In this document: positions 1 to 64,000 of the stretch, in pieces
Layout of the letters: each line of letters begins with the position of its first letter
Numbering within the stretch: position 1 is the stretch's first letter
NCBI GenBank assembly: GCA_038204565.1
Contig: JBBRCU010000011.1
Coordinates: 1,511 to 65,510, forward strand
Source of the DNA: Candidatus Limnocylindrales bacterium
GTDB lineage: Bacteria; Chloroflexota; Limnocylindria; Limnocylindrales; CSP1-4
Length of the DNA stretch: 64,000 nt
Direction: 5' to 3'
Made by a program: the position numbers and the translations under genes
The notes under the pieces: model-generated
What the model was told of the DNA's origin: nothing
Database searches by the model: none
The model's input: the letters and a program-made list of their open reading frames with translations, nothing else

Positions 1-258
1 GCGAGCGCCGGCGACGGCGCCATCTTCGAGCGTTACGCCGACGAGATCCGATCCATCCGGAACCTCCGCCTTGCCCAGCTCGACGAAGAGACCGCGATCG
101 ACGCGGCGTGGGGGCGGAGCAACGACCGGGATCTTGGCGATGCCGTCCACGTCGCAACGGCGAAGCACCTGAGCGCGACCGCCTTCGTCACGAACGACCG
201 GCGCGTCCGGCCGCGATCAGGTGTCGAGATCGTCCTCCTGGAAGCGATCACCGCCTGA
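1..258 (+). CDS. PIN-domain (VapC-like) toxin, C-terminal fragment cut by the window edge
   Basis: Frame +1 is open from base 1 to TGA at 256-258. The translation ...NDRDLGDAVHVATAKHLSATAFVTNDRRVRP... resembles the C-terminal acidic-residue region of PIN nucleases. It is absent from the ORF track because no start codon lies in the window. Confidence 0.5.
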   Translation, partial: ASAGDGAIFERYADEIRSIRNLRLAQLDEETAIDAAWGRSNDRDLGDAVHVATAKHLSATAFVTNDRRVRPRSGVEIVLLEAITA

Positions 259-374
259 CCGTCTGCGGCCCGCGCCGGTTGCGCCATCCGGGCCATGACT
301 GACGGGTGACTGACCCGCCGTCCGTCGGCGATGATGATCCCCGGACCACGCAACTTGCCAGGGGAAGGGAACTC

Positions 375-899
375 ATGCGTCTCCGGATCGCCAGCCTCGC
401 CGCCATCGTCGTGCTCGTCGCCGCGTGCGTTGGCAGCGCCGCCACCGCCACGCCCAAGGGCAACGCGACGCCCGCCGGTGGTCAGCCGTCGGCCGCGGCG
501 GGTGCGACCACGAAGGCGGCCGGGAACGGCACGGTCGACTGCACGAAGATCAAGGCCGCTGTCGTGGAGCTCCTCTCCCTCCAGCTCCTCGCCCAGTTGA
601 AAACCCCGGAGAACGTCGAGTCCATCCGGACCAAGCAGATCGGCAACCTCGACATCGACACGTTCCTCGCCGCTCTCCACGACCTCCACGCCCTCGATGG
701 GTCGGCGTCGCCGCTCGGCGACCCGAAGGCCGCGATCGACTTCTACGAGAAAGCCGGCAACGCCGCAAAGGTTCTGTTCGCGACGAAGCCCGTGACCCAG
801 GCCGCGATCGACACCTACGACCAGAACGTCGGCACGGTCGGCGACTTCCTCAGCAAGCAGATCGCGATCTCCGGGGCGATCGACGCGGCCCACTGCTGA
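375..899 (+). CDS. Secreted lipoprotein, unknown function
   Basis: ATG at 375 is preceded by GGGGAAGGGA. The N-terminus MRLRIASLAAIVVLVAAC has a lipobox-like L-V-A-A-C followed by an Ala/Thr/Gly-rich linker. GC3 is high. Confidence 0.6.
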   Translation: MRLRIASLAAIVVLVAACVGSAATATPKGNATPAGGQPSAAAGATTKAAGNGTVDCTKIKAAVVELLSLQLLAQLKTPENVESIRTKQIGNLDIDTFLAALHDLHALDGSASPLGDPKAAIDFYEKAGNAAKVLFATKPVTQAAIDTYDQNVGTVGDFLSKQIAISGAIDAAHC

Positions 900-1190
900 C
901 CCGGAGGCGTTCCTGGCGGCCGCCGTGCACACACGGTGTGCATATGCGACATCCGATGCAACCGTCTGAGCCGTAACCGGCCCGGGACGCCCCCGATTCG
1001 GCCCGCTGTGCACGCGCGATGTGCATCAACGGCAAGATCGGGGCCTGGGTAGGGTCGAAAGGGGCGCATGTGCATGCCTCGTGTGCCCGGTCGCGATCAG
1101 CGACGTCGAGTGGCGCCCCGCCCCGGGTCTGCCGTCGCGCGACCCGGGACGCGCGGCGCGGGCGAGCGGCCGGCCGGTCATCCTCGGGCG

Positions 1191-2378
1191 GTGGACCTGA
1201 CCCTCACCACCGTCCAGCTCGAGCTCCAGGCGCGCGCCCGCGCCTACGTCGTCGACGTCCTCCAGCCGGTCGAGGCCGAGTTCGAGCGGTCCGGCGGCCG
1301 GCTCCCGGCCGGGACCCGCGACGCGCTGAAACGCGCGGCGATCGACGCGCGGCTGCACGGCGGCTCGTTCCCGCGCGAGCTCGGCGGCCAGGGTTGGACC
1401 GTCCTCGAGCAGGTGATCGTCCACGAGCAGCTCGGCCAGGCGACCGGCGGCCTCTGGTCGTTCATCCCGGGCGCCTACAACGCCCTGATCCATGCGGACG
1501 CCGAGCAGCGCCGGCGGTACCTGGAGCCGAGCATGCGTGGCGAGCGTTTCGGGAGCTACGCGATCACGGAGCCGAACGCGGGCTCCGACGCCCGCACCCT
1601 CGAGGCGACGGCCGTCCGCGACGAGTCCACCGGCGACTTCGTCCTGAACGGCGAGAAGTGGTTCGTGACCGGGCCCCCGGACGAGACGGACTTCATGATC
1701 TTCCACTGCCTCGTCGTCGACGAGAGCGGCTTCCAGGAGCCCGAGCCGACTCTCTTCCTGATCGACTACGGCACGCCGGGCATGACGATGAAGCACGATC
1801 CGGACTACACCCACACGTTCGCCGACCGGCACCCCCAGTTCGTCCTCGATGACGTCCGGGTCCCTGCGTCGGCGATCCTCGGCGGCCTCGGCAACGCCGA
1901 CTCGCTCACCAACGAGTGGTTCGTGGAGGAGCGGATCCATATCGGCGCGCGCTGCGCGGGGGCGATGGAGCGGCTGCTCGGCCTGGCGGTCGAATGGGCG
2001 ATCGGCCGGGTCCAGTTCGGGCAGCGGATCTATGACTTCCAGGGCGTGTCGGTCCCGCTCGCCGACTCCGCGGCGGACGCTGCGGCGGCCCGCCTCCTCA
2101 CCCGCGAGGCCGCCGCCCTCGCCGACGGAGGCGCGGATCCAAAGGTCGTCCACGCCAAGGCGTCGCTCGCCAAGCTCTTCGCGTCCGAGGCCGCCTGGCG
2201 TTGTGCCGACCGGGTCGTCCAGGTCTTCGGCGGCCGCGGCTACATGCGCGAGTTCCCCGCCGAGCGCTACCTCCGCGAACTCCGGGTCGATCGGATCTGG
2301 GAGGGGACCTCGGAGATCCAGCGGATGATCGTCGCCCGGGCGCTCGAGAAGCGCGGGGTCGGGCGGGTCGTCGGGTGA
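1191..2378 (+). CDS. Acyl-CoA dehydrogenase
   Basis: ACAD motifs YAITEPNAGSDA and RIWEGTSEIQRMIVAR are present. The start is probably GTG 1191; the ORF is open from 1068 but that extension is Arg/Pro-rich. The stop overlaps the next gene's start (GTGA). Confidence 0.9.
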   Translation: MDLTLTTVQLELQARARAYVVDVLQPVEAEFERSGGRLPAGTRDALKRAAIDARLHGGSFPRELGGQGWTVLEQVIVHEQLGQATGGLWSFIPGAYNALIHADAEQRRRYLEPSMRGERFGSYAITEPNAGSDARTLEATAVRDESTGDFVLNGEKWFVTGPPDETDFMIFHCLVVDESGFQEPEPTLFLIDYGTPGMTMKHDPDYTHTFADRHPQFVLDDVRVPASAILGGLGNADSLTNEWFVEERIHIGARCAGAMERLLGLAVEWAIGRVQFGQRIYDFQGVSVPLADSAADAAAARLLTREAAALADGGADPKVVHAKASLAKLFASEAAWRCADRVVQVFGGRGYMREFPAERYLRELRVDRIWEGTSEIQRMIVARALEKRGVGRVVG

Positions 2379-4651
2379 TCCGGCGCGAGACGGCCGAGCC
2401 CGACGCCGGCGCAGCGGCGCCCGAGTCGATCGAGGTCGACCCGCCGCCGATCGACCTCCGCCGGCTCTTCGCGCCGCGCTCGATCGCGGTCGTGGGCGCG
2501 TCCGCCCGGGGCGGCATCGCCCAGACTGTCCGGAACAACCTGCGGGTCCTCGGCAGCGAGACTCGCTGCCACTTCGTCAACCCGCGCTACGACGAGCTCG
2601 ACGGCCAGCCATGCTATCCGTCGATCGCGGCGTTGCCGGAGGTACCCGACGCGGTCGTCGTCGCGGTCAACCCGCTCCGCGCCGCGTCGGTCGTCGCCGC
2701 GGCCGCTGCGGCCGGGGTCGGGGCCGTCGTCATTCCGGGCGGCGGCGTCGTCGAGGGCGGCGCGGCGGCGGCGCAGATGCAGCGCGACGTGCGCGAGCTC
2801 GCGATCCGCCACGGGATTGCCCTCCTCGGCCCGAACTGCATGGGCCTCGTCGACCTCACGACCAACAGCGCGACGTACATCGGGGACGTCAACCCGTGGC
2901 AGCCGCGCGGCGGCGTGGCGGGGATCGCCCAGTCCGGCTCGGTGACCGACGCCTTCATTCATTCGGGCAGCCGGATCGGGTTCTCGCGGATCGTCGGCTG
3001 CGGCAGCGAGGTCGTCCTCGACGTCTGCGACTTCCTCGCCCACGCGATCGACGACGACGAGACCGAGGCCGTGATCCTCTTCGTCGAGGGGTTCAAGCGG
3101 CCCGAGCGGTTCCTCGCCCTCGCCGACCGGGCGCTCGAGATCGGCAAGCCGGTGATGGCGGTGAAGGTCGGCCGGAGCCGCCAGGCCCAGGCCGCCGCGA
3201 TCGCCCACTCCGGGTCCCTCGCCGGCGAGGCGCGCGCGACGGACGCGGCCCTCGCCGCCGCCGGGGTGATCGTCTGCGACGACCTCGACCGCCTGCTCGA
3301 GACCGCCGAGCTCGTCTCCGGCTGCCGCCGCGTTGGCCGCCGGGTAGGGCGGGGGAGGACCGGCGTCGTCACCGTCTCGACCGGCGAGGCGTCGCTCATC
3401 GCCGACCTCGCGCCGCGGACCGGGATCGACCTGCCGGACGTGCCGGCGAGCGCCCGGGCCGCGCTCCTCGCCGATCTGCCGACCCTCGCCTACATCGGCA
3501 ACCCGCTCGATCCGTGGGGCGCGACCGATCCGCCGACCGCCTACGCCGCGGCGTTCGAGGCGTTCGCCGCGTCGGGCGCATACGACGTCCTCGCCCTCGT
3601 CCACGACTTTCCGTACCGCTCCCTGCCGTCGGAAGTCGAGACGGCCCTCGAGGTGACGGCCTCGCTCTGCGACGCGACGCGCGACCGGCCGGACCTCCTG
3701 CCGGTGTACGTCTCCCTGACATCCGGTGAGCCGACTCCGGAGATCGTGGCAGCGATGAGCGCCGCCGGCGGCGGACCCGTCCTGCGAGGAGCGATGGAAG
3801 CGTTCGGCGCGATCGCCGCGGTCGCCCGCTGGGAGGCCCGCAACGCCGGCCGGCGCCGCGCCGGACCCGTCCGGCCGAGCTGGCCGCAGCTGGCCGCCGA
3901 CCGCACCCTGCTCGGCCACGACCCGTCCGTTCCGGAGCTGCTGGACGCGTTCGCACTGACCGCGCCAACGGTCGGACGCGGCGCGATGTCGCGTGCCCTG
4001 CCCGAGGTCGAGAGCCTCGCCCAGCTCACCGCGGCGGGGATTCCGGTCGTGGACCAGGCGCGGGTCGCCGACGCGGACGAAGCCGTCGCGGCCGCGGCGG
4101 GGTTCGGCGGCCCGGCCGTCGTCAAGCTCGACCTCGTCGGGACCGACCACAAGACCGAGCTCGGCGGCGTCCGCACGGGCTTGATCGGCGATGCCGCCGT
4201 CCGGCGCGCCGCCGAGGACCTCTTGGCGCTCGAACTGCCGCGCGGCATCGTCCGGCGCGGCCTTCTCGTTGCCCGCCAGTTCGACGGGGTGGAGCTCATC
4301 CTCGGCGGCCGACGCGACCCGACGTTCGGGCCGATCGTCCTCGCCGGTCTCGGCGGGATCCTCGCGGAGGCCCTCGACGACGTCGCGATCCGGCTTGCCC
4401 CCGTTCATGCCGACGACGCGGCCGCGATGCTCGACGAGCTGCGCGGAGCGGCGATCCTCGACGGCGTCCGGGGGAGGCCCGGCATCAACCGGGCGGCGGT
4501 CGTCGACACCATCGTCCGGCTCGGCCTGCTGCTCGCCGAGCGTCCGGAGATCGTCGAGGTCGACTGCAACCCCGTGATCTCGGGCCCCGGTGGCACCGCG
4601 GCGGTCGATGGCCTGATCGTGGTTTGCGGCGAGGCGGACGTGGTCGGATGA
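2375..4651 (+). CDS. ADP-forming acyl-CoA synthetase family (CoA-binding + succinyl-CoA-synthetase-like + ATP-grasp domains)
   Basis: N-terminal CoA-binding motif RSIAVVGAS, then LGPNCMG and GIAQSGS, and a C-terminal ATP-grasp-like region (AVVKLD...TELGGV). GTG 2375 overlaps the upstream stop codon. Confidence 0.85.
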   Translation: MIRRETAEPDAGAAAPESIEVDPPPIDLRRLFAPRSIAVVGASARGGIAQTVRNNLRVLGSETRCHFVNPRYDELDGQPCYPSIAALPEVPDAVVVAVNPLRAASVVAAAAAAGVGAVVIPGGGVVEGGAAAAQMQRDVRELAIRHGIALLGPNCMGLVDLTTNSATYIGDVNPWQPRGGVAGIAQSGSVTDAFIHSGSRIGFSRIVGCGSEVVLDVCDFLAHAIDDDETEAVILFVEGFKRPERFLALADRALEIGKPVMAVKVGRSRQAQAAAIAHSGSLAGEARATDAALAAAGVIVCDDLDRLLETAELVSGCRRVGRRVGRGRTGVVTVSTGEASLIADLAPRTGIDLPDVPASARAALLADLPTLAYIGNPLDPWGATDPPTAYAAAFEAFAASGAYDVLALVHDFPYRSLPSEVETALEVTASLCDATRDRPDLLPVYVSLTSGEPTPEIVAAMSAAGGGPVLRGAMEAFGAIAAVARWEARNAGRRRAGPVRPSWPQLAADRTLLGHDPSVPELLDAFALTAPTVGRGAMSRALPEVESLAQLTAAGIPVVDQARVADADEAVAAAAGFGGPAVVKLDLVGTDHKTELGGVRTGLIGDAAVRRAAEDLLALELPRGIVRRGLLVARQFDGVELILGGRRDPTFGPIVLAGLGGILAEALDDVAIRLAPVHADDAAAMLDELRGAAILDGVRGRPGINRAAVVDTIVRLGLLLAERPEIVEVDCNPVISGPGGTAAVDGLIVVCGEADVVG

Positions 4652-5487
4652 CGGATGGCGACCCGATCCTCCTGCGCGAGCCGGCCCCGTGGGGGGTGCG
4701 GCTGGTCCTGAACCGTCCGGCGAAGCTGAATGCGATCAGCGCAGAGCTCCGCGACGCGCTCAGCGCGGCGATCGCCGAGGCCACCGCCGACGAGCGGGTC
4801 CGGGTCATCGTCATCGCCGGTGCCGGACGTGCGTTCTGCGCGGGCTACGACCTGTCCGAGGCCGCGCCGGCGACGGCCTGGGACTGGCGCGACGTCCTCG
4901 CCCGTGACGTCGAGGCGACGCTCGCGGTCTGGTCGTGCCCAAAACCCGTCATCGCCCAGGTGCATGGATATGCATTGGCCGGCGGGCTCGAGCTGGCGAT
5001 GGCCTGCGACCTGATCGTTGCCGCCGCCGACGCCCAGCTCGGCGAGCCGGAGATCCGCTTTGGCTCGGCACCCGTCACCCTGCTGTTGCCGTTCGTCATC
5101 GGCCAGAAGCGGACCCGCGAGCTCCTCCTGACCGGAGACCTGATCGATGCCGTCGAGGCCGAACGGATCGGCCTGATCAATCGGGCGGTCCCCGGCGACC
5201 GTCTGACCGACGAGGTCGATGCCCTCGCCGAGAAGCTCGCCCGGGTGCCGCCCGATGTCATGGCGCCGACCAAGTTGATGCTCAACCGGGCCATGGATGC
5301 CGCCGGTTTCGCGGCCGCCGTGGAGCTCGGGCTCGATCTCCAGTCATTCGTCAACATGAGCGCGACGGCCCGGGAATTCGACGGGATCGTCCGGCGCGAC
5401 GGGCTGAAGGCGGCGCTCGCCTGGCGTGACGAGCGCTACGACGAGCGGCTCGCCGAGGGCGGCCGGAGCCGCCCGCCGGCGTCCTGA
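4648..5487 (+). CDS. Enoyl-CoA hydratase/isomerase (crotonase family)
   Basis: Crotonase motifs VIAGAGRAFCAGYDL and GYALAGGLELAMACD. ATG 4648 overlaps the upstream TGA (ATGA). Confidence 0.9.
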   Translation: MTDGDPILLREPAPWGVRLVLNRPAKLNAISAELRDALSAAIAEATADERVRVIVIAGAGRAFCAGYDLSEAAPATAWDWRDVLARDVEATLAVWSCPKPVIAQVHGYALAGGLELAMACDLIVAAADAQLGEPEIRFGSAPVTLLLPFVIGQKRTRELLLTGDLIDAVEAERIGLINRAVPGDRLTDEVDALAEKLARVPPDVMAPTKLMLNRAMDAAGFAAAVELGLDLQSFVNMSATAREFDGIVRRDGLKAALAWRDERYDERLAEGGRSRPPAS

Positions 5488-5813
5488 TCTGACCGAATCA
5501 GGCCCGCGGCGATCATCCGGCCCACACCCGGAGCGGTGCGGGCGAGCCTCGAGATTTGCGACAGCGGACCACCCCTCCTCGACCGGTTCCGCACCCGACT
5601 GGCTGGGACCAAGGTACGGGTTCGGCTGGTCCCGTAGTCCCGTAGCGACCTACGTCGTCTGCAGCGTTCACTCCCTACGAACGGCGTCACCCGTTCGGGC
5701 ATCGCGAGACCCATCGCCCGACCGGGCCGAACGTCTTCGGGGGCCGTCGAGCATCCGCTACGGACCGGAAGGTCCAGGCCTCAGTCCACGAATCGGGAAA
5801 GGGATCGCGCCAC

Positions 5814-6404
5814 ATGGACACCCAGCTCACCGAGCGCCAGACCGAGCGGCGCCGCAAGCGCCGTCGCGGGATCGTCGCCCTGCTCGGGGCCGTCGCGGTC
5901 CTCACGATCGGGGCGGGCTCGATCTCGCTCGCGCAGTTCACCGACAGCGCGACCTCGACCTGGGCCTTCACGACCGGAACGATCGATGTGAACACCAGTC
6001 CGGCCATCCTGACCGCAGTCAGCGGCATGATGCCTGGCGGTTCCTCGACGCAGGCCCTGACGGTCGCGAATGCCGGCACCGGCGACCTCCGCTACGCGAT
6101 CTCCGTCGCGGCAACGAACACCCTCGGGACGCAGCTCCAGCTGACGATCAAGACCCAGGACGGCGGCGGCGGATGCGCGGCATTCACCGGGACCTCGGTC
6201 CTGGCCGCGACGACCCTCAATGGCGCCGCCGTCGGCAGCTCCGCCCAGGGCGCGAACGTCGGTGATCGGAACCTGACCGCGGGCACCAGCGAGGTGCTCT
6301 GCTTCCGGGTCAGCCTGCCGCTCTCGACCGGCAACGCGTTTCAGGGCGTCAGCTCTGCGGCAACGTTCACCTTCGACGCCGAGCAGACCGCCAACAACCC
6401 GTAA
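5814..6404 (+). CDS. TasA/camelysin-like secreted protein with a SipW-dependent-type signal peptide
   Basis: Basic N-terminus (RRRKRRRG), a hydrophobic core, then SLAQFTDSATSTWAFTTGTIDV. This matches the TasA-type junction (AxFxD...F..GTLDL). The rest is Thr/Ala/Gly-rich and beta-rich. RBS GGGAAAGGGA lies upstream. Confidence 0.7.
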   Translation: MDTQLTERQTERRRKRRRGIVALLGAVAVLTIGAGSISLAQFTDSATSTWAFTTGTIDVNTSPAILTAVSGMMPGGSSTQALTVANAGTGDLRYAISVAATNTLGTQLQLTIKTQDGGGGCAAFTGTSVLAATTLNGAAVGSSAQGANVGDRNLTAGTSEVLCFRVSLPLSTGNAFQGVSSAATFTFDAEQTANNP

Positions 6405-6571
6405 TCCGCGTTCACCGGCTGCGCCACCGGCTGCGGCTCGTCCTGGGGGGGGCGAGCCGCAGCCGGGTCCTTCCCGCCTCGATCGATTGCGGGTGATGCC
6501 CGCCCTGGCGTCATGGACGGCAGCCCACCTGATCGGTGGGCGCAGCCTCGGGAGCCTGGAGGAAGTCATCG

Positions 6572-7393
6572 ATGAGGATCCTCGCCGGCGCCGCAACCGC
6601 GCTTCGCCGGATCGTCGACCTCGGCCTCGTCGTCCTGATCGTCGTTGTCCTGCTCGGGGTGATCCTGGGCAAGGGCGCCCCGCTCGTCGGCCGTCAGTCG
6701 ATCGTGATCGGCGGCGGATCGATGGAGCCGACGCTCGGGCTCGGCGCGGCGATCCTCGTCAAGCCGGCTGATCCGGCTTCGCTTGCCGTCGGCGACATCG
6801 TTTCGTTGCGGGTCGGGCCGGAGCAGACCACCTACACCCACCGGATCGTCGCGGTCATCGACCGCGCCGACGGGCGCTGGATCCGGACGAAGGGCGACGC
6901 GAACGCGGCCCCCGATCCATCCCTCGTCCCGGTATCTGCGGTCATCGGGCGGGTCGAGCTCGCGATCCCGTTGGCAGGCTACCTGCTAGCGCTGCTGTCG
7001 TTGCCCGTCGGCGTGATGTTCGTCCTGGGCCTCGCTGCCACCCTGCTGGCGGTTGCCTGGCTGCTCGAATCCCTCGAGCTCGAGCCGCGCGCCGCCCGCC
7101 CGGCGAGCGCCGGCGATCCGCCGCCGGTCGAGTCGCCCGCCCGACCAGGAGCCGTGGCGCTGCGGCCCGATCTCCTCGATGGCGAGCCGATCGCGTTGCG
7201 CCCGACCGGCGCGATCGAGCGGGGCTTCGCGGTTGGCACCTGGGTGTACGCGACGCCATTCGCCGCACCGGCCATGCAGCAGTCGCCGGCCAGACCGACG
7301 GTCCGCGCTCAGATCCAGCGGAGCCGCGAGGTTCGTCAGCGACGCGCTCGCTGGCAGCTGGGCCAGGCGCAGGACCGCCGCGCGGTCGACTGA
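6572..7393 (+). CDS. sipW: Signal peptidase I, ER/archaeal (SipW/Sec11) type, with a long C-terminal tail
   Basis: Boxes GGGSMEPTL (Ser), YTHRIVAV (His) and TKGDAN are present. There are N- and C-terminal TM segments. GGAGGAAG RBS sits 8 nt before ATG 6572. About 110 aa of Pro/Ala/Arg-rich tail follows the second TM. Confidence 0.8.
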   Translation: MRILAGAATALRRIVDLGLVVLIVVVLLGVILGKGAPLVGRQSIVIGGGSMEPTLGLGAAILVKPADPASLAVGDIVSLRVGPEQTTYTHRIVAVIDRADGRWIRTKGDANAAPDPSLVPVSAVIGRVELAIPLAGYLLALLSLPVGVMFVLGLAATLLAVAWLLESLELEPRAARPASAGDPPPVESPARPGAVALRPDLLDGEPIALRPTGAIERGFAVGTWVYATPFAAPAMQQSPARPTVRAQIQRSREVRQRRARWQLGQAQDRRAVD

Positions 7394-7396
7394 ACG

Positions 7397-8338
7397 ATGG
7401 CGACCCGCCGCTCTGCAGGCATCGCTGCCGTCGTGGTCCTCGTTCCGGTCCTCCTTTGCATGTCGACGGCCACCACCCTTGCCCGGCTCGTAGACACCGC
7501 GGCGAGCACGGTGGCCATCACGACGGACACGCTCGATCCGCCGGCCACGCTCGCTGCGACGGGCGGTTCGAGCGCGACCCTGACGTGGACGGCGACGACC
7601 GACACCTATGCGACCGGATATGAGCTCCAGCGGGCGACGGTCTCCGGCGGTCCCTACGGCCTCGTCACGACCATCACACCGCGGACCACGCTGACGACGA
7701 ACGACGCCCCTGGCTCCAGCGGCACGTACTACTACGTGCTTCGCTCCGTATTCCAGAATTGGCGGAGCGTCGACAGCAATCAAGCGTCGGCGACCATCTC
7801 GCTTGCGCCCACAACGACCGGATTCAAGGACTGTACGACCGCGTCGAACAGCGCCGATACCGGCGGCGACGGCGACGGCTACGAATCGCTTCCCGCCAAC
7901 GGTTGCGTGACGGACGGATCACTGGCGACCGATGCGAACAGCGGCACGAACAGCAGCCTGGTCTGCACCGACGCCGGCAAGGACCGTCACCGCTTCTGGG
8001 GCTACAGCCTCGGAGTCCCGGCCACCGTCTCCGCGGTCGGCGGGATCCAGGTCCGGGTGGACATGGGACTCAACAACAATGGCGGCACGAGCCAGGTCTG
8101 CGCCGAGCTCTCGGGTGATGGCGGGACGACCTGGACCGCGCCCAAGTCGATCGCCGTCACCAGCGTCGGCGTGACAACCTACACGCTCGGCGCGCCAAAC
8201 GACACCTGGGGCCGAGCGTGGCTCGGCTCGGAGTTCTCGAACGCCAATTTCCGGGTCCGCCTGATCGACGTCTCGGATCGGACCACGAAGAAGTTCCGGC
8301 TCGACGGACTCGCGGTCCAAGTGACGTACACGCCGTAA
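7397..8338 (+). CDS. Second SipW-type cargo: TasA-like signal junction + Fn3-like domain + Cys-containing C-terminal domain
   Basis: The N-terminus ...TTLARLVDTAASTVAITTDTLD repeats the junction motif of 5814-6404. Next comes an Fn3-like segment (ATLTWTATTDTYATGYELQR...YYYVLRSV). The C-terminal domain is unassigned. The start is 4 nt after the peptidase stop. Confidence 0.6.
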   Translation: MATRRSAGIAAVVVLVPVLLCMSTATTLARLVDTAASTVAITTDTLDPPATLAATGGSSATLTWTATTDTYATGYELQRATVSGGPYGLVTTITPRTTLTTNDAPGSSGTYYYVLRSVFQNWRSVDSNQASATISLAPTTTGFKDCTTASNSADTGGDGDGYESLPANGCVTDGSLATDANSGTNSSLVCTDAGKDRHRFWGYSLGVPATVSAVGGIQVRVDMGLNNNGGTSQVCAELSGDGGTTWTAPKSIAVTSVGVTTYTLGAPNDTWGRAWLGSEFSNANFRVRLIDVSDRTTKKFRLDGLAVQVTYTP

Positions 8339-8345
8339 CGGACCG

Positions 8346-8363
8346 GTCGGCTGATTGGCCGAC
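8346..8363. terminator. Small hairpin right after the 7397-8338 stop (possible terminator)
   Basis: GTCGGC (8346-8351) pairs with GCCGAC (8358-8363) around a 6-nt loop. A second GC hairpin, CCCGGC-CAT-GCCGGG, lies at 8390-8404 between the convergent genes. There is no U-tract. Confidence 0.25.
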
Positions 8364-8435
8364 ATGCCGCAGAGAGAAGAGGCCCGGGACCCGGCCATGC
8401 CGGGAGCCCGGGGCCCGCCGTCCTGGCGCGACTCG

Positions 8436-10475
8436 TCAGCCGGCGCCGAGAACCTCGAAGGCGTCGATCGCGACCATCGGCCGGCCGGCGGTGCCGAGGG
8501 CCTTGACCACGATCGTGTGCGCGCCGGCGGTGACGCTCCGGACCAGGAGCATTCGACGCGCGACGAATGACGCTCCGGACTGATCGATCGTCGCGACCCA
8601 GTGGCCGTCGACGTAGACCGCGGACCGTCCGCGACCGGGGCCCCTCGGGCCGACGATGACGACCGCCGACCCACTGAACCGGAAGGTTGCGGTCGGCCCC
8701 GCCGTTCGGCTGTAGTGGACCGTTCCGCCGATATAGGCCGTCGCCGCCGCGGAACCCCACGAGCCTCGATAGGCGATCGAGGCCGCAGTGTCCCCGATCA
8801 TCGAGCCCCGGACGGTGGGCGCCGCGGTCCATCCACCGACCCGACCGGCCAGGTCGACCGCGCGGGCCCGGAACGTGTAGCGGTGCCCGCTGACGAGCGA
8901 CACCACCCGGCCCGTTGAGGTCGGAGTGGCGAGACTCAACGAGGTCCACGCGGCTCCGTCGACGCTGATCTGGAGGTCATACCGGCGCAGGCCATCACTC
9001 GTCCGGGCCAGACCGATATGGACGGCCACGGGGACCCGGCCGGGCGTAACCGACGTGCTGGCGACGCGGACGGTCGGGGCTGTCGTGACGGGGGCGGCGG
9101 TGGTGCCACCGGTGGTCCCACCGGACGAGCCACCGGACGAGCCGCCCGAACTTCCACCGGTCGTTCCACCGGGGGCCGGCGCGGCTGCCCCCGAACCGTA
9201 GAGCCAGTCGGTGAAGCCGATGGCCCGGCCGATACCGGCGCCCTGCGTCGGAATCGTCGTGCCGTAGCGGAGATTCAGCAGCCAGGGCATCTGGCGACTC
9301 GTGTTGGTGGCGTTCCAGCCCGTGCCGCCGGCAGCCGCGGATCGGCTGACGATCGCAGCGGCGCGCTTGAGCCCGGTAGCCGACCAGCCCCAAGCGTCCG
9401 GATAGCCGTTTCGATACAGCAGTTCCGTCTGGAGCCCGACGCCCTGGATCGCCTCGAGCTGGTAGGGGATCCCGGGGTCGGACGGTGGCCACCGGAGCGA
9501 CCCGCCGCGGCTGATGTCGGCCGCGATTCCGCCATCCAGGTTGACCCCGGACTTCACGCAGCCGCCGTCCTCAGGGGTGTACGTCGTCACAACCCCAGTG
9601 CAGGACCAGGTCAGCGCTGCCGACGTGAGGTTGGTAGTGAACCCGGCATACGCCGTGCGGTCGCCGAGGAAGCCCCGGGTCACGAGCGCTGCGGACGCGA
9701 GATCTGCCTGGTCGCCGAGGTACAGGTCGGCCGCGATCCGCGACGCGCCGGCGTAGGCGCCCCAGTTGTTCGGCGAGCTTCGGTGCGTCCCGACGAGCGA
9801 ATTCCAGATCGGGTGGCCACCGATGTTCTTTGTCCGGATCGCGCTCAGCCAGGATCGGAAGGTCGCGTCGTCGGTCCCCGCCAGGCCGGCGAGGTTGGCG
9901 GCCAGCACATAGGCCGTCAGCTGCCGCCCGAGGGCCAGGGCAGCGTTCGTGCAACCGACGCGCTGGGTCGGTAGGGCGGCCATGATGGCGGCCCTGGCCT
10001 TGCTCCCATACGACGCGATGCCGGTCCGGGCATATACCAGAGCGGCGGCCAACGTCCGGACATGGTGGCTGGCGTTGATGTCGCAGAGGTCGGGAGCCGG
10101 TAGAGCCGCATCGGCGACCGTCTTCAGGGCGGTCCAGGCGGCCCCGCTGGTGGGCTTGCTGAGGAGCTCGCTCCGCGGCATGAGGATGTAGGTGGAGGCC
10201 GCCGCGACGGGGGCGGTCGCCGGGACGTTGCCGCCGAGCGTCGCGACGAGGACGACGGCGAGTATCCAGCGCTGCCCGGGGCGGGCAGGTCGACGGAGGG
10301 CTGGGATCCGGCGACGTCGGGCGGGCTCGGCCGGCTCGGGTCGGTTCCGGCAGGTGGCTGCCAGATGGTGGTGTGCCGGGCTCGGCGGCGGCTGGGCGCC
10401 GCTCGGGCTTCCGTGATCGATGACCTCGACGTTCGGGCCAGACGCCATCGCGGCGCCGCGATTCTCCGATCGCAT
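8436..10475 (-). CDS. Secreted alginate-lyase-like (alpha/alpha toroid) protein + Gly/Ser/Thr linker + Fn3-like + C-terminal beta-sandwich module
   Basis: ATG 10475 is preceded by GAGAGGAG. A signal-anchor (WILAVVLVATLGG) is followed by a lyase-like region with NNWGAYAGASRIAADLYLGD. The linker reads GGTTGGSSGGSSGGSSGGTTGGTT. The C-terminus (HRYTFRARAVDLAGR ... VYVDGHWVATID ... TIVVKALGTAGRP) is homologous to the C-terminus of 25687-28692. The ORF-track extension up to 11183 looks non-coding. Confidence 0.75.
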   Translation of the reverse strand: MRSENRGAAMASGPNVEVIDHGSPSGAQPPPSPAHHHLAATCRNRPEPAEPARRRRIPALRRPARPGQRWILAVVLVATLGGNVPATAPVAAASTYILMPRSELLSKPTSGAAWTALKTVADAALPAPDLCDINASHHVRTLAAALVYARTGIASYGSKARAAIMAALPTQRVGCTNAALALGRQLTAYVLAANLAGLAGTDDATFRSWLSAIRTKNIGGHPIWNSLVGTHRSSPNNWGAYAGASRIAADLYLGDQADLASAALVTRGFLGDRTAYAGFTTNLTSAALTWSCTGVVTTYTPEDGGCVKSGVNLDGGIAADISRGGSLRWPPSDPGIPYQLEAIQGVGLQTELLYRNGYPDAWGWSATGLKRAAAIVSRSAAAGGTGWNATNTSRQMPWLLNLRYGTTIPTQGAGIGRAIGFTDWLYGSGAAAPAPGGTTGGSSGGSSGGSSGGTTGGTTAAPVTTAPTVRVASTSVTPGRVPVAVHIGLARTSDGLRRYDLQISVDGAAWTSLSLATPTSTGRVVSLVSGHRYTFRARAVDLAGRVGGWTAAPTVRGSMIGDTAASIAYRGSWGSAAATAYIGGTVHYSRTAGPTATFRFSGSAVVIVGPRGPGRGRSAVYVDGHWVATIDQSGASFVARRMLLVRSVTAGAHTIVVKALGTAGRPMVAIDAFEVLGAG

Positions 10476-11147
10476 GATGCTCCTCTCTACCAGAACGCCG
10501 TCTGGGGACGGCGAACGCAGGGACGGGGCGCAGCCCGGCGCGGAGACCGGGGTCGCCGTGGATATCGGGACCGACATGGGGTGATCCCGAATCGTCGGGC
10601 CGCGACCGGGTTCCATGACGGAAGGCTGGGGGTCCCGCCCGGTGGGCCGACGATCGGTCCAGTCTGCACGTCCGAGAGCGATCGCGCTTGCCGGGAACGG
10701 ACCACGACCCGGAAGCCCCCGGCCCAGTCGCGAGTTCTTCGTTCGGCCCGGTCGTCGCATGCCTCGCCCATCCGCCGTAGGACCATCGGGTGAGCCGGTC
10801 CGGTGGCGATTGGTGAGGCCGGAGGTCGTCCGGCCTGGTGCGCGCCGTGGCCGTTCCCGGTGCGTCGATCCATGGCGGTGACGATCTCGCCAGTGACAGC
10901 CGACCCGGAGCCCGGGTAGCTTCGCGGTCGTCTCGCAAGGTCGGCAAGGGGAGCCGGCCAAGAGGGTACGAACAGCCAACCCCACGGCGACGTGGGTGCA
11001 CGGAACGCCCAGTGACTCCGTCGGAGTTTGACCGGGCTGCCGAAACCGTCTGCGGACGCGAGCGATGACGCCGGGCTCACGGCCTCGATCGATCGCCTCC
11101 GGCCCACCCGGGCGCTCCGCGCCCGCCGACCGCCACCCGGAGGATCC

Positions 11148-12278
11148 ATGCCCACCGTCGTTGCCGCCTCCAGTCCGCTCCACCTGCCGACCGCCGGGCG
11201 CGACCGCGATCGCCTGCGCGATTGGCTCGCGACGGGCGCCATGATGCTCATCGGGGCGGCCCTCCTCCTGCCGTTCACGCCCGCTCGCGCCTCTTCCGGC
11301 AGCGTTCTCATCTCGCCCGCCGCGATCCGGGTGTTACCCACGAGCGGTCCGGCGTGGGCGAGCCTGCTGGCCTACGCAAATGCCGCCCCCGGAACGGCGA
11401 ACATCGCCGACCAGGATTCGAACCATGACGTCCGGACCCTGGCGGAGGCCCTCGTCTTCGCTCGCACCGGCACTGCCTCCTATCGGACACGGGCCATCGC
11501 CAACATCCGGGCCGCAGTCGGGACCGAGGCCGGCGGACGAACCCTCGCCCTGGCCCGCAACCTGCCGAGCTACGTGATCGCGGCCGACCTTGTGGATCTC
11601 GTCAGGGCCGACCCGGCCTTCGACTCCGGGACATTCCGGCCGTGGCTCCGGAGCCTGCTGACGAAGGTCATGGCGGACGGCAAGAACCTCCGCCAGATCC
11701 ACGAGCAGCGGCCCAATAATTGGGGGACCCACGCCGGGGCGGCTCGGGCAGCCATCGCGGCTTACCTCGGCGACGGGGCCGAGATGGCTCGGACTGCGAC
11801 GGTCTTCCGCGGCTGGCTCGGCGATCGCACTGCCTATGCGGGCTTCAAGTACGGCAGTGACTCGTCGTGGCAGATGAATGCCGCGCAGCCGGTCGCGATC
11901 GACGCGTCAGGCACGGCCAAGTCGTACGACGCCACGAAGATCAGCCTCGACGGAGCGCTGCCCGACGAAATGCGGCGGGGCGGATCCTTCCAGTGGGCGC
12001 CGACCTATACCGGCTACCCCTGGGAGGCGCTGCAGGGTGCCGTCCTCCAGGCGGAGATCCTTCATCAGGCCGGGTACGACACGTGGTCCTGGTCGAACAA
12101 GGCACTCTACCGGGCGGCCCGCTTCCTGGACGTGACCGCGAAGTGGCCGGCGGTCGGCGACGATCGCTGGCAGCCGTGGCTGATCGATGCCCGGACCGGT
12201 GGCAACCTCCCCCGGCCGGCAACGACGTCGCCGGGCAAGAACTTCGGCTACGCCGACTGGCTCTACGGCGGCGGCTGA
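11148..12278 (+). CDS. Secreted alginate-lyase-like protein (paralog of the N-domain of 8436-10475)
   Basis: ATG 11148 follows GGAGG. It has a signal-anchor and aligns by eye with 8436-10475 over its whole length (HDVRTLAEALVFARTG; NNWGTHAGAARAAIAAYLGD; GDRTAYAGF; DWLYGGG). Confidence 0.75.
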   Translation: MPTVVAASSPLHLPTAGRDRDRLRDWLATGAMMLIGAALLLPFTPARASSGSVLISPAAIRVLPTSGPAWASLLAYANAAPGTANIADQDSNHDVRTLAEALVFARTGTASYRTRAIANIRAAVGTEAGGRTLALARNLPSYVIAADLVDLVRADPAFDSGTFRPWLRSLLTKVMADGKNLRQIHEQRPNNWGTHAGAARAAIAAYLGDGAEMARTATVFRGWLGDRTAYAGFKYGSDSSWQMNAAQPVAIDASGTAKSYDATKISLDGALPDEMRRGGSFQWAPTYTGYPWEALQGAVLQAEILHQAGYDTWSWSNKALYRAARFLDVTAKWPAVGDDRWQPWLIDARTGGNLPRPATTSPGKNFGYADWLYGGG

Positions 12279-12321
12279 CCCGAGCGAATCGGCGGGCCTC
12301 CCTTCGGGGCCCGGCCGCTGC

Positions 12322-13923
12322 TCAGCCCGAGACCGGCGTCCCCGACACCCGCCCTCGCCGGATCCTTGCAACCGCCGTTCGGCCGCGCCGCGGGGCGGAC
12401 GTCGCCCCAGCCGCCGCGGTTGCGGGCGCCACGTCGGGCTCCTCCAGCCGCAGCCCGAGGTAGGCCGCGGCACCCGCGACCGCCAAGACGAGCCAGAAGT
12501 AGCGGGCATAGCTCAGATGAAGGAAGAGCCCCGTCGTCATGTACGTCACGACCGCGAGGAAGAGCCCCGTCGCCATGGCCGCCACGTCCGGTCTCGAGAC
12601 GAGCCACCGCCGCCGAACCCGGATCAGGTCACGCAGGGTCAGGCCAAGAATGCCCATGAACGAGGCGAGCCCGAGGATGCCCGTCTCCGATGCGATGTGG
12701 AGGTACAGGTCGTGGGCCTGCCGGTCCGCGTTCAGGACGCGGATTCCGACATCGTCGGCATAGAGCCGGTAGTACGACGGGAAGCGACCCGGTCCGACGC
12801 CGATCAACGGGTGGTCCGCGAAGACGAGGAGCGCGGCGATGCCTTCGGTCGCGCGGCTGAGGACGGCGCCGTCCGCCGCGGCGCCGCTGCTGTCACCCGT
12901 CAGGATCGCGGTGAGATCGACGAGAGAGCCGACGCGGTTGCCGTAGGTCGGGACCGCGATCAGGAGCGCTGCGGCGGCGATCCCGACCAGCAGCACCTGG
13001 AGTGGCCGGATGTAGCCCATCGCGATCATGATCACGAGGACCAGGGCGAACCCGACGGCGGCGCCGCGGGAGAACGTGAGAGCCACACCCACGGAGATCG
13101 CCGCCGCGGCCGCCAGCGCCAGGAAGCGCGGCCAGCGCCGGCGGGCGCTCACCGCCCAGAACAACCCGAGCGGCACGAGCATCAGCATGATCTGGGCGTA
13201 GCGATTCTTCTCACCGATCGGGCCGGCCAGGCGCGGCTGGGTGTCTGCCGGCCCGGTACCCGTGTTGATCACGGCCGCGCTCAACTGGGCGAACCCGCCG
13301 TAATCGTTGGTGTAGGTCTTCGTTGCGTCCTGGTAGAACGACAGCGCCCCGAGGATCGCCCCGACAGCCAGCAGGATCCACACGACCCAGCGGAGGGTGT
13401 CGATCGAGCGGATCGAATTGATGATCAGGAAGTACAGGCCGATGCCTTCGACCAGGAACGTCGTGAGCTCAGTGAACGCCGACTGCACGTCGTCGGCGAA
13501 GAGCGTGCCGAGGATCTGCACCAACAGGAAGACAACGATGAGCGGGAACGCCGAGGTGACGACCACGGGGCGCTTCCGGACGACCAGCTCGTAGCCGACC
13601 GGGACCACGAGGAGAATCGGGACAGCCAGCGCGGCGAACGCCGGGACGCCGTGGAACTGGACGGCGATGGTCGCGGCATTGCTGTAGATCACGCCGACGA
13701 CCACGAACGCCGCGATATCCGGGCGGATCGCCATCGAGATGGCCAGCAAGGTCGCCCCGACCGCGGCGATGGCCAGGACGGGGTTGTTTCCGCCGATCGC
13801 TCCGACTCCTGCCGACATCGCGACCGCCGCAAGCAGGACGACCACGACCGCCGGGGGACGCGCCCGCGCGGAACCTCCGCCGGTCTCGTTCGGCGCCCCT
13901 GCCCGCGCCGCCGCGGAGATCAA
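12322..13923 (-). CDS. O-antigen ligase/polymerase (Wzy-like) multi-pass membrane protein
   Basis: Ten or more hydrophobic segments and a large loop with GPIGEKNRYAQIML...TFSRGA typical of the Wzy_C/O-antigen ligase family. The start is uncertain: TTG 13923 overlaps the GT2 stop, and ATG 13818 is an alternative. Confidence 0.8.
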   Translation of the reverse strand: MISAAARAGAPNETGGGSARARPPAVVVVLLAAVAMSAGVGAIGGNNPVLAIAAVGATLLAISMAIRPDIAAFVVVGVIYSNAATIAVQFHGVPAFAALAVPILLVVPVGYELVVRKRPVVVTSAFPLIVVFLLVQILGTLFADDVQSAFTELTTFLVEGIGLYFLIINSIRSIDTLRWVVWILLAVGAILGALSFYQDATKTYTNDYGGFAQLSAAVINTGTGPADTQPRLAGPIGEKNRYAQIMLMLVPLGLFWAVSARRRWPRFLALAAAAAISVGVALTFSRGAAVGFALVLVIMIAMGYIRPLQVLLVGIAAAALLIAVPTYGNRVGSLVDLTAILTGDSSGAAADGAVLSRATEGIAALLVFADHPLIGVGPGRFPSYYRLYADDVGIRVLNADRQAHDLYLHIASETGILGLASFMGILGLTLRDLIRVRRRWLVSRPDVAAMATGLFLAVVTYMTTGLFLHLSYARYFWLVLAVAGAAAYLGLRLEEPDVAPATAAAGATSAPRRGRTAVARIRRGRVSGTPVSG

Positions 13924-15167
13924 GACGCGAGGTCCACGCCGTTGTCGGCCCGGATGTCGCCGAGTTCCGATCCGGAACCCGGTCCCCGCCGGGGGTCGGC
14001 GCCGGGCGCCCGCTGCGGCTCCCACCGGTCGATCCGGCGGCCGCGCATGACGTTCACCGCGGCGTGCAGGGCGGCGAGGTTCACCAGGCAGAAATACGCC
14101 GGGAAGGCCACCAGCTTCGACTTGGCCACAGCCTGTCCGCGGGCGAGGACAGCGACGGCGGCGAGGCCATAGAACAGCACCTGGCCGGCCATCGCGAGCC
14201 GGTAGAGGGGGCCCGAACGGACCAGGAACGGGCTGCTCGCCGCCAGTGCGATCAGGGGGATCACCATCAGCCGGCGCAGCAGCTTGTGCCACAGCAGTTG
14301 CAGGGCATAGAAGCCGGTCAGGCGTGGATCGAGGAGCCGGCGCCGGAGCATCACGCCGCGCAGGCCACGGGTCATGACCCGGACCTTCCGTCCGTACTCG
14401 ACGCCGCCCGTGGCAGCGACGGGCTCATAGGCCGCCGCCTCCTCGACGAAGACAAGGCGGCGGCCGGCGTCGACGACCGCGGTCGAGGTGATGAAATCGT
14501 CGGTCACACCGTCGGGAACGGGCGGAATCAGGTCGCGACGGACGGCGTAGATGGCTCCGGTCGCCGAGATGACATTCCCGGAGCTGCTCTCGGCCCGCTT
14601 CAACATCCGGTCCAGATCCCAGTAGCCGCGCTCCCCGCGGGCCATGCCGCCGGCGCCACCACGAAGGTAGCGCTGGTCCCCGGCGACGCCACCGACGCCG
14701 GGATCGGCGAACGGCCGGACGATCGCTCGGATCGTCGCGGCCGTGAACATGCTGTTGGCGTCGGAGAACACCACGATCTCGCCCGTTGCCTCCGCGAGAG
14801 CCGCGTTGAGCGCCGCCGCCTTGCCGACGCGTGGCAGGTCGAGCACACGGACCGAGGTGCTCGCGAACACCGTGGCGGCCGCGACCGTCCCGTCGGTCGA
14901 TCCGTCCGAGGCGACGATGACCTCGAGCCGGTCGGCCGCATAGTCGCTGGCAAGGAGGTTTGCCAGCTTGGTCCCGATGCTCGGTTCCTCGTTGTGGGCG
15001 GCGACGACGACGCTCACCGTCGGCTCGATGTCGGCAGCCGCGACCGGATGGCGGATGAGTCGCCCGCGGACCAGGATCGCGGCCGGCATCACGACATAGG
15101 TCGCGGCGATCGTTCCGGCGGCCGACCAGAATACGGCGCCGGCGACCGGCCGGATCCAGCCGATCAT
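13920..15167 (-). CDS. Family 2 glycosyltransferase (membrane-associated, CESA-like)
   Basis: VSVVVAAHNEEPSI...VIVASDGSTDGT...VFSDAN (DxD-type), with C-terminal TM helices. ATG 15167 shares one base with the upstream TGA. Confidence 0.9.
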   Translation of the reverse strand: MIGWIRPVAGAVFWSAAGTIAATYVVMPAAILVRGRLIRHPVAAADIEPTVSVVVAAHNEEPSIGTKLANLLASDYAADRLEVIVASDGSTDGTVAAATVFASTSVRVLDLPRVGKAAALNAALAEATGEIVVFSDANSMFTAATIRAIVRPFADPGVGGVAGDQRYLRGGAGGMARGERGYWDLDRMLKRAESSSGNVISATGAIYAVRRDLIPPVPDGVTDDFITSTAVVDAGRRLVFVEEAAAYEPVAATGGVEYGRKVRVMTRGLRGVMLRRRLLDPRLTGFYALQLLWHKLLRRLMVIPLIALAASSPFLVRSGPLYRLAMAGQVLFYGLAAVAVLARGQAVAKSKLVAFPAYFCLVNLAALHAAVNVMRGRRIDRWEPQRAPGADPRRGPGSGSELGDIRADNGVDLAS

Positions 15168-16840
15168 CAGTCCGTCCGGTCGGTCCGGGCTGACCTCCGG
15201 ATCGGGCGGTCGGCGTCCACCGTACGGTCGGCCGGCGCCGCAGACCGGCGCTTTGTGTCCGAGGCCGGGGCCGCCGGGTCGCTGGACTTCGCGCTGGACC
15301 GGGTCCGCGTCGTCGTCCGGATGACGGTCGGGGAAACGGCGGCGGGGACCACGTAGCCGCTCGGCTCGCCCGCCAACACCGGCGAATCCGGCGAGTCCTG
15401 CTCGCTCGGGCCTGGCCGATCGAGGACCGGCGTGGCCATGGGCGAGCCGACGCGCCAGGTGAACGGTGCCGTGGCCTCGGAGCTGACATCGTCGAGGCGC
15501 CGCGCAACGCTCGGGGCGATGGGTGCGGCGGCCCAGCGGGCGATGCGATCGCGGCGACGGAACCCCCGCCCGGGCAGGCGCTGAACGAGGACGGTGCCGC
15601 CGACGGCAGCGTTGACAAACCGGAGGCTCTCCATGGCCAGCCGAAGGTCCTCGCGGCGGCTCGCTCCACGACGGACCAGCAGGATCGATTCCTGGGCGGC
15701 GCGGGCCCAGGTCAACGCGCCTGCGGACCGCTGCATCGTCCCGCCGTCGATGACTACCAGGTCCACGACGCGGAGAAGGCCGTCGAGAATGTCCTGGGCC
15801 CGATCCACCGCGATCAGCTCCGCTCCACCGACCTCGCCCCGGGGCAGGACCATGACGCCGGCCGGCCCGGCGACGAGGAGATCTCGCGGGTCGAGGGAAT
15901 CATGACCGAGCACCTCCCGCAGCCCGCGCCGGCCGCTCATCTCGAGCGACGCCGTGATGTCGCCATCGGGCGAGCCATCGATCACCACCGCCCGATGGCC
16001 GCTGCCGGCCACCGCCGCTGCAATCCCGAGGGCGACGATCGCGGTGTCGCCGTCGCTCACGCCGCCGACCATGATCGTCCGGGTCGGGAGATCCCCCTCC
16101 GCGAAGGCGACCTTCGATGCGAGGAGCCGGAGCGCCACCGCGCTCGGCGAACCCGGCGCTGTCGCTTCGGCCACCGGCAACGGGGAGACGGCCGGAATCC
16201 GCGGATCGACCGAGATCGTCGCGATCACGTCCGTGCCGCTGAGGCGGGCGAGGTCGATCCGATCGCGAACCGTGTCCGTCGCGTACTCGACGACGATCAC
16301 GAGGACGAGACCGCCGATGAGTCCGGCGGCCATCGCCAGGAGGACGATCAGGGACACCTGCGGGGCGATCGGGCTGGTCGGCGGGACGGCTGCGCCGATG
16401 ACCTCGAGCTGGCCCTCCGGTCTGGTCGTCGCCCCGGTGGTCAGCTGGATGAGCTCGTCGGCCATCTTGTTGGCGACGCTGGAGGCCAGCACCGGGTCCG
16501 AATCCTGGACACGGATCGCGAGGACGCGGGTCACGCCGTTGGCAGTGGCCCGGACGTTCTGGCCGAGCTTGACCGGGTCCAGGCCGCCCGCTTCCTGGGC
16601 CGTCGACTTGAGGAGCGGCGGGCTGATCGCGAGCTGGGCGTAGGTCTGGACCAGCAGGCCCGAGGCCGTGAGCGTGTCTCTGTCGGTGTTGATCGGACCC
16701 ACGAGGAGCTGGACCTGCGCCTCATAGGTCGGGGTAATCCGAGACGCCACGAGGAAACCGGCCACGGCCGCGACCCACATCGCGACGAGCAGGGTCCACC
16801 ACCACCGTCGGGCGACCGCGAGGTATCCGGTCAGTTCCAC
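15167..16840 (-). CDS. Polysaccharide co-polymerase (Wzz domain) fused to a BY-kinase-like domain with a degenerate P-loop
   Basis: GTG 16840 is preceded by GGGGAG. The Wzz-type TM1-periplasmic-TM2 layout is present (RRWWWTLLV...; ...LIVLLAMAAGLIGGLVLVIVVEY). A MinD/BY-kinase-like domain follows, but the Walker A position reads GGVSDGDTA instead of GxGKS/T. The C-terminal tail is Ser/Thr/Arg-rich and has no Tyr cluster. Confidence 0.8.
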   Translation of the reverse strand: MELTGYLAVARRWWWTLLVAMWVAAVAGFLVASRITPTYEAQVQLLVGPINTDRDTLTASGLLVQTYAQLAISPPLLKSTAQEAGGLDPVKLGQNVRATANGVTRVLAIRVQDSDPVLASSVANKMADELIQLTTGATTRPEGQLEVIGAAVPPTSPIAPQVSLIVLLAMAAGLIGGLVLVIVVEYATDTVRDRIDLARLSGTDVIATISVDPRIPAVSPLPVAEATAPGSPSAVALRLLASKVAFAEGDLPTRTIMVGGVSDGDTAIVALGIAAAVAGSGHRAVVIDGSPDGDITASLEMSGRRGLREVLGHDSLDPRDLLVAGPAGVMVLPRGEVGGAELIAVDRAQDILDGLLRVVDLVVIDGGTMQRSAGALTWARAAQESILLVRRGASRREDLRLAMESLRFVNAAVGGTVLVQRLPGRGFRRRDRIARWAAAPIAPSVARRLDDVSSEATAPFTWRVGSPMATPVLDRPGPSEQDSPDSPVLAGEPSGYVVPAAVSPTVIRTTTRTRSSAKSSDPAAPASDTKRRSAAPADRTVDADRPIRRSARTDRTD

Positions 16841-17128
16841 GAACTCTCCCCGTCCTGGCCCGCCGCAGACGGACCCGTTGCTGAAGATCGACGACGGCTG
16901 GGACCCGGACGAAGCGGGCGGATGAGCCGTCGGAATGCGAACGGCCGAAGGATACGGGCTGCGCCGCGATCGCGAAACTGGCCGACCAACGTAGGCGGTG
17001 CATCCGGGTACCATGGGCGCCGCGCGCGCTCCGATCGTGCCCTGGCGAAAAGGGCTCTCAGTCTCCCTCGACGCTGGTGCAACATCGACCGCATCGTCCC
17101 TCGCCCAGCCGCAACGCGACGGGCCGGG

Positions 17129-18199
17129 TTGTCCCGGTGGATCGGCCGCGCGCGGCGAGCCGCGGTCGCCCAGCGGCACCTCGCCGCCGACCGACGTGAC
17201 GCGCCCCGGATCATCGCCGCGGTCGCGTCCGCTCGACCCGAGGCGGCGGGATGGGTCGTCCGAAGCGGACGATCCGCCGAACCGACGATTCTGCTGGTGG
17301 GGCCGCCGGGCGCCGGGCCGGAGGCCCTCATCCGCGTCGCCCACCAGCCGCGCACCGCGGACGGACTCCGTGCGGCGACGGCCGCCTTGACCACCCTTCG
17401 AAGGCATCTTGCTGGCGACCCGGCGGCAGAGCTCCTGCCTGAGCCGATCGGGACGGGCCGGATCGGCGGCCGATCGTGGGCGATGGAGGGCGTCCTTCCA
17501 GGGAGACCGGCCCAGGACATGCTCGAAACGCCCGACGACCGGTTCCGCATGCTCAGTGCGATCAGCACCGCGATCGGCCGTGTTCACGCCGTCACGTCGC
17601 AGACCGTGATCGTCGACGACCGCCTCAGCCGGTGCTGGGTCCGGGACCGAGTCGCGGCGGTCGCCGATATTCTCGACCGCCTGCCCGGACGGTCAAGCAG
17701 CCCGGGCCGACTGGCCGGCCTCGAGTCGGCTTTGACTGCCGAGCTGAGCGGTCGACAGCTCGCGATCGGCTGGATCCACGGCGACCTCTGGCCGGCCAAC
17801 GTCCTGGTCCAGGGTACGGAGCCTGTCGTCAGCGGCATCATCGACTGGGACAGTGCCGCGGCCGACGAGCTCGCGGTCCACGACCTCCTCCATCTCGCCA
17901 TCACGACCCGCCGGCTCATCGAGCGGACAGACCAGGGCGCCGTCCTGGCCGACCTCCTGAGCGGCGGCACGTGGACTCGTGACGACGAGGTCGTCCTTGG
18001 CCCGCCCGGCGCATTGGACTCGGCCGAGCGCGGCGTGGATGCGATGGACGACCGGCGGTTCGGCGGCATCCCGGCCCGGACGGCGGTGTGGTTGTACTGG
18101 CTGCGGTTCGTCGGCTCCAATCTGGCCCGCCATCAAGACCTGGCGACGGATCGTGCCTGGGTGGCGGCGAACGTCACGGCGGTTGCCGCATGCGCCTGA
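17129..18199 (+). CDS. Aminoglycoside/choline-kinase-like phosphotransferase (APH family)
   Basis: Catalytic loop WIHGDLWPANVLV and metal-binding GIIDWD. The start is tentative (TTG 17129, where GC3 rises). The frame is open far upstream across the divergent gene, so the ORF-track start at 15902 is not credible. Confidence 0.65.
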   Translation: MSRWIGRARRAAVAQRHLAADRRDAPRIIAAVASARPEAAGWVVRSGRSAEPTILLVGPPGAGPEALIRVAHQPRTADGLRAATAALTTLRRHLAGDPAAELLPEPIGTGRIGGRSWAMEGVLPGRPAQDMLETPDDRFRMLSAISTAIGRVHAVTSQTVIVDDRLSRCWVRDRVAAVADILDRLPGRSSSPGRLAGLESALTAELSGRQLAIGWIHGDLWPANVLVQGTEPVVSGIIDWDSAAADELAVHDLLHLAITTRRLIERTDQGAVLADLLSGGTWTRDDEVVLGPPGALDSAERGVDAMDDRRFGGIPARTAVWLYWLRFVGSNLARHQDLATDRAWVAANVTAVAACA

Positions 18200-19398
18200 A
18201 CGTGCTCGTCATCGATCGAGCCCCGCCTCTGTCGGCCGTCCAGGGCAGCGAACTGATCGCCCGGAATGTGTTCCCCCTGCTCCGCGCTGGCCACCACCTG
18301 ACGCTCGTGGCCCCGGCCGAGGCCGGCGAACAGGCCGCCGCCCGATCGGCGCTCGCGGAGATGTTCGATGAGGTCCGCCTCATTCCCCGGGCCCATCGGC
18401 CGACCGCACTGGTGGGCTGGCTGGAGCCGCAGCTGGCTCGGCGCGGCGTCCGGACCCGAGGCCGGCTCGACAGCGCGGGAGCCGCTCGGGTCAGCCGGAC
18501 GATCCGCGACGTCCTCGCCGAAGGGCGGATCGACGTGGTCCACGTCCGGCAACTGCCGATGGCCGGCTACGCCACCGACGTCGGCACCCTGCCTCGCCTG
18601 CTCGAGCTCATCGACGCCGAGACGCTCGCCACCCGGCGCGACCCGCGACGCGGCATCCGCGCCGGCGTTCGGCGGATGGTTGCAACCGCGATCGAGCGCC
18701 GCGCGATCCGTTCTTACCCCATCGTCACGGTCGTCGCCGAGGCGGACGCCGCCGCGCTCCGGGCATCCCGTCCGGGGCTCCGCGTCGAGGTCGTCCCGAA
18801 CGGTGTGGACGCCACCCGATTCCAGCCCCGGCCCGACACCACGATCGTCGGGGACTCGGTCGTGTTCGTCGGCGCCATGTCCTTTCCGCCAAACGTTGCC
18901 GCGGTGCGGTGGTTCGTCGAGGCCGTGCTGCCGCGTCTCCGGGATCTGCGGCCCGGGGTCACGTTCACGATCGTCGGTCGCGATCCCACTGAGGCCGTTC
19001 GGGCCCTTGCCGCAGATCCCGCGGTCACGGTCACCGGCAGCGTCGACGACGTCCGACCGTGGCTGGCCGGCTCGGCCGTCGTCGTCGCGCCGATGCGCAG
19101 CGGCAGCGGCATCAAGAACAAGATCCTCGAGGCAATGGCGATGGGTCGGCCGGTCGTCGCGACGGCGATGGCCGCCGAGGGGCTGGCGGGGCAGGCTGGC
19201 CGCGACCTCCTCGTGGCTGATGGCTCCGACGAGTTTGCGCAGGCGGTCGCGGAGCTTCTCGCCGACGATGCCCGGGCCGCGTCGATCGCTGCCGCCGGAC
19301 GCGCCCTGGTCGAGTCGACGTATACGTGGCAGGCGTGCGCGGACCGCTACGCCGCGCTGTACCGCGAGCTCGCCGCCAGCAGGGCCGCGCGACGATGA
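18190..19398 (+). CDS. Family 4 (GT-B) glycosyltransferase
   Basis: MRLNVLVIDRAPP... at the N-terminus and the C-terminal GT1/GT4 signature SGSGIKNKILEAMAMGRPVVAT. ATG 18190 overlaps the end of the upstream gene. Confidence 0.9.
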   Translation: MRLNVLVIDRAPPLSAVQGSELIARNVFPLLRAGHHLTLVAPAEAGEQAAARSALAEMFDEVRLIPRAHRPTALVGWLEPQLARRGVRTRGRLDSAGAARVSRTIRDVLAEGRIDVVHVRQLPMAGYATDVGTLPRLLELIDAETLATRRDPRRGIRAGVRRMVATAIERRAIRSYPIVTVVAEADAAALRASRPGLRVEVVPNGVDATRFQPRPDTTIVGDSVVFVGAMSFPPNVAAVRWFVEAVLPRLRDLRPGVTFTIVGRDPTEAVRALAADPAVTVTGSVDDVRPWLAGSAVVVAPMRSGSGIKNKILEAMAMGRPVVATAMAAEGLAGQAGRDLLVADGSDEFAQAVAELLADDARAASIAAAGRALVESTYTWQACADRYAALYRELAASRAARR

Positions 19399-20726
19399 GC
19401 GACTCCCCGACGGCCACGACCGTTCCGCGCGCTGAGCCGGAGCCGCTGGCCGGCTCGGGGCGACCGCTGCGGCTCGCCTACCTGATGTCGCGCTTTCCGA
19501 AGGCGACCGAGACCTTCATCCTGTACGAGATCCTCGAGCTCGAGCGGCTCGGCCACCGGGTCGAGATCTTTCCGCTGGTCCGGGAGCGCGAGGCCGTCGT
19601 CCAGCCCGGGGCGGCGGACCTGGTCGCCCGTGCTCATGACTTCCGGCCGTGGTCACGGACAGTCCTCGCCGCGCAGCTGCACTGGCTCCGCCGTCGTCCG
19701 CGGCGCTACATGGCGGTCTGGCTGGCTGCCGTCCGCGGCACGATCCGCTCGCCGAAGTTCCTTGTCCGGAGCATGGTTGCGGTGCCGATCGGGGCGGCGA
19801 TCGGGCGCCGCGTCGAGGAGCTTGGTATCGAGCACATCCACGCCCACTGGGCGACCCATCCGGCATTGGCGGCGTACGTTGCCTCGAGGCTGACCGGGCG
19901 GCCGTACAGCTTCACCGCCCACGCTCACGACATCTATGTCGAGCGGGCCATGCTCGACGAGAAGATTCGGGCTGCCCGTTTCGTGGTGACCATCTCGGAG
20001 GCGAACCGGCGTCTGCTCGAGGGCTGGTACGGCGAGCTCGCCGCCGCCCGGACGGTCGTGATCCACTGCGGGGTCGATCTGGCCGTGTTCCACCCGGCTC
20101 CGGCCGCCGCGGGCGCCACGGGTCGTGGCGCCGGTTCGCCGGACCGCCCCCTGGAACTCGTCTGTGTTGCCAGCCTCCAGCCGCAGAAGGGTCAGCGGTT
20201 TCTCGTCGAGGCCTGTCGAGTGCTGCTCGATCGCGGCCGGCGGGTCCATTGCACGCTGATCGGCGAGGGACCCGAACGCCCGGTCCTCGAGGGGCTGATC
20301 CACGATCGCGACCTGGCCCTGATCGTGACCTTCGCCGGGGCGGTCGCCCGGGACCGCGTGGCGGCCCTGGTCGCCGCCGCCGATGTCGTCGTCCAGCCGA
20401 GCGTCATCCTGGCCTCCGGCAAGACCGAGGGGATCCCCGTGGCGCTGATGGAGGCGCTGGCCTCCGAGCGCGCCGTGGTTGCGTCGGCGGTCAGCGGCAT
20501 TCCCGAGCTCGTGATCGACGGCGAGACGGGGCTGCTCGTCACGGCGGGCGATGCCTTCGCCCTGGCCGATGCGATCGAGCGCCTGGCCAACGATGCGGCT
20601 CTCCGGGAGCGGCTCGGACGCGCCGGCCGGGACCGGGTGCACGCGGAATTCGATCTCCGCGTGACCACTGCCGAGCTGTCGCTCCGCTTTGCCGCCTCGG
20701 TCGCCGAGGGTCCCGTCCGGGGCTGA
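19395..20726 (+). CDS. Family 4 (GT-B) glycosyltransferase (WcaL-like N-terminus)
   Basis: LRLAYLMSRFPKATETFILYEI... and KTEGIPVALMEALASERAVVASAVSGIPELV. ATGA overlap with the upstream gene. Confidence 0.9.
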   Translation: MSDSPTATTVPRAEPEPLAGSGRPLRLAYLMSRFPKATETFILYEILELERLGHRVEIFPLVREREAVVQPGAADLVARAHDFRPWSRTVLAAQLHWLRRRPRRYMAVWLAAVRGTIRSPKFLVRSMVAVPIGAAIGRRVEELGIEHIHAHWATHPALAAYVASRLTGRPYSFTAHAHDIYVERAMLDEKIRAARFVVTISEANRRLLEGWYGELAAARTVVIHCGVDLAVFHPAPAAAGATGRGAGSPDRPLELVCVASLQPQKGQRFLVEACRVLLDRGRRVHCTLIGEGPERPVLEGLIHDRDLALIVTFAGAVARDRVAALVAAADVVVQPSVILASGKTEGIPVALMEALASERAVVASAVSGIPELVIDGETGLLVTAGDAFALADAIERLANDAALRERLGRAGRDRVHAEFDLRVTTAELSLRFAASVAEGPVRG

Positions 20727-20766
20727 TCCAGGCGGCATCGGACCGACCTGCCGCCTCGGGCCCCGC

Positions 20767-22416
20767 TCAATCGTCGTTCGGGCGAACGTCCTCCGCTCGA
20801 ACGAGCCGGCCGAGGATCGGGATCCTCGCGAGCTCCGGCAGGGTCTCCTCGATCCGCAGCTCCGAGCGAGTCAGGATGAACACGACGATCGAGACGACCG
20901 CCGCGAGGATGAGCTCGGCGACGAGGACGAGATCGACGTGTCCGAACGGGATGGCCACCGTCGCCGCGCCCCGCAGTGGTCCAAGCGCGGCCTGCGCGAC
21001 GAACAATCCGGCGGCGCCGGCGGCGACCACGACGTAGACCCGCAGGTAGCGCGGGTCGAAGAGGCTGATCCCGGTCGCCCGGTTCAGGCCGACCTGTTTG
21101 AGGACGTTGTGGACGATCAGGGTCGTCGTGGTCCCGATCGCGGCCCCGAGCGGGCCGTACGTCGGGATCAGGATCAGATTGAGGGCCAGGTTGAGGACGG
21201 CCGCCGCGACGTTGATCAGGACGATGGAACGCATTGCCCCGTAGACCCGAAGGGTCAGCCCGTTGAAGCCGAGAGCGGTATTGAAGTAGTAGGCGAAGGA
21301 CAGCATCGCCAGGTAGATCGAGGAGCCCGCATACCGCTCGCCGTACAGGGTCCGGGTGACCTCGCCCGCGAGCGAGAACGTCAGCGCGAAGAGCGGGAAC
21401 GAGATCACCGCCATCCAGATCGCGGTCTGCCAGTACAGGTCCCGGACGCCCTCGCGATCGTTCCGGGCGAAGAGCCGCGCCGCGGCCGGGACGAACAGCA
21501 GGGTGAAGCTCGAGAAGACCAGCTGATTCAGCCCGGCCGCCGGGATCACGACCCGGAACGCGGCCACATCCTCCGCGCCGCGGAACCAGCCGAGCAGGAT
21601 CGCATCGCTGGTATTGAGGACGATGTAGACAAGATCGGTGGTCAGCAAGGGGATCGTGAACAGCACGAGCTCGCGGACCGGCAGCTCGAGGTGGCGGGGC
21701 CGGAACCGCTCCCAGAGACCGCGCACCCGGAGGAGCCGCGCCAACAGGAACCCATAGACCACGATCCCGATGAGGCCGGCGATGACGTAGCCCCACGCCA
21801 GGAATTGCACGCCGGCCTGGCTCAGGACGAGCAGGGTGATCACCGCGAGCTTCAGGCCGGGCGCGACAACGAAGCGGCGGACAAAGATCGAGCTCGGGCT
21901 GGCGAACACGGACAGGACGCCGGTAAGAAGCGAGTCGAACGCCTGGATGGGCGCCAGCACGATCAGGATGACGAGCAGGGTCGCGCCGTTCCCGTCACCG
22001 GCGAGCCCACTCGGCGCGAACGACTGAAGGCCGTCGACGAAGAGGACGACGGCGAGCCCGAGGCCGCCGACTGTCGCCAGGGCGAAGACGAGCGTCCCGA
22101 AGAGCCGGTCGTAGCGCCGCTCCTCGTCGTCGATCGAGAGGAACCGGGTGATCGTCCGGTCCATCCCGAAGGTCGCGATCATCTGGCCGAGGTCGACGAT
22201 CGAGAGGGCGTAGGCAAACGCGCCGTAATCGGTTTTCGTCAGGTAGCGGACGGTCAGCACCTGGACCACGAAGTTGACGGCCATCGCGATCGCCCGGCCG
22301 ACGAGCAGGAGGCTCGAGCCGCGGATCTGGGAGCGGGCGCTCGTCGACGGGGCCCCGCTCGGCGACGCGGCCGTTCGGGCTGGCGGACGGTCCCCGGGAT
22401 CGGCTTCCTCAGTCAC
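20767..22416 (-). CDS. Oligosaccharide/polysaccharide flippase (Wzx, MOP superfamily)
   Basis: About 12-14 TM segments with MOP-flippase-like organisation. The start is uncertain: GTG 22416 overlaps the upstream stop, and ATG 22494 is an alternative. Confidence 0.85.
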   Translation of the reverse strand: MTEEADPGDRPPARTAASPSGAPSTSARSQIRGSSLLLVGRAIAMAVNFVVQVLTVRYLTKTDYGAFAYALSIVDLGQMIATFGMDRTITRFLSIDDEERRYDRLFGTLVFALATVGGLGLAVVLFVDGLQSFAPSGLAGDGNGATLLVILIVLAPIQAFDSLLTGVLSVFASPSSIFVRRFVVAPGLKLAVITLLVLSQAGVQFLAWGYVIAGLIGIVVYGFLLARLLRVRGLWERFRPRHLELPVRELVLFTIPLLTTDLVYIVLNTSDAILLGWFRGAEDVAAFRVVIPAAGLNQLVFSSFTLLFVPAAARLFARNDREGVRDLYWQTAIWMAVISFPLFALTFSLAGEVTRTLYGERYAGSSIYLAMLSFAYYFNTALGFNGLTLRVYGAMRSIVLINVAAAVLNLALNLILIPTYGPLGAAIGTTTTLIVHNVLKQVGLNRATGISLFDPRYLRVYVVVAAGAAGLFVAQAALGPLRGAATVAIPFGHVDLVLVAELILAAVVSIVVFILTRSELRIEETLPELARIPILGRLVRAEDVRPNDD

Positions 22417-23716
22417 GCCCGTCGACCCCGGCGATCCGGCGCCACGTCCGGGCGATTGCGTCACGGCGGACGGCGTCCGGATCGCGCGACGCATCGAGCA
22501 CCTCGGCGGACGGCATCCGGGCGGCCAGCGCGAGATAGCCCCGCCGCTGGAGGTCCAGCGTGGCCACGTCGTGCTCGCCCTTGCGGGCGAACATCACCTC
22601 CGCCGGGGCGTCGAGCACGAGCACGAGCGCGGGATCGGGGATGGCATGCCGCAGGATCCAACGCCGAAGCCGCGCCTTGAGCGACGCCCGGGGCAGGCCG
22701 ACGAGGGCGTCCAGCCCGTGACGGTCATAGACGACGACCCGTCCACGGAGCCGGTGCCACAACCCGACCGTCCAGCCCCGCCAGAGGCTGGTCAGCCGGC
22801 GCGGTCCGCCGAAGCGTCGGACCCCTGCGAGCTTCGCCCCGTACAGACCGAGATAGATCGTTCGGGTCGGGACCAGGAGGCCCGTCGCGAGGGACGCGGC
22901 GAGGGTCGACTTGCCCGATCCATCGGGGCCGAGCACGGCAACGTCGATGCCTCGCCGCCGCAGGGCCGTGTGCGGCTTCCGGAGCCGTTTCGTGACCTCG
23001 TGGACGGCTCGTCGCCGCAGGGCGTCGCCCGCGGTCGTCCGCGCCCAGCGCCGTGCCAGCCTCCGGCCGACGGCCTGGGCGGACGTCATGTCGCCCGTCC
23101 GGATGGACCCAGCCAGCCGAGCGGCCGAGCCGGCTCCCCCAAGCTCGTCGATCCGCCGCCCCAGCGACCCGTCCGGGCCTGCCTGTCGGACGAGCGTCGA
23201 CAGCGCGCGGAGATGGGCCGGCGGGCTGTCCGGGCGATCGAGGAGGTCGTGCAGCAGGAGGACCCAGAACGCATCGTCCGGGGCCAGCCGAGTCACGCTG
23301 CCCGCCTCGACGCGTCGCTCGAGAATGACTTCGGCCATGCTCCCCAGGAGCAGCCAGCCGCCCGGGCCGAACGCGAGCTCGGTGACGACGTCGAGGGTCA
23401 GCCACGTGTCGGACGCCTCGTCATAGGTCCGGAAGAAGCGGTGGCCCCCGTGGCCGATCGCCGCGAGCCGAGCGAACCCGGCCCGTCCGAGGGCCCGGCC
23501 AAGCTTGGCCGCGTCACGCGGATCGACGAGCACGTCGATGTCGCCGTCCGCGCCGTCCGCCGTGCCCCGCAGCAGAGCCCAGCGAACCCCATCGGCGGTG
23601 AGAGCCGCCCACGCCGACCGCACGACGGGGTGCGGCCCGAGCGCCGCGGCTCCATCGTCGTCGGATAGCCCGAGCGGCCTCGATGCATCGTCGTCGTTCA
23701 GCTCATGTCCGGTCAT
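22409..23716 (-). CDS. Fusion protein: uncharacterised nucleotidyltransferase-like N-domain + P-loop (thymidylate/deoxynucleoside-kinase-like) C-domain
   Basis: N-domain GADGDIDVLVDPRDAAKLGRALGRAGF (NTase fold, DxD). C-domain Walker A VAVLGPDGSGKSTLA followed by VVYDRH. ATG 23716 is chosen because upstream residues look non-coding. Confidence 0.6.
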   Translation of the reverse strand: MTGHELNDDDASRPLGLSDDDGAAALGPHPVVRSAWAALTADGVRWALLRGTADGADGDIDVLVDPRDAAKLGRALGRAGFARLAAIGHGGHRFFRTYDEASDTWLTLDVVTELAFGPGGWLLLGSMAEVILERRVEAGSVTRLAPDDAFWVLLLHDLLDRPDSPPAHLRALSTLVRQAGPDGSLGRRIDELGGAGSAARLAGSIRTGDMTSAQAVGRRLARRWARTTAGDALRRRAVHEVTKRLRKPHTALRRRGIDVAVLGPDGSGKSTLAASLATGLLVPTRTIYLGLYGAKLAGVRRFGGPRRLTSLWRGWTVGLWHRLRGRVVVYDRHGLDALVGLPRASLKARLRRWILRHAIPDPALVLVLDAPAEVMFARKGEHDVATLDLQRRGYLALAARMPSAEVLDASRDPDAVRRDAIARTWRRIAGVDGRD

Positions 23717-23813
23717 CGGCGGCCCGCGATCGTGGTCGTCATGCTCCTGCCAGTTCACGGCCTCGCCCTGAATCGGGTCGGCCCGGACGGCGACGATACA
23801 ATGTCGAGCGATC

Positions 23814-24998
23814 GTGTTACCCGACGACGTCACTCCGCGGGCTCGAGATCGGACACGTTCCCGGCCGTTCCGGCGAGGCGGCGCGATCGCGATCGTCCTG
23901 CTCGCAGCGGCCGCGATCGCGATCATCGGCGTCATGTCCCGCGCTTCCGGGCGGGCGATCGTGGCCCCATCCCCACCGCCCGGATCCGTGGCCGCCGGCT
24001 CGTCGAACCCGGCGCCGCCGGCGGACCACGGTTACCTCGGGTCGCTGGCCGAGCTGCGCGACCGGGCCGCCCGCGCGGCTGCCGGACAGGCCCCCGAGGC
24101 TGCCGCCGTGAAGGATCTGCTCGACTGGTCCAGGGGAGCCGTGGACGGCCAGCCCAACCCATCCGAACCCCTCCGGATCGACGGCACCACGGGGCCGTTC
24201 GTCGACGACAGCGCGTCAGCCTACGGCCTCGCCCTCGCCTGGGCTGTCAGCGGCGATCCGCGCGATGCCCTGGCCGCCCGGCGCTACGTGATGGCCTGGG
24301 TGGCCCAGACAAAGACGCTGCTCGGCGCCTGTCCGTCGGATGGAGACTGCCAGACGTCGCTCATCGTGAGCCGGGCAGCCCCCGGGTTCGTGTTCGCCGT
24401 CGACCTCCTCGGGCCGTCGGGCGTCCTGAGTGCCGCCGACGACAGCGAGTTCCGCGACTGGCTCCGAACCGTGATCCTGCCCGCGGCCTCCGAACGAACC
24501 AACAACTGGGGCGACGCCGGCGTATTCCTGCGGGTCGTCGGGTTCGATTTCCTCGGCGACACCGCCGGGTTCGGTCGGGCGGTCGACGCCTGGCGGGCCC
24601 AGCTCGACCTCATCGCGTCCGACGGCCACATTCCCGAGGAGGTCCGGCGCGGCTCGGCCGGCCTGTCGTATACCCAGGAGGCACTGATGTACAAGGTCGC
24701 GGTGGCCAGGATCGCCGAGCGCCGCGGCATTGACCTGTGGTCGTACGTCGGGGCGGGCGGCGGAACCGTGCGGAAGGCAGTCGACCTCGCCGCCCGCTAC
24801 GAACAGGATCCGACCGGCTGGCCCTGGGCCCAGGGAGTCGATGTCCCGGCGCCTGCGCCGCTCTGGGAGCTCGTCTATGAGCACTGGCCCGAGTCGACGT
24901 TTGCGGTCGTCCTTGCTGCCGGCCGCCCATTCGGCTCGGCCGGCCATTCGGCCGTGCGCTGGACCACCCTCACCAACGGCATCGCCTTCGGGTCCTGA
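23814..24998 (+). CDS. Alginate-lyase-family protein (third, more divergent paralog), membrane-anchored/secreted
   Basis: GTG start, N-terminal TM (AIAIVLLAAAAIAIIGV), then a helical repeat region with SERTNNWGDAGVFLRVVGFDFLGD. This matches the NNWG...LGD motif of the other two lyase-like genes. Confidence 0.65.
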   Translation: MLPDDVTPRARDRTRSRPFRRGGAIAIVLLAAAAIAIIGVMSRASGRAIVAPSPPPGSVAAGSSNPAPPADHGYLGSLAELRDRAARAAAGQAPEAAAVKDLLDWSRGAVDGQPNPSEPLRIDGTTGPFVDDSASAYGLALAWAVSGDPRDALAARRYVMAWVAQTKTLLGACPSDGDCQTSLIVSRAAPGFVFAVDLLGPSGVLSAADDSEFRDWLRTVILPAASERTNNWGDAGVFLRVVGFDFLGDTAGFGRAVDAWRAQLDLIASDGHIPEEVRRGSAGLSYTQEALMYKVAVARIAERRGIDLWSYVGAGGGTVRKAVDLAARYEQDPTGWPWAQGVDVPAPAPLWELVYEHWPESTFAVVLAAGRPFGSAGHSAVRWTTLTNGIAFGS

Positions 24999-25082
24999 GC
25001 GCGGGTCGCGATGGCGCCCGGCGGCCGGCGTCCCGGTCCGGCGCCCACCAGGGCATCCGCCTTCTCATCGAGTCGGTCGCGG

Positions 25083-25412
25083 CTAGCGCCGGGCAGACCC
25101 GGTGGACCAGGCGATGACGGCGACGCAGCCAACGACCACCACCACGATGAGCCAGATGAACGGCTCTGCCTGATCGGGGACGAGGTCCGTCCGCGGGACC
25201 AGGACGATCACCGCGCCGAGGATGCCCGGCACGATTCCGAGCATCGCTCCGACCGCGTTCGGCCGGTCCATCAGGTGGGCGCGGCTTCGGACGAACCAGA
25301 CGACGAGGATCGTGAGCGAGCCTGCCGCGATGAGCGCCAGTTCGATTTGCTGCACCGGGTCGATGGTAGCCGCGGCGCCGGCTCGACCGCGGGCGTTGGT
25401 GCCACCCCGCAA
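25083..25412 (-). CDS. Small integral membrane protein (3 predicted TM segments)
   Basis: High GC3 and three hydrophobic stretches (LALIAAGSLTILVVWFV; GAMLGIVPGILGAVIVLV; FIWLIVVVVVGCVAVIAW). The start is uncertain; the track start is TTG. Confidence 0.5.
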   Translation of the reverse strand: MRGGTNARGRAGAAATIDPVQQIELALIAAGSLTILVVWFVRSRAHLMDRPNAVGAMLGIVPGILGAVIVLVPRTDLVPDQAEPFIWLIVVVVVGCVAVIAWSTGSARR

Positions 25413-25686
25413 CGAGAACTGCGCCCAGAACCGGGCCCTCGCTCTCGAGGCCCTTTGAGTCCGGGCTCCGAGGCGCTACCCTTCGCGACATTCAGCCTAT
25501 TCCGGAGCGCGCGCAGGACGCCCCGGAGGATCTCGACGAGACAACCGAATCGCTGTTCGTCCATCGCCCGCACTCATCCCGATCATCAGACACCACCGGA
25601 CAGACAGCGGCAGGCCTCTCGAGTTCAATCACGGACCGCGGCGTTCCCGGCGACCCTGGGGGGGGCGGTCCCATGGAGGATTCGTC

Positions 25687-28600
25687 ATGCCGATTGCCCA
25701 CCGCCTGCCCAGATCACGAGGCACGGCCTCGTCGGGCCGCCCGCGCGGCCTAGCCCGGCCGCTGATCGCAACCGTCGCCGCCACGCTGACCGCCGCCGCC
25801 CTCGGTCTGGCAATGGTCTTCAGCGGGATCGCCAGCGCCTCGACCCCGGTCACGGTCGGCTACCGCGACTTCGGCTACGGCGGGGCGCTCGCGTCCCGGG
25901 CCACATCGGATCCGGAGCAGTCGAAGCTCTGGTACAACGACGGCGCCTGGTGGGCCGGCCTCTTCGTGTCCTCGGGCAAGGGTTCGGGCGGCTCGCACTT
26001 CGACATCTTCAAGTTCAATCCGGTCAACCACAGCTGGGTGGACACGACCCGTCAGATCGACATCCGCGACCTGTCGCATGCCGACTACCTCTGGGACGGC
26101 GCCCACAACAAGCTGTACGTCGCCTCGTCGAAGAGCATCTGCACGGCCGCAATCGCTCCGCCAAGCCAACCCTGCAACGACTCCATCCGGGTCTATCGCT
26201 ACACGTACAACTCGGCTGCTTCGACGCTCGCGACGAAGTACACACTCGACAGCGGCTTCCCGAAGGTCCTCGCCGGCGGTCAGTACAACGGCGGCAACTT
26301 CACCGGCGGCGGCTCCAACGCCGTGACGATCGCCAAGGATTCGGTCGGTGGCCTGTGGGTCGCCTATACCCGGGACGACCCGACGACCGGCGCGCCACCG
26401 AGCCCGCATTTCAACTCGACCGTCTACCTCGCAGCGAGCTCGGACGACGGCCTGACCTGGTCGGCCCAAGCCAAATTCGCCGGTGCCAGCGTCGGCCAGC
26501 TCGACCAGGACAACACCGCCTCGATCGTCGCCTTCGGCGGCACAAATGTCGGCCTGTACTGGACCGACAAGCATGCGACCGGTGCCTCCAGCGCGTTCTT
26601 CGCGACCCACACCGACGGCGATCCGTTCGGCACCTGGTCCGGAGCCGAGACGGTCATCACCGGCACGAATGCCGCCGAGAATCAGGTCAACCTCAAAGCG
26701 GACTCGGCCGGCAAGGTCTACGCGATGATCAAGACCGGCGTGTCGGACCAGGAGAAGCTGTTCGATCGCTCGACGAGTGGCACGTGGACGAGCCACGTCG
26801 TCTCAAAGGTCGCCGACGGCAACACCCGAGCCCAGGTCGTCCTCGACGAGGACCTCGGCCTCGCCTATGTCTTCTCGTCGAGCGGATCGACGACGGCCGG
26901 GGCGATCTACGTGAAGTCCGCGCCGCTGTCGACGCTCGCATTCCCGACCGGGAAGGGCGCCGCGTTCATCCAGAGCGCAACAGACCACGCCATCGATGAC
27001 ATCAGCCTGACCAAGCAGGTCGTCACGTCCACGACCAACCTCGTCGCCGAGGTCAGCGATCGGTCGACCTTGTGGTTCCTCCACGGCGAGTTGAACCTGG
27101 CCGCGGCGGACACTACCCCGCCCGTCGGGACCGTCACGATCAACAACGGCGATGCCGCGACGACCCTCGCGGCCGTCACGCTCGCGGTGCCGGCGACCGA
27201 CGCCGGCCTCGGCGTCAACCTCGTCCGCGTGGTTAATACCACCGGCCATGTCGACGGCAGCGGGATGCTGGACGGAGCGGGGGCCGCGAGCTCCAGCTGG
27301 ACCGCCACCCTCCCGTGGACCGTGTCCGGTGGCGACGGCACGAAGACCGTCTGGGTCCAGTTCCAGGACGGCGCCGGCAATTGGTCCGCCCCCGTCAGCG
27401 ACACCATCATCCTCGACTCGACCGGGCCCGTCGGCACGGTCACGATCAACAACGGCGACGCGGCCTCCGGCGACTCCGCCGTGACCCTGGACGTCACGGC
27501 AACCGATGCCGGTGTCGGGGTCGTCAGCAACGTCCGGATCGCAAACGATCCGGCGACGAGCGGCGGCCTCCTCAGCGACGCGTCGGCGGTGACCTCGGCC
27601 TACGCGACGTCCAAGCCCTGGAACCTGGCACCGGGCCCCGACGGGGCGCGCACGGTCTACGTCCAGTGGGAGGATGCGGTCGGGAACTGGTCGGGCGTGT
27701 CGAACGACACGATCACCCTCGCGGACGTCGTCAAGCCGGTTGGTCACGTCGCCATCAACGGTGGCTCCGTCGGGATCCACTCCCTGTCGGTCACCCTGTC
27801 ATTCCCACTCACGAGTATGGACGTCACCGAGGTCCAGATCTCGAACAGCCCCACGATGGCGGGCGCGACGTTCCGGCCGTTCGCCGCGTCGATCTCCTGG
27901 ACACTCCCGGGTCTGCTGACCAACTACAGCGTCAAGGCGGTCTACGTCGTCTTCAAGGACGGGGCCGGCAACATCAGCGACCCGATCGCCCCCTCGTACA
28001 GCGCCTCCGCCACGGCCAGGGTCGACCTGACCAAGCCGGTCATGCACAGCCCGATCACGCCGCGGTTCTATGCGCCGACGAACCACGTCGGCAGCACCGT
28101 CCCGCTTCGGCTCGGTTGGCCGGTCGCCAGCGACACGGTCACGGGCGTCGGTAGCTATCGGGTCCTGGCGTCCCGTGACGGCCATGCCTACACGGTGCTC
28201 GGCGCACCGACGGTCAACGCCCTGAACACCCTCGTCTACCCAGGCCACACGTATCGTTTCCGGGTGTATGCGGTCGACCGGGCAGGCAACACCAGCGCGG
28301 CGGTCTACACGCCGACGATGCGCGTCCTGGCCTACCAGGATTCGAGCCGGTCCATCCGCTATTCAAGCGGCTGGCATGCCAGCTCGTCCATCGTGTACTA
28401 CGGCGGGACGGCTCGCTGGGCGACCGTCCACGGCGCCAGTGCGAGCCTGACCTTCATCGGACGAAGCGTGGCCTGGACGTCGCTCGTGGCGACGACCCGT
28501 GGCTCAGCCAATGTCTACGTCGACGGCCGCTTCATTGCGACCGTCAACCTCAACACGGCAACCACCTCGGTCCGCCGGATCGTGTTCGCAAGGACGTGGT

Positions 28601-28692
28601 CGACCGCCGGGACCCACACGATCCGCATCGTGGTGCTCGGAACGGCCGGCCACCCGCGCGTCGACGTGGACGACTTGCTCGTCCTCCGGTGA
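25687..28692 (+). CDS. Large secreted protein: Asp-box beta-propeller-like N-domain + 3 Ig-like repeats + Fn3-like + C-terminal beta-sandwich
   Basis: GGAGGA RBS and a signal peptide (...AALGLAMVFSGIASAS). The N-domain carries SKLWYNDGAWWAGLF and a perfect Asp-box SSDDGLTW. Three repeats of about 102 aa start with PVGTVTINNGDA. The C-terminus is homologous to the 8436-10475 C-terminus. Confidence 0.8.
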   Translation: MPIAHRLPRSRGTASSGRPRGLARPLIATVAATLTAAALGLAMVFSGIASASTPVTVGYRDFGYGGALASRATSDPEQSKLWYNDGAWWAGLFVSSGKGSGGSHFDIFKFNPVNHSWVDTTRQIDIRDLSHADYLWDGAHNKLYVASSKSICTAAIAPPSQPCNDSIRVYRYTYNSAASTLATKYTLDSGFPKVLAGGQYNGGNFTGGGSNAVTIAKDSVGGLWVAYTRDDPTTGAPPSPHFNSTVYLAASSDDGLTWSAQAKFAGASVGQLDQDNTASIVAFGGTNVGLYWTDKHATGASSAFFATHTDGDPFGTWSGAETVITGTNAAENQVNLKADSAGKVYAMIKTGVSDQEKLFDRSTSGTWTSHVVSKVADGNTRAQVVLDEDLGLAYVFSSSGSTTAGAIYVKSAPLSTLAFPTGKGAAFIQSATDHAIDDISLTKQVVTSTTNLVAEVSDRSTLWFLHGELNLAAADTTPPVGTVTINNGDAATTLAAVTLAVPATDAGLGVNLVRVVNTTGHVDGSGMLDGAGAASSSWTATLPWTVSGGDGTKTVWVQFQDGAGNWSAPVSDTIILDSTGPVGTVTINNGDAASGDSAVTLDVTATDAGVGVVSNVRIANDPATSGGLLSDASAVTSAYATSKPWNLAPGPDGARTVYVQWEDAVGNWSGVSNDTITLADVVKPVGHVAINGGSVGIHSLSVTLSFPLTSMDVTEVQISNSPTMAGATFRPFAASISWTLPGLLTNYSVKAVYVVFKDGAGNISDPIAPSYSASATARVDLTKPVMHSPITPRFYAPTNHVGSTVPLRLGWPVASDTVTGVGSYRVLASRDGHAYTVLGAPTVNALNTLVYPGHTYRFRVYAVDRAGNTSAAVYTPTMRVLAYQDSSRSIRYSSGWHASSSIVYYGGTARWATVHGASASLTFIGRSVAWTSLVATTRGSANVYVDGRFIATVNLNTATTSVRRIVFARTWSTAGTHTIRIVVLGTAGHPRVDVDDLLVLR
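27121..28035 (+). repeat. Three tandem coding repeats of about 300-309 nt (Ig-like domains, PxGxVxINxG ... DxAGNxS)
   Basis: Repeat starts lie at 27121, 27427 and 27736 (PVGTVTINNGDAATT / PVGTVTINNGDAASG / PVGHVAINGGSVG). Each ends in a ...QFQDGAGNWS / ...WEDAVGNWS / ...FKDGAGNIS type motif. Confidence 0.8.
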
Positions 28693-28838
28693 CCCGATGC
28701 TGGCCAGATCGACGTGGGTCGTGACGGCCAACCGCAGCAGCTCCGGACCGCGCGCCAATCGGCCGCGGTCCGGATCGTTCCTCGCGCGCTGAGCCGGCGG
28801 CACGGCCCGGCACGTCCGCAGCGGACCGGCCACATCCC

Positions 28839-30854
28839 ATGTGGTCGGTCCATCCACGATGTGAGGTCTTTCGGTTGTCGCGTCGCACGCTGGTCCTGAC
28901 GGCCCTGGTCGCCGCGCTTTCTCTGGCGGTCCTTGGCATTTGGCTAGAGACGAAGCCCGGAGGGCTGCCGGTCAGCGCGTTGCCGAGTGCGAGCGGCCCG
29001 GCGAGCTCGCCCACGCCAAGCCCGACCGTGCCCCCGCTGGCCGCCACGGCGACCTATCCGGATGGCCCGTTCGGTTCGCCACTCACTCACGCCCCGACGG
29101 AGGGCCAGGCCCAGGCCAAGCTCTGGCGCAACGACGGAATCTGGTGGGCGACGATGGTCGACCCGGCAAGTCAGCAGCTCCGGATCGCGCGCCTTGACTG
29201 GTCGACGCAGCGCTGGATCGACACGGGCACCCTGGTCGATGGGCGCATCCAGGTCAAGGCCGACGTCGTGTGGGACGGAACCCACCTCCTGATCGTGACC
29301 GCCGGGGCCAAACCGACAGCCGGCCAGGCGGCGAGACTGAGCCGCTTCCACTACGACGCTGGCGCGCAGCGGTTCGCCATGGATCCCGACTTCCCGATCA
29401 CCGTCGTGGCGACGGGGATCGAGGATGCAGCCCTCGCCCGCGATTCAAAGGGAACCCTGTGGTTGAGCTACCGGGTCGGCGGCGTGCTGGTCGTCCGCCA
29501 CACCCTCGCCAACGACGTCCTCTGGTCGCCAGGCAGCGTCCTCGCCGTTGACGGCGTCGTCGGCGCCATCAGGTCATCGGCCCTCGAGAGCGACGGGACG
29601 CGGATCGCGGTCGTCTGGAACCGGCTCGACGACTCGACGCTGCGGGTCGCCTTCCACGCCGACGGCGCGCCGGACACCGCCTGGACGCTGGCCTCGACCG
29701 CGGTCGACGGACTGGGCAAGGCGCCCGGTGGCCTGTCCGTGAGGAGCGTCCCCGGCGCCACCGGCAATCGCCTGCTCGTCGCCTTCGAAACGACGCCGAA
29801 CGCGGTGCCCAAGGTGAATCCCCTCGACGCCGGCGCACTGGTCATGGTCCTCGATCCGGACGGAACCTGGTCGAAGGTGCAGCTCGGCCGGGTCCAGGAC
29901 CACCTGACCGCGCCGATCCTCGCGATCGATCGACAGCATGGCCTCGTGTACGCGATCGCCGCCACGACGGTGACCGGACAGATCACCTACAAGTGGTCGC
30001 CCGCGGCGAACATCGCCTTCGAGTCGGGCCGGGGCACAGAGCTGATCGCGACCGCCAGCGATCTCGCGATCCGCAATCCCGCAACGACCAGCCAGGACAT
30101 CGACAGCACGGCCGGGTTGGTTGTCCTCGCGGCTGATGACGGGACCGGGCGGTACCTCCACGGCGTCCTTTCGACGGGTGTCGCCCCGCCGACCGTCAGC
30201 CCGACATCGTCCCCGTCGCCCGGTTCGTCGGCCCCTCCGCCGCCTGTCGGCCCGCCCGTCGTGAACGTGCTGATCAACGACACGTTCGACCCGTGGCCGG
30301 TCGGGCTGCACTCGCCGGCCGGCTGGGCCATCACGTCCCAGGGCAACGGCGTCGGTCAGCTCCTGATCGCCGGCGTTCCGTCGCCGACGAACCACAGTCT
30401 CGAGCTTGTCCAGACGTCGGTCGTGGGTGCAGTGCGCTCATGCAAGTCGTTCGCTCCGACCGCTGACGGCGTGCTGTTGGTCAACGCCCTCGTTCGGATC
30501 AGCGCGATCGGCACGTCCGACATCGAGATCGCCGCGGTCCGTGGCCCGGGCGGGGAGACGGCGTCGCTGCGCGTCACCCGGCATGGTCTGCTGGCATACT
30601 TCAATGGCACCGCCAAGATCACCACGACCGCCCTCGTGCGGCGCGGGACCTGGTACCGGGTGGCGATCGTGGTCCGCTTCCGGACCCACACGTTCGACTG
30701 GTCACTGGCGACGGCCGGCGGGCAGGGCATCGCCCACGCGAATGGGGCTCGCTGGCGCGATTCGACCGTCGCGGCCGTGGACTCGGTCTGCGCCCAGACC
30801 CCGCAGACGCGAGGCGTCGCGATCTTCCTCGATACCGTCACGGTCCGACACTGA
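28839..30854 (+). CDS. Secreted/anchored protein: paralogous propeller-like N-domain + Pro/Ser linker + unassigned C-terminal beta domain
   Basis: N-terminal TM (TLVLTALVAALSLAVLGIW). AKLWRNDGIWWATMV and WDGTHLLIVTAG align with 25687-28692 and 37147-40029. A PS-rich linker (PPTVSPTSSPSPGSSAPPPP) follows. The start may be TTG 28875 (GAGG upstream) rather than 28839. Confidence 0.75.
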   Translation: MWSVHPRCEVFRLSRRTLVLTALVAALSLAVLGIWLETKPGGLPVSALPSASGPASSPTPSPTVPPLAATATYPDGPFGSPLTHAPTEGQAQAKLWRNDGIWWATMVDPASQQLRIARLDWSTQRWIDTGTLVDGRIQVKADVVWDGTHLLIVTAGAKPTAGQAARLSRFHYDAGAQRFAMDPDFPITVVATGIEDAALARDSKGTLWLSYRVGGVLVVRHTLANDVLWSPGSVLAVDGVVGAIRSSALESDGTRIAVVWNRLDDSTLRVAFHADGAPDTAWTLASTAVDGLGKAPGGLSVRSVPGATGNRLLVAFETTPNAVPKVNPLDAGALVMVLDPDGTWSKVQLGRVQDHLTAPILAIDRQHGLVYAIAATTVTGQITYKWSPAANIAFESGRGTELIATASDLAIRNPATTSQDIDSTAGLVVLAADDGTGRYLHGVLSTGVAPPTVSPTSSPSPGSSAPPPPVGPPVVNVLINDTFDPWPVGLHSPAGWAITSQGNGVGQLLIAGVPSPTNHSLELVQTSVVGAVRSCKSFAPTADGVLLVNALVRISAIGTSDIEIAAVRGPGGETASLRVTRHGLLAYFNGTAKITTTALVRRGTWYRVAIVVRFRTHTFDWSLATAGGQGIAHANGARWRDSTVAAVDSVCAQTPQTRGVAIFLDTVTVRH

Positions 30855-30855
30855 C

Positions 30856-31833
30856 ATGCGAATCATGGTCACCGGCAGCGCCGGGTTCATCGGCTCCCAT
30901 CTCGCGGAGCGCCTTGTCGCCGACGGACACGACGTCGTCGGCATCGACGCGTTCGTCGACTACTACCCGCGCGCCCTCAAGGAGGCGAACATCGCGGGCC
31001 TGCTCGGCGGCCCGCGCTTCACGCTCGTCGAGGCCGACCTCCGACGCGACGAGCTCCTCCCGTCGCTCGAGGGAATCGAGGCCGTGGTCCACGCGGCGGC
31101 GATGGCCGGTCTCCCCCGGAGCTGGACGGAGTTCCAGGACTACATGGACTGCAACATCCTCGCCACCCAGCGGCTGCTCGAAGCCGCCAGGACCACCGGG
31201 ATCCGTCGCTTCGTCCATATCTCCACCTCATCGGTCTACGGCCGGGACGCGGTCGGCGACGAGCGGCTGCCGACTCGCCCGATCTCTCCGTACGGGGTGA
31301 CCAAGCTCGCCGCCGAGAACCTGGTCCTCGCCTTCGTCGACAGCTTCGACTTCCCGGCGACGATCCTCCGCTACTTCTCGGTGTTCGGCCCGCGCCAGCG
31401 ACCGGACATGGCCTATCACATCTTCAGCGAGGCGCTCCTCGACGGACGGCCGATCATGGTCTTCGGCGACGGCGAGCAGACGCGGAGCAACACCTTCGTC
31501 GCTGACATCGTGGGGGCCACGATCGCAGCAATCGAGGGCGGCGCCCAGGGCGAGATCTACAACCTGGGCGGCGGCGAGGTGATCACCCTCAACGACGCCA
31601 TCCGGACGATCGGCGAGGCCCTTGGCGTGGAGCCCGAGATTCAGCACGGGCCGGACCGCCTGGGCGACCAGCGCCACACTCAGGCCGACACCACGAAGGC
31701 GCGCCTGGCATTCGGGTTCCGCCCGGCAATCAGCCCGGCGGCGGGCCTCTGCGCCCAGGCCGAATGGCATCGATCCCTGCGAGCAGGCGGCCCGGCAGAG
31801 CCCACCCACGCCTCGCCCGCGGTCGATCGCTAG
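30856..31833 (+). CDS. NAD-dependent sugar-nucleotide epimerase/dehydratase (SDR family)
   Basis: Rossmann motif VTGSAGFIGSHL and catalytic SPYGVTKLAAE (YxxxK). The start is 1 nt after the upstream stop. Confidence 0.9.
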   Translation: MRIMVTGSAGFIGSHLAERLVADGHDVVGIDAFVDYYPRALKEANIAGLLGGPRFTLVEADLRRDELLPSLEGIEAVVHAAAMAGLPRSWTEFQDYMDCNILATQRLLEAARTTGIRRFVHISTSSVYGRDAVGDERLPTRPISPYGVTKLAAENLVLAFVDSFDFPATILRYFSVFGPRQRPDMAYHIFSEALLDGRPIMVFGDGEQTRSNTFVADIVGATIAAIEGGAQGEIYNLGGGEVITLNDAIRTIGEALGVEPEIQHGPDRLGDQRHTQADTTKARLAFGFRPAISPAAGLCAQAEWHRSLRAGGPAEPTHASPAVDR

Positions 31834-31899
31834 GGGGTTCGTCGAGCGGGCCGTCCCCGGCCCGCTCGGTTGCCCTGGAGGTCTGCGGCCCGGGAACCG

Positions 31900-33120
31900 T
31901 CAGCTGCCGGTCGCCGCGATCCGGCTGAAGGACGCATCATCGAGCCACGTCGTCGAGTCGTAGCGGCCGAGGTCGACCTCGAGGTACGCATTCTGATCGC
32001 TCGCCAGGACGGTGCTGTCGATCGTCAGCACCTGCCACTCCGGACCGATCGTGTACAGCCGCGTGGCGTACGTCACGCCGTCGGCCGAGGCGAGCCGGAT
32101 GCGGACCTCACGGCTCGTTGCAGCGCGCGCAGAGATCGTCACGACATAATGACCGCCGGTCTCGATGACGAGGCCTCCCTGGCGAACCGCAATCGAGGCG
32201 CGCTCCACGCCGGCCGTCGTGATGTCGACCCGAGCCGATGCCGCGCCGCTCGCGTGCTCGGCCAGATCCTGCGACATCACCGCGGAACTCCCGCTCGCGA
32301 CGACGAGCTCCCAGGGGCCGCCCGTCCCGCTCTCGAAGCCGGGGTTGACGATCCCGGTCGTGGACGAAGCCAGCGGGGTCGGCGTCGGCCCTCCGTCCGG
32401 GGTCCGGCTGGGGGTCGGCGAACTGGTTGGCGAATTGGACGGCGACGAGCTCGGACCCGACGAGCTCGGACCCGACGAGCCCGGCGGTCCGCCCGATGGT
32501 GTGACGTTGCCCGCCAGCAGGTCGCGCAGTTCTGCGTCGATTGCCGGCAGGTCGGCGAGGATCTTGACGACGGCCTTGGCCGCCGACTGATAGGCCGCAG
32601 CATTCCGCAGGGAGTTGTCGAGCGCGTCCGAGATCGCCACATGCACCGAGGTGTAGAGCGCGGTCAGGCGCGCCCCGACCGGGGCCGAGGCCCGGAACTC
32701 CAGGAGCCGAGCCGGTGCTGTCGTCGACGCCACGACCTCCGCGTTGAGGCTGCGGAAGATGGCAGCGACGTTGGCTGGCGCGAAGATCGAGCTCGCGAGC
32801 TCCGCCTTGAGGGCCGCGCCGTCGTCCTCAAGCCGGCGGTTGACGACGAGACACGCCTGGATGGCGCTCGGGTCGAAGCCGGGATCCGACGGAGGAACCA
32901 CGACCGGGGTTCGGGTCGCCGTCGGCAGCGACCCGGCGGGATCGTGGGTCTGGCCCGCGGCGCCGGTCAGCAGGCCCGCTCCGAGGACCGCGACGATCGC
33001 CACGACCAGAACCCCCGCGATGAGCTCGGGTCCGATGGATCGGGTCCGGCGCGGCTCCGGCAGCCCCGGCCGCTGCGGTCCGCCGGCGACGGCGTCATCT
33101 TGCGGAGACGGTCCGCTCAC
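31900..33120 (-). CDS. Membrane-anchored protein with helical domain, Ser/Pro linker and C-terminal CBM4/9-like carbohydrate-binding module
   Basis: N-terminal TM (LIAGVLVVAIVAVLGAGLL), linker PPGSSGPSSSGPSSSPSNSPTSSPTPS, and C-terminus NPGFESGTGGPWELV...LEVDLG typical of CBM_4_9. GTG start overlaps the upstream stop (GTGA). Confidence 0.65.
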   Translation of the reverse strand: MSGPSPQDDAVAGGPQRPGLPEPRRTRSIGPELIAGVLVVAIVAVLGAGLLTGAAGQTHDPAGSLPTATRTPVVVPPSDPGFDPSAIQACLVVNRRLEDDGAALKAELASSIFAPANVAAIFRSLNAEVVASTTAPARLLEFRASAPVGARLTALYTSVHVAISDALDNSLRNAAAYQSAAKAVVKILADLPAIDAELRDLLAGNVTPSGGPPGSSGPSSSGPSSSPSNSPTSSPTPSRTPDGGPTPTPLASSTTGIVNPGFESGTGGPWELVVASGSSAVMSQDLAEHASGAASARVDITTAGVERASIAVRQGGLVIETGGHYVVTISARAATSREVRIRLASADGVTYATRLYTIGPEWQVLTIDSTVLASDQNAYLEVDLGRYDSTTWLDDASFSRIAATGS

Positions 33121-33965
33121 GGGTGGGCGGCGGCGATCGGGACGGACCCGGAGAGTTCCATGATTGCATCGTCCACGGGCCGCGCAACCATGCCCGCCAG
33201 CGCCTGGAAGGCGAGGACGAACGTCCGCCCTGAGCCGTCGTCGGCAACGCCGCCCATGACCAGTCGATCGGCGAGCAGATTGGCCTCGATCCCGGCGAGA
33301 GGCAGGTCGAGGTCGGCGTGATTGGTGGCGACGTCGATGGGGCCGATGATCCGGAGCCGATCGTCGGTCCTCGCGATGAGGTAGCGCATGCCCGCGACGA
33401 GGCTCTTTTCCGAGCCGCGGACGTAAACGCCGATGGCCAGCATCGTCATCTCGGAACCATCGCCTTGGCCGGGCCCCGCGCGACCGGACGACAGGACCCT
33501 CGGACGCTGGGCCCCGACCGCCGACAGCCGGTCCGGGCCGGCATCCTGGCCGGTCGCGTTGCTGTCCATCACGGGAACACCGACGCCGCGGTCGGCGGCT
33601 GGCAACGGACTACCGCGGACGATCGCTGCCGACGGCCTGGCTCCCGATGCTCCGCGGGGCGCACCTGGAGCGCCTTCGATACTCGCGGCAAACGGCCGGC
33701 GTCGCAGCCGCAGGTCGAAGCCGCACGCCCGGCAGGCGGTCTCGAAGCCGGACGTCGGCCCCGAGCAGGCCGGACAGGTGGCTGGAGGTGCGAGCAGAAC
33801 CAGGGCCAGGGCGATCGGCCCGAGGCACACGCCGAACACCAGCCAGACCGCCGGATTGCGGTGGCGCCGTGCTGCCAGCCAGGCCGCGCTTGGCCCGAAG
33901 GCGATCGCGGCGACGGCGAGAACCGGTGCAAAGGCGAGAATCGCGTCACCCAATGTCAGGGCCAT
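33117..33965 (-). CDS. Membrane protein with CxxC...CxxC zinc-ribbon and a C-terminal soluble domain
   Basis: Two TM segments are followed by CPACSGPTSGFETACRACGF. The C-terminal 120 aa (MTMLAIGVYVRGSEKSLVAGMRYLIARTDDRLRIIGPIDV...) are unassigned. Confidence 0.55.
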   Translation of the reverse strand: MALTLGDAILAFAPVLAVAAIAFGPSAAWLAARRHRNPAVWLVFGVCLGPIALALVLLAPPATCPACSGPTSGFETACRACGFDLRLRRRPFAASIEGAPGAPRGASGARPSAAIVRGSPLPAADRGVGVPVMDSNATGQDAGPDRLSAVGAQRPRVLSSGRAGPGQGDGSEMTMLAIGVYVRGSEKSLVAGMRYLIARTDDRLRIIGPIDVATNHADLDLPLAGIEANLLADRLVMGGVADDGSGRTFVLAFQALAGMVARPVDDAIMELSGSVPIAAAHP

Positions 33966-34121
33966 CCCCAGGCAATCGGACCATTCACGGGCCCCATGAT
34001 CGCATCGCAATCGACCCGCTGGATGGGAGCGCGGTGCGCGCCGTCACCGCGAATGCCGGGCCCGCCGACCCTCCTGAGCGTGAATCGACCTTCACAACGA
34101 TTTTGAAACCCCCCGCGGCCC

Positions 34122-34151
34122 TTGATTTCGTACCGGTCAACAGCAGATTAT
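34122..34151 (+). promoter_or_regulatory. Candidate sigma70-type promoter in the AT-richer island upstream of ugd
   Basis: TTGATT (34122-34127), an 18-nt spacer, then GATTAT (34146-34151), about 175 nt upstream of GTG 34326. Identified by eye only. Confidence 0.2.
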
Positions 34152-34325
34152 CGTACTGTCCAGATGGGGCTCAGCGGACGATTGCGGAACGCCAGAACTT
34201 ATCCCTCTCCATCGTTTCCGATCTACTACCGCGATCGATCCTGACCCCTAGATGTGCGGCAGCGCCAGACCTCACGGCGCTGCTTTCTGTATGAGCCGGT
34301 GGGCGGCTCGAAGGGGGACTTGAGC

Positions 34326-35774
34326 GTGCGAGTATCGGTCGTCGGGTTGGGGTATGTGGGCCTCGTGACGTCGGCATGTCTGGCGGAGCAGGGCCACGAT
34401 GTCGTCGGCATCGAGGTGTCGGCTCAGCGGATCGAGGCTCTTCTCGAAGGTCGGATGCCCTTCCACGAGCCCGGCCTGGATGTGATGGTGGCCGCGAATC
34501 GCGCGGCGGGGCGGCTGTCCTTCACCGCCGACCCGGCCGCCGTGGCGGATGCCGAGGTGATCTTCGTGGCCGTCGGCACCCATGACGGCAATGGCGGGTG
34601 GCAGACCGGGACGATCCAGGCATGCCTGAACGAGATCGTCCCGCGCCTCGCAGACGAGGCGGTTCTCGTCGTTCGGTCAACGCTTCCGCCGTGGTTCCTG
34701 GCCCGCCTCGCGGGCATCGTCGGGAGGATGCGGGAGGAGGCGGGTCGCGGCGAGGTGCCGGTGATCCTGAACCCCGAGTTCACCAAGGAAGGGACCGCGG
34801 TCAAGGACTTCCTGGAGCCTGAGCGCATCGTCCTAGGGATCGCCCACGATGTCGACGCCCGCGGAGCGGATCGGCTGCGTCGGCTCTATCGAGGGTCGGA
34901 CGCCCCGATCCTCGAGATGAGCGCGACCGACGCCTCGCTCAGCAAGCTCGGCGCAAACCTCTTCCTCGCCACGAAGATCAGCTTTGCCAACGAGCTCGCC
35001 CAGCTGTGCGATCAGTACGGTGCCAACATCGAGCAGGTCGTCGCTGCCATGGCCTACGACTCGCGCATCGGGGGCGGCTTCCTGCGGGCCGGGATCGGGT
35101 TCGGCGGCTCGTGCCTGCCGCACCAGGTCACGATGACCGTCTCGATGGCGGCCGAGAGCGGCCAGCCAACCCCGCTCTTCGCGGCGGTCGACACCGTGAA
35201 TCATCGGCAGCGAGAGCGGATCGTCGAGCGGCTCGCCGCGCTCCTCGACGGCTCCCTCGCGGGGGCCACGGTCGCCCTCCTCGGCGTCACGTTCAAGCCC
35301 GACACGGACGACCTCCGCGAGGCCCCGTCGCTCGACATCGCGGCGCGGCTCATCGAGGAAGGCGCCACCGTCGTGGCGTTCGATCCGATGACGTCCGCTC
35401 TGGAGCGGTTCGGCGAGCTGGTCCCGGGCGTCCAGCTCGCGGCGAGCGCCGACGAGGCGCTGACCCGCGCCGACGCCGCGGCGCTCGTGACCGAATGGCC
35501 GGTCTTCCGCCAGCTCGATTGGCGTCGCGCCGCCGGACTCATGCGCCGGCCGATCCTTGTCGACGGGCGGAATGCCCTGTCCGTCATCGAGATGGTGGAC
35601 GCCGGGTTCGCCTACTCGTCGTTCGGCCGTGGGACCTGGGGAGTCGAGGCGATCGATGAGATCGCAGCCGTGATCGCGGAGTCGCCGGCGGTGCCGGAGG
35701 CGGACGCGATCGCGAGCGACCCGATCGTGGCACGACCGGTCTCGAACGCGCTCGACATGGCCCGGAGCGAGTGA
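34326..35774 (+). CDS. ugd: UDP-glucose 6-dehydrogenase
   Basis: VVGLGYVGLVTSACLAEQGHDV (NAD-binding) and catalytic GFGGSCLPHQV. GTG 34326 follows AAGGGGGA. Confidence 0.9.
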   Translation: MRVSVVGLGYVGLVTSACLAEQGHDVVGIEVSAQRIEALLEGRMPFHEPGLDVMVAANRAAGRLSFTADPAAVADAEVIFVAVGTHDGNGGWQTGTIQACLNEIVPRLADEAVLVVRSTLPPWFLARLAGIVGRMREEAGRGEVPVILNPEFTKEGTAVKDFLEPERIVLGIAHDVDARGADRLRRLYRGSDAPILEMSATDASLSKLGANLFLATKISFANELAQLCDQYGANIEQVVAAMAYDSRIGGGFLRAGIGFGGSCLPHQVTMTVSMAAESGQPTPLFAAVDTVNHRQRERIVERLAALLDGSLAGATVALLGVTFKPDTDDLREAPSLDIAARLIEEGATVVAFDPMTSALERFGELVPGVQLAASADEALTRADAAALVTEWPVFRQLDWRRAAGLMRRPILVDGRNALSVIEMVDAGFAYSSFGRGTWGVEAIDEIAAVIAESPAVPEADAIASDPIVARPVSNALDMARSE

Positions 35775-36505
35775 TGGAGCTCGCCGACTCACCCTCCTCC
35801 GACTTCTCCCCGTCCAGTCGCCGTCGGGCGGGCCTGCTGCGGCAGCTCGCCGCGGGTCTTCTACCGGTCCTCGGAGCGGTCGCCGGCATCGGGATCGGGC
35901 AGCTGTCCGGCCAGTCCGGCGGCGTACCGGCGGTCGGGCTGCTGGTCGTGGCCGTCGGCGCGCTGTCCCTGGTGGCAGCCCGGGCCGTCGCTCGACCGTC
36001 GCCCGATCTCCTCCGGGTCAGCGGCCGCGATGCGCTCCGCAATGAGCTCGACCGGGCCCGCCGTCATCGACGGACCTTCGCCCTCGCCCGCCTCCGCCCG
36101 ATCGGCGGGTCTGCCGCCGCGGGCGCCATGGCAGGTGCTTCGGGCGGGATCGCGGCCGAGACGCTCCGGCTGATCGGGGCGTCCCTGCGCATCACGGATC
36201 GAGCCTGGCTCGATGACGACGATGTCGTCCTCCTGCTCCCTGAGGCTGACCGGGCGACTGCGGACGCCCTCGCCGACCGTCTTCGCCAGGCAGCCCCGGA
36301 CCGATTCACCGCAGACGTCGCGATCGCGGTCTTTCCCGACGACGGGCTGACGAGCGGCGCTCTGCTCGAGGCCCTGGACCGGGAGATGCATGGCGACCAG
36401 CTGCCGTCCCCGCTGCCTCGAACGGCGGCTGCGGCAACGGGCCTCGACGCGTCGCCCGTCGGGATTATCGGATCGGATGTTCGCGTCGAGTCCGGGGTGG
36501 GCTGA
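35771..36505 (+). CDS. Two-TM membrane protein with degenerate GGDEF-like domain (I-site RxxD retained, GGDEF replaced)
   Basis: LRITDRAWLDDDDVVLLLPEADRATADALADRLR aligns with the canonical GGDEF core RxxD-5aa-GGEEF-vvimPdt...A..iAerIR. The start overlaps the ugd stop, and the stop lies 4 nt before the priming transferase start. Confidence 0.5.
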   Translation: MMELADSPSSDFSPSSRRRAGLLRQLAAGLLPVLGAVAGIGIGQLSGQSGGVPAVGLLVVAVGALSLVAARAVARPSPDLLRVSGRDALRNELDRARRHRRTFALARLRPIGGSAAAGAMAGASGGIAAETLRLIGASLRITDRAWLDDDDVVLLLPEADRATADALADRLRQAAPDRFTADVAIAVFPDDGLTSGALLEALDREMHGDQLPSPLPRTAAAATGLDASPVGIIGSDVRVESGVG

Positions 36506-36509
36506 CCCG

Positions 36510-37121
36510 ATGATGGTCGTCGGACCCGGCTTCCTCCGGATCAAGCGGATCATCGACGTGACGCTCTGCATCCTCATCGCCCCCGCGGTCCTGGTCGTGC
36601 TCGGCGTGTGCGCGATCGCGATACGCCTCGACTCGCCCGGACCCGTGTTGTTCACGCAGCAGCGGACCGGGCGCCACGGGAACCGGTTCCCGATGTACAA
36701 GTTTCGCACGATGGTTCGCAACGCCGAGGAACTGAAGCCCTCCCTTCAGCACCTGAACATCCTGCCGCCACCGGACTTCAAGATTCCCGACGACCCGCGG
36801 ATCACCCGGGTCGGTCGGCTGTTGCGCAAGACGAGCCTGGATGAGCTGCCCCAGATCCTGAACGTCCTTCGCGGCGAAATGTCCCTTGTCGGGCCGCGCC
36901 CGACCTCGTTTCACGCAAGCACGTACAGTCTGTGGCACTCGCAGCGCCTCGAGGCCACGCCTGGCATCACTGGCTTGTGGCAGGTCGGTGGCAGGAACGA
37001 GCTCACGTTCGATGAGCGGAATCGGCTCGACGCCGAATACGTGCGGAACATGTCGCTTCGCCAGGATTTCAGGATTATGCTGTTGACAGTCGGATCCATC
37101 ATCAAGCGATCCGGCCACTGA
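36510..37121 (+). CDS. Undecaprenyl-phosphate sugar phosphotransferase (small bacterial sugar transferase, EpsL/WbaP-C type)
   Basis: [13 protein letters not shown]..., PMYKFRTM and [21 protein letters not shown]. Confidence 0.9.
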
Positions 37122-37146
37122 CGGCGGGTGGGGAGAACTGAATAAG

Positions 37147-40029
37147 ATGACGACAACATGGCGGGCGGCCGCCATCGGCCTGGTGTTGACGTCGGTCACC
37201 CTTGTTGGCCCGGTGGCGGCGCAAGCGGCGGGCCGAGCCGCCCCCGCTGCATCGCCGCCAATCGTCTCGGCGATGCCCATCGCCGCTGCGCCGCCGCCGA
37301 CCGTCGTCACCCTCGACGCCGCGGCCCCGTTCGGGACCAAGGACCAGTCGTTCAGCGGGGCGAGCACCGCGCCCTCGGGCTCGAAGCCGGAGAGCAAGCT
37401 CTGGTTCAACGACGGGATCTGGTGGGCGTCGATGTGGAGCACGACGGCGGGCAGGTTCCACATCTTCCGGCTGAGTGACTCGGGCGACGTCTGGCAGGAC
37501 ACCGGGACGACGATCGACAGTCGAGGGAGCACCCGCGGCGACGCACTGTGGGATGGCAGCCATCTGTACGTCGCCTCCCACGATGTCGCCAGCGACTCCT
37601 CCCACAACACGATCAATCGGCCGGCCAGGCTGTATCGTTTCAGCTACAACAGCGGCACCCAGACCTACAGCCTCGACGGCGGCTTCCCGGCCACGATCAC
37701 GACGGTCGCCGTCGAGACGCTCGTCATCGACAAGGACTCGACGGGGACACTCTGGGCGACCTGGACGCAGGCCAAGAAGGTGGTGGTCTCCCACACGGTC
37801 GGCGATGACCTCACGTGGGGAAGCCCGTTCACCCCGGCAATCACCGGCGACACGAGCCTCAGCAGCGACGACGTCTCGTCCGTGATCGCCTTCGGCGGCA
37901 ACCGGATCGGCGTGATGTGGAGCAATCAGGCCAACTCCCATATGTACTTCAGCAGCCATCGCGACGGCGATCCGGACACGACGTGGTCGTCGAGCGAGGC
38001 GGCAACCTCCGGTTCGGGCAGCGCGGACGACCACATCAACCTGAAGACCGATTCGAGTGGTCGGGTCTATGCCGCTGTCAAATCGTCGTTCACGTCGAGT
38101 TCCGCCGTCCTGACCCACCTCCTCGTGCGGGCCGCGGGTGGCGGCTGGTCGGACCATCCATTCGGGACGGTGGCCAACAGCCAGACGCGTCCGATCGTCC
38201 TCGTCGACGAGCCGAACGCGACGCTCCACGTATTCGTGACGGGTGCATACCCCGGCAGGAGCAGTGGCCAGAGCGGGGGCACGATCTACGAGAAGACAGC
38301 GCCATTCTCGACGATGGACTTTCCGACTGGAGCGGGGACGCCTGTCATCCAGGACCCGTCCAGCGCGGACATGAACAACGCCAGTTCTACCAAGCAGAAT
38401 GTCGGGTCAGCGAGCGGCATCGTCGTCCTGGCCACGAACGACTCCACGGGGTTCTACTGGCACGCGAACGAGACGCTGGGCGGCGCCACCACCAGCCCGA
38501 CCGCGAACTTCAGCGGCACTCCGACCACTGGCAGCGCGCCGTTGACGGTGGCCTTCACGGACTCGTCCACCGGCGGACCGACCTCATGGGCCTGGGACTT
38601 CGGCGATCCCGGATCGGGCGTCGCCAACACCTCCACCAGCCGGAATCCAAGCCACGTCTACGCCGCGGACGGGACCTATACGATCAAGCTCACGGCGACC
38701 AACGGATCCGGCTCGGACACGAAGACCCGAACCGGATATGTCACGGTCGCCACCGCGCCGACGGCCGACTTCAGCGGCAGCCCGACGACAGGCAATGCCG
38801 GCCTGAACGTCTCGTTCACGGACTCGTCCGCCGGCGGACCGACCTCATGGGCCTGGGACTTCGGCGATCCCGGATCGGGCGTCGCCAACACCTCCACCAG
38901 CCAGAACCCGAGTCACGCGTATGCCGCCGATGGGACGTACACGGTCAAGCTGACCGCGACGAACACCAACGGCTCGACCTCGAAGACGCGGACCAACTAC
39001 ATCACCGTCGGCACCAAGCCGGTGGCCGATTTCAGCGGTTCGCCGACCAGCGGCAACGGCCCGCTGACCGTCAATTTCAGCGATGCGTCGACCGGCAGCC
39101 CGACATCATGGGCCTGGGACTTCGGCGATCCGGGATCGGGCGCGGGCAACACCTCGGCGGCCCCGAGCCCATCACACCTCTATTCGGCTGACGGGACCTA
39201 CACCGTGAAGCTGACCGTGTCGAACACGAGCGGCACGGACACCAGGACGCGGACCGGCTACATCATGGTCGGCACGGCTCCGACGGCGGCATTCACCGCC
39301 ACCCCGACGAGCGGATCCGCCCCTCTCACCGTGAGTTTCACGGACACATCGACGGGCAGCCCGACGTCATGGTCGTGGGACTTCGGTGATCCGGGATCCG
39401 GCTCGGCCAATGGGTCGACCGCCCGGAACCCGAGCCACATTTACAACGGTGGCGGGACCTACACGGTCAAGCTGACCGCGACCAATGCGAGCGGCTCCAA
39501 CACCGCCACCCAGACGAGCCTGATCAGCGTGACCTCGTCGGCCGTGACACTGACCCTCAACCCGATCGCCGACTCGTACGTGAGCTCGAGCAACCTCACC
39601 GGCAACTACGGGACGCAGACCACGATGAAGGTCCGTGAAGGCGACGGCTCGAGCAGCAACCCCAACTACCGGACCTATCTCAAGTTCGATGTCTCGGGTG
39701 TCTCCGGCACCGTCAGTGCCGTGACGCTCCGTCTGTTCGTGACGGACAGGTCAGCGAACCTGGAGTCCATCTATGTCGTCGGCAACAGCAGTTGGACCGA
39801 GACCGCGATCACGTATTCGAACGCGCCGGCGATCAACGGTAGCGCCGTGGGTACGACGAGCGGGGCTCCGCTCGGGGCATACGTCTCGATCACCCTCGTT
39901 CCCTCGAGTGTCAGCCCCGGCTCCTCGCCGCTGACCCTGGCGATCGAGAGCTCGGCCACGGACAGCTTCGTCGTCGCCAGTCGCGAAGACCCGACGAACA
40001 AGCCGCAGCTGATCGTTACGTTCCAGTAG
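37147..40029 (+). CDS. Secreted protein: paralogous propeller-like N-domain + 4 PKD domains + C-terminal DNRLRE/CBM-like domain
   Basis: Signal peptide (AIGLVLTSVTLVGPVAAQA). SKLWFNDGIWWASMW and WDGSHLYVASH match the two paralogs. Four 87-aa PKD repeats carry WAWDFGD. The C-terminus is ADSYVSSSNLTGNYG...YLKFDVSGV...SSWTETAITYSNAP. Confidence 0.85.
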   Translation: MTTTWRAAAIGLVLTSVTLVGPVAAQAAGRAAPAASPPIVSAMPIAAAPPPTVVTLDAAAPFGTKDQSFSGASTAPSGSKPESKLWFNDGIWWASMWSTTAGRFHIFRLSDSGDVWQDTGTTIDSRGSTRGDALWDGSHLYVASHDVASDSSHNTINRPARLYRFSYNSGTQTYSLDGGFPATITTVAVETLVIDKDSTGTLWATWTQAKKVVVSHTVGDDLTWGSPFTPAITGDTSLSSDDVSSVIAFGGNRIGVMWSNQANSHMYFSSHRDGDPDTTWSSSEAATSGSGSADDHINLKTDSSGRVYAAVKSSFTSSSAVLTHLLVRAAGGGWSDHPFGTVANSQTRPIVLVDEPNATLHVFVTGAYPGRSSGQSGGTIYEKTAPFSTMDFPTGAGTPVIQDPSSADMNNASSTKQNVGSASGIVVLATNDSTGFYWHANETLGGATTSPTANFSGTPTTGSAPLTVAFTDSSTGGPTSWAWDFGDPGSGVANTSTSRNPSHVYAADGTYTIKLTATNGSGSDTKTRTGYVTVATAPTADFSGSPTTGNAGLNVSFTDSSAGGPTSWAWDFGDPGSGVANTSTSQNPSHAYAADGTYTVKLTATNTNGSTSKTRTNYITVGTKPVADFSGSPTSGNGPLTVNFSDASTGSPTSWAWDFGDPGSGAGNTSAAPSPSHLYSADGTYTVKLTVSNTSGTDTRTRTGYIMVGTAPTAAFTATPTSGSAPLTVSFTDTSTGSPTSWSWDFGDPGSGSANGSTARNPSHIYNGGGTYTVKLTATNASGSNTATQTSLISVTSSAVTLTLNPIADSYVSSSNLTGNYGTQTTMKVREGDGSSSNPNYRTYLKFDVSGVSGTVSAVTLRLFVTDRSANLESIYVVGNSSWTETAITYSNAPAINGSAVGTTSGAPLGAYVSITLVPSSVSPGSSPLTLAIESSATDSFVVASREDPTNKPQLIVTFQ
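38497..39540 (+). repeat. Four tandem 261-nt coding repeats (PKD domains)
   Basis: The period is exactly 261 nt (starts at 38497, 38758, 39019, 39280). Repeats 1 and 2 share a 71-nt identical run (38571-38641 vs 38832-38902). Confidence 0.9.
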
Positions 40030-40082
40030 GCCATCAAGCGGCATCCGACCTCGTTCCGAGGACGTTGCGCATCGGCGCGTCC

Positions 40083-40098
40083 GCGACGTTCGCGTCGC
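40083..40098. terminator. GC hairpin with TTCG tetraloop between convergent genes (possible terminator)
   Basis: GCGACG-TTCG-CGTCGC at 40083-40098. It lies 54 nt after the 37147-40029 stop and 38 nt before the 40136-40903 stop. There is no U-tract. Confidence 0.25.
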
Positions 40099-40135
40099 AC
40101 CGTCGGCGACCCGTCGCGCGCCGCCAGGTCAGGGA

Positions 40136-40903
40136 TCAGTTGCTGGCGGGTCCTTCGGATAGCCACGTGCGATCGAGCGCCCGTCGGATCACGAGTCCGC
40201 TGATCAGGATGCCGAGGTACAGGGTCAACTCCGGGAGCTCGCCGAATTCGGTGATGCGCTCGCCTGCGTCCGGCAGGAACGCGACCCGGAACCCCCGATA
40301 GGCGAACGGCAGGAAGAACAGCGTCGCGAGACAAAGCGGTGGGATGAGGAGCCGATCGAGGCCGAGCCGGTCCAGCCTGAACCCCGTTCGGATCCGGCTG
40401 CTCGCCCAGAGGATCGGGACGAGGAAGCCGTAGAGGCCAACCGTGCCCTCGCCGAGATTGAAGAACTTCTGCAGGCTCGTGATGTTGTGGATGTTGATCT
40501 CGCCCTGATGGTTCACATTCTTGAGGGCGTCGGGCGTGGTCAACCCGAGGAGGCGCTGACCCCATGAGATCTCCTCGCCGGCCACGACGAAACTCATCAG
40601 CGCGGCGAGGAGCAGGACCACGGCCAGGCGGGCCCGGCCCAGCCGCCTCGCGGTTCTGGCGGCGAGCGCGAACACCACCGACGCAGCGAGGATCGCGAAG
40701 AACTGCGTCCACTCGATGACGTGGTCCTCGTCGACGAGGAAGTGGTAGAGGTTCGGGTGCGGGACCGTCAGTGCGAGCAGGACCACCGCGATCGGCGGCG
40801 CGACGAGGAGCACGAGGGCCGCCACGGCGGGGATCCCCCAGCCGGCGGCATCCGCGCGTATCACCCTTTCGAGGCGGCGGAACGTGTCCAAGGCGTGACC
40901 CAC
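40136..40903 (-). CDS. Integral membrane protein, unknown function
   Basis: About 6 hydrophobic segments, high GC3, and the motif VAGEEISWGQRLLG. No family recognised. Confidence 0.6.
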   Translation of the reverse strand: MGHALDTFRRLERVIRADAAGWGIPAVAALVLLVAPPIAVVLLALTVPHPNLYHFLVDEDHVIEWTQFFAILAASVVFALAARTARRLGRARLAVVLLLAALMSFVVAGEEISWGQRLLGLTTPDALKNVNHQGEINIHNITSLQKFFNLGEGTVGLYGFLVPILWASSRIRTGFRLDRLGLDRLLIPPLCLATLFFLPFAYRGFRVAFLPDAGERITEFGELPELTLYLGILISGLVIRRALDRTWLSEGPASN

Positions 40904-41071
40904 AGGCGACCCCGCGTCCCGGTTGACGATCGTCAGTCACAAGGTTACGGCATCGAGGACCGCGAAATCGCGTTCGGACGATGGATGCCTGACGTGGAGC
41001 GGCCCGGTCCGGATGGACGCGGGCCGCCTGGCCGATCGATAGATCCGTGCAGGTCGGCAGACCAGCCGGGC

Positions 41072-42919
41072 TCAGGGGGCCGGGTTGACGACCACGAGCT
41101 GGCCGATGGAGACGAACGGCGCATTCGCCGTTGCGGTCGGAGCGCCCGTGTCGCCGGTGGCCGTGAGCCAGCGCGTGGCGACCTCGCTCGAGGCGAGATA
41201 CGTGCCGCCGGCGGACGCTGCCTCGGCGCCTTCGGTCATGCCGACCGGCGAAGCGATCGTGGTCGCCCGGGCCATGCCGAAGAGTCCGACAAGGACGCTC
41301 CCGGTCCGATTGGAGGCCGATGTCGCGGTCGTGATCGAGACCGACGACGCGACGTTCGTCGAGCCGCTCACGGCAGCGATCGGGTTCGTCGGATCGACGC
41401 CGCCGAACGCGCTGACGGTGCCGGCCGCGGACTCCTTCTTCGAGAAGGGCCAGGTCCAGCTGCTCGGCTCCGATCCGCCGGCCGTGTGTCGGTACACGAG
41501 CTGGGCGACCGTGGTGGAGATCGCATCCGAACGGATCAGGGTCCATCCGGCGGGAGCGGTCACTCTCGGCGACGTACCGCCGCGGATCGTGATGGCTGCG
41601 ATGAGGAGGTCACCCGCGGTCGTCCCGGCCGGCTTCAGCATCGACAGGGACGTGGTTGTCCCGTTGCCGGCCGCCGTCGAGCCGTGTCCGATGATGGCCG
41701 TGGATCCCGGGCTCGGCGTGGCGCTGGGCGTCGGAGTCACGCTCGGGAGCGGCGTCGAGTTCGGCGTCGAGTTCGGCGTCGGCGCCGGCGTCGCGGTGGG
41801 CTTGGCGGTCGCGGTTGCCGACGGACTCGGGGCCGAGGAGCCGCCTCCCGCAAACGCGCCGTACCCCTTGGCCACGGCATCGGCCGGGTTGAAGCCGGAG
41901 CAGCCGGCCGTCGAGTCGAACAGCGGATCGCGCGGGAAGACGTTGCCACCGCCGTCGGCGATGTTCGATCCGTCGATCATCTTCGTCGAGCTGAAGCCGA
42001 GGTTATTGGAGGCGACGTTGCCGGCGCCGGTCAGGCTGTAGCCGTAGATCAGGTGGTTCTCGAGGCTCCTGCCGAGGATGTTGTGATCGACTCGGTTGTT
42101 CCGCGACGCGCCGCTCATGCTCACGTTCTGGCTCGCGTTGAACATCGTGTTGTAGCTGATCGAGACGTTCTGGGTTCCGTTCGTCGTGCTGATCGACGCG
42201 GCCCCGAGCTTGACATTCCGGCCGTTGGTCGCGTTGAACAGCACGTTGTGATCGATCGAGCCGGGCCCGGCCGACAGGCCGCTGTTGACGTAGATGTTGT
42301 GATCCTGGTTCGTCGAGTTCGACGGGTACGTGTCGTGGATGCAGTTGTTCGTGATCCGCCAGTTCGACGGATTGGAGCCGACGAGGATTCCGGCGAAGCT
42401 GTGGGCTCCCCAGACCTCGCTGTTCTGGTAGGTCCAGTTCGACCCGCCGTTGAACTTGACCATGTGCTGTGACGCGTTGTCCGTGGCGCTGTCCCACGTG
42501 ACGTTGAGGCCGTCGATCGTCCACCAGGTCGGACCGCTGAGCCACATCAGCCCCTTGACGATGGGCCGCTCGCCCGTCGCGGCGCGGACGACGATCGGGG
42601 CGCTGGCGGTCCCGGCGTGGAGCGAGACCGAGACGTGTTCGACATAGGTCCCGCCGTGGACGATCAGGGTGTCGCCCGGGTTCAGTGAGGTCAGAGCATG
42701 CTGGATGGTCCGCCACGGGGCCGTCTCGGTGCCCGCCGCACCGTCCGATCCGGATGTCGAGACGGCGTAGGCGTTTCCGGCGGCGCGGACCTGGCCGATC
42801 GTGGTCAGGGCCAATGGGGCGAGCAGGCTGATCGACGTCAGGAGGGCGGCCCGTCGAAGGATCGGTCGGCCTCTTGATCGCCCTGCGGGGCGCGCGGAAA
42901 CAGGCATGGGCTGATGCAT
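41072..42919 (-). CDS. Secreted right-handed beta-helix (pectate-lyase-fold) protein + Pro/Thr linker + unassigned C-terminal domain
   Basis: Signal peptide (LLTSISLLAPLALTTIGQVRAAG). APWRTIQHALTSLNPGDTLIVHGGTY is typical of DUF1565/beta-helix proteins. NxxH/N-rich parallel-helix repeats follow, then the linker SPSATATAKPTATPAPTPNSTPNSTPLPSVTPTPSATPSP. ATG 42919 or 42907. Confidence 0.8.
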   Translation of the reverse strand: MHQPMPVSARPAGRSRGRPILRRAALLTSISLLAPLALTTIGQVRAAGNAYAVSTSGSDGAAGTETAPWRTIQHALTSLNPGDTLIVHGGTYVEHVSVSLHAGTASAPIVVRAATGERPIVKGLMWLSGPTWWTIDGLNVTWDSATDNASQHMVKFNGGSNWTYQNSEVWGAHSFAGILVGSNPSNWRITNNCIHDTYPSNSTNQDHNIYVNSGLSAGPGSIDHNVLFNATNGRNVKLGAASISTTNGTQNVSISYNTMFNASQNVSMSGASRNNRVDHNILGRSLENHLIYGYSLTGAGNVASNNLGFSSTKMIDGSNIADGGGNVFPRDPLFDSTAGCSGFNPADAVAKGYGAFAGGGSSAPSPSATATAKPTATPAPTPNSTPNSTPLPSVTPTPSATPSPGSTAIIGHGSTAAGNGTTTSLSMLKPAGTTAGDLLIAAITIRGGTSPRVTAPAGWTLIRSDAISTTVAQLVYRHTAGGSEPSSWTWPFSKKESAAGTVSAFGGVDPTNPIAAVSGSTNVASSVSITTATSASNRTGSVLVGLFGMARATTIASPVGMTEGAEAASAGGTYLASSEVATRWLTATGDTGAPTATANAPFVSIGQLVVVNPAP

Positions 42920-43209
42920 GGGACTTGCCTCGGTGTATCCGCTCGGCACATGAGCGGCTCGGCGGCGACCGTTGGGGTAGGTCACCGGTGCGCATCTGCA
43001 ACGTAGCGGCCGAGGCTTCCCTGCGGCTTATCCCCGGATGTCCGCTCGCTTCAACGGGATAGGCCCGGGATCACGTCACCCAAACGGCGGAGGGACCACC
43101 TGCAGCGCGCCTCTCGGGGTTCCAATGCGTCCTCCCATGCGAGCCGCCAGGCATCGGAGGAAGCCAGGTTCGCGAAACCGGCCGAGTCCGTGCCGGACCC
43201 GGCCGAGCT

Positions 43210-43623
43210 TCAGTCGCCGACGGTGAAGGTCGTCGAGGCGAGGACGCGCCAACGGCCGTTCGCGGAGAAATAGCCCTCCTCGGCCGTGCAATCCGCGCCG
43301 CCCGATCGCCAGGCCGCGGACGAGTTCAGCGGGACGGCGGCGCGATGAGCCGAATCGATCCGGACCCACGCCGCGAGCACGACTGCCTTCGACTGGACGC
43401 AGGTTGCATGGACCCACATCCCGATCTCGCCGGGATCGGCCGTCACGATCGCGGTACCACCGAACTGAGCGCCGGCCACGGACATCGACGGGTTCGCCTT
43501 GCCGGCAGTTACGGCACCGACGATCCCGCCCGATTGGGTTGCCCCGGCCAGCGTCATGGCCGCGATCCACACGATTGTCGCGATCAGGAACGCCTCGAGC
43601 GCGACGAGACCGACGTGGCGCAT
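43210..43623 (-). CDS. Small secreted/anchored protein with a prepilin-like N-terminus
   Basis: MRHVG-LVALEAFLIATIVWIAAM has Gly followed by a hydrophobic helix with Glu at +5. Two Cys residues are present. Upstream in-frame ATGs at 43653 and 43665 are also possible. The ORF-track extension into 43859-44073 overlaps the MBL gene and is rejected. Confidence 0.45.
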   Translation of the reverse strand: MRHVGLVALEAFLIATIVWIAAMTLAGATQSGGIVGAVTAGKANPSMSVAGAQFGGTAIVTADPGEIGMWVHATCVQSKAVVLAAWVRIDSAHRAAVPLNSSAAWRSGGADCTAEEGYFSANGRWRVLASTTFTVGD

Positions 43624-43858
43624 CGTGGCGACCCCGCCCGCTCCGGTCCTCATCGGCTCTCCCATCCCGGTTGGCCTGCAACTCTGGCAGCCGAACCGGA
43701 TCGTGGGTCGCGACGCACTGAACGGACATGGGCGGTTGGTCCCCCTCGCCGTCCCAGAGGTCAGCCCCGAACTGCCCCCAAACCCACCGGACGGCCGCGC
43801 AATCGTCCCCGCGCGGTGTTCCTCGGCACCGCCGAACGAACCGACGCGCCCCCGTGGG

Positions 43859-44587
43859 TCAGCCGAGCGTGCTGCCGGGCGTGGTCGTGTGGACGACCAC
43901 GTGCCCCAGCCCGCGCTCCGCGAGGGCCGCCCGAAGCTGACCCGGCGTGCCGGCGAGGAGCCCGAACGTGCCGTAGTGCATCGGCGCGACGTCGCTGACG
44001 CCGAGCAGCTCCACCGCCTGCGCGGCACCGACAGGATCCATCGTGAAATGGCCGCCGATCGGCAGGAAGGCAAGGGTTGGTCGGTAGCGCTCGGCGATCA
44101 GTCGCATGTCCGAGAAGACGTCCGTGTCGCCCGCGAAGTAGAACCGGTACCCGTCCTCGAGCTCGACGATGAACCCGACCGGCTCGCCGAGGTAGATCGG
44201 CGCCTCAGCTCCGGCGTAGATGTCGCCGGCCGAGTGATCGGCTCGGACCATCGTGATCTTCAGGCCGGCGGCCTCGACGGTCCCGCCCTTGTTCATCCCG
44301 ATCAGACGGTCCTTGTGGGCGAAGTTCCGGCCGAGCCACAGGCTCATCTCGTGGATGCACGGCCAGATCGGCCGGGTCCGGCTGGCGATCGAGAGGGCGT
44401 CGTGGAAGTGGTCGTCGTGGCCGTGGGTCGCGAGGAGGACGTCGCAGTGCTCGACGGCGGCGGGCGGCTTCGGGCTCAGGGGGTTGCCGTACCACGGGTC
44501 GAAGATGACCGTCTTCCGGCCGGGCGTCGTGAGCTCCCAGCAGGAGTGTCCGAACCAGGTGAACGTGGCGGCGGGGCTCAGGGCCAT
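43859..44587 (-). CDS. Metallo-beta-lactamase-fold hydrolase (UPF0173-like)
   Basis: FTWFGHSCWEL and LATHGHDDH (HxHxDH). GAGG lies 6 nt before ATG 44587. Confidence 0.85.
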   Translation of the reverse strand: MALSPAATFTWFGHSCWELTTPGRKTVIFDPWYGNPLSPKPPAAVEHCDVLLATHGHDDHFHDALSIASRTRPIWPCIHEMSLWLGRNFAHKDRLIGMNKGGTVEAAGLKITMVRADHSAGDIYAGAEAPIYLGEPVGFIVELEDGYRFYFAGDTDVFSDMRLIAERYRPTLAFLPIGGHFTMDPVGAAQAVELLGVSDVAPMHYGTFGLLAGTPGQLRAALAERGLGHVVVHTTTPGSTLG

Positions 44588-44767
44588 GGTCATCCTCAGC
44601 TGGCTTGGCGGCATCGGCGGGGCGCATCAGGCCCGCGGCCCGAGCGGATGCGCCCCGATGATCGCTCGCCGCGAGCCGGCCTGCAGGACTCGCGGGATTC
44701 GGCGGGGCCGTCAGCGCCGCGCCGCGCTGGCGGCGGTCTCGAGGGGCCCCTCCGCTACACTCGCCCG

Positions 44768-45604
44768 GTGCCTGCCGAACGGATCGCCGAGAACCTCGCG
44801 TATATCAACTGGACGGTCCTGACCGGGCTGGCGTTCGGGTCGTTCGCCGCTGTTGTCCTCGCCCGCTTGCGGACTGACGCGACCCGCGGCTTCCTGTCGT
44901 TCACGGCCGCCTGCGCGGTCGCCCTCGGGATCCTTGCCTTCCTCTCGGACCAGGCTCTGCCGATTGCCGCCGGGGGCGGGCCGATCCGGTTCGATCCGGC
45001 CTTCGACCAACCGCGTCGCCTCGCCCTCGGATTGTTCTGCGTCCTGGCCGCCGTGTACGTGGTCCGCCTGGCCCGGGGGAACCGCGCTCCGCTGGTCGCC
45101 GCCGCCGCGATGGCCGCCGCCGCCGCGACCCTCCTCTGCGGGGCCTTCGGCTGGGGCGGTGGGATCCTCGTCGCGATCCCCCTCCTCGTCCAGCTCGTCG
45201 TCCTGGCCCTGGCGACCGGTGGCGTCCTTGCCGCGATGATCCTGGGCCACTGGTATCTCGTGACCCCGAAGTTGCCCGAGGCACCGCTGATCCTGATCTC
45301 GCGCCTGCTCCTGGCGGTTCTCGGGCTGCAGGTCGTGCTGTTCGCCGTATGGGCGGCGACCGGTGCCGGTCCCGGCGGCGGCGGGCCGTTCACCGTTCTC
45401 GTCGGGCCGTGGGCGATGTTCGTCTGGCTCCGTTTGATCGTCGGCCTGATCTTCCCGCTGATCGTGTCATGGGCGGCGGTCCAGACCGCCCGGAGCCGTT
45501 CCATGGAGTCGGCGACGGGCCTCCTCTACATCAACGTCGGGACCATCGCTGCCGGCACGATTCTCGCCGCCGGCCTGTTTTTCGGGGCGGGTCTGCTCGT
45601 CTGA
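44768..45604 (+). CDS. Integral membrane protein, unknown function
   Basis: GTG 44768; 7-8 hydrophobic segments; high GC3. Upstream parts of the 43499-45604 ORF are antisense to real genes. Confidence 0.6.
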   Translation: MPAERIAENLAYINWTVLTGLAFGSFAAVVLARLRTDATRGFLSFTAACAVALGILAFLSDQALPIAAGGGPIRFDPAFDQPRRLALGLFCVLAAVYVVRLARGNRAPLVAAAAMAAAAATLLCGAFGWGGGILVAIPLLVQLVVLALATGGVLAAMILGHWYLVTPKLPEAPLILISRLLLAVLGLQVVLFAVWAATGAGPGGGGPFTVLVGPWAMFVWLRLIVGLIFPLIVSWAAVQTARSRSMESATGLLYINVGTIAAGTILAAGLFFGAGLLV

Positions 45605-45659
45605 GCGCTCGGCCGGTCGCGGATCGGTCGGACCGCCGCACGCCGTGGTTGGAGGAACG

Positions 45660-46316
45660 ATGAAGGACGACAAGGCCTGGGTCCCCGGCGCGGCCGAGGC
45701 GCGCTGGATCGAGGGATTGGCGATGCCTCAGCCGGCCGCCCTTGCCGCGATCGAGGCGGCGGCCGAGCCCGGCGACATCCCGATCGTCGACCGTGAGAGT
45801 GGCCGAGCGCTGGCGGCGCTCGCCGCCGGCCGCCGGCGGATCGTCGAGGTCGGCACGGCCTACGGCTACTCGACCCTGTGGCTGGCCCTCGGCCAGCCGG
45901 CCGACGGGACGATCGTCACCATCGATCCCGATCGCGCGAGGACCGATCTTGCCCGGGGCTGGTGGCGCCAGGCCGGGATCGCGGATGAGCGGATCACGGT
46001 CGTCAACGCCAGGGCGCTCGAGGCGTTCCAGCGCGCCGATCCCGTTCTGGCGGGGCCGTTCGACCTGGCCTTCATCGACGCCCTCAAGCCGGAATACGGG
46101 GGCTATCTCGAGGCGTTGATCCCACGGCTCGCCCCGGGCGCACTCATCGTCGCCGACAATGTCCTCTGGAGCGGCCGGGTCCTCGACCCGAACGTGGCTG
46201 ACGCGAACACAGCCGCCCTGCGGGACTTCGACAGGGCGGTCCTCGGCGACCCCCGGTTCAACGCCACGATCCTGCCGATCGGCGATGGGCTGCTGATCGC
46301 CGGGCTGCGCGGCTGA
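45660..46316 (+). CDS. Class I SAM-dependent O-methyltransferase (caffeoyl-CoA OMT/YrrM-like)
   Basis: GGAGGAACG precedes ATG 45660. SAM motif RIVEVGTAYGYSTLWLA, then DLAFIDA and ADNVLW. Confidence 0.85.
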   Translation: MKDDKAWVPGAAEARWIEGLAMPQPAALAAIEAAAEPGDIPIVDRESGRALAALAAGRRRIVEVGTAYGYSTLWLALGQPADGTIVTIDPDRARTDLARGWWRQAGIADERITVVNARALEAFQRADPVLAGPFDLAFIDALKPEYGGYLEALIPRLAPGALIVADNVLWSGRVLDPNVADANTAALRDFDRAVLGDPRFNATILPIGDGLLIAGLRG

Positions 46317-46387
46317 CCAGTCGTGGCCAGTGCACCGACGACCGGACGGCACGGGTGGGGACGACCTGCGATCCGGCGGTCCCCGGC

Positions 46388-47152
46388 GTGAGGATCCGCG
46401 TCCGGCTGTTTGCGATCCAGCGCGAGCTCGCGGGAACCCGTGAGGTGCCGCTCGAGCTGGGCCCGGGCGCCACGGTCGACGACGCCTGGGCGGCCGTCGC
46501 CGCGCGGTTCCCGGTCCTCGGCCCGGGTCGAGCCTCGGTTCGGTTCGCCCGCAACGGGGACTACGCGGAGCCGACGACGACCCTGGCCGACGGAGACGAA
46601 GTGGCCTTCATCCCGCCGGTCAGTGGCGGCTCCGGCGAAGCTGCGGCCGTGGCGCCGGGGCGGCGGCGCATCCTCGAGCTGCGCGACGCCCCGTTCAGCT
46701 CGACCATCCTCGCCGATCTCGAGGCCCGCCTCGCCACCGATGCCGATGGCGCGGTCGTCGGGTTCGTCGGCAGGACGCGGCTCTCGCCCGGGACGCCGGC
46801 GCCGGGCCAGGAGGGAGAGGCGTCCCGCCACGCCGGCCGATCGGTCGAGTCGCTCGGCTACGAGGCGCACGAGACGATGGCGATCCGGGTCCTCGACACG
46901 ATCGCAGCAGAGATCGAGGAGCGGTTCGGTGTCGAACGCCTTGCAATCGTCCATCGCACGGGCGAGGTCCCCCTGGGCGAGGCGAGCATCGTCGTGGTGG
47001 CCGTGTCGCCACATCGCGACGCGGCCTTCCAGGCGGCGCGCTACGCGATCGACGAGACGAAGGCCCGCGCCCCGATCTGGAAGGCTGAGCGGTTCGCCGA
47101 CGGCCATGTCTGGATCGGCGCGCCCGCCCGAAGCGGACCCGAGCCCGGCTGA
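46388..47152 (+). CDS. Fused molybdopterin synthase MoaD-MoaE (MoaX-like)
   Basis: The N-terminal 80 aa form a ThiS/MoaD fold ending in IPPVSGG. A linker is followed by MoaE motifs (VGFVGRTR, GYEAHETMA, VAVSPHRDAAF, APIWKAE). Confidence 0.85.
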   Translation: MRIRVRLFAIQRELAGTREVPLELGPGATVDDAWAAVAARFPVLGPGRASVRFARNGDYAEPTTTLADGDEVAFIPPVSGGSGEAAAVAPGRRRILELRDAPFSSTILADLEARLATDADGAVVGFVGRTRLSPGTPAPGQEGEASRHAGRSVESLGYEAHETMAIRVLDTIAAEIEERFGVERLAIVHRTGEVPLGEASIVVVAVSPHRDAAFQAARYAIDETKARAPIWKAERFADGHVWIGAPARSGPEPG

Positions 47153-47275
47153 CCGGGCCTGCCGCCGCGATCGAGCCGCGCGGGGGATGATCGGGATCGG
47201 AGATTCGGTCATTTCGGGACCTGCTGCTCGGACTGGCTGCCCAGCGCCGCGCCAACTGACGCCATACTGCGGTCG

Positions 47276-48856
47276 ATGACGACCGATCTCGGCCCGCTCG
47301 ACCGCCTCGCCGACCACGCCGCCTCCCTCGCGGGTGCGTGGGCCGGTCGCGCCCGGGCCTCGACGACCGTCGGCCGGGAGCGGGCAATGCTCCGGATGAT
47401 CGGGGTCCACGGCCTCGACGCGGCCGGCCGTCCACTTGCCTGGTCGGTCGTCGATCGCTACCTCGCCGGCGGAGCGGACCGGTTGGGCGGAGGGCTGCTC
47501 CTACCGTTCGCGATGGCTCTTGCCGAATATGACCTCGACCCGCAGCGTCTCGCCCTCGATGCGGCGTCCGGCGCGGTCGACCTCGGGATGGAGGCCCTTC
47601 TCCTGAGCGAGCCGGACCGGCGAGCGATTGCCGAGGAGGAGGCCCGCCGTCTCGTCGCGGCCGCAGTCGAACGGATCGACGCGAACCGGACCGCCCGAAC
47701 CGAGCTGCTCGACGTCCTCGGTGATCCGGCTCGGCCCTGGATCGGCGCCGCGATCGGCGAGCCGGACCTCGCCGGCGCGCTCGACGCCGCCAGGGCCGCC
47801 GTCGACGCCGGCGCCGACCTCGTCCAGATCGATGTCCCGATCGGCCGGGAGCTGACGGAGAGACTTCGCCGGGCGGGTCAGGTCGCTCCTTCGTGGCAGC
47901 CCAGGCCAAGCCGTGCGGGACCCGACCTGGCCGAGTCCGAGCAGGTCCCGAGTGGCAGCCAGCGGGCCTTGGGCAGCCTCCGTCGCGACCTCGACGAGGC
48001 CGCAGCCAGGCGTCGCGGCTACGTCCGGCTCGGAATCGTGCCACCCGCCCTCGGCGCGCCGGAGAGCGCGATCGTTGCTGCGTTCGAGCGCATCGACATC
48101 ATGGCCTCGGATCCGCTGGCCGAGATCGTCGATGGCCACGTGGCACCGGACCGGGCCCTTGCCGACCACGCCTTCGGCCAGTCCCTCCTGGCCCGGGCCG
48201 GGGTTACCGTCGTGCTCGGGGCGGGACCCCTCGTCGTGGGCCCCGATATCGCCCGGGGAATGCCTTCGAGCCCGTCGTCGCGAGCCGGCCGCGCCCTGGC
48301 CCTCCAGCTCGTGGCCGCCGCGATCGCCCGAGGCAATGGGTTGCCGAACGATCAGATCATCATCGGCGGCCTGACCTCGTGGCTGGCCGGGGAGACCGAC
48401 CCCGTCGCCTTCGCCGCGGCCGAGATCGTCCTCCGCCGGCGTCTCCTCCCGGACAACGACCTCGTCCTCGGCGAACCGCTGGCCGAGGGTCGGGCCGCGG
48501 GTGAGTTGTGGCCGGCGCTCGGCGTCGCCGTTGCCCCCCGCGGACACACGGCGGCGATCCTGCGGCGGGTTCCGTCCGCGGCCGACCTCCGGACGACCCG
48601 AACCGGAGCATCGGTCGCGGCGGCCCTCGCGGCAGCGACCGGCGATCGACCGCTGAGGGGTGCTGCGCTCGCCCACGCCCGGGCGACCGCCGCCGCCGCG
48701 CTTCGGACCCTCGAGCGTCTCGCCGACGACGGCTGGCGGGCGGTGATCGGCGACGGACCGCCGGATGCGGCCGATCTCCGGATCGGGGCGGATGCGGTGG
48801 CGGAGCGCTCCGATCCGTTCGATCCGCTCGGAGCAGAACTCGGCCGGGTTGGCTGA
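47276..48856 (+). CDS. Lysine 5,6-aminomutase alpha-subunit-like (KamD-like) TIM-barrel protein
   Basis: Recalled family pattern: TTVGRERAMLRMIGVHGLD..GRPLA..VVD, RIDANRTARTELLDVLGDPARPW, AGADLVQIDVP and GYVRLG. No B12-binding beta subunit is seen nearby. Assignment is from memory of the family, not from a search. Confidence 0.45.
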   Translation: MTTDLGPLDRLADHAASLAGAWAGRARASTTVGRERAMLRMIGVHGLDAAGRPLAWSVVDRYLAGGADRLGGGLLLPFAMALAEYDLDPQRLALDAASGAVDLGMEALLLSEPDRRAIAEEEARRLVAAAVERIDANRTARTELLDVLGDPARPWIGAAIGEPDLAGALDAARAAVDAGADLVQIDVPIGRELTERLRRAGQVAPSWQPRPSRAGPDLAESEQVPSGSQRALGSLRRDLDEAAARRRGYVRLGIVPPALGAPESAIVAAFERIDIMASDPLAEIVDGHVAPDRALADHAFGQSLLARAGVTVVLGAGPLVVGPDIARGMPSSPSSRAGRALALQLVAAAIARGNGLPNDQIIIGGLTSWLAGETDPVAFAAAEIVLRRRLLPDNDLVLGEPLAEGRAAGELWPALGVAVAPRGHTAAILRRVPSAADLRTTRTGASVAAALAAATGDRPLRGAALAHARATAAAALRTLERLADDGWRAVIGDGPPDAADLRIGADAVAERSDPFDPLGAELGRVG

Positions 48857-48914
48857 TCGAGGACGGCCGTCGGCCGTGGCCGGGTCGGCTCAGCGCATCG
48901 GGCGGGGCCGGCGG

Positions 48915-49181
48915 TCAGCCGCCCGACACCGCCGGGATCACATGGACGGTTGAATCCGCCCGGAGCGGCGTGTCGAGTGATGCCTGTGTCCCGTCGACGA
49001 ACACGTTGATGTGCTCGCGGAGGACCGGACCGCTGTCGACCAGCCGGTTGCGCACGCCGGGCGTCAGCTGGTCGAGCTGGTCGATCGCCTCTCGGACCGT
49101 GGCCGCGTCGACCTTCGTCGTGCGCTCCGTGCCCGGGATCAGCGACACGAGCGAGCGGGGCAGGATGACGGTGACCGTCAT
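48915..49181 (-). CDS. MoaD/ThiS-family ubiquitin-like small protein (C-terminal GG)
   Basis: 88 aa ending in ...TVHVIPAVSGG-stop. VFVDG...D is typical of the ThiS/MoaD beta-grasp fold. Confidence 0.75.
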   Translation of the reverse strand: MTVTVILPRSLVSLIPGTERTTKVDAATVREAIDQLDQLTPGVRNRLVDSGPVLREHINVFVDGTQASLDTPLRADSTVHVIPAVSGG

Positions 49182-49184
49182 CGA

Positions 49185-50261
49185 TCAGTCGACCTCGACC
49201 GCCTGGACGCCCCAGATCGGCGGCAGGTTGTCGGCGATCCGCTCCCAGGAGGCGCCTTCGTCGGTCGAGCTGTAGAGCTGGCCCGTGCTCGTACCGAAGT
49301 AGACCCCGGCCGGATTGCCGCGGTCGACCGAGAGGGCCTCGCGCAGTACGCCGACAAAGGCGTGGTCCTGGGGCAGGCCGGTCGCCTGGCGTTCCCAGTG
49401 GTCGCCGCGGTCGCGGGTCCGCCAGACCGCGAGCGCGCCGTCCGGCGCGTAGCGGCCCTCTTCGGGGTTGCTCAGGGGAATGACCCACGCGGTAGCGGCG
49501 TCACGCGGATGCGTCCCGATGACGAATCCGAACTCGGACGACAGGCCGGCGCTGATGTCCTCCCAGCTCACTCCCGCGTCACGCGAGCGGTAGACCCCGC
49601 AATGGTTCTGCTGGTAGAGGCTGTCCGGTTCGCCCGCGGCCATCACGAGCTTGTGGACGCACTGCCCGGTCTCCGGATGCGGATCCGGCAGGAAGCAGGC
49701 CGCGACGCCGCGGTTGCGGGCCTCCCAGGTGGCACCACCGTCCGCCGTGGCGAACGTCCCAACGGCGCTGATCGCGACCCACATCTTCTCGGGGACGGTC
49801 GGATGCGGCACGATCGTATGGCAGATCAGGCCGCCGGCGCCGGGCTGCCAGCCGGGGTCCTGGCGGCTCGGATGGTCGCGCAGCGCTTTGACGTGGCTCC
49901 ACGTGGCTCCCCCGTCGTCGCTCCGGAACAGGCCCGCCGGCTCGACCCCGGCATAGATCGAGCCGTTCGCCGGCGTGACGTTCCAGACCGCAGGGATCTT
50001 CGGACCATCGTCGCCATAGGTCAGGCCCTCGGACGAGTGCGTCCATGTCGTGCCTAGGTCGTCGCTCCGGAAGACAGCCGCCCCGAACCATGGCGAGCCT
50101 GCACCGGCGTAGATCGAGCGGGTCGCGGGATCCCACTGCAGGTCGTGGATCGGCCAGCCCTCGCAAAGTGGCTCCGAGATCGCCCAGGAGCGGCGGTCGC
50201 TGCCGCCATCGAGGATGAAGGCGCCCTTGCGGGTGCCGACAAGGAGCAGCGTCCGGGTCAT
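49185..50261 (-). CDS. BNR/Asp-box repeat beta-propeller protein (sialidase-fold, no signal peptide)
   Basis: Six Asp-box-like motifs: SDDLGTTW, SDDGGATW, TADGGATW, SRDAGVSW, TRDRGDHW, STDEGASW. The stop lies 3 nt upstream of the MoaD-like start. Confidence 0.8.
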   Translation of the reverse strand: MTRTLLLVGTRKGAFILDGGSDRRSWAISEPLCEGWPIHDLQWDPATRSIYAGAGSPWFGAAVFRSDDLGTTWTHSSEGLTYGDDGPKIPAVWNVTPANGSIYAGVEPAGLFRSDDGGATWSHVKALRDHPSRQDPGWQPGAGGLICHTIVPHPTVPEKMWVAISAVGTFATADGGATWEARNRGVAACFLPDPHPETGQCVHKLVMAAGEPDSLYQQNHCGVYRSRDAGVSWEDISAGLSSEFGFVIGTHPRDAATAWVIPLSNPEEGRYAPDGALAVWRTRDRGDHWERQATGLPQDHAFVGVLREALSVDRGNPAGVYFGTSTGQLYSSTDEGASWERIADNLPPIWGVQAVEVD

Positions 50262-50357
50262 GCGCGTTCCTCAACGGTTGGTGGCTGTCGGTCGTTCAGA
50301 CGACGGGCGGGTGCAGAACTCATCGACATCGCGGGCGGCGAGTGGGCGGGCTCCCCT

Positions 50358-50822
50358 TCACTGACCGGCCTTGAAGGGGTAGACGACCCAGCGGTCGGTG
50401 GTGACCGCGTGATGGTCCGGGGCGCCGGGCACCTTCGAGCGGGCCGGCTTGTAGTGGAGGACGGCGGTCGTCGGCTCGCCGCCGGCCTGGTGGACGCGCT
50501 CGGTGACGGCGTGGATCGTCGTCCCGCTGTCCCAGACCTCGTCGACGACGAGGACTCGCTGGCCGCGGAGGATCGGGTCGGCCGGAAACTGGAGGAACGT
50601 CGGGTGCGGGCCGGGCTTGCCCTCGTCGTCGTAGTACTCGACGGCCGCGACGAGGATGTTCCGGATGCCGAGCCGGTACGCCAGCATTCCGGCCGGGACG
50701 AGCCCGCCGCGAGTGATCGCGAGCATGACGTCGTACTCGCCTCTGACTTGGGTCGCGAGCTCCGCGACCATCGTCGCCAGGGCGTCCCAGGTGACGATGT
50801 CCTTGTCGGTTGCGACGCCCAT
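50358..50822 (-). CDS. gpt: Xanthine-guanine-type purine phosphoribosyltransferase
   Basis: IVTWD, AITRGGLVPAGMLAYRLGIR and the PRPP motif VLVVDEVWDSGTT. The length (154 aa) and order of motifs resemble E. coli Gpt. Confidence 0.8.
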   Translation of the reverse strand: MGVATDKDIVTWDALATMVAELATQVRGEYDVMLAITRGGLVPAGMLAYRLGIRNILVAAVEYYDDEGKPGPHPTFLQFPADPILRGQRVLVVDEVWDSGTTIHAVTERVHQAGGEPTTAVLHYKPARSKVPGAPDHHAVTTDRWVVYPFKAGQ

Positions 50823-50891
50823 CGTTCCGCCTGCTCCTCGCTGCTTCGTCCTTGCTGCTTTGCCCTCGCCGCGCGCAGTTTGCGGCTGCCC

Positions 50892-52907
50892 TCAGCCCTT
50901 GCCCGGCCCCGTCGGCCCGGCGATCCGGATCGCGTCGATCGTGGTCGGGTCGTCGAGGGCCGAGAGGTCGCCGGGGTCGAGGCCGAGCCAGGCCGCTCGC
51001 ACGACACGCCGCATGATCTTGCCCGATCGCGTCTTGGGCAGCGCCGGCACGACGGCGATTGCCTCGGGCTTGAGCGTCTTGCCGAGGTCCTCGACGACCC
51101 GCCGGGCGATGGCAGCGCGAAGGGCGTCGTCGTCGGTCTCCCCGCGGCGGAGGGTACAGACGACGACGATGGTCTCGCCCTTGACCGCATGGGGAACGCC
51201 GATCGCGGCAGCCTCGACGACGCTCGGGTGGGCCGTGGCCGCCGCTTCGACCTCGGCCGGGCCGACCCGCTTGCCGGCGACCTTGAGCGTGTCGTCGGAG
51301 CGGCCGCGGATGTACCAGTAGCCGTCGGCATCGACGATCGCCCAATCGCCGTGGACCCACGTCCCTGGAATTCGCCTCCAGTAGGCCTCGACGTAGCGGT
51401 CTGGATCGAGCCAGAAGCCGCGGGTCATGCCCGGCTGCGGGGCGCGGATGACGAGCTCCCCGACCTCCCCGCGGAGGGGGCGCCCGGCCAGGTCGACGAC
51501 GTCCGCGGCGGTCCCGACGCACGGCCCGTTGAAGGAGATCGGCTTGATCGGCGTGATCAGGTTGCAGCCCACGATGCCGCCGCTCACCTCTGTGCCGCCG
51601 GAGTAGTTCACGACCGGTAGCCGTCCACCGCCCACTTCGCCGAAGTACCACGACCAGCTCTCGGGATCCCACGGCTCACCTGTCGAGCCGAGGACCCGGA
51701 GGGCCGAGCGATCGTGGGCGTGGACGGGTTCCGTCCCGTGCGGGATCAGCGCCCGGACGACGGTCGGGCTGAGGCCGAGATGCGTCACGCCATGACGGGC
51801 GGCCAGCGCCCACAGCCGATCCGGGCCCGGGAAGTCCGGCGCGCCCTCGTAGAGGACGAGCCGGGCGCCGCGAAGGAGTGACCCGGAGATCGCCCACGGA
51901 CCCATCATCCAGCCGAGGTCGGTGAACCAGAAGAGCGCGTCGCCGGCCCGCAGGTCGAAGGTGTGGGCGAGGTCCTGGGCGGCCTTGATCGGGAACCCGC
52001 CGTGGACATGGACCGCGCCCTTCGGCTTGCCCGTCGTGCCGGACGTGTAGATCAGCATGTAGGGCGTTTCGGGGTCGGTCTCGGCGACCGGTTCCGGGCC
52101 GCCCTCAGCGAGGATCGCGGCTCGCGCCGCGTCGAGCCCCTCATCCCACCAGCGGTCGCGCTCGGGGTTCCACGGGGTCGCGGGCGCTCGCTCGCCCAGG
52201 CGCCGGACGACGATCAGGCGACGGACGGTCGGAGCGAGGGCGGCGGCCTCGTCGGCGACGGCCTTCATCGATATCACCGCGCCGCGCCGAAGGAAGCCGT
52301 CGGCGGTCACGAGGATGCTCGCCTCGCAGTCCTGGAGCCGGGCGGCGACAGCCGGGGCGCCATAGCCCGAGAAGATTGGGCTGAAGATCGCGCCGATCCG
52401 GCCGAGGGCGAGAGTCGCGACCACGGTTTCCACGAGCATCGGCAGGAAGATGCCGACCCGGTCACCCGCCCGGACGCCCTGGTCGACGAACATCCGGGCC
52501 GCCGTCTCCACCTCCGCGAGGAGCTGCGCATTCGTCAGCCGCCGGACGTCGCCGTCCTCGCCCTCCCAGGCGATCGCCTCTCCGCCCGGGTCGCGGGCCG
52601 CGCGCGGGGCGGTCGACGCTTCGGCGTGGTTGAAGGCGCCGCCGCGCCACCAGCGAGTCCATTCCGGCCCGCCGCTGGCGTCCATCACCTGGTCGGGCTG
52701 ATGCTGCCAGGCGAGGTCGAGGTCCGCCGCGGCGGCACCCCAGAACCAGCCCGGATCGCGGACGGCGCGCGCCTGGAGTGCCTCGAGATCGGGCTCGCGA
52801 GTGGTCCGCAGGAAGCGGGCGAGCCGCGCGTCGGCGAGGAGCTCGGCGCCGGGACGCCACGCGGCATCCGGGACGTCGCGGCCGAAGGTCGGGCGGTCGG
52901 TTGGCAC
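50892..52907 (-). CDS. AMP-forming acyl-CoA synthetase (acetyl/acetoacetyl-CoA synthetase-like)
   Basis: [25 protein letters not shown] and [11 protein letters not shown]. Confidence 0.9.
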
Positions 52908-52982
52908 GAGGAGAGCCTACGACAGCCGCCCACCGCCGGGTTGCCGCGTGGACCAGTCGCCTCGCGGCGCTACCCTTGCGAC

Positions 52983-54050
52983 ATGGCCGCGCCGCCGCCC
53001 CCGATCGACCTCCGCTCCGACACTGTAACCCGGCCGACCGCCGCGATGCGCGAGGCGATGGCCGGCGCCGCCGTCGGCGACGACCAGTTCGGCGAGGACC
53101 CGTCGATCAACCGCCTCCAGGAGCGAGTCGCGGCGATGCTCGGTCATGAAGCGGCGCTCTGGTTCCCGACCGGGACGATGGCCAACCAGGTCGCGATCCG
53201 GACCCTGACCCGGCCCGGTGACGAGGTTCTCGCGCCGCGCGAGGCCCACATCCTCTGGCACGAGACCGGCGCGGCCGCTGCCAACAGCGGAGTCCAGATC
53301 AGTGAGATCGGGCCAATCGGGAACACCGGCCGGTTCACGGTCGAGGAGTTCCTGGCCGCCCGCAAGGCGCGCGGCCACATGCTCCTGCCACCGACGACGG
53401 TGGTCGATGTCGAGAACACCCACAACCGCGCCGGCGGTGTGGTCATTGATGTCGCGACCGGCGCGGCGATCGCCGCGGCGGCCCGTGACCACGATGTGGC
53501 GAGCTTCCTCGACGGGGCGCGGCTGTGGAACGCTGCGGTTGCCCTCGGCGTCGACGTCGGCGAGCTGGCCGGCCCGTTCGACGTCGTCAACGTCGCCTTC
53601 TCGAAAGGACTCGGCGCACCGGGCGGCTCGATGCTCGCGGGTTCGCGCGCGTTCGTCGCGGCAGCGACCCGCTATCGGCGGATGGCCGGCGGGGCGATGC
53701 GTCAGGTCGGGATCTTCGCTGCTGCGGCCGAGTACGCCCTGGACCATCACCTGGACCGCCTCGCCGCCGACCATGCCAACGCCCGACTGCTCGCCGAGCG
53801 TCTCGCCGCGAGCCCGGCGATCGAGCTTGACCTGGCAACGGTCCAGACCAACATCGTCCTGTTCCGGCTCGCACCGGGGGTCCCGGATTCGCCGGCGGTG
53901 GTCGCGGCGGCCCGCGAGGCCGGGGTCCTCCTTGCCGCGTTCAGTGCCCGTTCAATCCGGGCGGTGACGCACCTCGATGTGACCCGCGAGCAGGTTGTCG
54001 ACGCCGCCCAGCGCCTGGTCGCGGTCGCCGCGTCGGCTGTCAACGTCTGA
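52983..54050 (+). CDS. Low-specificity L-threonine aldolase (PLP-dependent)
   Basis: [22 protein letters not shown], and [11 protein letters not shown] (PLP-Lys). Confidence 0.85.
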
Positions 54051-54104
54051 CCGCCGACGCGAGATACTTGAGTCATCCGCTCCGTTACGGGGCAGGGAGG
54101 GACG

Positions 54105-54845
54105 ATGACCTTCGAACGAAACGCGATGCCACCCGCGGAACCGGGCCCGCCACCCGCGGTCGGTGGACCGCCGCCAACACCGACACCGGTCCAGGTCCGG
54201 CTCCAGATCCTCTCGACCGAGCATTGGTCACTGATCGCAGCGCGTGGTCTCGCCTGGAACGAGAACTTCACCCGCGTCTCGATGTATCTATCGACACTGT
54301 CGTTCAGTGTCGTCGCGCTCGGCCTGATCGCCGGCGTCGACAAGTTCAGCGACGCGTTCTTCGTGTTCGCCCTCGTGATCCTCCCGGTGACCCTGTTCGT
54401 CGGGATCGCGACGTTTCTCAGGATGGGGGCGGCGAACTACCACGATGCCCTCACGGTGATCGGGATGAATCGGATCCGTGGTGCTTACCTCGAGATCGCG
54501 CCCGAGCTCGAGCCTTACTTCGTGATGGGCGTCCACGACGACCCGGCCGGAGTCACGAAGACGATGGCGATCCCGCCCGGCACGCACCCGCTCGCCCACG
54601 TCATCTCGGCGGCGCCGTTCGTCGTCAACGTCCTGAACGGCGTCGTCGGCGGTGCGATCGTCGCGATCGCCTGCGTCCGGCTGCTGCGACTCGACGTCGC
54701 GCCAACGCTCCTTGTCGGGATCGCGGGCTTCACCGTCACCCTGATCCTCCAGATTGCCTACATCCGCGCCAACATCCGCCTTCTGCGAGGCGGCATCCGG
54801 CCGCGGTTCCCGACGCCGACCGAAGACGGCCCCGCGGCGCGGTGA
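54105..54845 (+). CDS. Integral membrane protein, unknown function
   Basis: GGGAGGGACG precedes ATG 54105. A Pro-rich N-terminus is followed by 4-5 TM segments. The stop overlaps the MttB-family start (GTGA). Confidence 0.6.
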   Translation: MTFERNAMPPAEPGPPPAVGGPPPTPTPVQVRLQILSTEHWSLIAARGLAWNENFTRVSMYLSTLSFSVVALGLIAGVDKFSDAFFVFALVILPVTLFVGIATFLRMGAANYHDALTVIGMNRIRGAYLEIAPELEPYFVMGVHDDPAGVTKTMAIPPGTHPLAHVISAAPFVVNVLNGVVGGAIVAIACVRLLRLDVAPTLLVGIAGFTVTLILQIAYIRANIRLLRGGIRPRFPTPTEDGPAAR

Positions 54846-56368
54846 CCGCCGAGCCCGTCGCCCATCGACGCCGCGCGCGCAGGACCGGGGCCGGCATTCC
54901 CCAGCTCCCGTTCCGGACTCTGACCAACCCGTTCAGCCCGCTCGAGGTCCTGTCCCCGGACCACGTCGAGGACATCCATCGGACTTCGCTGCGGATCCTG
55001 GCCGAGGTCGGCGTCGAAGTTCTCGGTGACCGGGCGATCGACCTCCTCGTCGCGGCCGGCGCGACGGTCGATCGTTCGAACCGACGGGTGCGGCTGGATG
55101 GCGCCCTCGTCGAGGAGCTGATCAGGACGGCGCCCGCCGAGTTCACGCTTCACGCCCGGAACCCGGTGCGGAACGTCGTTCTCGGCGGCCGCAACGTCGT
55201 CTTCTCGTCGGTCGGTGGACCGGCCTTCGTCAGCGACCTGGACCGGGGCCGGCGGGCCGGGACGTGGCAGGACTTCCAGGACTACGTCTCGGTCATCTCG
55301 GCGCTCAACGTCATCCACCAGGAGGCTGGCGGGCCGCTCGAGCCAACCGATCTCCCGGTCGAGACCCGCCATCTCGACATGTACGCCTGCCTGGCGACGA
55401 CCCTCGACAAGACGTGGCACTGCCTCGGGTTCGGAGCGCCGGTCGTCGAGGACGCCATCGCCATCATCGGTCTGGCCCGCGGGGTATCGCGGGAGGAGTT
55501 GGCCGGCGACCCGTCCCTGATCACGATCATCAACACCAACTCACCGCTTCGCCTCGACGGTCCAATGAGTGACGGCCTGATCGCGATGGCCGCGGCCGGC
55601 CAGGCGGTCGTGGCGACGCCGTTCACGCTTGCGGGAGCGATGACCCCGGTGACCATGGCGGCGGCGATCGCCCAGCAGAACGCCGAAGCCCTGTTCTGCG
55701 TCGCCCTGACCCAGATCGTTCGGCCCGGCGCGCCGGTCGTCTACGGGGCCTTCACCTCGAACGTCGACATGCGGACGGGGTCCCCGGCCTTCGGCACGCC
55801 CGAATACGTGAAGGGCGCGATTGCCTCGGGCCAGATGGCGCGCCGTTATCGGCTGCCCTGGCGCTCGTCGAACGCCACGGCCTCGGCGGTTGTCGACGTC
55901 CAGGCCGCGTACGAGTCGGAGATGGCGGTCTGGGGCGCGATGATGGGCGGGGTCAACCTGCTCTACCAGGGCGCGGGCTGGCTCGAGGGCGGGCTCACCG
56001 CCTCCTTCGAGAAGCTGATCGTCGACGCCGAGATCCTCCAGATGATGTCGGAGGTGCTCCAGCCCGTTGTCGTCGACGAGGCGTCGCTCGGGCTCGACGC
56101 GATTGCCGAGGTCGGACCGGGCGGCCATTTCTTCGGCTCGGCTCACACGCTGGAGCGCTTCGAGACCGCGTTCTACCGGCCCATCCTGTCCGACTGGCGG
56201 AACTACGAGACGTGGCTCGATGACGGCGCCCAGACCGCGACCCAACGGGCGAACGGGATCTGGAAGCAGCTCCTGGCCGAGTTCGAACCGCCGCCGCTCG
56301 ACCCGGCCGCTGCAGAGGCGATCGCCGCCTTCGTCACCCGCCGCAAGCGCGAGATCAGCCGATCCTGA
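54842..56368 (+). CDS. MttB-superfamily (trimethylamine methyltransferase-like) protein, non-pyrrolysine type
   Basis: Full-length similarity to the MttB family (LSPDHVEDIHRTSLRILAEVGVEV; NTNSPLRLD; GGVNLLYQGAGWLEGGL; GPGGHFFG). The frame is continuous with no in-frame UAG. Confidence 0.85.
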   Translation: MTAEPVAHRRRARRTGAGIPQLPFRTLTNPFSPLEVLSPDHVEDIHRTSLRILAEVGVEVLGDRAIDLLVAAGATVDRSNRRVRLDGALVEELIRTAPAEFTLHARNPVRNVVLGGRNVVFSSVGGPAFVSDLDRGRRAGTWQDFQDYVSVISALNVIHQEAGGPLEPTDLPVETRHLDMYACLATTLDKTWHCLGFGAPVVEDAIAIIGLARGVSREELAGDPSLITIINTNSPLRLDGPMSDGLIAMAAAGQAVVATPFTLAGAMTPVTMAAAIAQQNAEALFCVALTQIVRPGAPVVYGAFTSNVDMRTGSPAFGTPEYVKGAIASGQMARRYRLPWRSSNATASAVVDVQAAYESEMAVWGAMMGGVNLLYQGAGWLEGGLTASFEKLIVDAEILQMMSEVLQPVVVDEASLGLDAIAEVGPGGHFFGSAHTLERFETAFYRPILSDWRNYETWLDDGAQTATQRANGIWKQLLAEFEPPPLDPAAAEAIAAFVTRRKREISRS

Positions 56369-56389
56369 ACGAACCCGGCCATCGGCTGA

Positions 56390-57727
56390 TCAGGCGGCCG
56401 CTGCGAGCATGTCGGCGTACGTCGCGAGCGACCGGGCGACCTTGGCGAGCGGCTCCATCAGGGCCGGCGTGCAGGCTTGCCCGCAGCGGACCGCGAACGC
56501 GGCCGCCTCGCGCAGGCGTTCCTCCATCAGGATCCATGCCGCCTCGCGATGCGGGAGCAGGTAATCGACCTGGTAGAAGAGCTCGAATCCCGGGCCGGCT
56601 GCGATGCCCGGCCGGTCCATCCCGATGGGCAGGGTGGTGACGACGCTCCCGAGCGGCTTGATCGCCGTGTACATCAACCCGACCGACACATCGGCCAGGA
56701 CAGCGAGCTGCTCCGGCGTCTCGTCCGTGTGGGCGAAATACCGAGAGAGGAGCTGGAGCAGGACCTCGTAGGCCACGTTGAGGAGGTCCATCGCTCGGGT
56801 GGTGCCCGGGTCCGTGATGAGCGGCATGCCGGGACCCGTCGCCTGGGGCCGGACATTGGCCGCCACGACCGGTCGAGCGGGCTCGAAGCCCGGGTCCGCC
56901 CGGCGGAGCGCGAGGTATTCGTCGAGGATGCCGAGAAGACGCCCGAAGTGGGCGTCGCGCCACTCCCCGCGAGCGCCCTCGCCCTGCTCGACGATTGTGT
57001 CGATCGCGCGCCGGGCAGACGCGAGGTCCGTGACGGCGACGAGCTCGTCCCAGCGGAAGTGGACCGCGGTCGCCTGCGCATCGGACGGCCCGACGAACAA
57101 TCGCCCCGGGCCGAGACGGCGGTCGAGGTGCTCCAGGCCCAGCTGGATCGAGCGGTAGAGCTGGCCGATCGTGTCGAAGTCCTGAAGGTGCGGGACGATC
57201 TCGTCCGCTTCGTCGTGCGGCAGGGCGATCGCCTCGCCGAGGGCCTCGAAGCCTTCGGCATCGTCGACCGCCATTCCCTCGGGCCGCTCCAGGAATGCGA
57301 AGTGACGGAGCGCAGTCTCGCCGAACGGCAGCAGCTCGATCCGGACGCCGGCCGGGTAGCTGGACGCGGGCAGAGGGAAATTCGGCCGAGCAAGGCGCGG
57401 CGCCGCCCCGACTGCGGTCAGCAGATTCTGGACGAGCGCCAGGTGGAGCATCTCCTGCTCACCGATGGACAGGAGCGTCCTGCGCCACCCCTGGACCGCT
57501 GCGAGCGTCTCCGCGGACAGCCCCTCGCGGGTCGTCTGCCTGAGAGAGAACGCGGCGAACAGGTACTGAAGCATGATCAGGTGCTCGAGCTCGGCCGCCT
57601 TGCCGAGGGTGTAGATGAGCGCTTCCCGGTTCTCGAGGATGACCTGTGGACCGGCCGTCTTCCCCTCGCGGACCGAGAGGACATGAGCGAGGGCCCCATG
57701 GGGACCCGCAGAGAGATCGTCGTCCAT
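56390..57727 (-). CDS. Ferritin-like domain protein (di-iron four-helix-bundle superfamily)
   Basis: AAELEHLIMLQYLFAAFSL and EQEMLHLALVQNLL match the Ferritin-like family. The C-terminal half is unassigned. Confidence 0.7.
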   Translation of the reverse strand: MDDDLSAGPHGALAHVLSVREGKTAGPQVILENREALIYTLGKAAELEHLIMLQYLFAAFSLRQTTREGLSAETLAAVQGWRRTLLSIGEQEMLHLALVQNLLTAVGAAPRLARPNFPLPASSYPAGVRIELLPFGETALRHFAFLERPEGMAVDDAEGFEALGEAIALPHDEADEIVPHLQDFDTIGQLYRSIQLGLEHLDRRLGPGRLFVGPSDAQATAVHFRWDELVAVTDLASARRAIDTIVEQGEGARGEWRDAHFGRLLGILDEYLALRRADPGFEPARPVVAANVRPQATGPGMPLITDPGTTRAMDLLNVAYEVLLQLLSRYFAHTDETPEQLAVLADVSVGLMYTAIKPLGSVVTTLPIGMDRPGIAAGPGFELFYQVDYLLPHREAAWILMEERLREAAAFAVRCGQACTPALMEPLAKVARSLATYADMLAAAA

Positions 57728-57845
57728 GGCTACACGGTATGCCTGATCTGGTCATCGGGTGGCCCCATCCGTGACGCCCCACGGCATGGATCCCCGGGTA
57801 TCGTGGGCGGAACGATCCGTCGATGAAGAAAGGCGCGGTGCCCGC

Positions 57846-58355
57846 ATGACCCGATCCCAGCTCGCCGACGCGTTTGGTCATCACGTCTGGGCAACGCTGC
57901 AACTCGTCGACGCCTGTGCCGCGCTGCCTCCCGAGCAGCTCGAGACGACGGTTACCGGCACCTACGGCTCCATCCTCGAGACGACCCGCCATCTGGTCGG
58001 CGCCGACTGCGCGTACCTGTTCCTGGTCAGCGGCGGGGCCGTGCCCGAGATCGAGGAGGCAGCGATGGTCCTCGCTCAGCTTCGGGTCGCGATGGCCGCC
58101 AACGGCCCCGCCTGGTCGACGTTCCTCGAGCGGGATCTCGACCCCGACGCAGTGGTCGTCCGCCAGCGGGACGATGGGACCGCCAGCTCCGCCCCGCTGG
58201 GGATCCGTCTCGCCCAGGCGCTCCACCATGGGACCGACCATCGGAGCCAGATCTGCACGGCGCTCACGACGCTCGGGATCGAACCGCCCGCGATCGACGC
58301 GTGGGACTTCGCCGACCAGGACGGCCGGCTGGCCGTCGTTCCCGTCGCGTCCTGA
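57846..58355 (+). CDS. DinB-family metal-dependent protein
   Basis: AFGHHVWAT, TTRHLVGAD and HHGTDHRSQI form the DinB His triad pattern. Confidence 0.8.
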   Translation: MTRSQLADAFGHHVWATLQLVDACAALPPEQLETTVTGTYGSILETTRHLVGADCAYLFLVSGGAVPEIEEAAMVLAQLRVAMAANGPAWSTFLERDLDPDAVVVRQRDDGTASSAPLGIRLAQALHHGTDHRSQICTALTTLGIEPPAIDAWDFADQDGRLAVVPVAS

Positions 58356-58356
58356 G

Positions 58357-58713
58357 ATGAGCGGAGTCGAGGAATATCTCGCCGCGCTCCCCGCGGACCG
58401 CCGCGCCAAGCTCGAGGCGATGCGCTCGACGATCCGGACGGCTGCGCCGGCCGCAGACGAATCGATCGCCTACCAGATGCCCGCCGTCCGGAGCCACGGC
58501 CGGTTTCTCGTCTCGGATGGATCCTGGAAGCGCCACATCAGCCTGTTCCCGGCGAGCGCGGCCGTCGTCGACGCCCTCGGCGCGGATCTGACGCCGTATC
58601 TGGCGGGCAAGGGAACGATCCGGTTCGAGGCCGATCGGCCGATCCCGCTCGCGCTCATTGCCCGCGTCGTCGAGGTCAGGCTGACCGAGGTCGCTACGGC
58701 GAGCGAGCTGTGA
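58357..58713 (+). CDS. DUF1801 (YdhG-like) domain protein
   Basis: VEEYLAALPADRRAKLEAMRSTI...ESIAYQMP...ISLFP...GKGTIRF. The start is 1 nt after the DinB stop. Confidence 0.7.
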   Translation: MSGVEEYLAALPADRRAKLEAMRSTIRTAAPAADESIAYQMPAVRSHGRFLVSDGSWKRHISLFPASAAVVDALGADLTPYLAGKGTIRFEADRPIPLALIARVVEVRLTEVATASEL

Positions 58714-58756
58714 GTCATGTCCGCTGTCGGCCGTTTGCCTCATCGGAGCACCGCCC

Positions 58757-59362
58757 GTGAGCCGCCGGCCGGTGTCCGCGGCCATCCCGCTCGACGAACC
58801 GATCCGCGCTCTGTTCGAGCAGGTCGCCCGACACGGCGGCGAAGCAGCTCCCGACCTCGGAGCGATCGGCGCCGCCCTGTCCGAGTTGGCGGCGGACCAC
58901 CACTACCTGGCCCGCTTCGTCGAGCGGCTGGGCAACACGGATGGGGCGTTGCCGATCCACGCCCCCGGCCGCGGTCCGCGGCTGATGATCGTCCATCGCT
59001 CAACGGGCAACATGAGCGCGGTCCACGACCACGGGACCTGGGTCGCCATCAGCCCGGTTGTCGGGATCGAGACCCATCGGCGCTGGCGAGTCGTCGGGGA
59101 CGCCGCGGACCGGCGCCTCGATCTCGCCGAGGATCTCGCCCTCGAGCCGAGCGCCACCGCGACCCTCCTCCCGCCCGACGACCTCCACGATCACGGTCAT
59201 CTCGTCGGGCGCGGCAACCCGGCCCACGTGCTGATCCTGCTCGGCGACGACCAGACCCGGTTCACCCGCAACGAGTGGGATCTCGCCAGCGGCCGCCATC
59301 GCATCCTGGGCCCGGGCGTGCCGGGCCGCTGGCTCGCCAGCGAGCCGATGCCGCTCGACTGA
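58757..59362 (+). CDS. Cupin-fold protein (cysteine-dioxygenase-like)
   Basis: The His-rich motifs SAVHDHGTW and DLHDHGH are spaced as in cupin metal sites. Weak assignment. Confidence 0.45.
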   Translation: MSRRPVSAAIPLDEPIRALFEQVARHGGEAAPDLGAIGAALSELAADHHYLARFVERLGNTDGALPIHAPGRGPRLMIVHRSTGNMSAVHDHGTWVAISPVVGIETHRRWRVVGDAADRRLDLAEDLALEPSATATLLPPDDLHDHGHLVGRGNPAHVLILLGDDQTRFTRNEWDLASGRHRILGPGVPGRWLASEPMPLD

Positions 59363-59629
59363 CGCTCGCCTGGCCGCGGTCGCGCCGACCCGGGCATGGA
59401 ACGGCCGGCCGCCGAGGGTTGCGACCGGCCGGAGAGGGGAGAAGAGGGGTTGTCGGTCAGTGGCCGGGACCGCCCCGGAACGAGCCGTTGGCCTGGTCGG
59501 TCGCCCGAGCGACAAGCTCGGTCTTCTCCTGGTGGGATCTCCCGATCGATCGATGCATCCGGCGCGCCGTTCGGCCGGACATGAATGCGTCCATGCCGGC
59601 AGTCTCGGGTGGATCACCTTGCGACCGGG

Positions 59630-59875
59630 TTACATCGCCTCTCGAGGTTCGCCAGACCCGAAGTCCGTCTCCTTGACCAGGCGGCCGGCGCGATCGAAGG
59701 TCCGCCAGGGGCCGATCTGGCGGCCGCGATCGAACGATCCGGTCCGCATCAGACTGCCGTCGAGCCGATACCACGCCCAGGCCCCGTGCATCTCGCCGTC
59801 GAGATGAAAGCCCGTCATCTTCAATTTGCCGCCTGCATACCGCTCGGCATGCGGCGCCGCCTGGGGAACCGGCAC
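59630..59875 (-). CDS. Small MORN-repeat-variant-like protein
   Basis: GEMHGAWAWYRLDGSLMRTGSFDRGRQIGPWRTFDRAGRLVKE resembles two MORN/YwqK-type repeats. The ORF is short, so confidence is low. Confidence 0.4.
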   Translation of the reverse strand: MPVPQAAPHAERYAGGKLKMTGFHLDGEMHGAWAWYRLDGSLMRTGSFDRGRQIGPWRTFDRAGRLVKETDFGSGEPREAM

Positions 59876-59886
59876 GAGACCCGCGC

Positions 59887-60618
59887 TCAGCTCGGGTCCT
59901 GCCAGATGACGTTGATCGAGTCGCCCAGCGTGGCCCCACCGACGAGCGGCAGCTTCGTCGGGTCGCTCGCCGTCCAGGTGCCCGGGCTATAGGCATTGGG
60001 CGGGAATTGGTCCATCGACAGCAGGCCCATATGCATGTAGGCGTCGGCGACCAGTTCGGCACAGAAATAGGTGCCGAAGAACAGTTGGATGCTCTTCTGG
60101 CCTGCAGCGAAGCCGCCGGGCATCCCGACCCACTCGCTCGGAAAAGGCAGTCCGTCGACGCGGTCGATGAAGATCCGGAGTGCAGCGAACTGGGCGTCGC
60201 CGATCGTCGGACTCATCAGATGACGGATCCAGAACTGGTCACCCGGCATCTGCGCGGCATAGTCCTTGAGGACGATGTCGAGGGGCGAGATCCGGAGGCC
60301 ATCATGGCTGCCGTCCGGGCTTGTCTTGCCGTACAGGCGATTGTCCGGATCGCCGACGTACGGGTCCGCGTAGCAGCCGTTGACCCCGGCGCAAGTGCCG
60401 GGCCCCGGTGCATCGAACAGGTAGAGGCTGCCGCTGTCATTGATGATGATCCCGACGTGCGACCGGGTCGCCTCGCCGGCGATCTGGTCGACGTCCTCGA
60501 TCAGGAGGTCGATCAGGTTCTTCGGGTCGCCCTGGAGGAAGACGAGATCGCCGGTGTTCAGCGAGCCGCGGATCTCCGGATAGGTCACCGGATTGTCCGC
60601 CGAGGCGAGCGCGGTCAT
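59887..60618 (-). CDS. Permuted papain-like (YiiX/NlpC-P60 superfamily) amidase/peptidase
   Basis: AGGAGG precedes ATG 60618. SHVGIII (His region) is followed later by GTYFCAELV (Cys), the order seen in the permuted YiiX family. There is no signal peptide. Confidence 0.55.
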   Translation of the reverse strand: MTALASADNPVTYPEIRGSLNTGDLVFLQGDPKNLIDLLIEDVDQIAGEATRSHVGIIINDSGSLYLFDAPGPGTCAGVNGCYADPYVGDPDNRLYGKTSPDGSHDGLRISPLDIVLKDYAAQMPGDQFWIRHLMSPTIGDAQFAALRIFIDRVDGLPFPSEWVGMPGGFAAGQKSIQLFFGTYFCAELVADAYMHMGLLSMDQFPPNAYSPGTWTASDPTKLPLVGGATLGDSINVIWQDPS

Positions 60619-60641
60619 GGTCCCTCCTGTGGGCGTGCCGA

Positions 60642-62441
60642 TCACTGGGCTGACGGTTCCTCGTCCGGGAATTCGAACCCGGCGAGCTTCAGGCCTTCGA
60701 GGATCCGGGCCGTCACCGCGGGCGGCGCCGAGGCCATGTAGGTCCGGACATTCTGGAGCGACATCGTCGGCTGGATCCGGCGCATCTCGGCGACCGCCTG
60801 GTGGGCCCGCGGCAGGTCGCCCAGAAATGCCGACGTCGCCGCGATATTCGAGTGCGCCGGCATCGCCTCGGGCTCGATCGCGATCGCCCGCTCGGACGAC
60901 TCGCGCGCCTCGGCGTCTCGCCCTGCAATGAACAGCACCGCGGCCTTGCCGGCATGGAACGTCCAGAGCGACGGATCGCGAGGGCTCAGCCAGATGGCTC
61001 GGTCGAGCTGCTTGAGCCCCTCCTCGGTCTGGCCGGCCATGCCCAGGAACTGGCCGTACAGCGAGCGCGCCGCGGGCAGGCTCGGGTTCAGCTCGACCGA
61101 CCGGCGGAGGGCCACGAGCGCGTCCGGGAGCTTGCCCTGGACCGAACAGGCCAGGGCCCGGTACAGATGGCCATTGGCGTCCCGGGGATCGCAGGCGACG
61201 GCTCGCTCCGAGGCCTCGATCAGGTGCGCCACGTTCTCCGCGGGATCCGTGGTCCATTGGTGCTGGACCATTCGATAGTGGGCGTGGGCCAGGTGGGCCT
61301 GGGCGAAGCCGAAGCCGGGGTCCAGCTCGACCGCCCGGGTCAGCAGGCGGAGGGCCTGCTCGGCGCTGTCGCGGTCGTTGCGATAGAGATGGGCAAGTCC
61401 GCGGAGGGCATAGTCCCAGGCATTCAGGTCGGCTGGCGGCTGGCGCATCGCTCGATCGGATTCTGCCTTCAGGAGCTCCGGCCGCATCGCCACCGCGATC
61501 GCCTCGGCGATCTCGGCCTGCGTGTCGAAGACGTCGGTCAACTCCGTGTTCCAACGATCGGACCAGAGATGGTGCCCGGTCTGGCTCTCGATGAGCTCAG
61601 CAGCAATCCGGACCCGGGTCCCGGATTGGCGGACGTTGCCGACGACGACGTAGCCGGCCTCGAGCTCGGCCCCGACGACCTTCGGATCGACCGTCCGACC
61701 CTTGTATGTGAAGGCCGAGTTGCGGGCGATGACCGGGAACTGGCGCCACATCGCGAGGGTCGTGATCAGCTCTTCGCAGATCCCGTCGGCGAGGTAGTCC
61801 CGATCCGGGTCCCCGGTCAGGTTCTCGAATGGGAGGATCGCGAGCGTCGGCCACGCTGCGACGTGGCGGTGAGCCTCCGCCAGGACCTGGCCCGGCACCT
61901 CCACGAAGAAGGCGTGGATCGGGTAGGGAATGTTCTTGACGTGCTGGGGGCCGATGTCCTCGAGCGGCGGCGGGCTCTCAAGCTGATCGCGGACCAGGTC
62001 GGAGATGCAGATCCCGCCTGGCCGGGCGAGGCGCTCGAGACGAGCGGCCACATTGATCCCGCTGCCGTAGATCCGGTCGCCTTCGACGACGACCTCCCCA
62101 GCGTGCATCCCGATCCGGAACATCATCCGCTCGTCCGCCGGCAGCAGTTCGTTGACCGCCCGGGCGACGCCCTGGAACTCCAGTGAGGCGGCGAGCGCGT
62201 GCTCCGACTCGGCGAATTCGAACAGGAGGTTGTCGCCCGGCGAATCGACCAGGCGACCGCCGTGGGACCGGGCGATCTGCTCGCCGGTCTCGCGATGACG
62301 GGTGATGGCGCGAATCGTCGCGATCTCGTCCGTCGCCATCAGGCGGCTGTAGCCGGTCGCGTCGGCGCTTACGAGCGTCGCGGTTCTTCGGGCGACAGCC
62401 GTACTGGTCATCACGTCGATCCTGTCCTCGGCATCGATCAT
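60642..62441 (-). CDS. Class III adenylate/guanylate cyclase fused to a middle domain and a C-terminal TPR array
   Basis: Cyclase motifs LVSADATGYSRL, GDNLLFEF, RIGMHAGEVV and YGSGINVAARLE. The C-terminal half has TPR-like repeats. Start is ATG 62441 or 62411. Confidence 0.85.
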   Translation of the reverse strand: MIDAEDRIDVMTSTAVARRTATLVSADATGYSRLMATDEIATIRAITRHRETGEQIARSHGGRLVDSPGDNLLFEFAESEHALAASLEFQGVARAVNELLPADERMMFRIGMHAGEVVVEGDRIYGSGINVAARLERLARPGGICISDLVRDQLESPPPLEDIGPQHVKNIPYPIHAFFVEVPGQVLAEAHRHVAAWPTLAILPFENLTGDPDRDYLADGICEELITTLAMWRQFPVIARNSAFTYKGRTVDPKVVGAELEAGYVVVGNVRQSGTRVRIAAELIESQTGHHLWSDRWNTELTDVFDTQAEIAEAIAVAMRPELLKAESDRAMRQPPADLNAWDYALRGLAHLYRNDRDSAEQALRLLTRAVELDPGFGFAQAHLAHAHYRMVQHQWTTDPAENVAHLIEASERAVACDPRDANGHLYRALACSVQGKLPDALVALRRSVELNPSLPAARSLYGQFLGMAGQTEEGLKQLDRAIWLSPRDPSLWTFHAGKAAVLFIAGRDAEARESSERAIAIEPEAMPAHSNIAATSAFLGDLPRAHQAVAEMRRIQPTMSLQNVRTYMASAPPAVTARILEGLKLAGFEFPDEEPSAQ

Positions 62442-62661
62442 TGGTTCGCCGGGACGGACGTGGGTCGGGTGACGGTCGAGCCTCGCGTCCGGATGTCCGC
62501 AGTTTGCACTTCGCCCGTCCCGCTCGCATCTCGTCCGACCAAGGCCGCACCGGTCCGGATCGCTGCGCCGAACCGCGCCGCGACGGACGGCCGCGCCGCC
62601 GCGCCCGTCCCACCGTGCGACCCACCATTGACAAGTGGTGTGCCGAGGCGACACTTCCCGC

Positions 62662-63078
62662 ATGTCGACGAATGTGGCTGATGCGCTTGCCAACGTGCCG
62701 ATGCTCTCGGGCCTCGACCGCAAACACCTCGTGAAGCTCGCCAAGGATTTCACCGAACGGACGTTTCCGGCGGGGACGGTGGTCGTCCGTCAGGGCGACG
62801 ATCGGGGGATCGGGTTCTTCGTGATCGCCGACGGCGAGGCGGTCGTCTCGGTCGATGGGGCCGAAGTCTCACGTCTGGGACCCGGTGGCCATTTCGGCGC
62901 CATTGCCCTGATTGCCGACCGCCATCGGAGCGCGACGGTCACCGCGCTCTCCGAACTCCACACCTACGTGATGACCCTGTGGGACTTCCGGTCATTCGTC
63001 CAGGGCGATGCCGAGGTTGCGTGGAAGCTCCTCGAGCAGCTCGCGGTGATGGTCCAGAAGCAGTCCAGTCACCACTGA
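62662..63078 (+). CDS. Stand-alone cyclic-nucleotide-binding (CAP/CNB) domain protein
   Basis: FPAGTVVVRQGD, and GHFGAIALI....RSATVTA, which corresponds to the phosphate-binding cassette FGE.AL...RSA. Confidence 0.85.
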   Translation: MSTNVADALANVPMLSGLDRKHLVKLAKDFTERTFPAGTVVVRQGDDRGIGFFVIADGEAVVSVDGAEVSRLGPGGHFGAIALIADRHRSATVTALSELHTYVMTLWDFRSFVQGDAEVAWKLLEQLAVMVQKQSSHH

Positions 63079-63138
63079 CCGCCGGTCCGCGCCTCGGCAT
63101 CGCTGGACTCGACCCACCGGCCGCGAGGCCGCGTTGCC

Positions 63139-63942
63139 TCACAGCCGGCCGCGGATCTCCCAGAGGTCGGGGAAGACCGGCTTGAAGAGGGTCCGCCGGA
63201 GGTATTCCACTCCGGCCGAGCCGCCGGTCCCGCGCTTGGTCCCGATCGTCCGCTCGACCATCTTGACGTGTCGGTAGCGCCACTCCTGGAACCCTTCGTC
63301 GAGGTCGACCAGGCGCTCGGCCACGAGAGCGGCATCGGCGTCGTCCCGGTACACCGCGACGAGCGTGTCCTGGACCCGCTCGTCGGGCGCCGGCGGCAGC
63401 GCCGCGTCGCGCCCGAGCACGTTCTCCGGGAGCCCATGCCCGCGGGCCGCCAGGAAACGAAGGAACGATCCCCACACGGATCGGCGGCGCTGGGCCGCCT
63501 CGATCCGGGAGCGAGCTGCTGACGCCGAAGGCTGGGCGGCCGCCGCGGACGCGTCTCGCTTCCCGAGCACAGCCTCGACCTCGCGGAATTGGGCGGACTG
63601 GAAGCCCGAGGCCGACTCGAGCCGGTCGCGGAAGGACAGGAACTGGAGCGGAGTCATCGTCTCGAGCACGTCGATCTGGGCGACGAGCGTCTTGAGGATC
63701 TTCAGGATGCGGTTGAGGAGGTGGAGCGTCGTGTCGGTGTTCCCGGCCTCGAGCATCCGCTGGACCTCGGCGAGCTCGTGGAGGAGTTGCTTGAACCACA
63801 GCTCATAGACCTGGTGGATGACGATGAAGAGGAGCTCGTCGTGCTCGGGCCGGCCGTCCGCCCCGAGCGATAGGGGCCGCTGGACCGCAAGCAGCTCGTC
63901 GATCGCGAGGTAGGTCGTGTAGGTGACCGCGGCCTTCGTCAC
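63139..63942 (-). CDS. kynA: Tryptophan 2,3-dioxygenase
   Basis: YTTYLAIDELL, HQVYELWFKQ, SGFQSAQFR, WRYRHVKMVERTIG and GTGGS are hallmark TDO motifs. Confidence 0.9.
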   Translation of the reverse strand: MTKAAVTYTTYLAIDELLAVQRPLSLGADGRPEHDELLFIVIHQVYELWFKQLLHELAEVQRMLEAGNTDTTLHLLNRILKILKTLVAQIDVLETMTPLQFLSFRDRLESASGFQSAQFREVEAVLGKRDASAAAAQPSASAARSRIEAAQRRRSVWGSFLRFLAARGHGLPENVLGRDAALPPAPDERVQDTLVAVYRDDADAALVAERLVDLDEGFQEWRYRHVKMVERTIGTKRGTGGSAGVEYLRRTLFKPVFPDLWEIRGRL

Positions 63943-64000
63943 CCGCCCGCCGCCTCGCTCGCGGGATCGGCGGTGGAGGCAGGCTCGCGGAGGGCGGCGA

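Follow-up and report, generated by a model that had tools for sequence, protein, structure and literature searches.

The Wzx/Wzy-dependent pathway is an established model, on which the stepwise assembly proposed below is based. Vibrio cholerae has the propeller adhesins RbmC and Bap1 and, with them, the beta-helix glycanase RbmB near its vps genes. The tua operon of Bacillus subtilis has a core made up of the primer TuaA, the Wzx protein TuaB, the glycosyltransferases TuaC, TuaG and TuaH, the Ugd enzyme TuaD, the Wzy protein TuaE and the Wzz-like TuaF, and the roles of TuaB, TuaD, TuaE and TuaF have been described (PMC9018123). Beta-propeller adhesins that bind an exopolysaccharide are also known (PMC10102183; PMC11451748), and the founding member of CBM96 binds alginate (PMC9971899). 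Within the window (the whole 64,000-nucleotide stretch of DNA analysed), about 22 glycan-related genes form one uninterrupted block at positions 8436-42985 (Table 1), hereafter the island. It is a real, conserved gene cluster of a soil Chloroflexota bacterium, predicted to make a surface polysaccharide rich in uronic acids.

Table 1 Features of the glycan island and the adjoining operon, with positions in the window
Feature	Position	Strand	Match or remark
Three-gene operon beside the island: camelysin/TasA-family, SipW-type (archaeal-type) signal peptidase, uncharacterised secreted protein	5814-8338	+	
Lyase-like protein A, secreted/anchored	8436-10475	-	PF05426 weak (0.0093, 16 bits)
Lyase-like protein B, secreted	11148-12278	+	PF05426 2.2e-15 (57 bits)
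Wzy-type polymerase	12322-13923	-	Wzy_C 2.7e-18
Membrane-bound GT2	13920-15167	-	Glycos_transf_2 9.5e-24; Glyco_tranf_2_3 1.3e-18
Wzz-like chain-length (PCP) protein, degenerate kinase-like C-terminal domain	15167-16840	-	Pfam/NCBIfam matches below cut-off
APH-fold (eukaryotic-like) small-molecule/sugar kinase homologue	17297-18199	+	APH 5.6e-14
GT4 a	18190-19398	+	Glyco_trans_1_4 1.2e-32; Glyco_transf_4 2.6e-9
GT4 b	19395-20726	+	Glycos_transf_1 2.7e-32
Wzx flippase	20767-22416	-	Polysacc_synt 5.2e-20; also Polysacc_synt_3, MatE
NTase/P-loop two-domain cytoplasmic protein	22409-23833	-	NTP_transf_5 1.4e-4; weak P-loop matches
Lyase-like protein C, most canonical PF05426 member	23814-24998	+	PF05426 5.7e-25 (89 bits)
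Small ORF	25083-25412		Conserved
Propeller A, secreted	25687-28692	+	Paralogue of propeller C (33%, 7.5e-57)
Propeller B, anchored/secreted, distinct C-terminal domain of ~190 aa	28839-30854	+	Paralogue of propeller C (31%, 2.6e-54)
NAD-dependent epimerase	30865-31833	+	Epimerase 3e-57
Membrane-anchored CBM protein	31900-33120	-	CBM_4_9 2e-6
Conserved membrane protein (g24)	33117-34010	-	DZR_2 0.018
UDP-glucose 6-dehydrogenase, Ugd	34347-35774	+	All three UDPG_MGDP_dh domains (6e-42, 3e-28, 5e-29)
Membrane-anchored degenerate GGDEF-like protein (g26)	35771-36505	+	Family profile matches diguanylate cyclases
Primer, small polyprenyl-phosphate sugar-phosphate transferase, 203 aa	36510-37121	+	Bac_transf 1.8e-62; EPS_sugtrans 2.7e-76
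Propeller C, secreted	37147-40029	+	PKD_4 9e-68; CBM96 3.6e-29
Small polytopic membrane protein, four hydrophobic segments	40136-40864	-	No family match
Right-handed beta-helix-like protein, secreted, uncharacterised C-terminal domain of ~180 aa	41072-42985	-	DUF1565 6e-4; Chondroitinase_B 0.009

Every gene class listed in the earlier note was recovered with Pfam and NCBIfam where that note had placed it or nearby, and the nine co-directional gene groups, counted by strand changes, agree with its figure of at least eight transcription units. Its count of eight secreted or anchored products (three PF05426-type lyase-like proteins, three propellers, one beta-helix protein and one anchored CBM4_9 protein) against three glycosyltransferases (one GT2, two GT4) plus the primer was likewise borne out. 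An N-terminal basic and hydrophobic segment was present in 8/8 of these candidates, that of lyase C only with a longer start. Genes are closely packed, with overlaps among the Wzy, GT2 and Wzz-like genes (g10-g12), the APH-like and two GT4 genes (g13-g15), Wzx and NTase/P-loop (g16/g17), and ugd and the GGDEF-like gene (g25/g26). An independent Logan assembly was 100% identical to window positions 5936-19144; therefore, at least the left part of the island is not an assembly artefact.

A domain match was obtained for every component of the proposed core set of priming phosphotransferase, one GT2, two GT4 enzymes, Wzx, Wzy and Wzz-like protein. The Wzy protein has about 12 hydrophobic segments, and the GT2 has one at its N-terminus and three at its C-terminus. 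For the Wzz-like protein, chain-length and tyrosine-kinase models gave values of 1e-16 to 1e-9 in NCBIfam (polys_exp_MPA1, 4.5e-16; eps_fam tyrosine autokinase, 4.9e-9) and matches to Wzz (4e-5) and GNVR (5e-5) were found in Pfam, all below cut-offs. The GK[ST] Walker A motif (lysine lost) and the C-terminal tyrosine cluster were absent from this protein and from four homologues. Thus, of the label "Wzz/BY-kinase-like", the chain-length part stood and the BY-kinase part was incorrect in its details, and the kinase-like domain is predicted to be a catalytically dead pseudo-kinase.

Both sugar-nucleotide genes, ugd and an epimerase, were present as claimed. Ugd is shown by homology to be the predicted source of UDP-GlcA. 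The top PDB matches of the epimerase were 6zl6/6zla (3.4e-68) and MoeE5 (6kv9, 7.7e-62), which are UDP-GlcA 4-epimerases, with GalE and dehydratases behind them. Judged by these best matches, the enzyme is probably a UDP-glucuronate 4-epimerase, from which UDP-GalA would come. The suggestion of a uronic-acid-containing polymer was strengthened because the epimerase relatives, the CBM96 family and the fold matches of the lyase-like toroids and the propellers all point to it, and the polymer is probably an acidic heteropolysaccharide with glucuronic and/or galacturonic acid.

The three propellers are paralogous to one another (E = 1e-27 to 1e-57), and the AF2 model of propeller C (pLDDT 91.8, pTM 0.92) is all-beta, its 28 strands making seven blades, which upholds their assignment. 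In propeller A, a signal peptide and a seven-bladed propeller are followed by Ig-like repeats of ~100 residues (two of them evident from a DNA repeat of 306 nt, the third recognised by eye); FN3 and CE2_N-like beta-sandwich domains come last, the fn3 and CE2_N matches being weak. In propeller C the signal peptide and seven-bladed propeller precede four PKD domains (a 261-nt repeat in four copies in the gene) and a CBM96 module (102 bits). The best Foldseek matches of its model were PL42 (7esn) and GH145 (5muk/5mum/5mvh; TM 0.57-0.59), then PL24, with six-bladed sialidases also among the matches; the modelled fold thus appears to resemble uronate-acting PL42/GH145/PL24 enzymes (PL42 being a Rha-GlcA lyase). 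The propeller domain had no sequence match in Pfam, NCBIfam or the PDB and no sequence-level tie to any CAZy-type family. Sixteen charged or polar residues are common to the three paralogues (D75, R77, D83, D87, R115, Y118, D128, D148, S149, H222, D224, D305, K334, T366, Q368 and H390), most of them invariant or near-invariant in a 36-sequence family alignment. H96, D192/D193, D245-H247 and R299 are among the many polar positions, otherwise conserved, at which the paralogues diverge. At 50% identity the family forms some 2,700 clusters. What makes the gene cluster notable is that several secreted proteins, this uncharacterised family among them, consistently accompany it.

The three lyase-like proteins were confirmed, two by PF05426 and lyase A through its 40% identity to lyase B (346 aa, E = 1e-61). 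With the start codon of the Logan gene call, lyase A begins with a signal-anchor, after which come the (alpha/alpha)-toroid lyase-like domain, a Gly/Ser linker and then an FN3-like domain; it ends in a CBM-like beta-sandwich resembling CE2_N (2e-4). Over its last 218 aa it shares 36% identity with the C-terminus of propeller A (7e-25). Lyase B, which has 1,394 homologues and whose gene adjoins the Wzy gene in relatives, was modelled as an alpha toroid (AF2, pLDDT 87.9); its top 49 Foldseek matches were all PL17/PL38/PL39/PL5 or GAG lyases, at marginal significance (TM 0.43-0.51, E ≥ 1.7e-3). Lyase C weakly matched PL38 BoPL38 and PL5 AlgL and A1-III in the PDB by sequence, and its secretion hinges on the start codon, a signal-anchor being present only with the long start. 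Across the family an invariant NNW stands where PL5 has the catalytic NNH.

The beta-helix assignment was weakly supported by the DUF1565, Chondroitinase_B and GH120 (3vst, 4e-7) matches and by visible N-x-x-I/V repeats; the PelN N-terminus (NCBIfam, 4e-9) and, weakly, PL6 were also matched, and three ORFs of locus L052 carry the C-terminal domain too. The CBM-anchored protein was substantiated by its CBM_4_9 match and N-terminal hydrophobic segment, which is followed by an uncharacterised helical region, a Pro/Ser linker and the C-terminal CBM4_9; its homologues are kept in 16 propeller loci. Six further conserved genes had gone unmentioned in the earlier note (those for the APH-like, NTase/P-loop, g24, GGDEF-like and small polytopic proteins, and the small ORF). 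The APH-like gene runs in the same direction as the two GT4 genes, with homologues beside propeller genes in 16/82 loci, including Micromonosporaceae. The NTase/P-loop protein combines a PF14907-like nucleotidyltransferase with a thymidylate-kinase-like P-loop (GPDGSGKST); its gene, which overlaps the start of the Wzx gene, is the commonest island gene beside propellers (34/82 loci), and a Micromonospora homologue matched NTP_transf_5 (1.4e-7) and Thymidylate_kin (1.7e-4). The g24 protein (homologues in 18 propeller loci) combines a pair of hydrophobic segments with a CxxC...CxxC zinc ribbon; its C-terminal domain of ~100 aa is uncharacterised, and the profile of that domain had no PDB match. 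The GGDEF-like gene shares 4 nt with ugd and is separated by 4 nt from the primer gene downstream. Its product has kept RxxD and lost GG[DE]EF; the family profile matched the diguanylate cyclases 3ign (7.9e-5) and 7e6g (1.9e-4) with RxxD aligned, and GGDEF_2 and PelD_GGDEF were weakly matched in 4/10 and 1/10 family members, making this protein a candidate c-di-GMP receptor. The small polytopic protein had no family match in Pfam or NCBIfam, and its homologues among propeller loci occurred only in L004 and L061.

We then compared gene neighbourhoods in propeller loci sampled from Limnocylindria, Gaiellales, Thermoleophilia and Micromonosporaceae. Among the 79 loci most similar to propeller C, and thus for its subfamily only, core glycan homologues lay within 10 kb of the propeller gene in 53, a Wzx, Wzy, Wzz or primer homologue occurred in 37 and at least two propeller genes in 31. 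Two modules recurred. Module A groups homologues of lyase B, Wzy, GT2, the Wzz-like protein, GT4 and Wzx around a propeller gene, in some cases with NTase/P-loop; gene order was inspected in L033, L043, L058 and L074, and the hit matrix placed homologues in L029, L049, L054 and L061 (L061 without lyase B). Module B (propeller B, epimerase, CBM4_9, g24, Ugd, g26, primer, propeller C) has the same order in L004, L005, L011 and L015 and an inverted CBM4_9-to-primer block in L006, with homologues also present, irrespective of order, in the hit matrix for L031, L039 and L080. The propeller B gene stops 10 nt upstream of the epimerase gene, a pair kept in L004-L006, L011, L015, L034 and L074, and the propeller C gene follows the primer gene. 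In a cultured relative, a Micromonospora operon holds, in this order, GT2, propeller, FemAB-like, NTase/kinase, APH, double GT2 and deacetylase genes.

Homologues of the propeller, lyase-like, CBM4_9 and beta-helix genes adjoin the same core genes not only in Limnocylindria but also in Actinomycetota, a second phylum in which the housekeeping flanks have not been conserved. The secreted-protein genes are therefore not independent insertions, and synteny, together with the propeller B-epimerase and primer-propeller C adjacencies, supports the proposal of one glycan island in which many secreted partners accompany a Wzx/Wzy core. Judging from its gene neighbourhoods, the locus is vertically inherited and modular, with two recurring modules; the term "mosaic" holds for these conserved, reshuffled modules and fails for recent foreign insertions. 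At the right junction, MBL and f33 homologues share loci with island genes in seven relatives, propeller C lying directly beside MBL-f33 in L005 and L015. The operon at the left edge of the island, likewise unmentioned in the earlier note (Peptidase_M73, 2.6e-11; TIGR02228, 1.1e-22, above cut-off; SipW, 2.7e-20), abuts the propeller-CBM96 gene in L011, between propeller C and MBL-f33 and at the opposite end of the island, and may belong to the same surface/matrix programme.

We consider it likely, though well short of certain, that this is a vertically inherited Wzx/Wzy acidic-heteropolysaccharide locus of a Limnocylindria-like Chloroflexota bacterium with dedicated extracellular polymer-acting proteins. 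Polyprenyl phosphate would be primed by the small phosphoglycosyl transferase, a repeat of about four sugars completed by one GT2 and two GT4 enzymes, flipped across the membrane by Wzx and polymerised by Wzy with the chain-length protein whose kinase-like domain is presumed dead. The APH-like kinase and NTase/P-loop protein may have a role in attaching or activating a substituent, and synthesis may be linked to c-di-GMP through the GGDEF-like protein, whose gene lies between ugd and that of the primer. The secreted proteins probably act on the polymer outside the cell by cleaving, binding or organising it: the three toroids, three propellers and beta-helix protein might trim, release or size the uronate chain, with CBM96, CBM4_9, PKD, FN3 and CE2_N-like modules keeping them on the polymer or cell surface. 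The lyase-like, propeller and beta-helix set could instead be binders or scaffolds rather than degradative enzymes.

A recent horizontally acquired mosaic, with the secreted-protein genes as unrelated insertions, seems scarcely credible. GC content is 0.66-0.68 over 25-28 kb and 37-41 kb against 0.70-0.745 in the flanks, and relatives differ in gene order and in the side on which the TasA/SipW operon lies; however, the stretches of low GC are where the Ser/Thr/Asn-rich propellers are encoded, domain and repeat searches found no integrase, IS/transposase, confirmed tRNA or flanking repeat for the island, and the right junction and both modules are conserved. It is also very unlikely that the lyase-like, propeller and beta-helix proteins are a catabolic set for external polyuronides (pectin, alginate or gum-type glycans) merely lying beside a biosynthetic locus. 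Their genes are interleaved and tightly packed among biosynthetic ones, their association with Wzx, Wzy, glycosyltransferases and primer holds across two phyla, and Pfam revealed neither a transporter (sugar transporters and solute-binding proteins included) nor a gene for uronate catabolism (unsaturated-uronide hydrolase or KduI/KdgK type) in the island, even though PL5/17/38/39, PL42/GH145/PL24 and CBM96 are best known from plant and algal polyuronide degraders.

Comparison with the two known systems bears on the remaining alternatives. A wall-linked anionic, teichuronic-acid-like polymer, with the secreted proteins as wall-remodelling enzymes, is doubtful. The island core corresponds one to one with that of tua, the GT2 weakly matches TuaG (3.7e-5), inheritance appears vertical at a fixed chromosomal position, and no outer-membrane exporter is encoded in the island, consistent with a single-membrane envelope. 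Yet this likeness is compositional and generic to Wzx/Wzy loci with Ugd rather than one of orthology, a search of the whole window gave no LCP-family ligase (LytR_cpsA_psr), and matrix/EPS systems are the more usual setting for CBM96, PKD and FN3 proteins and for a GGDEF-like regulator. That the propellers and possibly further secreted proteins act as a matrix scaffold, lectins or adhesins, with fibres supplied by the TasA/SipW operon, is possible, if on balance improbable. Such a role would suit their adhesin-like modular build (four PKD domains, FN3, Ig-like repeats, CBM modules), the missing catalytic-family sequence match, the variation among paralogues at otherwise conserved polar positions, the operon adjoining the island here and in L011, and the precedent of exopolysaccharide-binding propeller adhesins (PMC10102183; PMC11451748). 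Against it, the top fold matches of the modelled propeller are enzymes, not lectins, and the set of 16 charged or polar residues kept by all three paralogues, most of them across the family too, resembles an active or metal site rather than the shallow site of a lectin. RbmC and Bap1, moreover, are eight-bladed and unrelated in sequence to the island family. Scaffolding is compatible with the preferred reading of an acidic-heteropolysaccharide locus with its own extracellular polymer-acting proteins, and under it the island's propellers and beta-helix protein would parallel the RbmC/Bap1 adhesins and RbmB glycanase of V. cholerae.

Because the window is ~70% G+C, spurious frames swamp raw ORF lists, and a simple GC3 filter did not separate the real genes. 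We therefore used a self-trained codon model, which called 51 genes in the window. Gene calls made independently on a Logan contig match this model; window 5936-19144 is 100% identical to that contig, and one window protein has a 100%-identity entry in a protein collection (NCBI; Logan assembly, run SRR19962014). The 22 confident genes of the island (8436-42985) fall into nine co-directional blocks (g08; g09; g12-g11-g10; g13-g14-g15; g17-g16; g18, g20-g21-g22; g24-g23; g25-g26-g27-g28; g30-g29), with overlaps of 1-10 nt between neighbours in g10/g11/g12, g13/g14/g15, g16/g17 and g25/g26, and gaps of 4-10 nt in g26/g27 and g21/g22. On the left, fatty-acid metabolism genes are followed by a three-gene operon abutting the island, and on the right lie an MBL-fold protein (MBL), a methyltransferase, MoaD-MoaE and an aminomutase, beyond which genes of ordinary metabolism continue to 64 kb. 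The right-hand part also encodes a full-length MttB-family methyltransferase (PF06253 7.5e-193), near a beta-eliminating lyase gene and unrelated to the island; since its frame has no internal stop, it presumably belongs to the non-pyrrolysine members. At the island, we found no integrase, IS or flanking repeat, and the repeats detected in it are intragenic domain repeats only. A promoter and terminator scan of 8-26 kb gave uninformative counts at shuffle level, and a 94-nt tRNA-Leu(GAG) called by ARAGORN, antisense within the CBM4_9 gene, had no Rfam tRNA match at the gathering threshold and is probably a false positive. The nearest relatives are Candidatus Limnocylindrales and 'uncultured Chloroflexia' MAGs, with flank genes at <=84% amino-acid identity.

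Features of the island, its surroundings and counterpart loci (window positions unless a propeller-homologue locus of another genome, L-number, is named)
Feature	Position	Strand	Remark
Three-gene operon abutting the island	5814-8338	+	camelysin/TasA-family protein, SipW-type/archaeal-type signal peptidase, unknown secreted protein
g08, lyase-like A	8436-10475	-	
C-terminal cassette of lyase-like A	8439-9116	-	
g09, lyase-like B	11148-12278	+	
g10, Wzy		-	
g11, GT2		-	
g12, Wzz-like protein	15167-16840	-	
g13, APH-fold kinase homologue	17297-18199	+	adjoins propeller genes in 16/82 loci
g14 and g15, GT4		+	
g16, Wzx		-	
g17, NTP_transf_5-like nucleotidyltransferase fused to P-loop thymidylate-kinase-like domain	22409-23833	-	beside propeller genes in 34/82 loci
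g18, lyase-like C	23814-24998	+	
g20, propeller propA	25687-28692	+	
C-terminal cassette of propA	28060-28689	+	
g21, propeller propB	28839-30854	+	
g22, epimerase		+	
tRNA-Leu(GAG) call	32713-32806	+	
g23, CBM4_9 protein		-	
g24, zinc-ribbon membrane protein	33117-34010	-	CxxC...CxxC; syntenic with Ugd in 18 loci
g25, Ugd		+	
g26, two-segment membrane protein, degenerate GGDEF-like	35771-36505	+	overlaps ugd; 4 nt upstream of primer gene; conserved in 12 loci
g27, primer	36510-37121	+	
g28, propeller propC	37147-40029	+	
g29, small membrane protein	40136-40864	-	
g30, beta-helix protein		-	
C-terminal domain of g30	41072-41790	-	
BNR/Asp-box propeller	49185-50261	-	6 kb past the island
Beta-eliminating lyase gene	52983-54050		
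MttB-family methyltransferase	54842-56368	+	
Cyclase-domain and TPR protein	60642-62753	-	
L001, cyclase-AAA_16-TPR protein	11936-15016		
L011, counterpart of the three-gene operon	13430-16044		
L038, Micromonospora operon	8898-17800		
L038, NTase/kinase and APH counterpart region	12315-14632		
L052, three ORFs with the g30 C-terminal domain	11880-12389, 13459-14019, 16177-16932		

The pathway itself is a textbook Wzx/Wzy one. Pfam and NCBIfam searches recovered every core class named in the earlier note (primer, one GT2, two GT4, Wzx, Wzy and a Wzz-like protein) as well as its sugar-nucleotide genes, Ugd with all three domains and an SDR epimerase. The primer, placed at exactly the right coordinates by that note, is a polyprenyl-phosphate phosphoglycosyl transferase (Bac_transf 1.8e-62, EPS_sugtrans 2.7e-76), and Wzx (Polysacc_synt 5.2e-20) and Wzy (Wzy_C 2.7e-18) both score above gathering. 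Membrane topology and PgaC/NodC-like matches raised the GT2 as a candidate processive synthase; it has no clear QxxRW and was kept as an ordinary GT2. The Wzz-like protein falls just under the Pfam cut-offs (Wzz 24.2 bits, GNVR 23.7 bits) and far under that of NCBIfam polys_exp_MPA1 (4.5e-16), and its topology, two hydrophobic segments around a periplasmic-type domain, fits a polysaccharide co-polymerase. The BY-kinase label first given to it did not hold, as neither the Lys-Ser/Thr of Walker A nor a tyrosine cluster is present here or in four homologues (L033, L074, L043 and L058): the position aligned to Walker A GxxxxGK[ST] reads GGV-SDGDTAIV, and the C-terminal tail of ~150 residues has a single Tyr. 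Judged by these motifs, the C-terminal kinase-like domain is a conserved pseudo-kinase. The island and flank genes gave no Poly_export or SLBB match of the kind that would mark an outer-membrane exporter (Wza/OPX), an absence that a single-membrane host would lead one to expect.

All eight proteins earlier listed as secreted or anchored have a basic and hydrophobic N-terminus, lyase-like C requiring a longer start. Since every gene class named is present and these N-termini are signal-like, the original observation of a glycan island with many secreted proteins is confirmed. The three lyase-like proteins of the earlier note are related to PF05426 'alginate lyase' (cut-off 22.2): B and C score 57.3 and 88.8 bits, and A reaches only 15.9 bits yet is a clear paralogue at 40% identity. 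The AF2 model of lyase-like B (pLDDT 87.9) is an (alpha/alpha) toroid with one small beta insertion, and its top 49 Foldseek matches are all uronate-acting lyases (PL17, PL38, PL39, PL5, GAG). Given the toroid model and these matches, the term 'lyase-like fold' is justified for the predicted structure of this family. What the family shares with the PF05426 superfamily (PL5 AlgL/A1-III; PL17, PL38, PL39) is the toroid, uronate lyases as sole fold matches and two of three members above gathering; AlgL, like the island's lyase-like genes, is encoded within a biosynthetic operon. The fold scores against these relatives are, however, modest (TM 0.43-0.51 only, E at least 1.7e-3), and a beta-hairpin is inserted ahead of the conserved Arg...Tyr region. 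Moreover, the PL5 catalytic motif is Asn-His (NNH) with Arg and Tyr, whereas the island family has NNW for NNH, within an invariant P-N-N-W-G in which the His is absent at that position; a near-invariant H151 follows three residues later, R233 is invariant and Y246 nearly so.

The C-termini of lyase-like A and propA have in common an FN3 and CE2_N-like beta-sandwich cassette (36% over 218 aa), which indicates domain shuffling between the lyase-like and propeller secreted families. The proposed beta-helix protein is present, with weak signatures; its C-terminal domain of ~180 aa has no family match and recurs on three separate ORFs of L052, and thus represents an uncharacterised mobile module. 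The CBM-anchored protein proved to be membrane-anchored, with CBM4_9 at its C-terminus.

All three propellers noted earlier are present, and they are mutual paralogues with a common N-terminal domain of ~400 aa, which can be spotted by eye through the motif SKLW(Y/F/R)NDG(A/I)WW. This domain has no Pfam or NCBIfam match; against all PDB chains (7esn, 5muk and 6byp included), single-sequence phmmer found nothing on the propeller and a 36-sequence profile found PKD domains only. The family has >2,000 matches among 90%-identity clusters, and 2,674 matches at E <= 1e-3 and 1,172 at E <= 1e-30 among 1.84 billion 50%-identity representatives, the domain usually being fused to PKD and CBM96 modules. 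Its AF2 model (pLDDT 91.8, pTM 0.92) comprises 28 strands, that is, seven blades. Foldseek placed the PL42 L-rhamnose-alpha-1,4-D-glucuronate lyase 7esn/7esk on top (TM 0.57-0.59; 7esn TMq 0.59), with GH145 (5muk/5mum/5mvh, TM 0.57-0.58), followed by the putative neuraminidase 4irt and then by PL24 ulvan lyase (6byp, TM 0.45-0.48) and sialidases. PL42, GH145, PL24 and PL25 have a common anterior His/His/Tyr/Arg site acting on uronates, made up of a catalytic His base/acid, a neighbouring His, a Tyr and an Arg neutraliser (His85, His105, Tyr150, Arg166; PMC8377490). Conserved His/Arg residues in the island family are H96, R115, H222, H247 and H390. Sixteen charged/polar residues are common to the three window paralogues and other family-conserved positions are altered in propA and propB, which suggests three diverged specificities. 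The likeness to the PL42/GH145/PL24/PL25 enzymes (FoRham1, BT3686, LOR_107) lies in the seven-bladed fold, for which they are the best structural matches, and in a uronic-acid substrate, which for the island propellers is implied by context. Sequence similarity to them is, in contrast, undetectable, and the known members are catabolic exo-enzymes on plant/algal glycans, whereas the island propellers partner a biosynthetic locus; we found no literature on a seven-bladed lyase acting on exopolysaccharide. The BNR/Asp-box (sortilin-Vps10-like) propeller beyond the island carries BNR repeats of the classical type and bears no relation to this family.

Several features point to a uronic-acid polymer, namely Ugd, the epimerase and a CBM96 module. 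The best solved relatives of the epimerase are 6zl6/6zla (3.4e-68) and MoeE5 (7.7e-62), which we take to be UDP-GlcA 4-epimerases, ahead of a dTDP-glucose 4,6-dehydratase entry (5u4q, 5.7e-49) and the best UDP-glucose 4-epimerase (5.4e-44); by sequence it is thus closer to UDP-GlcA 4-epimerases than to other SDR sugar enzymes. The CBM96 match lies above its cut-offs (PF24517 102 bits against a cut-off of 26; NCBIfam DNRLRE domain 78.6 against 34), and alginate binding is documented for the founding member of CBM96 only (PMC9971899). As modelled, two independent fold families, propeller and toroid, likewise point to uronate-acting enzymes.

Several conserved island genes were unmentioned in the earlier note, among them g13, g17, g24, g26 and g29. 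The NTase/P-loop (g17) and APH (g13) genes are the commonest propeller neighbours and also occur in Micromonosporaceae loci without Wzx/Wzy; g17 has generic P-loop/thymidylate-kinase-like matches only, and the two proteins may make or attach an activated substituent. The zinc-ribbon protein carries a C-terminal domain of ~100 aa with the motif G-x-RY...LGP, for which a profile search found no PDB match and Pfam holds no relative. The two-segment membrane protein g26 gave, as a single sequence, a faint GGDEF_2 match only and nothing meaningful against the PDB; its GGDEF relationship was revealed only by a profile of ten syntenic homologues, which matches diguanylate cyclase structures (3ign 7.9e-5, 7e6g 1.9e-4). 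The invariant R140 and D143 of the family line up with the RxxD inhibitory site, and GG[DE]EF is lost, GGEEF aligning to 'DDg-dV' (DDxxV). This pattern, as in PelD, makes g26 a candidate c-di-GMP receptor. PelD-type receptors share with it a membrane anchor, a GGDEF-like fold, loss of the catalytic motif, retention of RxxD and a position inside an EPS locus; g26 differs from them in being without a GAF domain, and the similarity is weak (best PDB E 7.9e-5; PelD_GGDEF in 1/10 members, 0.036).

The secreted-protein genes are integral parts of the island. A propeller-profile scan with one genome per species yielded 79 loci, in Limnocylindria, other Chloroflexota, Gaiellales, Thermoleophilia/Solirubrobacterales, Iamiaceae and cultured Micromonospora, Dactylosporangium and Catellatospora, against which all island proteins were searched by tblastn. 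A core glycan homologue lies within 10 kb in 53/79 loci (67%) and a Wzx, Wzy, Wzz or primer homologue occurs in 37 (47%), while 28 carry another secreted-protein type and 31 at least two propeller genes. Two modules recur. Module B (propB, epimerase, CBM4_9, g24, Ugd, g26, primer, propC) keeps its order in L004, L005, L011 and L015, and in L006 with the CBM4_9-to-primer block inverted; L031, L039 and L080 have its homologues in the hit matrix, which does not speak to gene order. Module A (lyase-like B, Wzy, GT2, Wzz-like, GT4, Wzx, NTase/P-loop, plus a propeller-CBM96 gene) was checked for gene order in L033, L043, L058 and L074, with homologues in the hit matrix only in L029, L049, L054 and L061, the last without lyase-like B. 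Module A loci span Chloroflexota and Actinomycetota, and their housekeeping flanks are not conserved, which provides an internal control against mere relatedness. In L034, L046 and L074 the two modules adjoin each other in a different order. At the right junction, homologues of MBL and the flank gene f33 accompany island genes in seven relatives, propC being followed directly by MBL-f33 in L005 and L015. The earlier note had named synteny as its refutation test, with the secreted-protein genes as unrelated insertions; this was contradicted, and the island is an old, modular, occasionally rearranged chromosomal locus. In L038 (Micromonospora sp. NPDC093277) a co-directional operon encodes a GT2, a propeller (437 aa, no extra modules), FemAB/Acetyltransf_6, NTase/kinase, APH, a double GT2 (766 aa) and a polysaccharide deacetylase. 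A guanylate/adenylate-cyclase-domain and TPR protein lies in the right-hand part of the window, and a similar protein adjoins a propeller gene in L001, which may be coincidence.

Taken together, the island probably encodes a Wzx/Wzy pathway for an acidic GlcA/GalA polymer, with no outer-membrane exporter, and a conserved extracellular toolkit; the pathway would make the GlcA/GalA-containing polymer, and the toolkit would trim, release or organise it. The rivals are not all mutually exclusive. One of them, doubtful though worth weighing, casts the propellers as scaffolds or adhesins like those of the V. cholerae vps-rbm matrix cluster, the TasA/SipW-like operon then providing the fibres. That abutting operon (Peptidase_M73 2.6e-11; TIGR02228 1.1e-22, above cut-off) resembles the Bacillus tapA-sipW-tasA matrix-fibre operon, and its L011 counterpart, at 65-73% identity, lies at the opposite side of the island and directly follows the propeller-CBM96 gene, between propC and MBL-f33 rather than at the far end. 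A wall-linked teichuronic-acid analogue is unlikely: in gene content the core is the same as tuaA-H (PMC9018123), but none of the ~50 window genes scanned encodes an LCP ligase, which could be elsewhere in the genome.

That the secreted proteins forage on external polyuronides is very improbable, and a catabolic, PUL-like origin was rejected, given the absence from the island of transporters and catabolic genes and the interleaving of the secreted genes with biosynthesis. Least credible of all is a recent HGT mosaic, which was rejected since mobile-element marks are absent and the right junction and modules are conserved in relatives. Within the favoured reading of a self-made acidic polymer with its own toolkit, we tentatively entertain a joint extension, in which the propeller N-domains would be a new CAZy-type family cleaving the cell's own polymer, its synthesis gated by the degenerate-GGDEF receptor. 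This SKLW-x-NDG-x-WW family (~2,700 clusters at 50% identity) would be kin to PL42/GH145/PL24 at fold level only, outside the cell its members might be the obligate partners of the surface-glycan operons of soil phyla with a single membrane (Limnocylindria, Gaiellales, Thermoleophilia, Micromonosporaceae), and the receptor, previously unrecognised, would be built into the ugd-primer operon.

Soil and freshwater harbour Limnocylindria and their actinobacterial neighbours in abundance; most of these bacteria are uncultured and their surface polymers uncharacterised, and no literature on Limnocylindria exopolysaccharide was found. This locus type, conserved across two phyla, may account for the principal acidic polymer of their matrix or wall, and the propellers are promising candidates for a new family that cleaves or binds polysaccharides. 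Should the propellers prove ordinary glycanases, the result would mainly be one more CAZy-type family; its significance would rise if they form a new glycan-cleaving family dedicated to the cell's own polymer. The prediction is directly testable because homologous operons occur in culturable Micromonospora and Dactylosporangium, the Micromonospora operon of L038 offering an experimentally tractable handle on the propeller family.

Among known systems, the B. subtilis tuaABCDEFGH operon has the identical core of primer, Wzx, Wzy, Wzz-like protein, Ugd, one GT2 and two GT4-type transferases (PMC9018123), a likeness of composition. No LCP ligase lies near the island's core genes, and tua encodes neither secreted propeller, lyase or CBM proteins nor a GGDEF-like gene. 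In V. cholerae vps-rbm (VPS; RbmA, RbmB, RbmC/Bap1), a Wzx/Wzy EPS is combined with a secreted beta-helix glycanase, beta-propeller and FN3-type proteins and c-di-GMP control (PMC11451748, PMC10102183, PMC11695861). The island resembles it in encoding an EPS set together with beta-helix, propeller and FN3-type secreted proteins, but there is no sequence relationship, phylum and envelope type differ, and the island's c-di-GMP link is the degenerate GGDEF-like gene only. The RbmC/Bap1 propellers are eight-bladed lectin-type adhesins, whereas those of the island are seven-bladed, with an enzyme-like fold as modelled. Other Wzx/Wzy EPS or capsule loci encode a glycanase of their own, examples being AlgL (alginate), PslG (Psl), PelA (Pel) and ExoK/ExsH (succinoglycan). 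With these the island shares the primer, GTs, Wzx, Wzy and chain-length protein, Ugd and an epimerase, and a polymer-specific secreted glycanase in the locus, here putative. It departs from them in its apparently dead chain-length kinase domain, in not encoding an outer-membrane exporter, and in having seven or eight secreted proteins of four folds, three of them in a family without Pfam, NCBIfam or PDB sequence relatives, where the known loci have one or two. The island stands out by how many secreted partners it has and how conserved they are, by a large propeller family absent from the searched family libraries and solved structures, by the predicted dead kinase domain and by the embedded degenerate GGDEF gene.

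Follow-up and report, generated by a model that had tools for sequence, protein, structure and literature searches.

The window, the whole stretch of 64,000 nucleotides that was analysed, carries three ORFs on the + strand, here named A, B and C, whose N-terminal parts hold homologous domains of about 400 aa each. The earlier note had drawn attention to these ORFs and to motifs shared between them, and both were found. When all ORFs of at least 250 aa were scanned with an HMM of the domain, exactly these three matched.

As judged from Pfam and NCBIfam matches, the surroundings are confirmed as a Wzx/Wzy-dependent EPS locus. Flippase, polymerase, chain-length/kinase protein, priming transferase and glycosyltransferases are all present, in agreement with the glycan locus suggested earlier, and the EPS gene set in the window comprises Polysacc_synt, Wzy_C, Wzz/GNVR with a tyrosine-kinase region, Bac_transf, two GT4 and one GT2. 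The genes considered here are the following; the assignments up to position 24998 come from Pfam/NCBIfam.

11028-12278, + strand: PF05426 lyase-like gene
12322-14292, - strand: Wzy
13920-15167, - strand: GT2
15167-17587, - strand: Wzc-like chain-length/tyrosine-kinase protein
18088-19398 and 19326-20726, both + strand: two GT4 genes
20767-22494, - strand: Wzx (also synteny in related loci)
22409-23935, - strand: P-loop protein (also synteny in related loci)
23814-24998, + strand: second PF05426 lyase-like gene (also synteny in related loci)
25687-28692, + strand: gene A, 1001 aa (ORF and translation; GC3 0.88)
28839-30854, + strand: gene B, 671 aa (ORF and translation)
30856-31833, + strand: NAD-dependent sugar epimerase/dehydratase (Pfam Epimerase, E 3e-57)
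34254-35774, + strand: UDP-glucose/GDP-mannose dehydrogenase, a uronic-acid precursor enzyme (three Pfam UDPG_MGDP_dh domains)
36390-37121, + strand: priming sugar transferase Bac_transf, immediately 5' of C (PF02397, E 1.8e-62)
37147-40029, + strand: gene C, 960 aa (ORF and translation; Pfam, NCBIfam)

The conserved gene order runs Wzx, P-loop, lyase-like, A, B, epimerase, CBM4_9, unknown, UGDH, Bac_transf, C. Bac_transf followed by a C-type propeller recurs in the same order in six related loci (L001, L003, L005, L026, L065 and L076). In the window, C starts 25 nt after the Bac_transf stop, with a GGGGAG motif upstream of its ATG. The epimerase ATG lies 1 nt past the B stop, from which we infer that the epimerase forms one operon with A and B; the B-epimerase adjacency is also seen in locus L085, in independent gene calls. 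No terminator-like site was found between the closely spaced genes (gaps of 1 nt and 25 nt), and promoter and terminator scans returned nothing above chance. The locus also encodes other candidate polymer cleavers, namely the two PF05426 lyase-like proteins and one pectate-lyase-like beta-helix. Among the annotated neighbours of propeller genes there is no sugar importer and no sugar-catabolic gene.

An Rfam scan gave no match, and the single ARAGORN tRNA call is probably false, since it falls inside a conserved coding region. The + strand ORFs at 31870-33321, 33318-34106 and 41085-42041 were rejected as genes because the Pfam/NCBIfam matches lie on opposite-strand genes, which cross-genome conservation also favours for the first two.

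The shared domain is a predicted seven-bladed beta-propeller

In pairwise BLASTP comparisons the N-terminal domains are 24-33% identical, with E values (1e-28 to 7e-58) far beyond chance, which bears out the clear homology claimed earlier. A and C align over 431 aa (33% identity, E 7e-58), B and C over 411 aa (30%, E 3e-54), and A and B over 432 aa (24%, E 1e-28). The AF2 model of C aa 60-450 (pLDDT 94.5, pTM 0.93) is all-beta, with 28 strands assigned to seven blades and an N-terminal velcro strand. The model supports a seven-bladed beta-propeller for the N-domain of C and fits the propeller proposed in the earlier note. The description of all three as Asp-box domains held only in part: a motif scan of A, B and C for the strict Asp-box SxDxGx[TS]W found a single copy, at aa 251-258 of A (SSDDGLTW), and none in B or C, and the BNR, BNR_2 and sialidase Pfam models matched none of the three proteins at E ≤ 1. 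On visual inspection, several blades have C-D turns that resemble Asp-boxes.

Searches for a known family

The propellers of A, B and C gave no significant match in Pfam, NCBIfam or PHROGs and, at E ≤ 1, none in Pfam or NCBIfam. Two profiles, one mixed (A1) and one of the N-domain only (A2), were run against all PDB chain sequences, including the solved structures of PL42, GH145, PL24 and PL25, and gave no propeller match at E ≤ 10. When the PDB sequences were queried with the single protein, A1 or A2, only PKD, CBM96 or spurious matches came back. An hhalign comparison of A2 with three beta-propeller phytase (PF02333) domains gave a probability of 0.4%, and a search of the literature found no description of the propeller family. 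With no confident match to a characterised CAZy or Pfam family in Pfam, NCBIfam, PHROGs or PDB sequences, the earlier suggestion that the domain may belong to an undescribed family stands, and on these sequence comparisons the three propellers belong to a large family that is undescribed in the libraries searched.

Foldseek, run with the modelled C propeller, recovered the propeller fold and fold-level matches only (TM 0.45-0.58, 8-15% identity). The top matches, 7esn, 7esk, 5mum, 5mvh, 5muk, 6byt and 7drq, had E values of 5e-8 to 1e-5; the best PDB match was the PL42 enzyme FoRham1 (7esn; E 5.5e-8, TMq 0.58), and GH145, PL24 and PL25 also appeared within the top 45. The pseudaminidase 2w38/3h6j gave TMq 0.52 and the highest identity in the list (15%), while the six-bladed sialidases NanH and NanA (TMq 0.43-0.46) fell below the seven-bladed top match (0.58). 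The non-catalytic seven-bladed lectins 8q7u and 6gxs matched the C propeller equally well. At the level of the model, its likeness to PL42, GH145 and PL24 is generic for propellers.

Each propeller carries its own set of modules

The three proteins are divided as follows, all on the + strand.

25849-27111, + strand: A propeller, aa 55-475 (BLASTP to C, HMM match)
27121-28035, + strand: A tandem repeats, three of about 100 aa (aa 479-580, 581-683 and 684-783)
28036-28689, + strand: A C-terminal fn3-like (aa ~801-870) and CE2_N-like beta-sandwich (aa ~908-983) regions (sub-threshold Pfam)
29046-30188, + strand: B propeller, aa 70-450 (BLASTP to C, E 3e-54; orthologue conservation)
30219-30851, + strand: B predicted ConA-like/LamG jelly-roll domain (AF2, Foldseek)
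37324-38496, + strand: C propeller, aa 60-450 (AF2, Foldseek, conservation; full family signature)
38497-39549, + strand: C four PKD domains (Pfam above cut-off; PDB sequence matches to ColH PKD domains)
39550-40020, + strand: C CBM96/DNRLRE domain (PF24517, NF033679)

In A, an N-terminal hydrophobic signal or anchor precedes a divergent propeller, three repeats, an fn3-like domain and a terminal beta-sandwich. The repeats were missed by BLASTP self-comparison and detected by direct pairwise alignment with shuffles (local alignment, shuffle z 11-27; 51/100 identities between repeats 1 and 2). Thus the three repeats of the tail described earlier, which the note had labelled Ig-like, held, while its fn3 and beta-sandwich parts were matched below the Pfam threshold only (fn3 E 0.0057, CE2_N E 0.014). 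The orthologues of A number about 60, are 800-1110 aa long and in some cases have SLH domains. In a protein-cluster look-up, A and C were unnamed singletons.

B consists of an N-terminal membrane anchor, a Pro/Ser linker, a degenerate propeller, another Pro/Ser linker and a C-terminal domain whose AF2 model (pLDDT 94.6) matches a BT_1020 domain, calreticulin and legume lectins in Foldseek (E 1.7e-7 to 7e-6, TMq 0.55-0.66); Pfam gave no LamG match. The linker and beta domain reported for this tail were both recovered, the latter as a predicted ConA-like/LamG lectin-type jelly-roll, at fold level only. About 35 full-length orthologues of B were found, all unnamed and without a Pfam match, and an N-terminal hydrophobic segment is present in 27/27 B-type orthologues checked. 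By tblastn and architecture counts, a ConA-like domain adjoins a propeller in 18-20 of 80 related loci.

C has a Sec-type signal peptide, the canonical propeller, four PKD domains and a CBM96/DNRLRE domain. Its tail, previously read as PKD x4 and DNRLRE-like, scored above both the Pfam and the NCBIfam cut-offs: PF18911 matched in 4 stretches (E 9e-68, 224.8 bits), PF00801 with E 2.8e-51 (171.9 bits), PF24517 with E 3.6e-29 (102.1 bits, cut-off 26) and NF033679 with E 5e-22 (78.6 bits, cut-off 34). The CBM96 region also gave a weak PDB sequence match to the alginate lyase 7vbo. The founding CBM96 binds internal alginate chains via a Lys/Arg-lined groove (PMC9971899). Since CBM96 also occurs on a phytase, its ligand specificity cannot be assumed, and the domain is no specific pointer to a uronate substrate.

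A polar signature separates C from A and B

The C propeller carries a 16-residue signature, DRDHEDDNQDDHKRKQ, formed by D65, R67, D73, H86, E131, D182, D183, N201, Q202, D235, D236, H237, K253, R289, K357 and Q358 (numbered within the propeller domain of C; protein numbering is +59). It is 92-100% conserved in C-type sequences (n=118), and among the top cluster representatives (n=145) 13/16 positions reach at least 92%, the others being H86 (70%), N201 (83%) and Q202 (90%). The alignment proposed in the earlier note, which was to look for conserved acidic, Arg or Tyr residues, revealed strongly conserved polar positions, and neither of the two findings that the note had named as refuting its idea turned up. 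R67, R289, Y378, E131, D65 and D73 are conserved in the propeller family, and R67, R289, H86, H237, Y82 and Y108 in C-type proteins.

The corresponding signature of A, DRDSNDNDKENQKRKQ, keeps D65, R67, D73, K253, R289, K357 and Q358, with E-N-Q replacing D-D-H. That of B reads DRD-E--RLPGGEASQ and keeps only D65, R67, D73, E131 and Q358 of the 16. The same losses are found in their orthologues: A-types (n=63) retain about half of the signature and B-types (n=32) five residues. D65, R67 and D73 are at least 91% conserved in A-, B- and C-types alike, and A and C also have K357 and Q358, as do about 90% of B-types; in the window's B, position 357 is Ser. The idea of one core reused with different modules is therefore not upheld: the A-, B- and C-types form three orthologue groups, each conserved in its own right, and their putative active sites differ.

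The signature residues occupy D-to-A loops, the first residues of innermost strands, or B-strand ends. Placed from strand topology alone, they would lie on the face opposite the Asp-box-like C-D turns, where propeller enzymes hold their active site. The residues differ from blade to blade in C-types, and this asymmetry suggests one site at the centre, not a lectin site repeated in every blade. In addition, the signature is constant across loci with different glycosyltransferase sets, as would be expected of catalytic machinery more than of a site that binds one particular glycan. The conserved C-type set includes seven Asp/Glu, and so acid-rich a set might just as well bind a metal or cation.

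The family is large and recurs beside EPS genes

At 50% identity the propeller family falls into 3110 clusters, of which 1704 have E ≤ 1e-30, and it has at least 565 matches in species-representative genomes. The best 80 of these matches include 41 from Actinomycetota and 37 from Chloroflexota, and cultivable carriers include Micromonospora, Dactylosporangium, Nocardioides, Georgenia and Aquihabitans. Counting EPS genes as those detectable by tblastn with the window's own proteins, at least one is present in 49/80 loci and at least three in 30/80. A P-loop protein gene is the commonest neighbour of the propeller (34/80 loci), a UDP-glucose/GDP-mannose dehydrogenase gene lies beside it in 19/80, and in a further tblastn count 19/80 loci had neither an EPS gene nor a P-loop gene. 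In Actinomycetota the gene order is GT4, GT2, Wzy, propeller, and a Dactylosporangium locus has the propeller despite different glycosyltransferases. Homologues outside recognisable EPS loci occur in locus L081 and on the Arthrobacter plasmid pAD51, where a CBM96-phytase neighbours the propeller gene.

Among 42 proteins surveyed for fused partners, CBM96 was found in 19 and PKD in 16, along with Ig-like, cadherin-like and LamG domains; no catalytic domain was fused except phytase, in two. Current annotation names these proteins solely by their PKD, CBM96 or Ig tails, and the two matches of a plasmid tblastn search were labelled 'Ig-like domain-containing protein' and 'hypothetical protein'. 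A tblastn search of 50,697 phage records with the propeller gave no match. At fold level, BFVD returned Bacillus phage G gp425 and gp427.

Comparison with known systems

A seven-bladed propeller is shared with PL42 FoRham1 (an L-rhamnose-alpha-1,4-D-glucuronate lyase), GH145 BT3686 and the PL24/PL25 ulvan lyases. These enzymes are catabolic, unlike the present genes, which lie within biosynthetic EPS loci. Their substrates are glycans that contain uronate, bound at a central site on the anterior side made up of Arg, His and Tyr; in the mechanism of this group an anterior Arg serves as neutraliser and a His (or Tyr) as base/acid, with a neighbouring His and Tyr (PMC8377490). The conserved Arg, Lys, His and Tyr of the present family are predicted to be placed on the corresponding face, and the locus includes a UDP-sugar dehydrogenase. 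In contrast, the families show no sequence-level relation (E ≤ 10; 8-15% identity), and the set conserved here, with its seven Asp/Glu, is far more acidic.

The GH33 sialidases and the Pseudomonas pseudaminidase likewise have a propeller whose strands 3 and 4 are joined by Asp-box-type turns, of which A has one canonical SxDxGxTW, and the conserved basic and acidic residues would suit an anionic sugar, as they do there. The GH33 site consists of an Arg triad, a Tyr/Glu nucleophile pair and an Asp acid/base. Unlike GH33, the present domain has seven blades rather than six and no BNR/sialidase Pfam match, B and C are without a canonical Asp-box, and no FRIP motif was seen in the translations of A, B and C.

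Two further systems are functional analogues. Pantoea stewartii WceF is exported and encoded in an EPS cluster; it cleaves the anionic EPS of the cell that makes it, binds in a lectin-like manner as well, and provides a precedent for a glycanase encoded within a Wzy-type EPS cluster (PMC7949094). WceF differs in being a trimer of beta-helices with a tailspike fold and has no homology to the present family, and its activity is proven, whereas that of C is putative. Bap1 and RbmC of Vibrio cholerae, encoded between the two vps clusters (PMC10102183, PMC11451748), have in common a beta-propeller that binds EPS and differ in their outward-facing domains, acting as 'double-sided tape' (PMC10102183). 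Like A, B and C, they are paralogous secreted propellers with velcro closure and differing lectin/adhesion modules, encoded near EPS genes. Unlike the seven-bladed family described here, Bap1 and RbmC are eight-bladed and non-catalytic, and the present family has one asymmetric invariant polar set that is lost in two of three paralogues.

Proposed function and alternatives

We propose, with a probability of roughly 45%, that C is an EPS-processing glycanase, either lyase or hydrolase, and that A and B are derived forms that bind and tether EPS. The UDP-sugar dehydrogenase, epimerase and PF05426 lyase-like genes suggest that the locus makes a uronic-acid-containing EPS. C would be secreted, probably co-transcribed with the priming transferase, and docked on the polymer by its PKD and CBM96 domains, where the 16-residue polar pocket on its anterior face would cleave the chain by beta-elimination at uronate or by hydrolysis. 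C may in this way trim or release chains, like the locus-encoded glycanases of other EPS systems. A would have lost part of the pocket and B most of it, with the shared core D65, R67, D73 and Q358 (and K357, except in the window's B) remaining, and both may serve to hold the polymer at the cell by binding EPS without catalysis. B would do so as a membrane-anchored protein with an additional ConA-like lectin domain, and some A-type relatives through SLH cell-wall anchors. That C-type proteins found a carbohydrate-active enzyme family with an acid-rich anterior site, and that together with pseudo-enzyme tethers of the A and B kind they form a 'cut and hold' system, is a tentative suggestion, possible though short of probable.

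As the main alternative, all three proteins could be non-catalytic matrix or tether proteins that bind their own EPS and attach it through variable modules to the envelope or to surfaces, an explanation we consider somewhat unlikely although several observations favour it. Bap1 and RbmC are conserved EPS-binding propellers encoded near an EPS locus and are purely binding (PMC10102183); here, too, three paralogous propellers with different modules share a single EPS locus, B-types have a membrane anchor in 27/27 and some A-types SLH domains, all partner domains serve for binding or as spacers, and seven-bladed lectins stand among the fold matches. D65, R67 and D73 are moreover common to all types (≥91%), with K357 and Q358 largely kept. 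Against this, the blade-specific signature of C stays constant despite differing glycosyltransferases, which would be unusual for recognition of a variable glycan; A and B are relaxed at exactly the signature positions, the pattern of an enzyme and its pseudo-enzymes; and the propellers of Bap1 and RbmC are eight-bladed. The acid-rich pocket might also be the Ca2+-dependent site of a phosphoesterase acting on a phosphorylated glycan or phytate-like substrate, as in beta-propeller phytases. Two representatives have the propeller fused to a PF02333 phytase, pAD51 has the CBM96-phytase neighbour, the P-loop protein is the most frequent neighbour (34/80 loci), and seven Asp/Glu with Lys and Arg would resemble a cation/phosphate site. 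This explanation is nevertheless highly improbable: hhalign to phytase domains gave 0.4%, the propeller has no Pfam phytase match, phytase fusion or adjacency occurs in about three cases only, and a propeller fused to a genuine phytase would more likely complement its function than duplicate it.

A role as secreted depolymerases of foreign polysaccharides, scavenging nutrients from a position in the EPS locus that is incidental, appears improbable. CBM96 and PKD tails are a typical feature of degradative CAZymes that are secreted (PMC9971899), and the L081 and pAD51 homologues lie outside recognisable EPS loci. The gene order in biosynthetic operons is, however, kept across two phyla, the propeller lying beside Wzy or the priming transferase, with intergenic gaps of 1 nt and 25 nt, and the annotated neighbours include no sugar importer or sugar-catabolic gene. 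It is a shade less probable still that the propeller is a very divergent member of GH33, GH93, GH145, PL24, PL25, PL42 or a recent non-Pfam CAZy family. Such families do head the Foldseek list, and the sequence comparison covered Pfam, NCBIfam, PHROGs and PDB chains; yet the profile matches no PDB chain of those families at E ≤ 10, Pfam and NCBIfam are empty at E ≤ 1, and the structural matches stay at TM 0.45-0.58 with 8-15% identity. GH33 and GH93 are, besides, six-bladed, against seven blades in the model.

Implications

To our knowledge, the matrix polysaccharides of soil Actinomycetota and Chloroflexota are poorly understood. The propeller family is present in hundreds of species genomes and thousands of sequence clusters and yet is invisible to current annotation. 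If the family is one of binders, the 'double-sided tape' principle of Vibrio would extend to other phyla. Either way, the 16-residue signature tells canonical from degenerate paralogues and offers a criterion by which homologues can be annotated. Should the canonical type prove to be an enzyme, it would represent a new CAZy-type family, and a common EPS pathway would gain a processing step outside the cell; the C-type proteins would then carry out a core extracellular step of a Wzx/Wzy EPS pathway that is widespread among soil Chloroflexota and Actinomycetota.

Three genes share an N-terminal propeller domain

Three paralogous genes of the window, here called A, B and C, each encode an N-terminal propeller domain.

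Translated ORFs carrying the propeller domain
25687-28692, + strand, A, 1001 aa
28839-30854, + strand, B, 671 aa
37147-40029, + strand, C, 960 aa

Their GC3 values of 0.86-0.88 are of the coding type, in a window of about 70% G+C. The motifs quoted in the earlier note, which was made from the sequence alone, are present in the translations (KLWYNDGAWWA, KLWRNDGIWWA and KLWFNDGIWWA). BLASTP also bore out its claim of homology, here over some 400 N-terminal residues, with 33% identity between A and C over 431 aa (E 7e-58), 30% between B and C over 411 aa (E 3e-54), and 24% between A and B over 432 aa (E 1e-28). Searched with a domain HMM, the window ORFs of 250 aa or longer yielded these three copies and no others. 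The translations show a Sec-type signal (…VGPVAAQAAG) at the start of C, a long hydrophobic stretch, either signal or anchor, at that of A, and at that of B one hydrophobic anchor with a Pro/Ser linker behind it. An N-terminal hydrophobic anchor is present in 27 of the 27 B-type orthologues checked.

The tail of C, previously read as four PKD domains and a DNRLRE-like module, is assigned by Pfam/NCBIfam to four PKD domains and a CBM96. The founding CBM96 binds internal alginate chains (PMC9971899), but the module is weak evidence of substrate because it also sits on phytase. A carries three repeats of about 100 aa, followed by weak fn3 and CE2_N-like matches, and SLH cell-wall anchors are present in some A-type homologues. 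The C-terminal domain of B is predicted to be a ConA-like/LamG jelly-roll (AlphaFold2 pLDDT 94.6; Foldseek).

A predicted seven-bladed fold

We modeled residues 60-450 of C with AlphaFold2, using an alignment of the three window domains and 39 homologues (A1). The model is all beta, with 28 strands (pLDDT 94.5, pTM 0.93). Read against the sequence, the strand list gives seven predicted four-stranded blades; at the start of each, the inner strand runs through a [D/N]xxG-type turn into the second strand. The blade openings are KLWFNDGIWWA, ALWDGSHLYVA, LVIDKDSTGTLWA, VIAFGGNRIGVMW, INLKTDSSGRVYA, IVLVDEPNATLHV and NVGSASGIVVLA. The N-terminal strand (domain residues 5-9) would act as the velcro strand closing blade 7.

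A strict-motif scan of A, B and C found a single Asp-box, SSDDGLTW at residue 251 of A, and none in B or C. In the alignment it falls on the turn that follows strand 3 of blade 3, the canonical Asp-box position, and the equivalent C-D turns are Asp-box-like, as judged by eye, in several blades. The description "Asp-box propeller" thus holds in spirit, although the boxes are mostly degenerate and the blades number seven.

Relation to known families

In Pfam-A and NCBIfam (E≤1), nothing on the propeller survived inspection, and PHROGs gave nothing significant (best E 0.1). Against PDB chain sequences, a single-protein query matched only in PKD and CBM96, profile A1 only in PKD, and an N-domain-only profile (A2) gave a spurious best E of 0.25. 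Foldseek against the PDB returned many matches, all at the level of the fold (TMq 0.45-0.58, 8-15% identity). These include the PL42 Rha-GlcA lyase FoRham1 (7esn, E 5.5e-8, TMq 0.58), GH145 (5mum, 5mvh, 5muk), pseudaminidase (2w38, 3h6j), GH93 arabinanase (3a71), PL24 LOR_107, PL25 Uly1, GH33 sialidases, and the seven-bladed lectins PLL and CV39L. Enzymes of PL42, GH145, PL24 and PL25 have in common an anterior site in which an Arg acts as neutraliser and a His as base/acid, with another His beside it and a Tyr (PMC8377490). Against BFVD, Foldseek matched gp425 and gp427 of Bacillus phage G (TMq 0.62-0.67), and tblastn of the propeller against phage sequences found no match.

Distribution and architectures

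A word-indexed search gave 2041 matches among 8000 candidates scored, whose names go no further than "hypothetical", "PKD repeat protein" and similar; no Pfam domain covers the propeller in any of them. When all 1.84 billion cluster representatives were searched with the profile, 3110 matched at E≤1e-3, of which 1704 reach E≤1e-30. Among GTDB species, each represented by a single genome, at least 565 stretches code for a relative; the best 80 of these comprise 41 from Actinomycetota, 37 from Chloroflexota, one from Gemmatimonadota and one from Terriglobales. Actinomycetota carriers include Micromonospora, Dactylosporangium, Nocardioides, Georgenia, Aquihabitans, Iamia, Gaiellales and Solirubrobacterales; those in Chloroflexota include Limnocylindrales, Chloroflexia and Anaerolineae. 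Among the matches listed, a Candidatus Limnocylindrales MAG comes closest, with 72% identity and the same gene order, so the window probably stems from a relative within Chloroflexota.

In a set of 42 long representatives, the modules joined to the propeller are CBM96 (19), PKD (16), Big_5 (8), Big_9 (7), Cadherin-like (7), Laminin_G_3 (6) and beta-propeller phytase (2), and no catalytic domain besides phytase is fused to the propeller. The phytase fusions occur in two metagenomic proteins, P0157 and P0228, whose other propeller is of C's family; profile comparison detects no homology between the two propellers. On the Arthrobacter sp. D5-1 plasmid pAD51, a "phytase" that itself bears an N-terminal CBM96 adjoins a propeller-family protein (9057-11294, -, and 11890-14946, +, of the locus), and an Arthrobacter plasmid homologue is named "Ig-like domain-containing protein" by RefSeq. 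In four Micromonosporaceae loci (L009, L018, L023 and L025; Micromonospora and Dactylosporangium) the propeller is C-terminal, the reverse of the window order, after an extension of about 170-290 aa without a Pfam match. A distant stand-alone homologue, a "hypothetical protein" of 391 aa (24.6% identity, E 3e-8), lies on a Chondrinema litorale plasmid (Bacteroidota; locus positions 11062-12237) beside ilvD, a non-glycan context, so the family extends to Bacteroidota and is not always found in EPS loci.

The EPS locus

The gene annotations make the "glycan locus" of the earlier note a Wzx/Wzy-type EPS locus.

Further genes of the EPS locus
11028-12278, +, PF05426 "Alginate_lyase"-like
12322-14292, -, Wzy
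13920-15167, -, GT2
15167-17587, -, Wzc-like chain-length/tyrosine-kinase protein
18088-19398, +, GT4
19326-20726, +, GT4
20767-22494, -, Wzx
22409-23935, -, P-loop protein, 508 aa (weak NTP_transf_5 match, Walker-A P-loop)
23814-24998, +, second PF05426-like
30856-31833, +, NAD epimerase/dehydratase
31900-33120, -, CBM_4_9 protein
33117-34010, -, conserved protein without Pfam or NCBIfam match
34254-35774, +, UDP-sugar dehydrogenase
36390-37121, +, Bac_transf priming transferase
41072-42985, -, pectate-lyase-like beta-helix (PelN N-terminus, E 4e-9)

The TGA of B and the ATG of the epimerase are 1 nt apart (30852-30858), and the Bac_transf TGA is followed by a GGGGAG motif and, after 25 nt, by the ATG of C (37119-37149). 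This spacing suggests two operons, one with A, B and the epimerase and a second ending in Bac_transf and C; no terminator-like site was found at either junction. The dehydrogenase lies upstream of Bac_transf and C on the same strand, with a minus-strand ORF (35861-36721) intervening. Given the two PF05426-like proteins and the beta-helix, the locus would encode as many as six exported proteins that are candidates for acting on glycans or binding them. The P-loop protein gave no significant family or PDB match.

Plus-strand ORFs over the CBM_4_9/unknown pair (31870-33321 and 33318-34106) are apparently high-GC shadow ORFs. An ARAGORN tRNA-Leu(gag) of 94 nt (32713-32806, +) is probably false; it is antisense within the CBM_4_9 coding region, with no Rfam tRNA at gathering score. 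Upstream of the EPS locus (1068-4651, +) lie genes for an acyl-CoA dehydrogenase and an ADP-forming acyl-CoA synthetase-type protein (CoA_binding, Succ_CoA_lig, ATP-grasp_5), ordinary metabolic genes unrelated to the propeller finding.

We probed the best 80 of the at least 565 related loci by tblastn with the window proteins. At least one EPS gene was found in 49 and at least three in 30; in 61 the search detected an EPS gene, the P-loop gene or both. The P-loop protein is the commonest single neighbour of the family (34 loci) and is also present in Micromonospora/Dactylosporangium loci where the window's other EPS genes go undetected. Many Chloroflexota loci show the order Wzx, P-loop, lyase-like, propeller with ConA-like tail, epimerase, CBM4_9, unknown, UGDH, Bac_transf and propeller with (PKD) CBM96; the order in Actinomycetota is GT4, GT2, Wzy, propeller-CBM96, Wzx/Wzz. 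Independent gene calls on a metagenome contig (L085) give a conserved order from the Wzz gene through UGDH. In Dactylosporangium salmoneum the order is propeller, GT2, GNAT-like, GH39-like, GT2-GT2, indicating that the association with glycan synthesis survives a change of glycosyltransferases. The propeller is present once in 49 loci, twice in 29 and three times in two. The lyase-like genes of the window are found again in 18 and 7 of these loci, and CBM_4_9 and its unknown neighbour form a conserved pair between epimerase and UDP-sugar dehydrogenase in 11-12.

Three unequal cores

Across the 113 propeller domains taken from the loci, residues W33, W57, D65, R67, D73 and W144 (numbered by the C domain; add 59 for protein C) are invariant. 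A signature of 16 polar positions emerges: D65, R67, D73, H86, E131, D182, D183, N201, Q202, D235, D236, H237, K253, R289, K357 and Q358.

Conservation of the 16-residue signature
C-type (n=118): every position 92-100%
Top 50%-cluster representatives (n=145): at least 92% at 13/16; H86 70%, N201 83%, Q202 90%
A-type orthologues (n=63): D65, R67, D73 and K357 100%, R289 97%, K253 94%, Q358 92%; H86 and E131 lost; D183, D236 and H237 in 32-49% only
B-type orthologues (n=32): only D65, R67, D73, K357 and Q358 kept, 88-97%

In the window, C has the canonical signature DRDHEDDNQDDHKRKQ, A has DRDSNDNDKENQKRKQ and B has DRD-E--RLPGGEASQ. The proposal that one core is reused with different tails is therefore not supported in that form, as the cores of A, B and C are unequal at the signature across these orthologue groups.

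In the model, the signature residues appear to lie in outer-to-inner-strand interblade loops, at the first inner-strand residues or at second-strand ends. All would share one face, with the A-B "DxxG" turns and the Asp-box-type C-D turns on the other. The active site of sialidase-type propellers is on the face opposite the Asp-box-type turns. The signature residues vary from blade to blade, which fits one central site better than repeated per-blade lectin sites.

Possible function

We tentatively favor, at a probability of roughly 0.45, that the family recognises the EPS of its locus, with C-type proteins as glycan-cleaving enzymes and A and B as derived non-catalytic tethers. The propellers would bind the EPS made by their own locus. 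Canonical C-type may cut this polymer, trimming or releasing it, as a uronate lyase, possibly cation-assisted, or as a hydrolase, while A and B would hold it to the envelope. C would resemble WceF, a cluster-encoded glycanase, by analogy of role only (PMC7949094). Catalysis by C-type would be favored by the invariance of the signature across loci with different glycosyltransferases, its asymmetry between the modeled blades, and its selective loss in two orthologue groups. It is weakened by the generic fold matches and by the other candidate lyases of the locus. In the main rival, A, B and C are all non-catalytic matrix adhesins. Vibrio Bap1/RbmC likewise share an EPS-binding propeller, with different outward-facing modules (PMC10102183); we consider this reading less probable than cleavage by C.

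Scavenging of foreign glycans by the propellers is improbable, set beside a family that recurs with EPS genes. Slightly more doubtful still is a divergent member of an existing CAZy family; structural matches to GH and PL propellers stand beside the empty profile searches. Least probable of all is a phosphoesterase; hhalign of the propeller profile against beta-propeller phytase domains was negative (probability 0.4%).

Neither the fold nor the notion that an exported propeller may act on glycans is new. The libraries and literature searched contain no description of the sequence family, its signature, its tight Wzx/Wzy EPS link in two phyla, or its division into one canonical and two degenerate types. 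The propeller family is a good candidate, as yet a candidate only, for a new CAZy-type family.

Follow-up and report, generated by a model that had tools for sequence, protein, structure and literature searches.

Post-translational control of exopolysaccharide (EPS) synthesis by c-di-GMP is well understood in synthase-dependent systems, viz. those for cellulose, alginate, Pel and PNAG, and the YdaK protein of Bacillus subtilis works with a synthase-type system (the GT2 protein YdaM, together with YdaN). A priming transferase consumes undecaprenyl phosphate from a shared pool, and for this reason it represents a logical site for a fast switch. Degenerate GGDEF proteins that are encoded in EPS operons, bind c-di-GMP by means of an RxxD motif and are needed for EPS production include PelD (PMC8461298), PssE (PMC4125290) and YdaK (PMC5422440). 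In PelD from Pseudomonas aeruginosa, c-di-GMP is bound via R367, D370, and R402 (the last of which is required), and the protein gates EPS production post-translationally (PMC8461298). PssE from Listeria monocytogenes, which is essential for EPS, binds two molecules of c-di-GMP per protein (Kd 0.79 uM), and the Pss machinery has been likened to the c-di-GMP-activated synthase systems for cellulose, alginate and Pel (PMC4125290). YdaK is likewise encoded within an EPS operon and is needed for EPS in an RxxD-dependent manner (PMC5422440), while BcsE, from the enterobacterial cellulose secretion system, binds c-di-GMP and thereby boosts polysaccharide secretion (PMC8461298). In Caulobacter crescentus, c-di-GMP directly activates HfsJ at an early glycosyltransferase step for the holdfast polysaccharide adhesin (PMC9980756), and in Myxococcus xanthus EpsW~P activates the phosphoglycosyl transferase (PGT) EpsZ post-translationally, which makes control at the priming step plausible (PMC12802240). 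The literature that we searched contained no c-di-GMP receptor with a priming glycosyltransferase as its target.

The protein described here, referred to below as the receptor, is a small membrane protein built upon a catalytically dead minimal GGDEF domain. We regard it as a strong candidate for the role of a second-messenger switch acting on the first step of EPS synthesis, because its dead GGDEF domain keeps all of the I-site residues and because members of its family are almost always encoded directly upstream of the priming enzyme.

The candidate receptor gene, its membrane helices and its family

The gene for this degenerate-GGDEF candidate I-site receptor is located at positions 35774..36505 on the + strand of the window, i.e. 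the whole 64-kb stretch of DNA that was analyzed, and its identification is based upon the ORF, its homologs, an AF2 model and Foldseek searches. From its ATG start it encodes 243 aa, which is also the form of the corresponding database protein (P0001), whereas translation from a GTG at 35771 would yield 244 aa. The gene junctions are those described in an earlier note on this DNA: the receptor start overlaps the stop codon of ugd (TGA, 35772-35774, shared as GTGA or TGATG), and the receptor stop codon (TGA, 36503-36505) is followed after 4 nt by the ATG of the transferase at 36510. A long antisense ORF with high GC3 (35861-36721, - strand) also overlaps the receptor gene.

Two N-terminal transmembrane (TM) helices, also anticipated by the earlier note, are located at approximately aa 20-44 and 51-73 (35831..35992, + strand). 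They are seen both as helices in the AF2 model (H14-45 and H52-74, GTG numbering) and as Kyte-Doolittle peaks (21-39 and 51-69). Arg-rich flanks can be read from the sequence on either side of these helices, and by the positive-inside rule an N-in/C-in topology is predicted; the receptor domain is thus expected to be cytoplasmic. In contrast to the two helices of the window protein, a Kyte-Doolittle scan revealed no TM helices in 118 of 204 family members, i.e. in more than half of them.

A word-indexed search recovered 63 homologs of the receptor, and 1124 representative clusters were identified at E<=1e-10, so that the family consists of ~1,100 clusters at 50% identity. It is unnamed, and its members in public sources, where they are named at all, are listed only as "hypothetical protein." No Pfam model reaches its threshold on the family and, in a single-sequence search, no NCBIfam model matched the window protein. 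A scan of genome contigs yielded one true relative, from a Chloroflexia metagenome-assembled genome (L006), and the other two proteins recovered were ordinary Acidobacteria cyclases (L007 and L008). The probable host taxon is deduced from the synteny shared with that one relative.

The GGDEF domain, its catalytic half and its I-site residues

The Pfam GGDEF model, by which the earlier note had expected the protein to be scored, does not detect this domain: PF00990 gave no match to the window protein, nor to any of the 24 family members tested at E<=1. The sole Pfam match of the window protein is to GGDEF_2 (PF17853), which at 14.3-14.6 bits is below the cutoff of 24.5. Membership in GGDEF_2, a family of PucR/CdaR-type regulators, was rejected since this match lies below the gathering threshold and the PucR HTH domain is lacking. 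As the Pfam GGDEF model misses the single protein, the fold assignment is based upon profile and structure evidence. A single-sequence phmmer search of the PDB returned only noise (e.g., ribosomal L28e and HAMP), and the GGDEF signal emerged with family profiles only. When the family profile was compared with the PDB by HMMER, the diguanylate cyclase 3ign was matched with an E value of 2.6e-5, and GGDEF proteins accounted for eight of the nine matches. Similarly, hhalign aligned the family with a real GAF-GGDEF cyclase with an E value of 7.5e-8. Against the PleD domain alone, only the C-terminal half was aligned by hhalign and with low probability; hence, the HMMER alignments and the closer cyclase were relied upon.

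The structural evidence is in accordance with this assignment. The AF2 model of the receptor has a mean pLDDT of 79, with blocks above 90 within the domain, and its secondary structure (E103-110, H113-119, H125-138, E144-148, E151-157, H161-174, E179-188, and H195-206) follows, with high confidence, the beta-alpha-alpha-beta-beta-alpha-beta-alpha order of the GGDEF core, a palm-like core being placed after helix alpha-0. The best 50 Foldseek matches in the PDB are all GGDEF domains, with E values down to 1.2e-6, and the GGDEF-like fold that the earlier note proposed to verify by structure prediction is thus recovered. The near-invariant columns of the family include the segment F187-P-D-D-G-L-T193 (36332..36352, + strand), which belongs structurally to the last strand and helix of the GGDEF core and whose pattern was also used to scan for metagenome loci.

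The string LRITD-RAWLD-DDDVV-LLLPEADRATADALADRLR, from which a degenerate GGDEF domain had originally been suspected, is present in the receptor. The suggestion that GG(D/E)EF is here replaced by DDDVV holds insofar as the motif is lost, there being no GG in any of the alignments, but the exact register does not hold: the stretch is one residue shorter than the canonical one, and consequently the equivalent reads DDDDV (hhalign) or DD-DV (HMMER), and not necessarily DDDVV. This inactive A-site, D147-D-D-D-V151 (36212..36226, + strand), was located by alignments to 3ign, the GAF-GGDEF cyclase and PleD. Over 204 family proteins the five equivalent columns vary in hmmalign alignments (D/E/A, D/G, G/D/R, D/S/A, and V/L/I). 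Strand beta-1 of the receptor reads FALARLRP, with the position of the metal-binding Asp unconserved, and in the next 25-30 residues the GTP-binding segment is replaced by a linker that is high in entropy (H about 3-3.5 bits) and rich in indels. The PleD residues D327, N335, and D344 are those which we take to be the beta-1 metal-binding Asp and the GTP-binding alpha-1/alpha-2 residues. Judged from its sequence, with no GG(D/E)EF, no beta-1 Asp and no GTP-binding alpha-1/alpha-2 part, the receptor is catalytically dead.

Some cyclases with altered motifs, e.g. AGDEF, stay active, and the antisense ORF at 35861-36721 overlaps the receptor gene with a high GC3. Nevertheless, the probability that the protein is an unorthodox active diguanylate cyclase, or that the ORF is not a real gene, is negligible and both readings are effectively refuted. 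The active cyclase was rejected because the Gly-Gly, the conserved acidic pair, the beta-1 Asp and the GTP-binding helix are all gone, and the antisense ORF was rejected as a real gene because hundreds of homologs, with a conserved pattern of motifs, and a confidently predicted fold belong to the + frame.

In contrast to the catalytic half, the RxxD motif is intact. The residues R139-I-T-D142 (36188..36199, + strand), in which R and D are invariant, constitute the primary I-site RxxD, and RITD aligns with RQSD of 3ign, RAGD of the GAF-GGDEF cyclase and RAID (R359-D362) of PleD. The spacing claimed for this motif is correct as regards its position in the alignment, but the gap to the motif equivalent is not strictly five residues, being 4-5 residues here because of a one-residue deletion. 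The segment ADRLR aligns, as had been proposed, with the arginine of AERIR; for both motifs three independent alignments to real GGDEF domains agree (HMMER vs. 3ign, hhalign vs. the GAF-GGDEF cyclase, and the family HMM vs. PleD). This places R169 of helix alpha-3 (36278..36280, + strand), which aligns with the Arg of ERIR in 3ign, PleD and the L008 cyclase, as the third primary I-site residue, equivalent to PleD R390 and PelD R402.

The three residues R139, D142, and R169 (ATG numbering) are invariant in all 204 family proteins while the GGDEF-equivalent columns vary, a pattern that goes beyond chance; the only columns of zero entropy are E91, R94, R97, R139, D142, and R169. Five of these six columns map either to the primary I-site (PleD R359/D362/R390; the PleD numbering was checked) or to a secondary RxxR site. 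The latter, a putative secondary I-site, is the segment E91-L-D-R94-A-R96-R97 of helix alpha-0 (36044..36064, + strand), identified by its conservation and by its spacing: R94 and R97 sit 45 and 42 residues before R139, which is the spacing of R157 and R160 to R202 in YdaK (PMC5422440). R96 is conserved in 200 of 201 family proteins. The placement of R94 on PleD R313 was made by a hand register anchored on the PleD numbering; the tool alignments did not span alpha-0 of PleD. The RxxD to which the earlier note had drawn attention thus ranks with the best-conserved features that the family has, and the same is true of the alpha-3 Arg and of the secondary RxxR, which the note did not mention. All I-site residues of the receptor are kept, and together they form a putative c-di-GMP allosteric site.

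The invariant residues, consisting of four Arg, one Asp and one Glu, are also a generic phosphate- and base-binding set, and the pocket might instead bind some other anionic ligand (cGAMP, c-di-AMP, (p)ppGpp, UDP-glucuronate, UMP or undecaprenyl phosphate) and report that signal to the transferase in place of c-di-GMP. Canonical GGDEF and EAL genes were absent from the 64-kb window when its ORFs were scanned with Pfam, and scoring of six-frame ORFs from 458 kb of related loci with an ad hoc cyclase HMM likewise yielded no canonical GGDEF cyclase, although this sample is too small to judge the lineage. Other nucleotide signals do exist here, since a class III cyclase and a cNMP-binding protein are both encoded in the window. 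The PleD structures 9g85 and 9g86 hold c-di-GMP together with ppGpp or pppGpp, although their titles are silent on the site of the alarmone. Additionally, the receptor gene is often found between ugd and an epimerase gene, which makes a nucleotide-sugar sensor conceivable; ugd, however, is missing from about half of the loci. We consider a different ligand unlikely, since proven c-di-GMP I-sites show exactly this set of RxxD, alpha-3 Arg and RxxR with this spacing, and no degenerate-GGDEF I-site receptor for a different ligand was found in the literature examined.

The priming transferase and the Wzx/Wzy locus

The receptor is encoded inside an EPS gene cluster, with Wzx/Wzy genes around it and the transferase adjacent. 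The assignment of this locus to the Wzx/Wzy type is confirmed by Pfam matches for its machinery (12322..22494, mixed strands), which includes Wzy_C (12322-14292, -), a GT2 (13920-15167, -), a Wzz/GNVR co-polymerase (15167-17587, -), two GT4 proteins (18088-19398 and 19326-20726, both +) and the Wzx flippase (20767-22494, -). A NAD-dependent sugar epimerase/dehydratase (30865..31833, +; Pfam Epimerase at 3e-57), which recurs near the receptor-transferase pair in many loci, is also present. The ugd gene (34326..35774, +; L009) encodes a UDP-glucose 6-dehydrogenase-type nucleotide-sugar dehydrogenase of 482 aa, which is recognized by both Pfam (UDPG_MGDP_dh N-terminal, central and C-terminal domains at 6e-42, 3e-28, and 5e-29, respectively) and NCBIfam (TIGR03026, 2.6e-112). 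On the other side of the pair, a secreted protein that combines four PKD domains with a CBM96 module (37147..40029, +; PKD_4 9e-68, CBM96 3.6e-29) is syntenic downstream of the transferase in related loci.

The transferase itself is a small monotopic PGT of 203 aa (Bac_transf, 36510..37121, + strand; Pfam PF02397 at 1.8e-62), in whose translation the DE dyad and the PRP motif are visible, and the NCBIfam models EPS_sugtrans, WbaP and WcaJ match it by their C-terminal catalytic part. A PGT of 202-213 aa is found directly downstream of the receptor gene in all 58 informative metagenomic loci and, when receptors are clustered at 80% identity, in 37 of 38 clusters. The family member without an adjacent transferase (P0061; L010/L011) lies beside a CBM96 protein. 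The pairing persists where the upstream neighbor differs, and among all neighbors it is the transferase alone whose position and strand are conserved. Hence, of the placement between ugd and the transferase that the earlier note had emphasized, the part concerning the transferase as a conserved partner is upheld, but an upstream ugd is seen in no more than about half of the loci. The pairing of receptor and transferase is near-obligate across the family. No natural fusion of the two proteins was observed in these loci or among the best 150 of the 1124 representatives, all of which are <=309 aa.

These observations bear upon two further explanations. The near-obligate pairing with a short transferase, the stop/start coupling, which suggests co-production, and the fact that the NCBIfam models of ~450-aa PGTs match by their C-terminal half only would also be expected if the receptor were a nucleotide-independent accessory subunit, acting as a scaffold or as a stand-in for the N-terminal membrane/cytoplasmic module of large PGTs such as WbaP. 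In that case, the role of the invariant Arg and Asp residues would lie in protein-protein or lipid contacts, and the Arg-rich alpha-0 helix does adjoin the membrane in the forms with two TM helices. However, soluble proteins make up more than half of the family, and the conserved residues match a known ligand site one-for-one and are not scattered over the surface. Moreover, outside these residues the domain evolves fast (27-57% identity), which argues for selection acting on a pocket rather than a broad interface, and we regard such a subunit as quite unlikely.

The second explanation retains c-di-GMP as the ligand but assigns the receptor a different target, which could be Ugd, the epimerase, the Wzx/Wzy/PCP machinery or the secreted-protein pathway, or makes it a local sink or a cyclase adaptor. 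The recurrence of ugd, the epimerase and CBM96/PKD proteins nearby, as well as the CBM96 neighbor of the lone transferase-less member, are consistent with this, and I-sites are known to be able to mediate cyclase-receptor contacts (PMC5422440). Nonetheless, these other neighbors come and go, whereas the transferase alone keeps its position and strand in all types of neighborhood, and a target other than the transferase is therefore improbable.

A candidate switch and its relation to known systems

The reading that we prefer is that of a membrane-tethered I-site-type c-di-GMP receptor, derived from a dead GGDEF domain and made together with a small monotopic PGT, which gates priming in a Wzx/Wzy pathway; in our estimation the chances of its being correct in full are about even. 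Those parts of the earlier note's interpretation that could be examined computationally held up, several of them with stronger support than before. According to this proposal, the two TM helices would tether the receptor domain to the inner face of the membrane, the receptor and the PGT would be made together by stop/start coupling, and the two proteins would form a complex. When the level of c-di-GMP rises, an intercalated dimer of this nucleotide would bind to R139, D142, and R169, probably bridging to R94/R97 of a second receptor. The resulting change, possibly dimerization, would switch on the transfer of sugar-1-phosphate to undecaprenyl phosphate, and the cell would thereby be committed to a uronic-acid-containing Wzx/Wzy EPS. 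We infer the nature of the ligand, the physical interaction with the transferase, activation as the sign of regulation, and the dimerization step. Adjacency of the two genes is not proof that their products interact, and the receptor diverges much faster (27-57% identity) than the transferase (60-81%), which would be unusual for a tight complex. Further points against the proposal are that the Pfam GGDEF model misses the protein, that no canonical c-di-GMP enzymes turned up in the window and the 458 kb of related loci, small as this sample is, and that one family member lacks a neighboring transferase. The more general proposal that the family as a whole, with the present protein as its founding member, consists of dedicated second-messenger receptor subunits for small monotopic PGTs, in which c-di-GMP bridging the I-sites of two receptors activates priming, is put forward tentatively, with somewhat less than an even chance of being right.

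If the proposed gating is true, it would be the first case of a priming transferase gated directly by c-di-GMP, at the committed step where undecaprenyl phosphate is consumed, and post-translational c-di-GMP control would reach lipid-linked polysaccharide pathways in addition to synthase-dependent systems. Together, the receptor and the transferase provide a concrete two-protein system in which c-di-GMP control of priming can be tested. Because the family is large and unannotated, its definition should also lead to better annotation of many soil metagenome-assembled genomes, probably from Chloroflexota.

Among known systems, EpsW-EpsZ resembles the proposal in that a small signaling protein acts on the initiating PGT of a Wzx/Wzy pathway (PMC12802240), but its target EpsZ is a large monotopic PGT. 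HfsJ differs in that the glycosyltransferase binds c-di-GMP itself, without a separate degenerate-GGDEF receptor, and in that the target is not a priming transferase. BcsE shares with the receptor a degenerate GGDEF-like domain with an I-site (PMC8461298), but it is soluble and multi-domain and serves a cellulose synthase rather than a lipid-linked pathway. PelD (PF16963) is, like the receptor, an inner-membrane protein with a degenerate GGDEF domain containing RxxD and a downstream Arg (PMC8461298); it differs in having four TM helices and a GAF domain and in acting as part of the PelDEFG complex, which serves a synthase-dependent pathway. The PelD_GGDEF model gave weak matches in four of 24 family members (best E value 0.0023) and none to the window protein. 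A reading of the receptor as PelD proper was rejected, as only one helix is present between TM2 and beta-1, PelE, PelF and PelG are absent from the neighborhood, and the model does not match. Thus, of the PelD-like character suggested by the earlier note, the logic is retained but membership is not (no GAF domain, two or zero TM helices vs. four, and no pel operon).

PssE and YdaK are closer analogs of the receptor than PelD. In PssE (from the pssA-E operon) the degenerate GGDEF is similarly acidic, reading DKDDA as compared with DDDDV, and its RxxD is five residues upstream (PMC4125290), although pssE, which belongs to a firmicute, comes last in its operon and is not placed ahead of a priming transferase. 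YdaK (ydaJKLMN) is TM-anchored with a degenerate GGDEF (SDERI) as its sole cytoplasmic domain; its primary RxxD precedes the motif by five residues, and its secondary RxxR precedes the RxxD by 45/42 residues (PMC5422440). Unlike the receptor it has four TM helices, and sequence kinship between the two is undetectable beyond the GGDEF superfamily. In comparison with YdaK, the receptor family is shorter, has lost the GTP-binding alpha-1/alpha-2 part and is paired with a phosphoglycosyl transferase. In its action, i.e. in the binding of the ligand and the regulation of the transferase, the receptor would thus resemble PelD, PssE and YdaK, but with a new partner.

The candidate receptor gene and its polysaccharide locus

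The open reading frame of the candidate receptor extends from 35771 (GTG) or 35774 (ATG) to 36505 on the + strand, and an identical 243-aa ATG form (P0001) is present in public collections. Residue numbers refer to this ATG form, those of the earlier note, based on GTG, being higher by one. The receptor start is overlapped by the stop codon TGA (35772–35774) of the preceding gene for a UDP-glucose/GDP-mannose-type dehydrogenase (ugd; 34326–35774, +), and its own stop codon (36503–36505) is separated by 4 nt from the start codon (ATG, 36510) of a phosphoglycosyl transferase gene (PGT; 36510–37121, +), whose 203-aa product matches Bac_transf (Pfam, 1.8e-62). Both junctions, as seen in these coordinates, are those that the earlier note described, and its two N-terminal membrane helices are also recovered in the AF2 model and by hydropathy. 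As these helices have Arg-rich flanks, the positive-inside rule indicates a likely N-in/C-in topology, which would put the C-terminal domain in the cytoplasm. An antisense ORF overlapping the receptor gene (35861–36721, −; 286 aa, third-position GC 0.85) is most likely a shadow ORF, of a kind common in 70% GC DNA.

The placement of the receptor in a Wzx/Wzy-type cluster is borne out by the genes for Wzy_C (12322–14292, −), GT2 (13920–15167, −), Wzz/GNVR (15167–17587, −), two GT4 proteins (18088–19398 and 19326–20726, both +) and Wzx (20767–22494, −). The presence in this cluster of two alginate-lyase-like proteins (11028–12278 and 23814–24998, both +), together with ugd and an NAD-dependent epimerase (about 30865–31833, +), suggests that its polysaccharide contains uronic acids. 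Two large ORFs (25687–28692 and 28839–30854, both +; 1001 and 671 aa) have no Pfam match, and in two related loci (L003, L005) the syntenic place 5' of the epimerase is likewise taken by ORFs of about this length. A divergently oriented pair 5' of ugd, consisting of a CBM_4_9 protein (31900–33120, −) and a membrane protein (33117–34010, −) whose double zinc-ribbon signature is weak, recurs in many related loci. The transferase is followed by a 960-aa secreted protein (37147–40029, +) that contains four PKD domains, carries a CBM96 module at its C-terminus and has no Pfam match in an N-terminal region of ~430 aa; it is syntenic at this position in the 2-TM subgroup, where its N-terminal region is 52–74% identical across loci.

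An MTTB-family methyltransferase homologue (54068–56368, +; E 2.9e-192), a lysine-5,6-aminomutase-like protein (47276–48856, +) and a fused ThiS-MoaE protein (46355–47152, +) seem to belong to ordinary metabolism and to have no connection with the receptor. Near the window edge, a class III adenylate/guanylate cyclase domain (PF00211, E 3.9e-5) is found in a TPR protein (60642–62753, −), which forms a cyclic-mononucleotide signalling pair with an adjoining small cNMP-binding protein (62635–63078, +).

GGDEF fold and the conserved I-site

When the single receptor sequence was searched, the only Pfam match was GGDEF_2 (14.3 bits; cutoff 24.5), no NCBIfam model matched, and phmmer against PDB returned noise only; for the family, likewise, no Pfam model reaches threshold. 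Pfam scoring, which the earlier note proposed, thus fell short for the single protein, but a profile built from 30 homologues (A1) matched diguanylate cyclases in PDB (top 3ign, E 2.6e-5; GGDEF proteins in 8/9 matches). The family was also aligned by hhalign with a genuine GAF-GGDEF cyclase from an Acidobacteria genome (E 7.5e-8). The AF2 model, built on A1 (mean pLDDT 79; domain blocks >90), has the beta-alpha-alpha-beta-beta-alpha-beta-alpha order of the GGDEF core, with a long alpha-0 helix in front of it. Its best 50 Foldseek matches in PDB were all GGDEF domains, among them the c-di-GMP I-site complexes of PleD (1w25, 2wb4), GcbC (5euh), 3ign and DgcB (6tts). The GGDEF-like fold on which the earlier reading depended was therefore recovered in prediction, and the predicted fold and the profile place the receptor in the GGDEF superfamily.

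In all alignments to GGDEF domains, R139-I-T-D142 falls on the RxxD I-site, as the earlier note held, and R169 matches the arginine in the canonical AERIR helix; the PleD numbering used (R313, R359, D362, GGEEF 368–372, R390) was verified against PDB chains. The loss of the GG(D/E)EF motif is similarly upheld, but because RxxD and the conserved Pro are one residue closer together than in canonical domains, the equivalent of the motif is DDDDV (hhalign) or DD-DV (HMMER), both lacking Gly-Gly, and not strictly the DDDVV first reported.

When 1.84 billion representative proteins were searched with a profile, 1124 clusters were identified (E<=1e-10), the best 150 of them 138–309 aa long. Among 204 family proteins aligned to the family HMM, six columns have zero entropy: E91, R94, R97, R139, D142 and R169. 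The GGDEF-equivalent columns vary (D/E/A, D/G, G/D/R, D/S/A, V/L/I), and the segment expected to hold GTP-binding residues (about 108–133) has an entropy of 3–3.5 bits with many indels. This pattern indicates that selection bears on the c-di-GMP allosteric site, in both its halves, and on hardly anything else. That the protein is an active cyclase, or that the ORF is spurious, is scarcely credible. The two arginines of R94-x-x-R97 precede R139 by 45 and 42 residues, exactly the spacing between the putative secondary I-site RxxR (R157–R160) and RxxD (R202) of Bacillus subtilis YdaK (PMC5422440). Aligned by hand from the beta-1 strand, R94 is equivalent to PleD R313. Since both I-sites are conserved, c-di-GMP may bridge the primary and secondary sites of two receptor molecules.

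Gene pairing with the priming transferase

The order ugd-receptor-PGT is kept in the 2-TM subgroup on contigs of divergent relatives, including a Chloroflexia MAG whose receptor is only 36% identical, and in short soluble relatives the PGT is still directly downstream with a different upstream neighbour. In metagenomes, a peptide pattern specific to the receptor picked out 64 loci. Downstream DNA extended for 200 nt or more in 58 of these, and all 58 contained a same-strand PGT starting about −16 to +69 nt away and 40–79% identical to that of the window (at least 54% in all but one). With receptor cores clustered at 80% or 60% identity, 37/38 and 26/27 clusters, respectively, have the PGT. Of the two neighbours between which the earlier note placed the receptor, the transferase is thus a near-constant partner, but only about half of the loci have ugd upstream, and hence it is the pair of receptor and PGT that is conserved, not that of ugd and receptor. 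In the window PGT the DE dyad and the PRP motif are present, both of them features of active phosphoglycosyl transferases.

The best-supported reading is that of a candidate c-di-GMP receptor which, through its I-site, would control its co-translated priming transferase; we infer both ligand and function. By analogy with PelD, PssE, YdaK and BcsE, the transferase would be activated. Control at the priming step is biologically sensible, and in one recent precedent EpsZ is acted on by another regulator, EpsW~P (PMC12802240); c-di-GMP acts directly on HfsJ, an early glycosyltransferase (PMC9980756).

This reading has its weak points. No signs of c-di-GMP synthesis by the host were found in the window ORFs and 458 kb of related loci, a sample too small to decide either way. 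Sequence divergence is much faster in the receptor than in the PGT (27–57% versus mostly 60–81% identity to the window proteins in the same loci, L001–L079). Lastly, among the family members seen, P0061 (L010 3867–4364, L011 2002–2499) alone has no transferase next to it; its neighbours encode a 1240-aa protein, a Metallophos protein and a 1050-aa CBM96/RGI-lyase-like protein. Of the alternatives, a different ligand for the conserved pocket is unlikely, a ligand-independent accessory subunit somewhat less likely still, and a receptor with a target other than the transferase improbable.

Comparison with known degenerate GGDEF receptors

In public sources, members of this family are nameless or "hypothetical protein" only, and our literature search found no paper on a degenerate-GGDEF receptor paired with a phosphoglycosyl transferase. 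The observation in the earlier note is confirmed and its interpretation supported as far as computation reaches; the sequence-level case is unusually clean, and with this two-protein system an open question becomes directly testable. The PelD-like logic proposed there holds for a degenerate GGDEF domain with RxxD in an EPS locus, but not for membership of the PelD family, which was rejected: PelD has four TM helices and a GAF domain and belongs to the pel operon, whereas this family has two or no TM helices, no GAF domain and no pel operon, with weak PelD_GGDEF matches in only 4/24 relatives. The closest functional likeness is to YdaK and PssE, degenerate GGDEF proteins (TM or not) with RxxD encoded in EPS operons. 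Three features are new: a separate compact family in which, judging from the alignments, the whole GTP-binding half has been swapped for a linker; the coexistence within it of soluble forms (118 of 204, without TM) and membrane-anchored ones (86, with 1–3 TM); and a PGT of a Wzx/Wzy pathway as the constant partner of a degenerate GGDEF protein.
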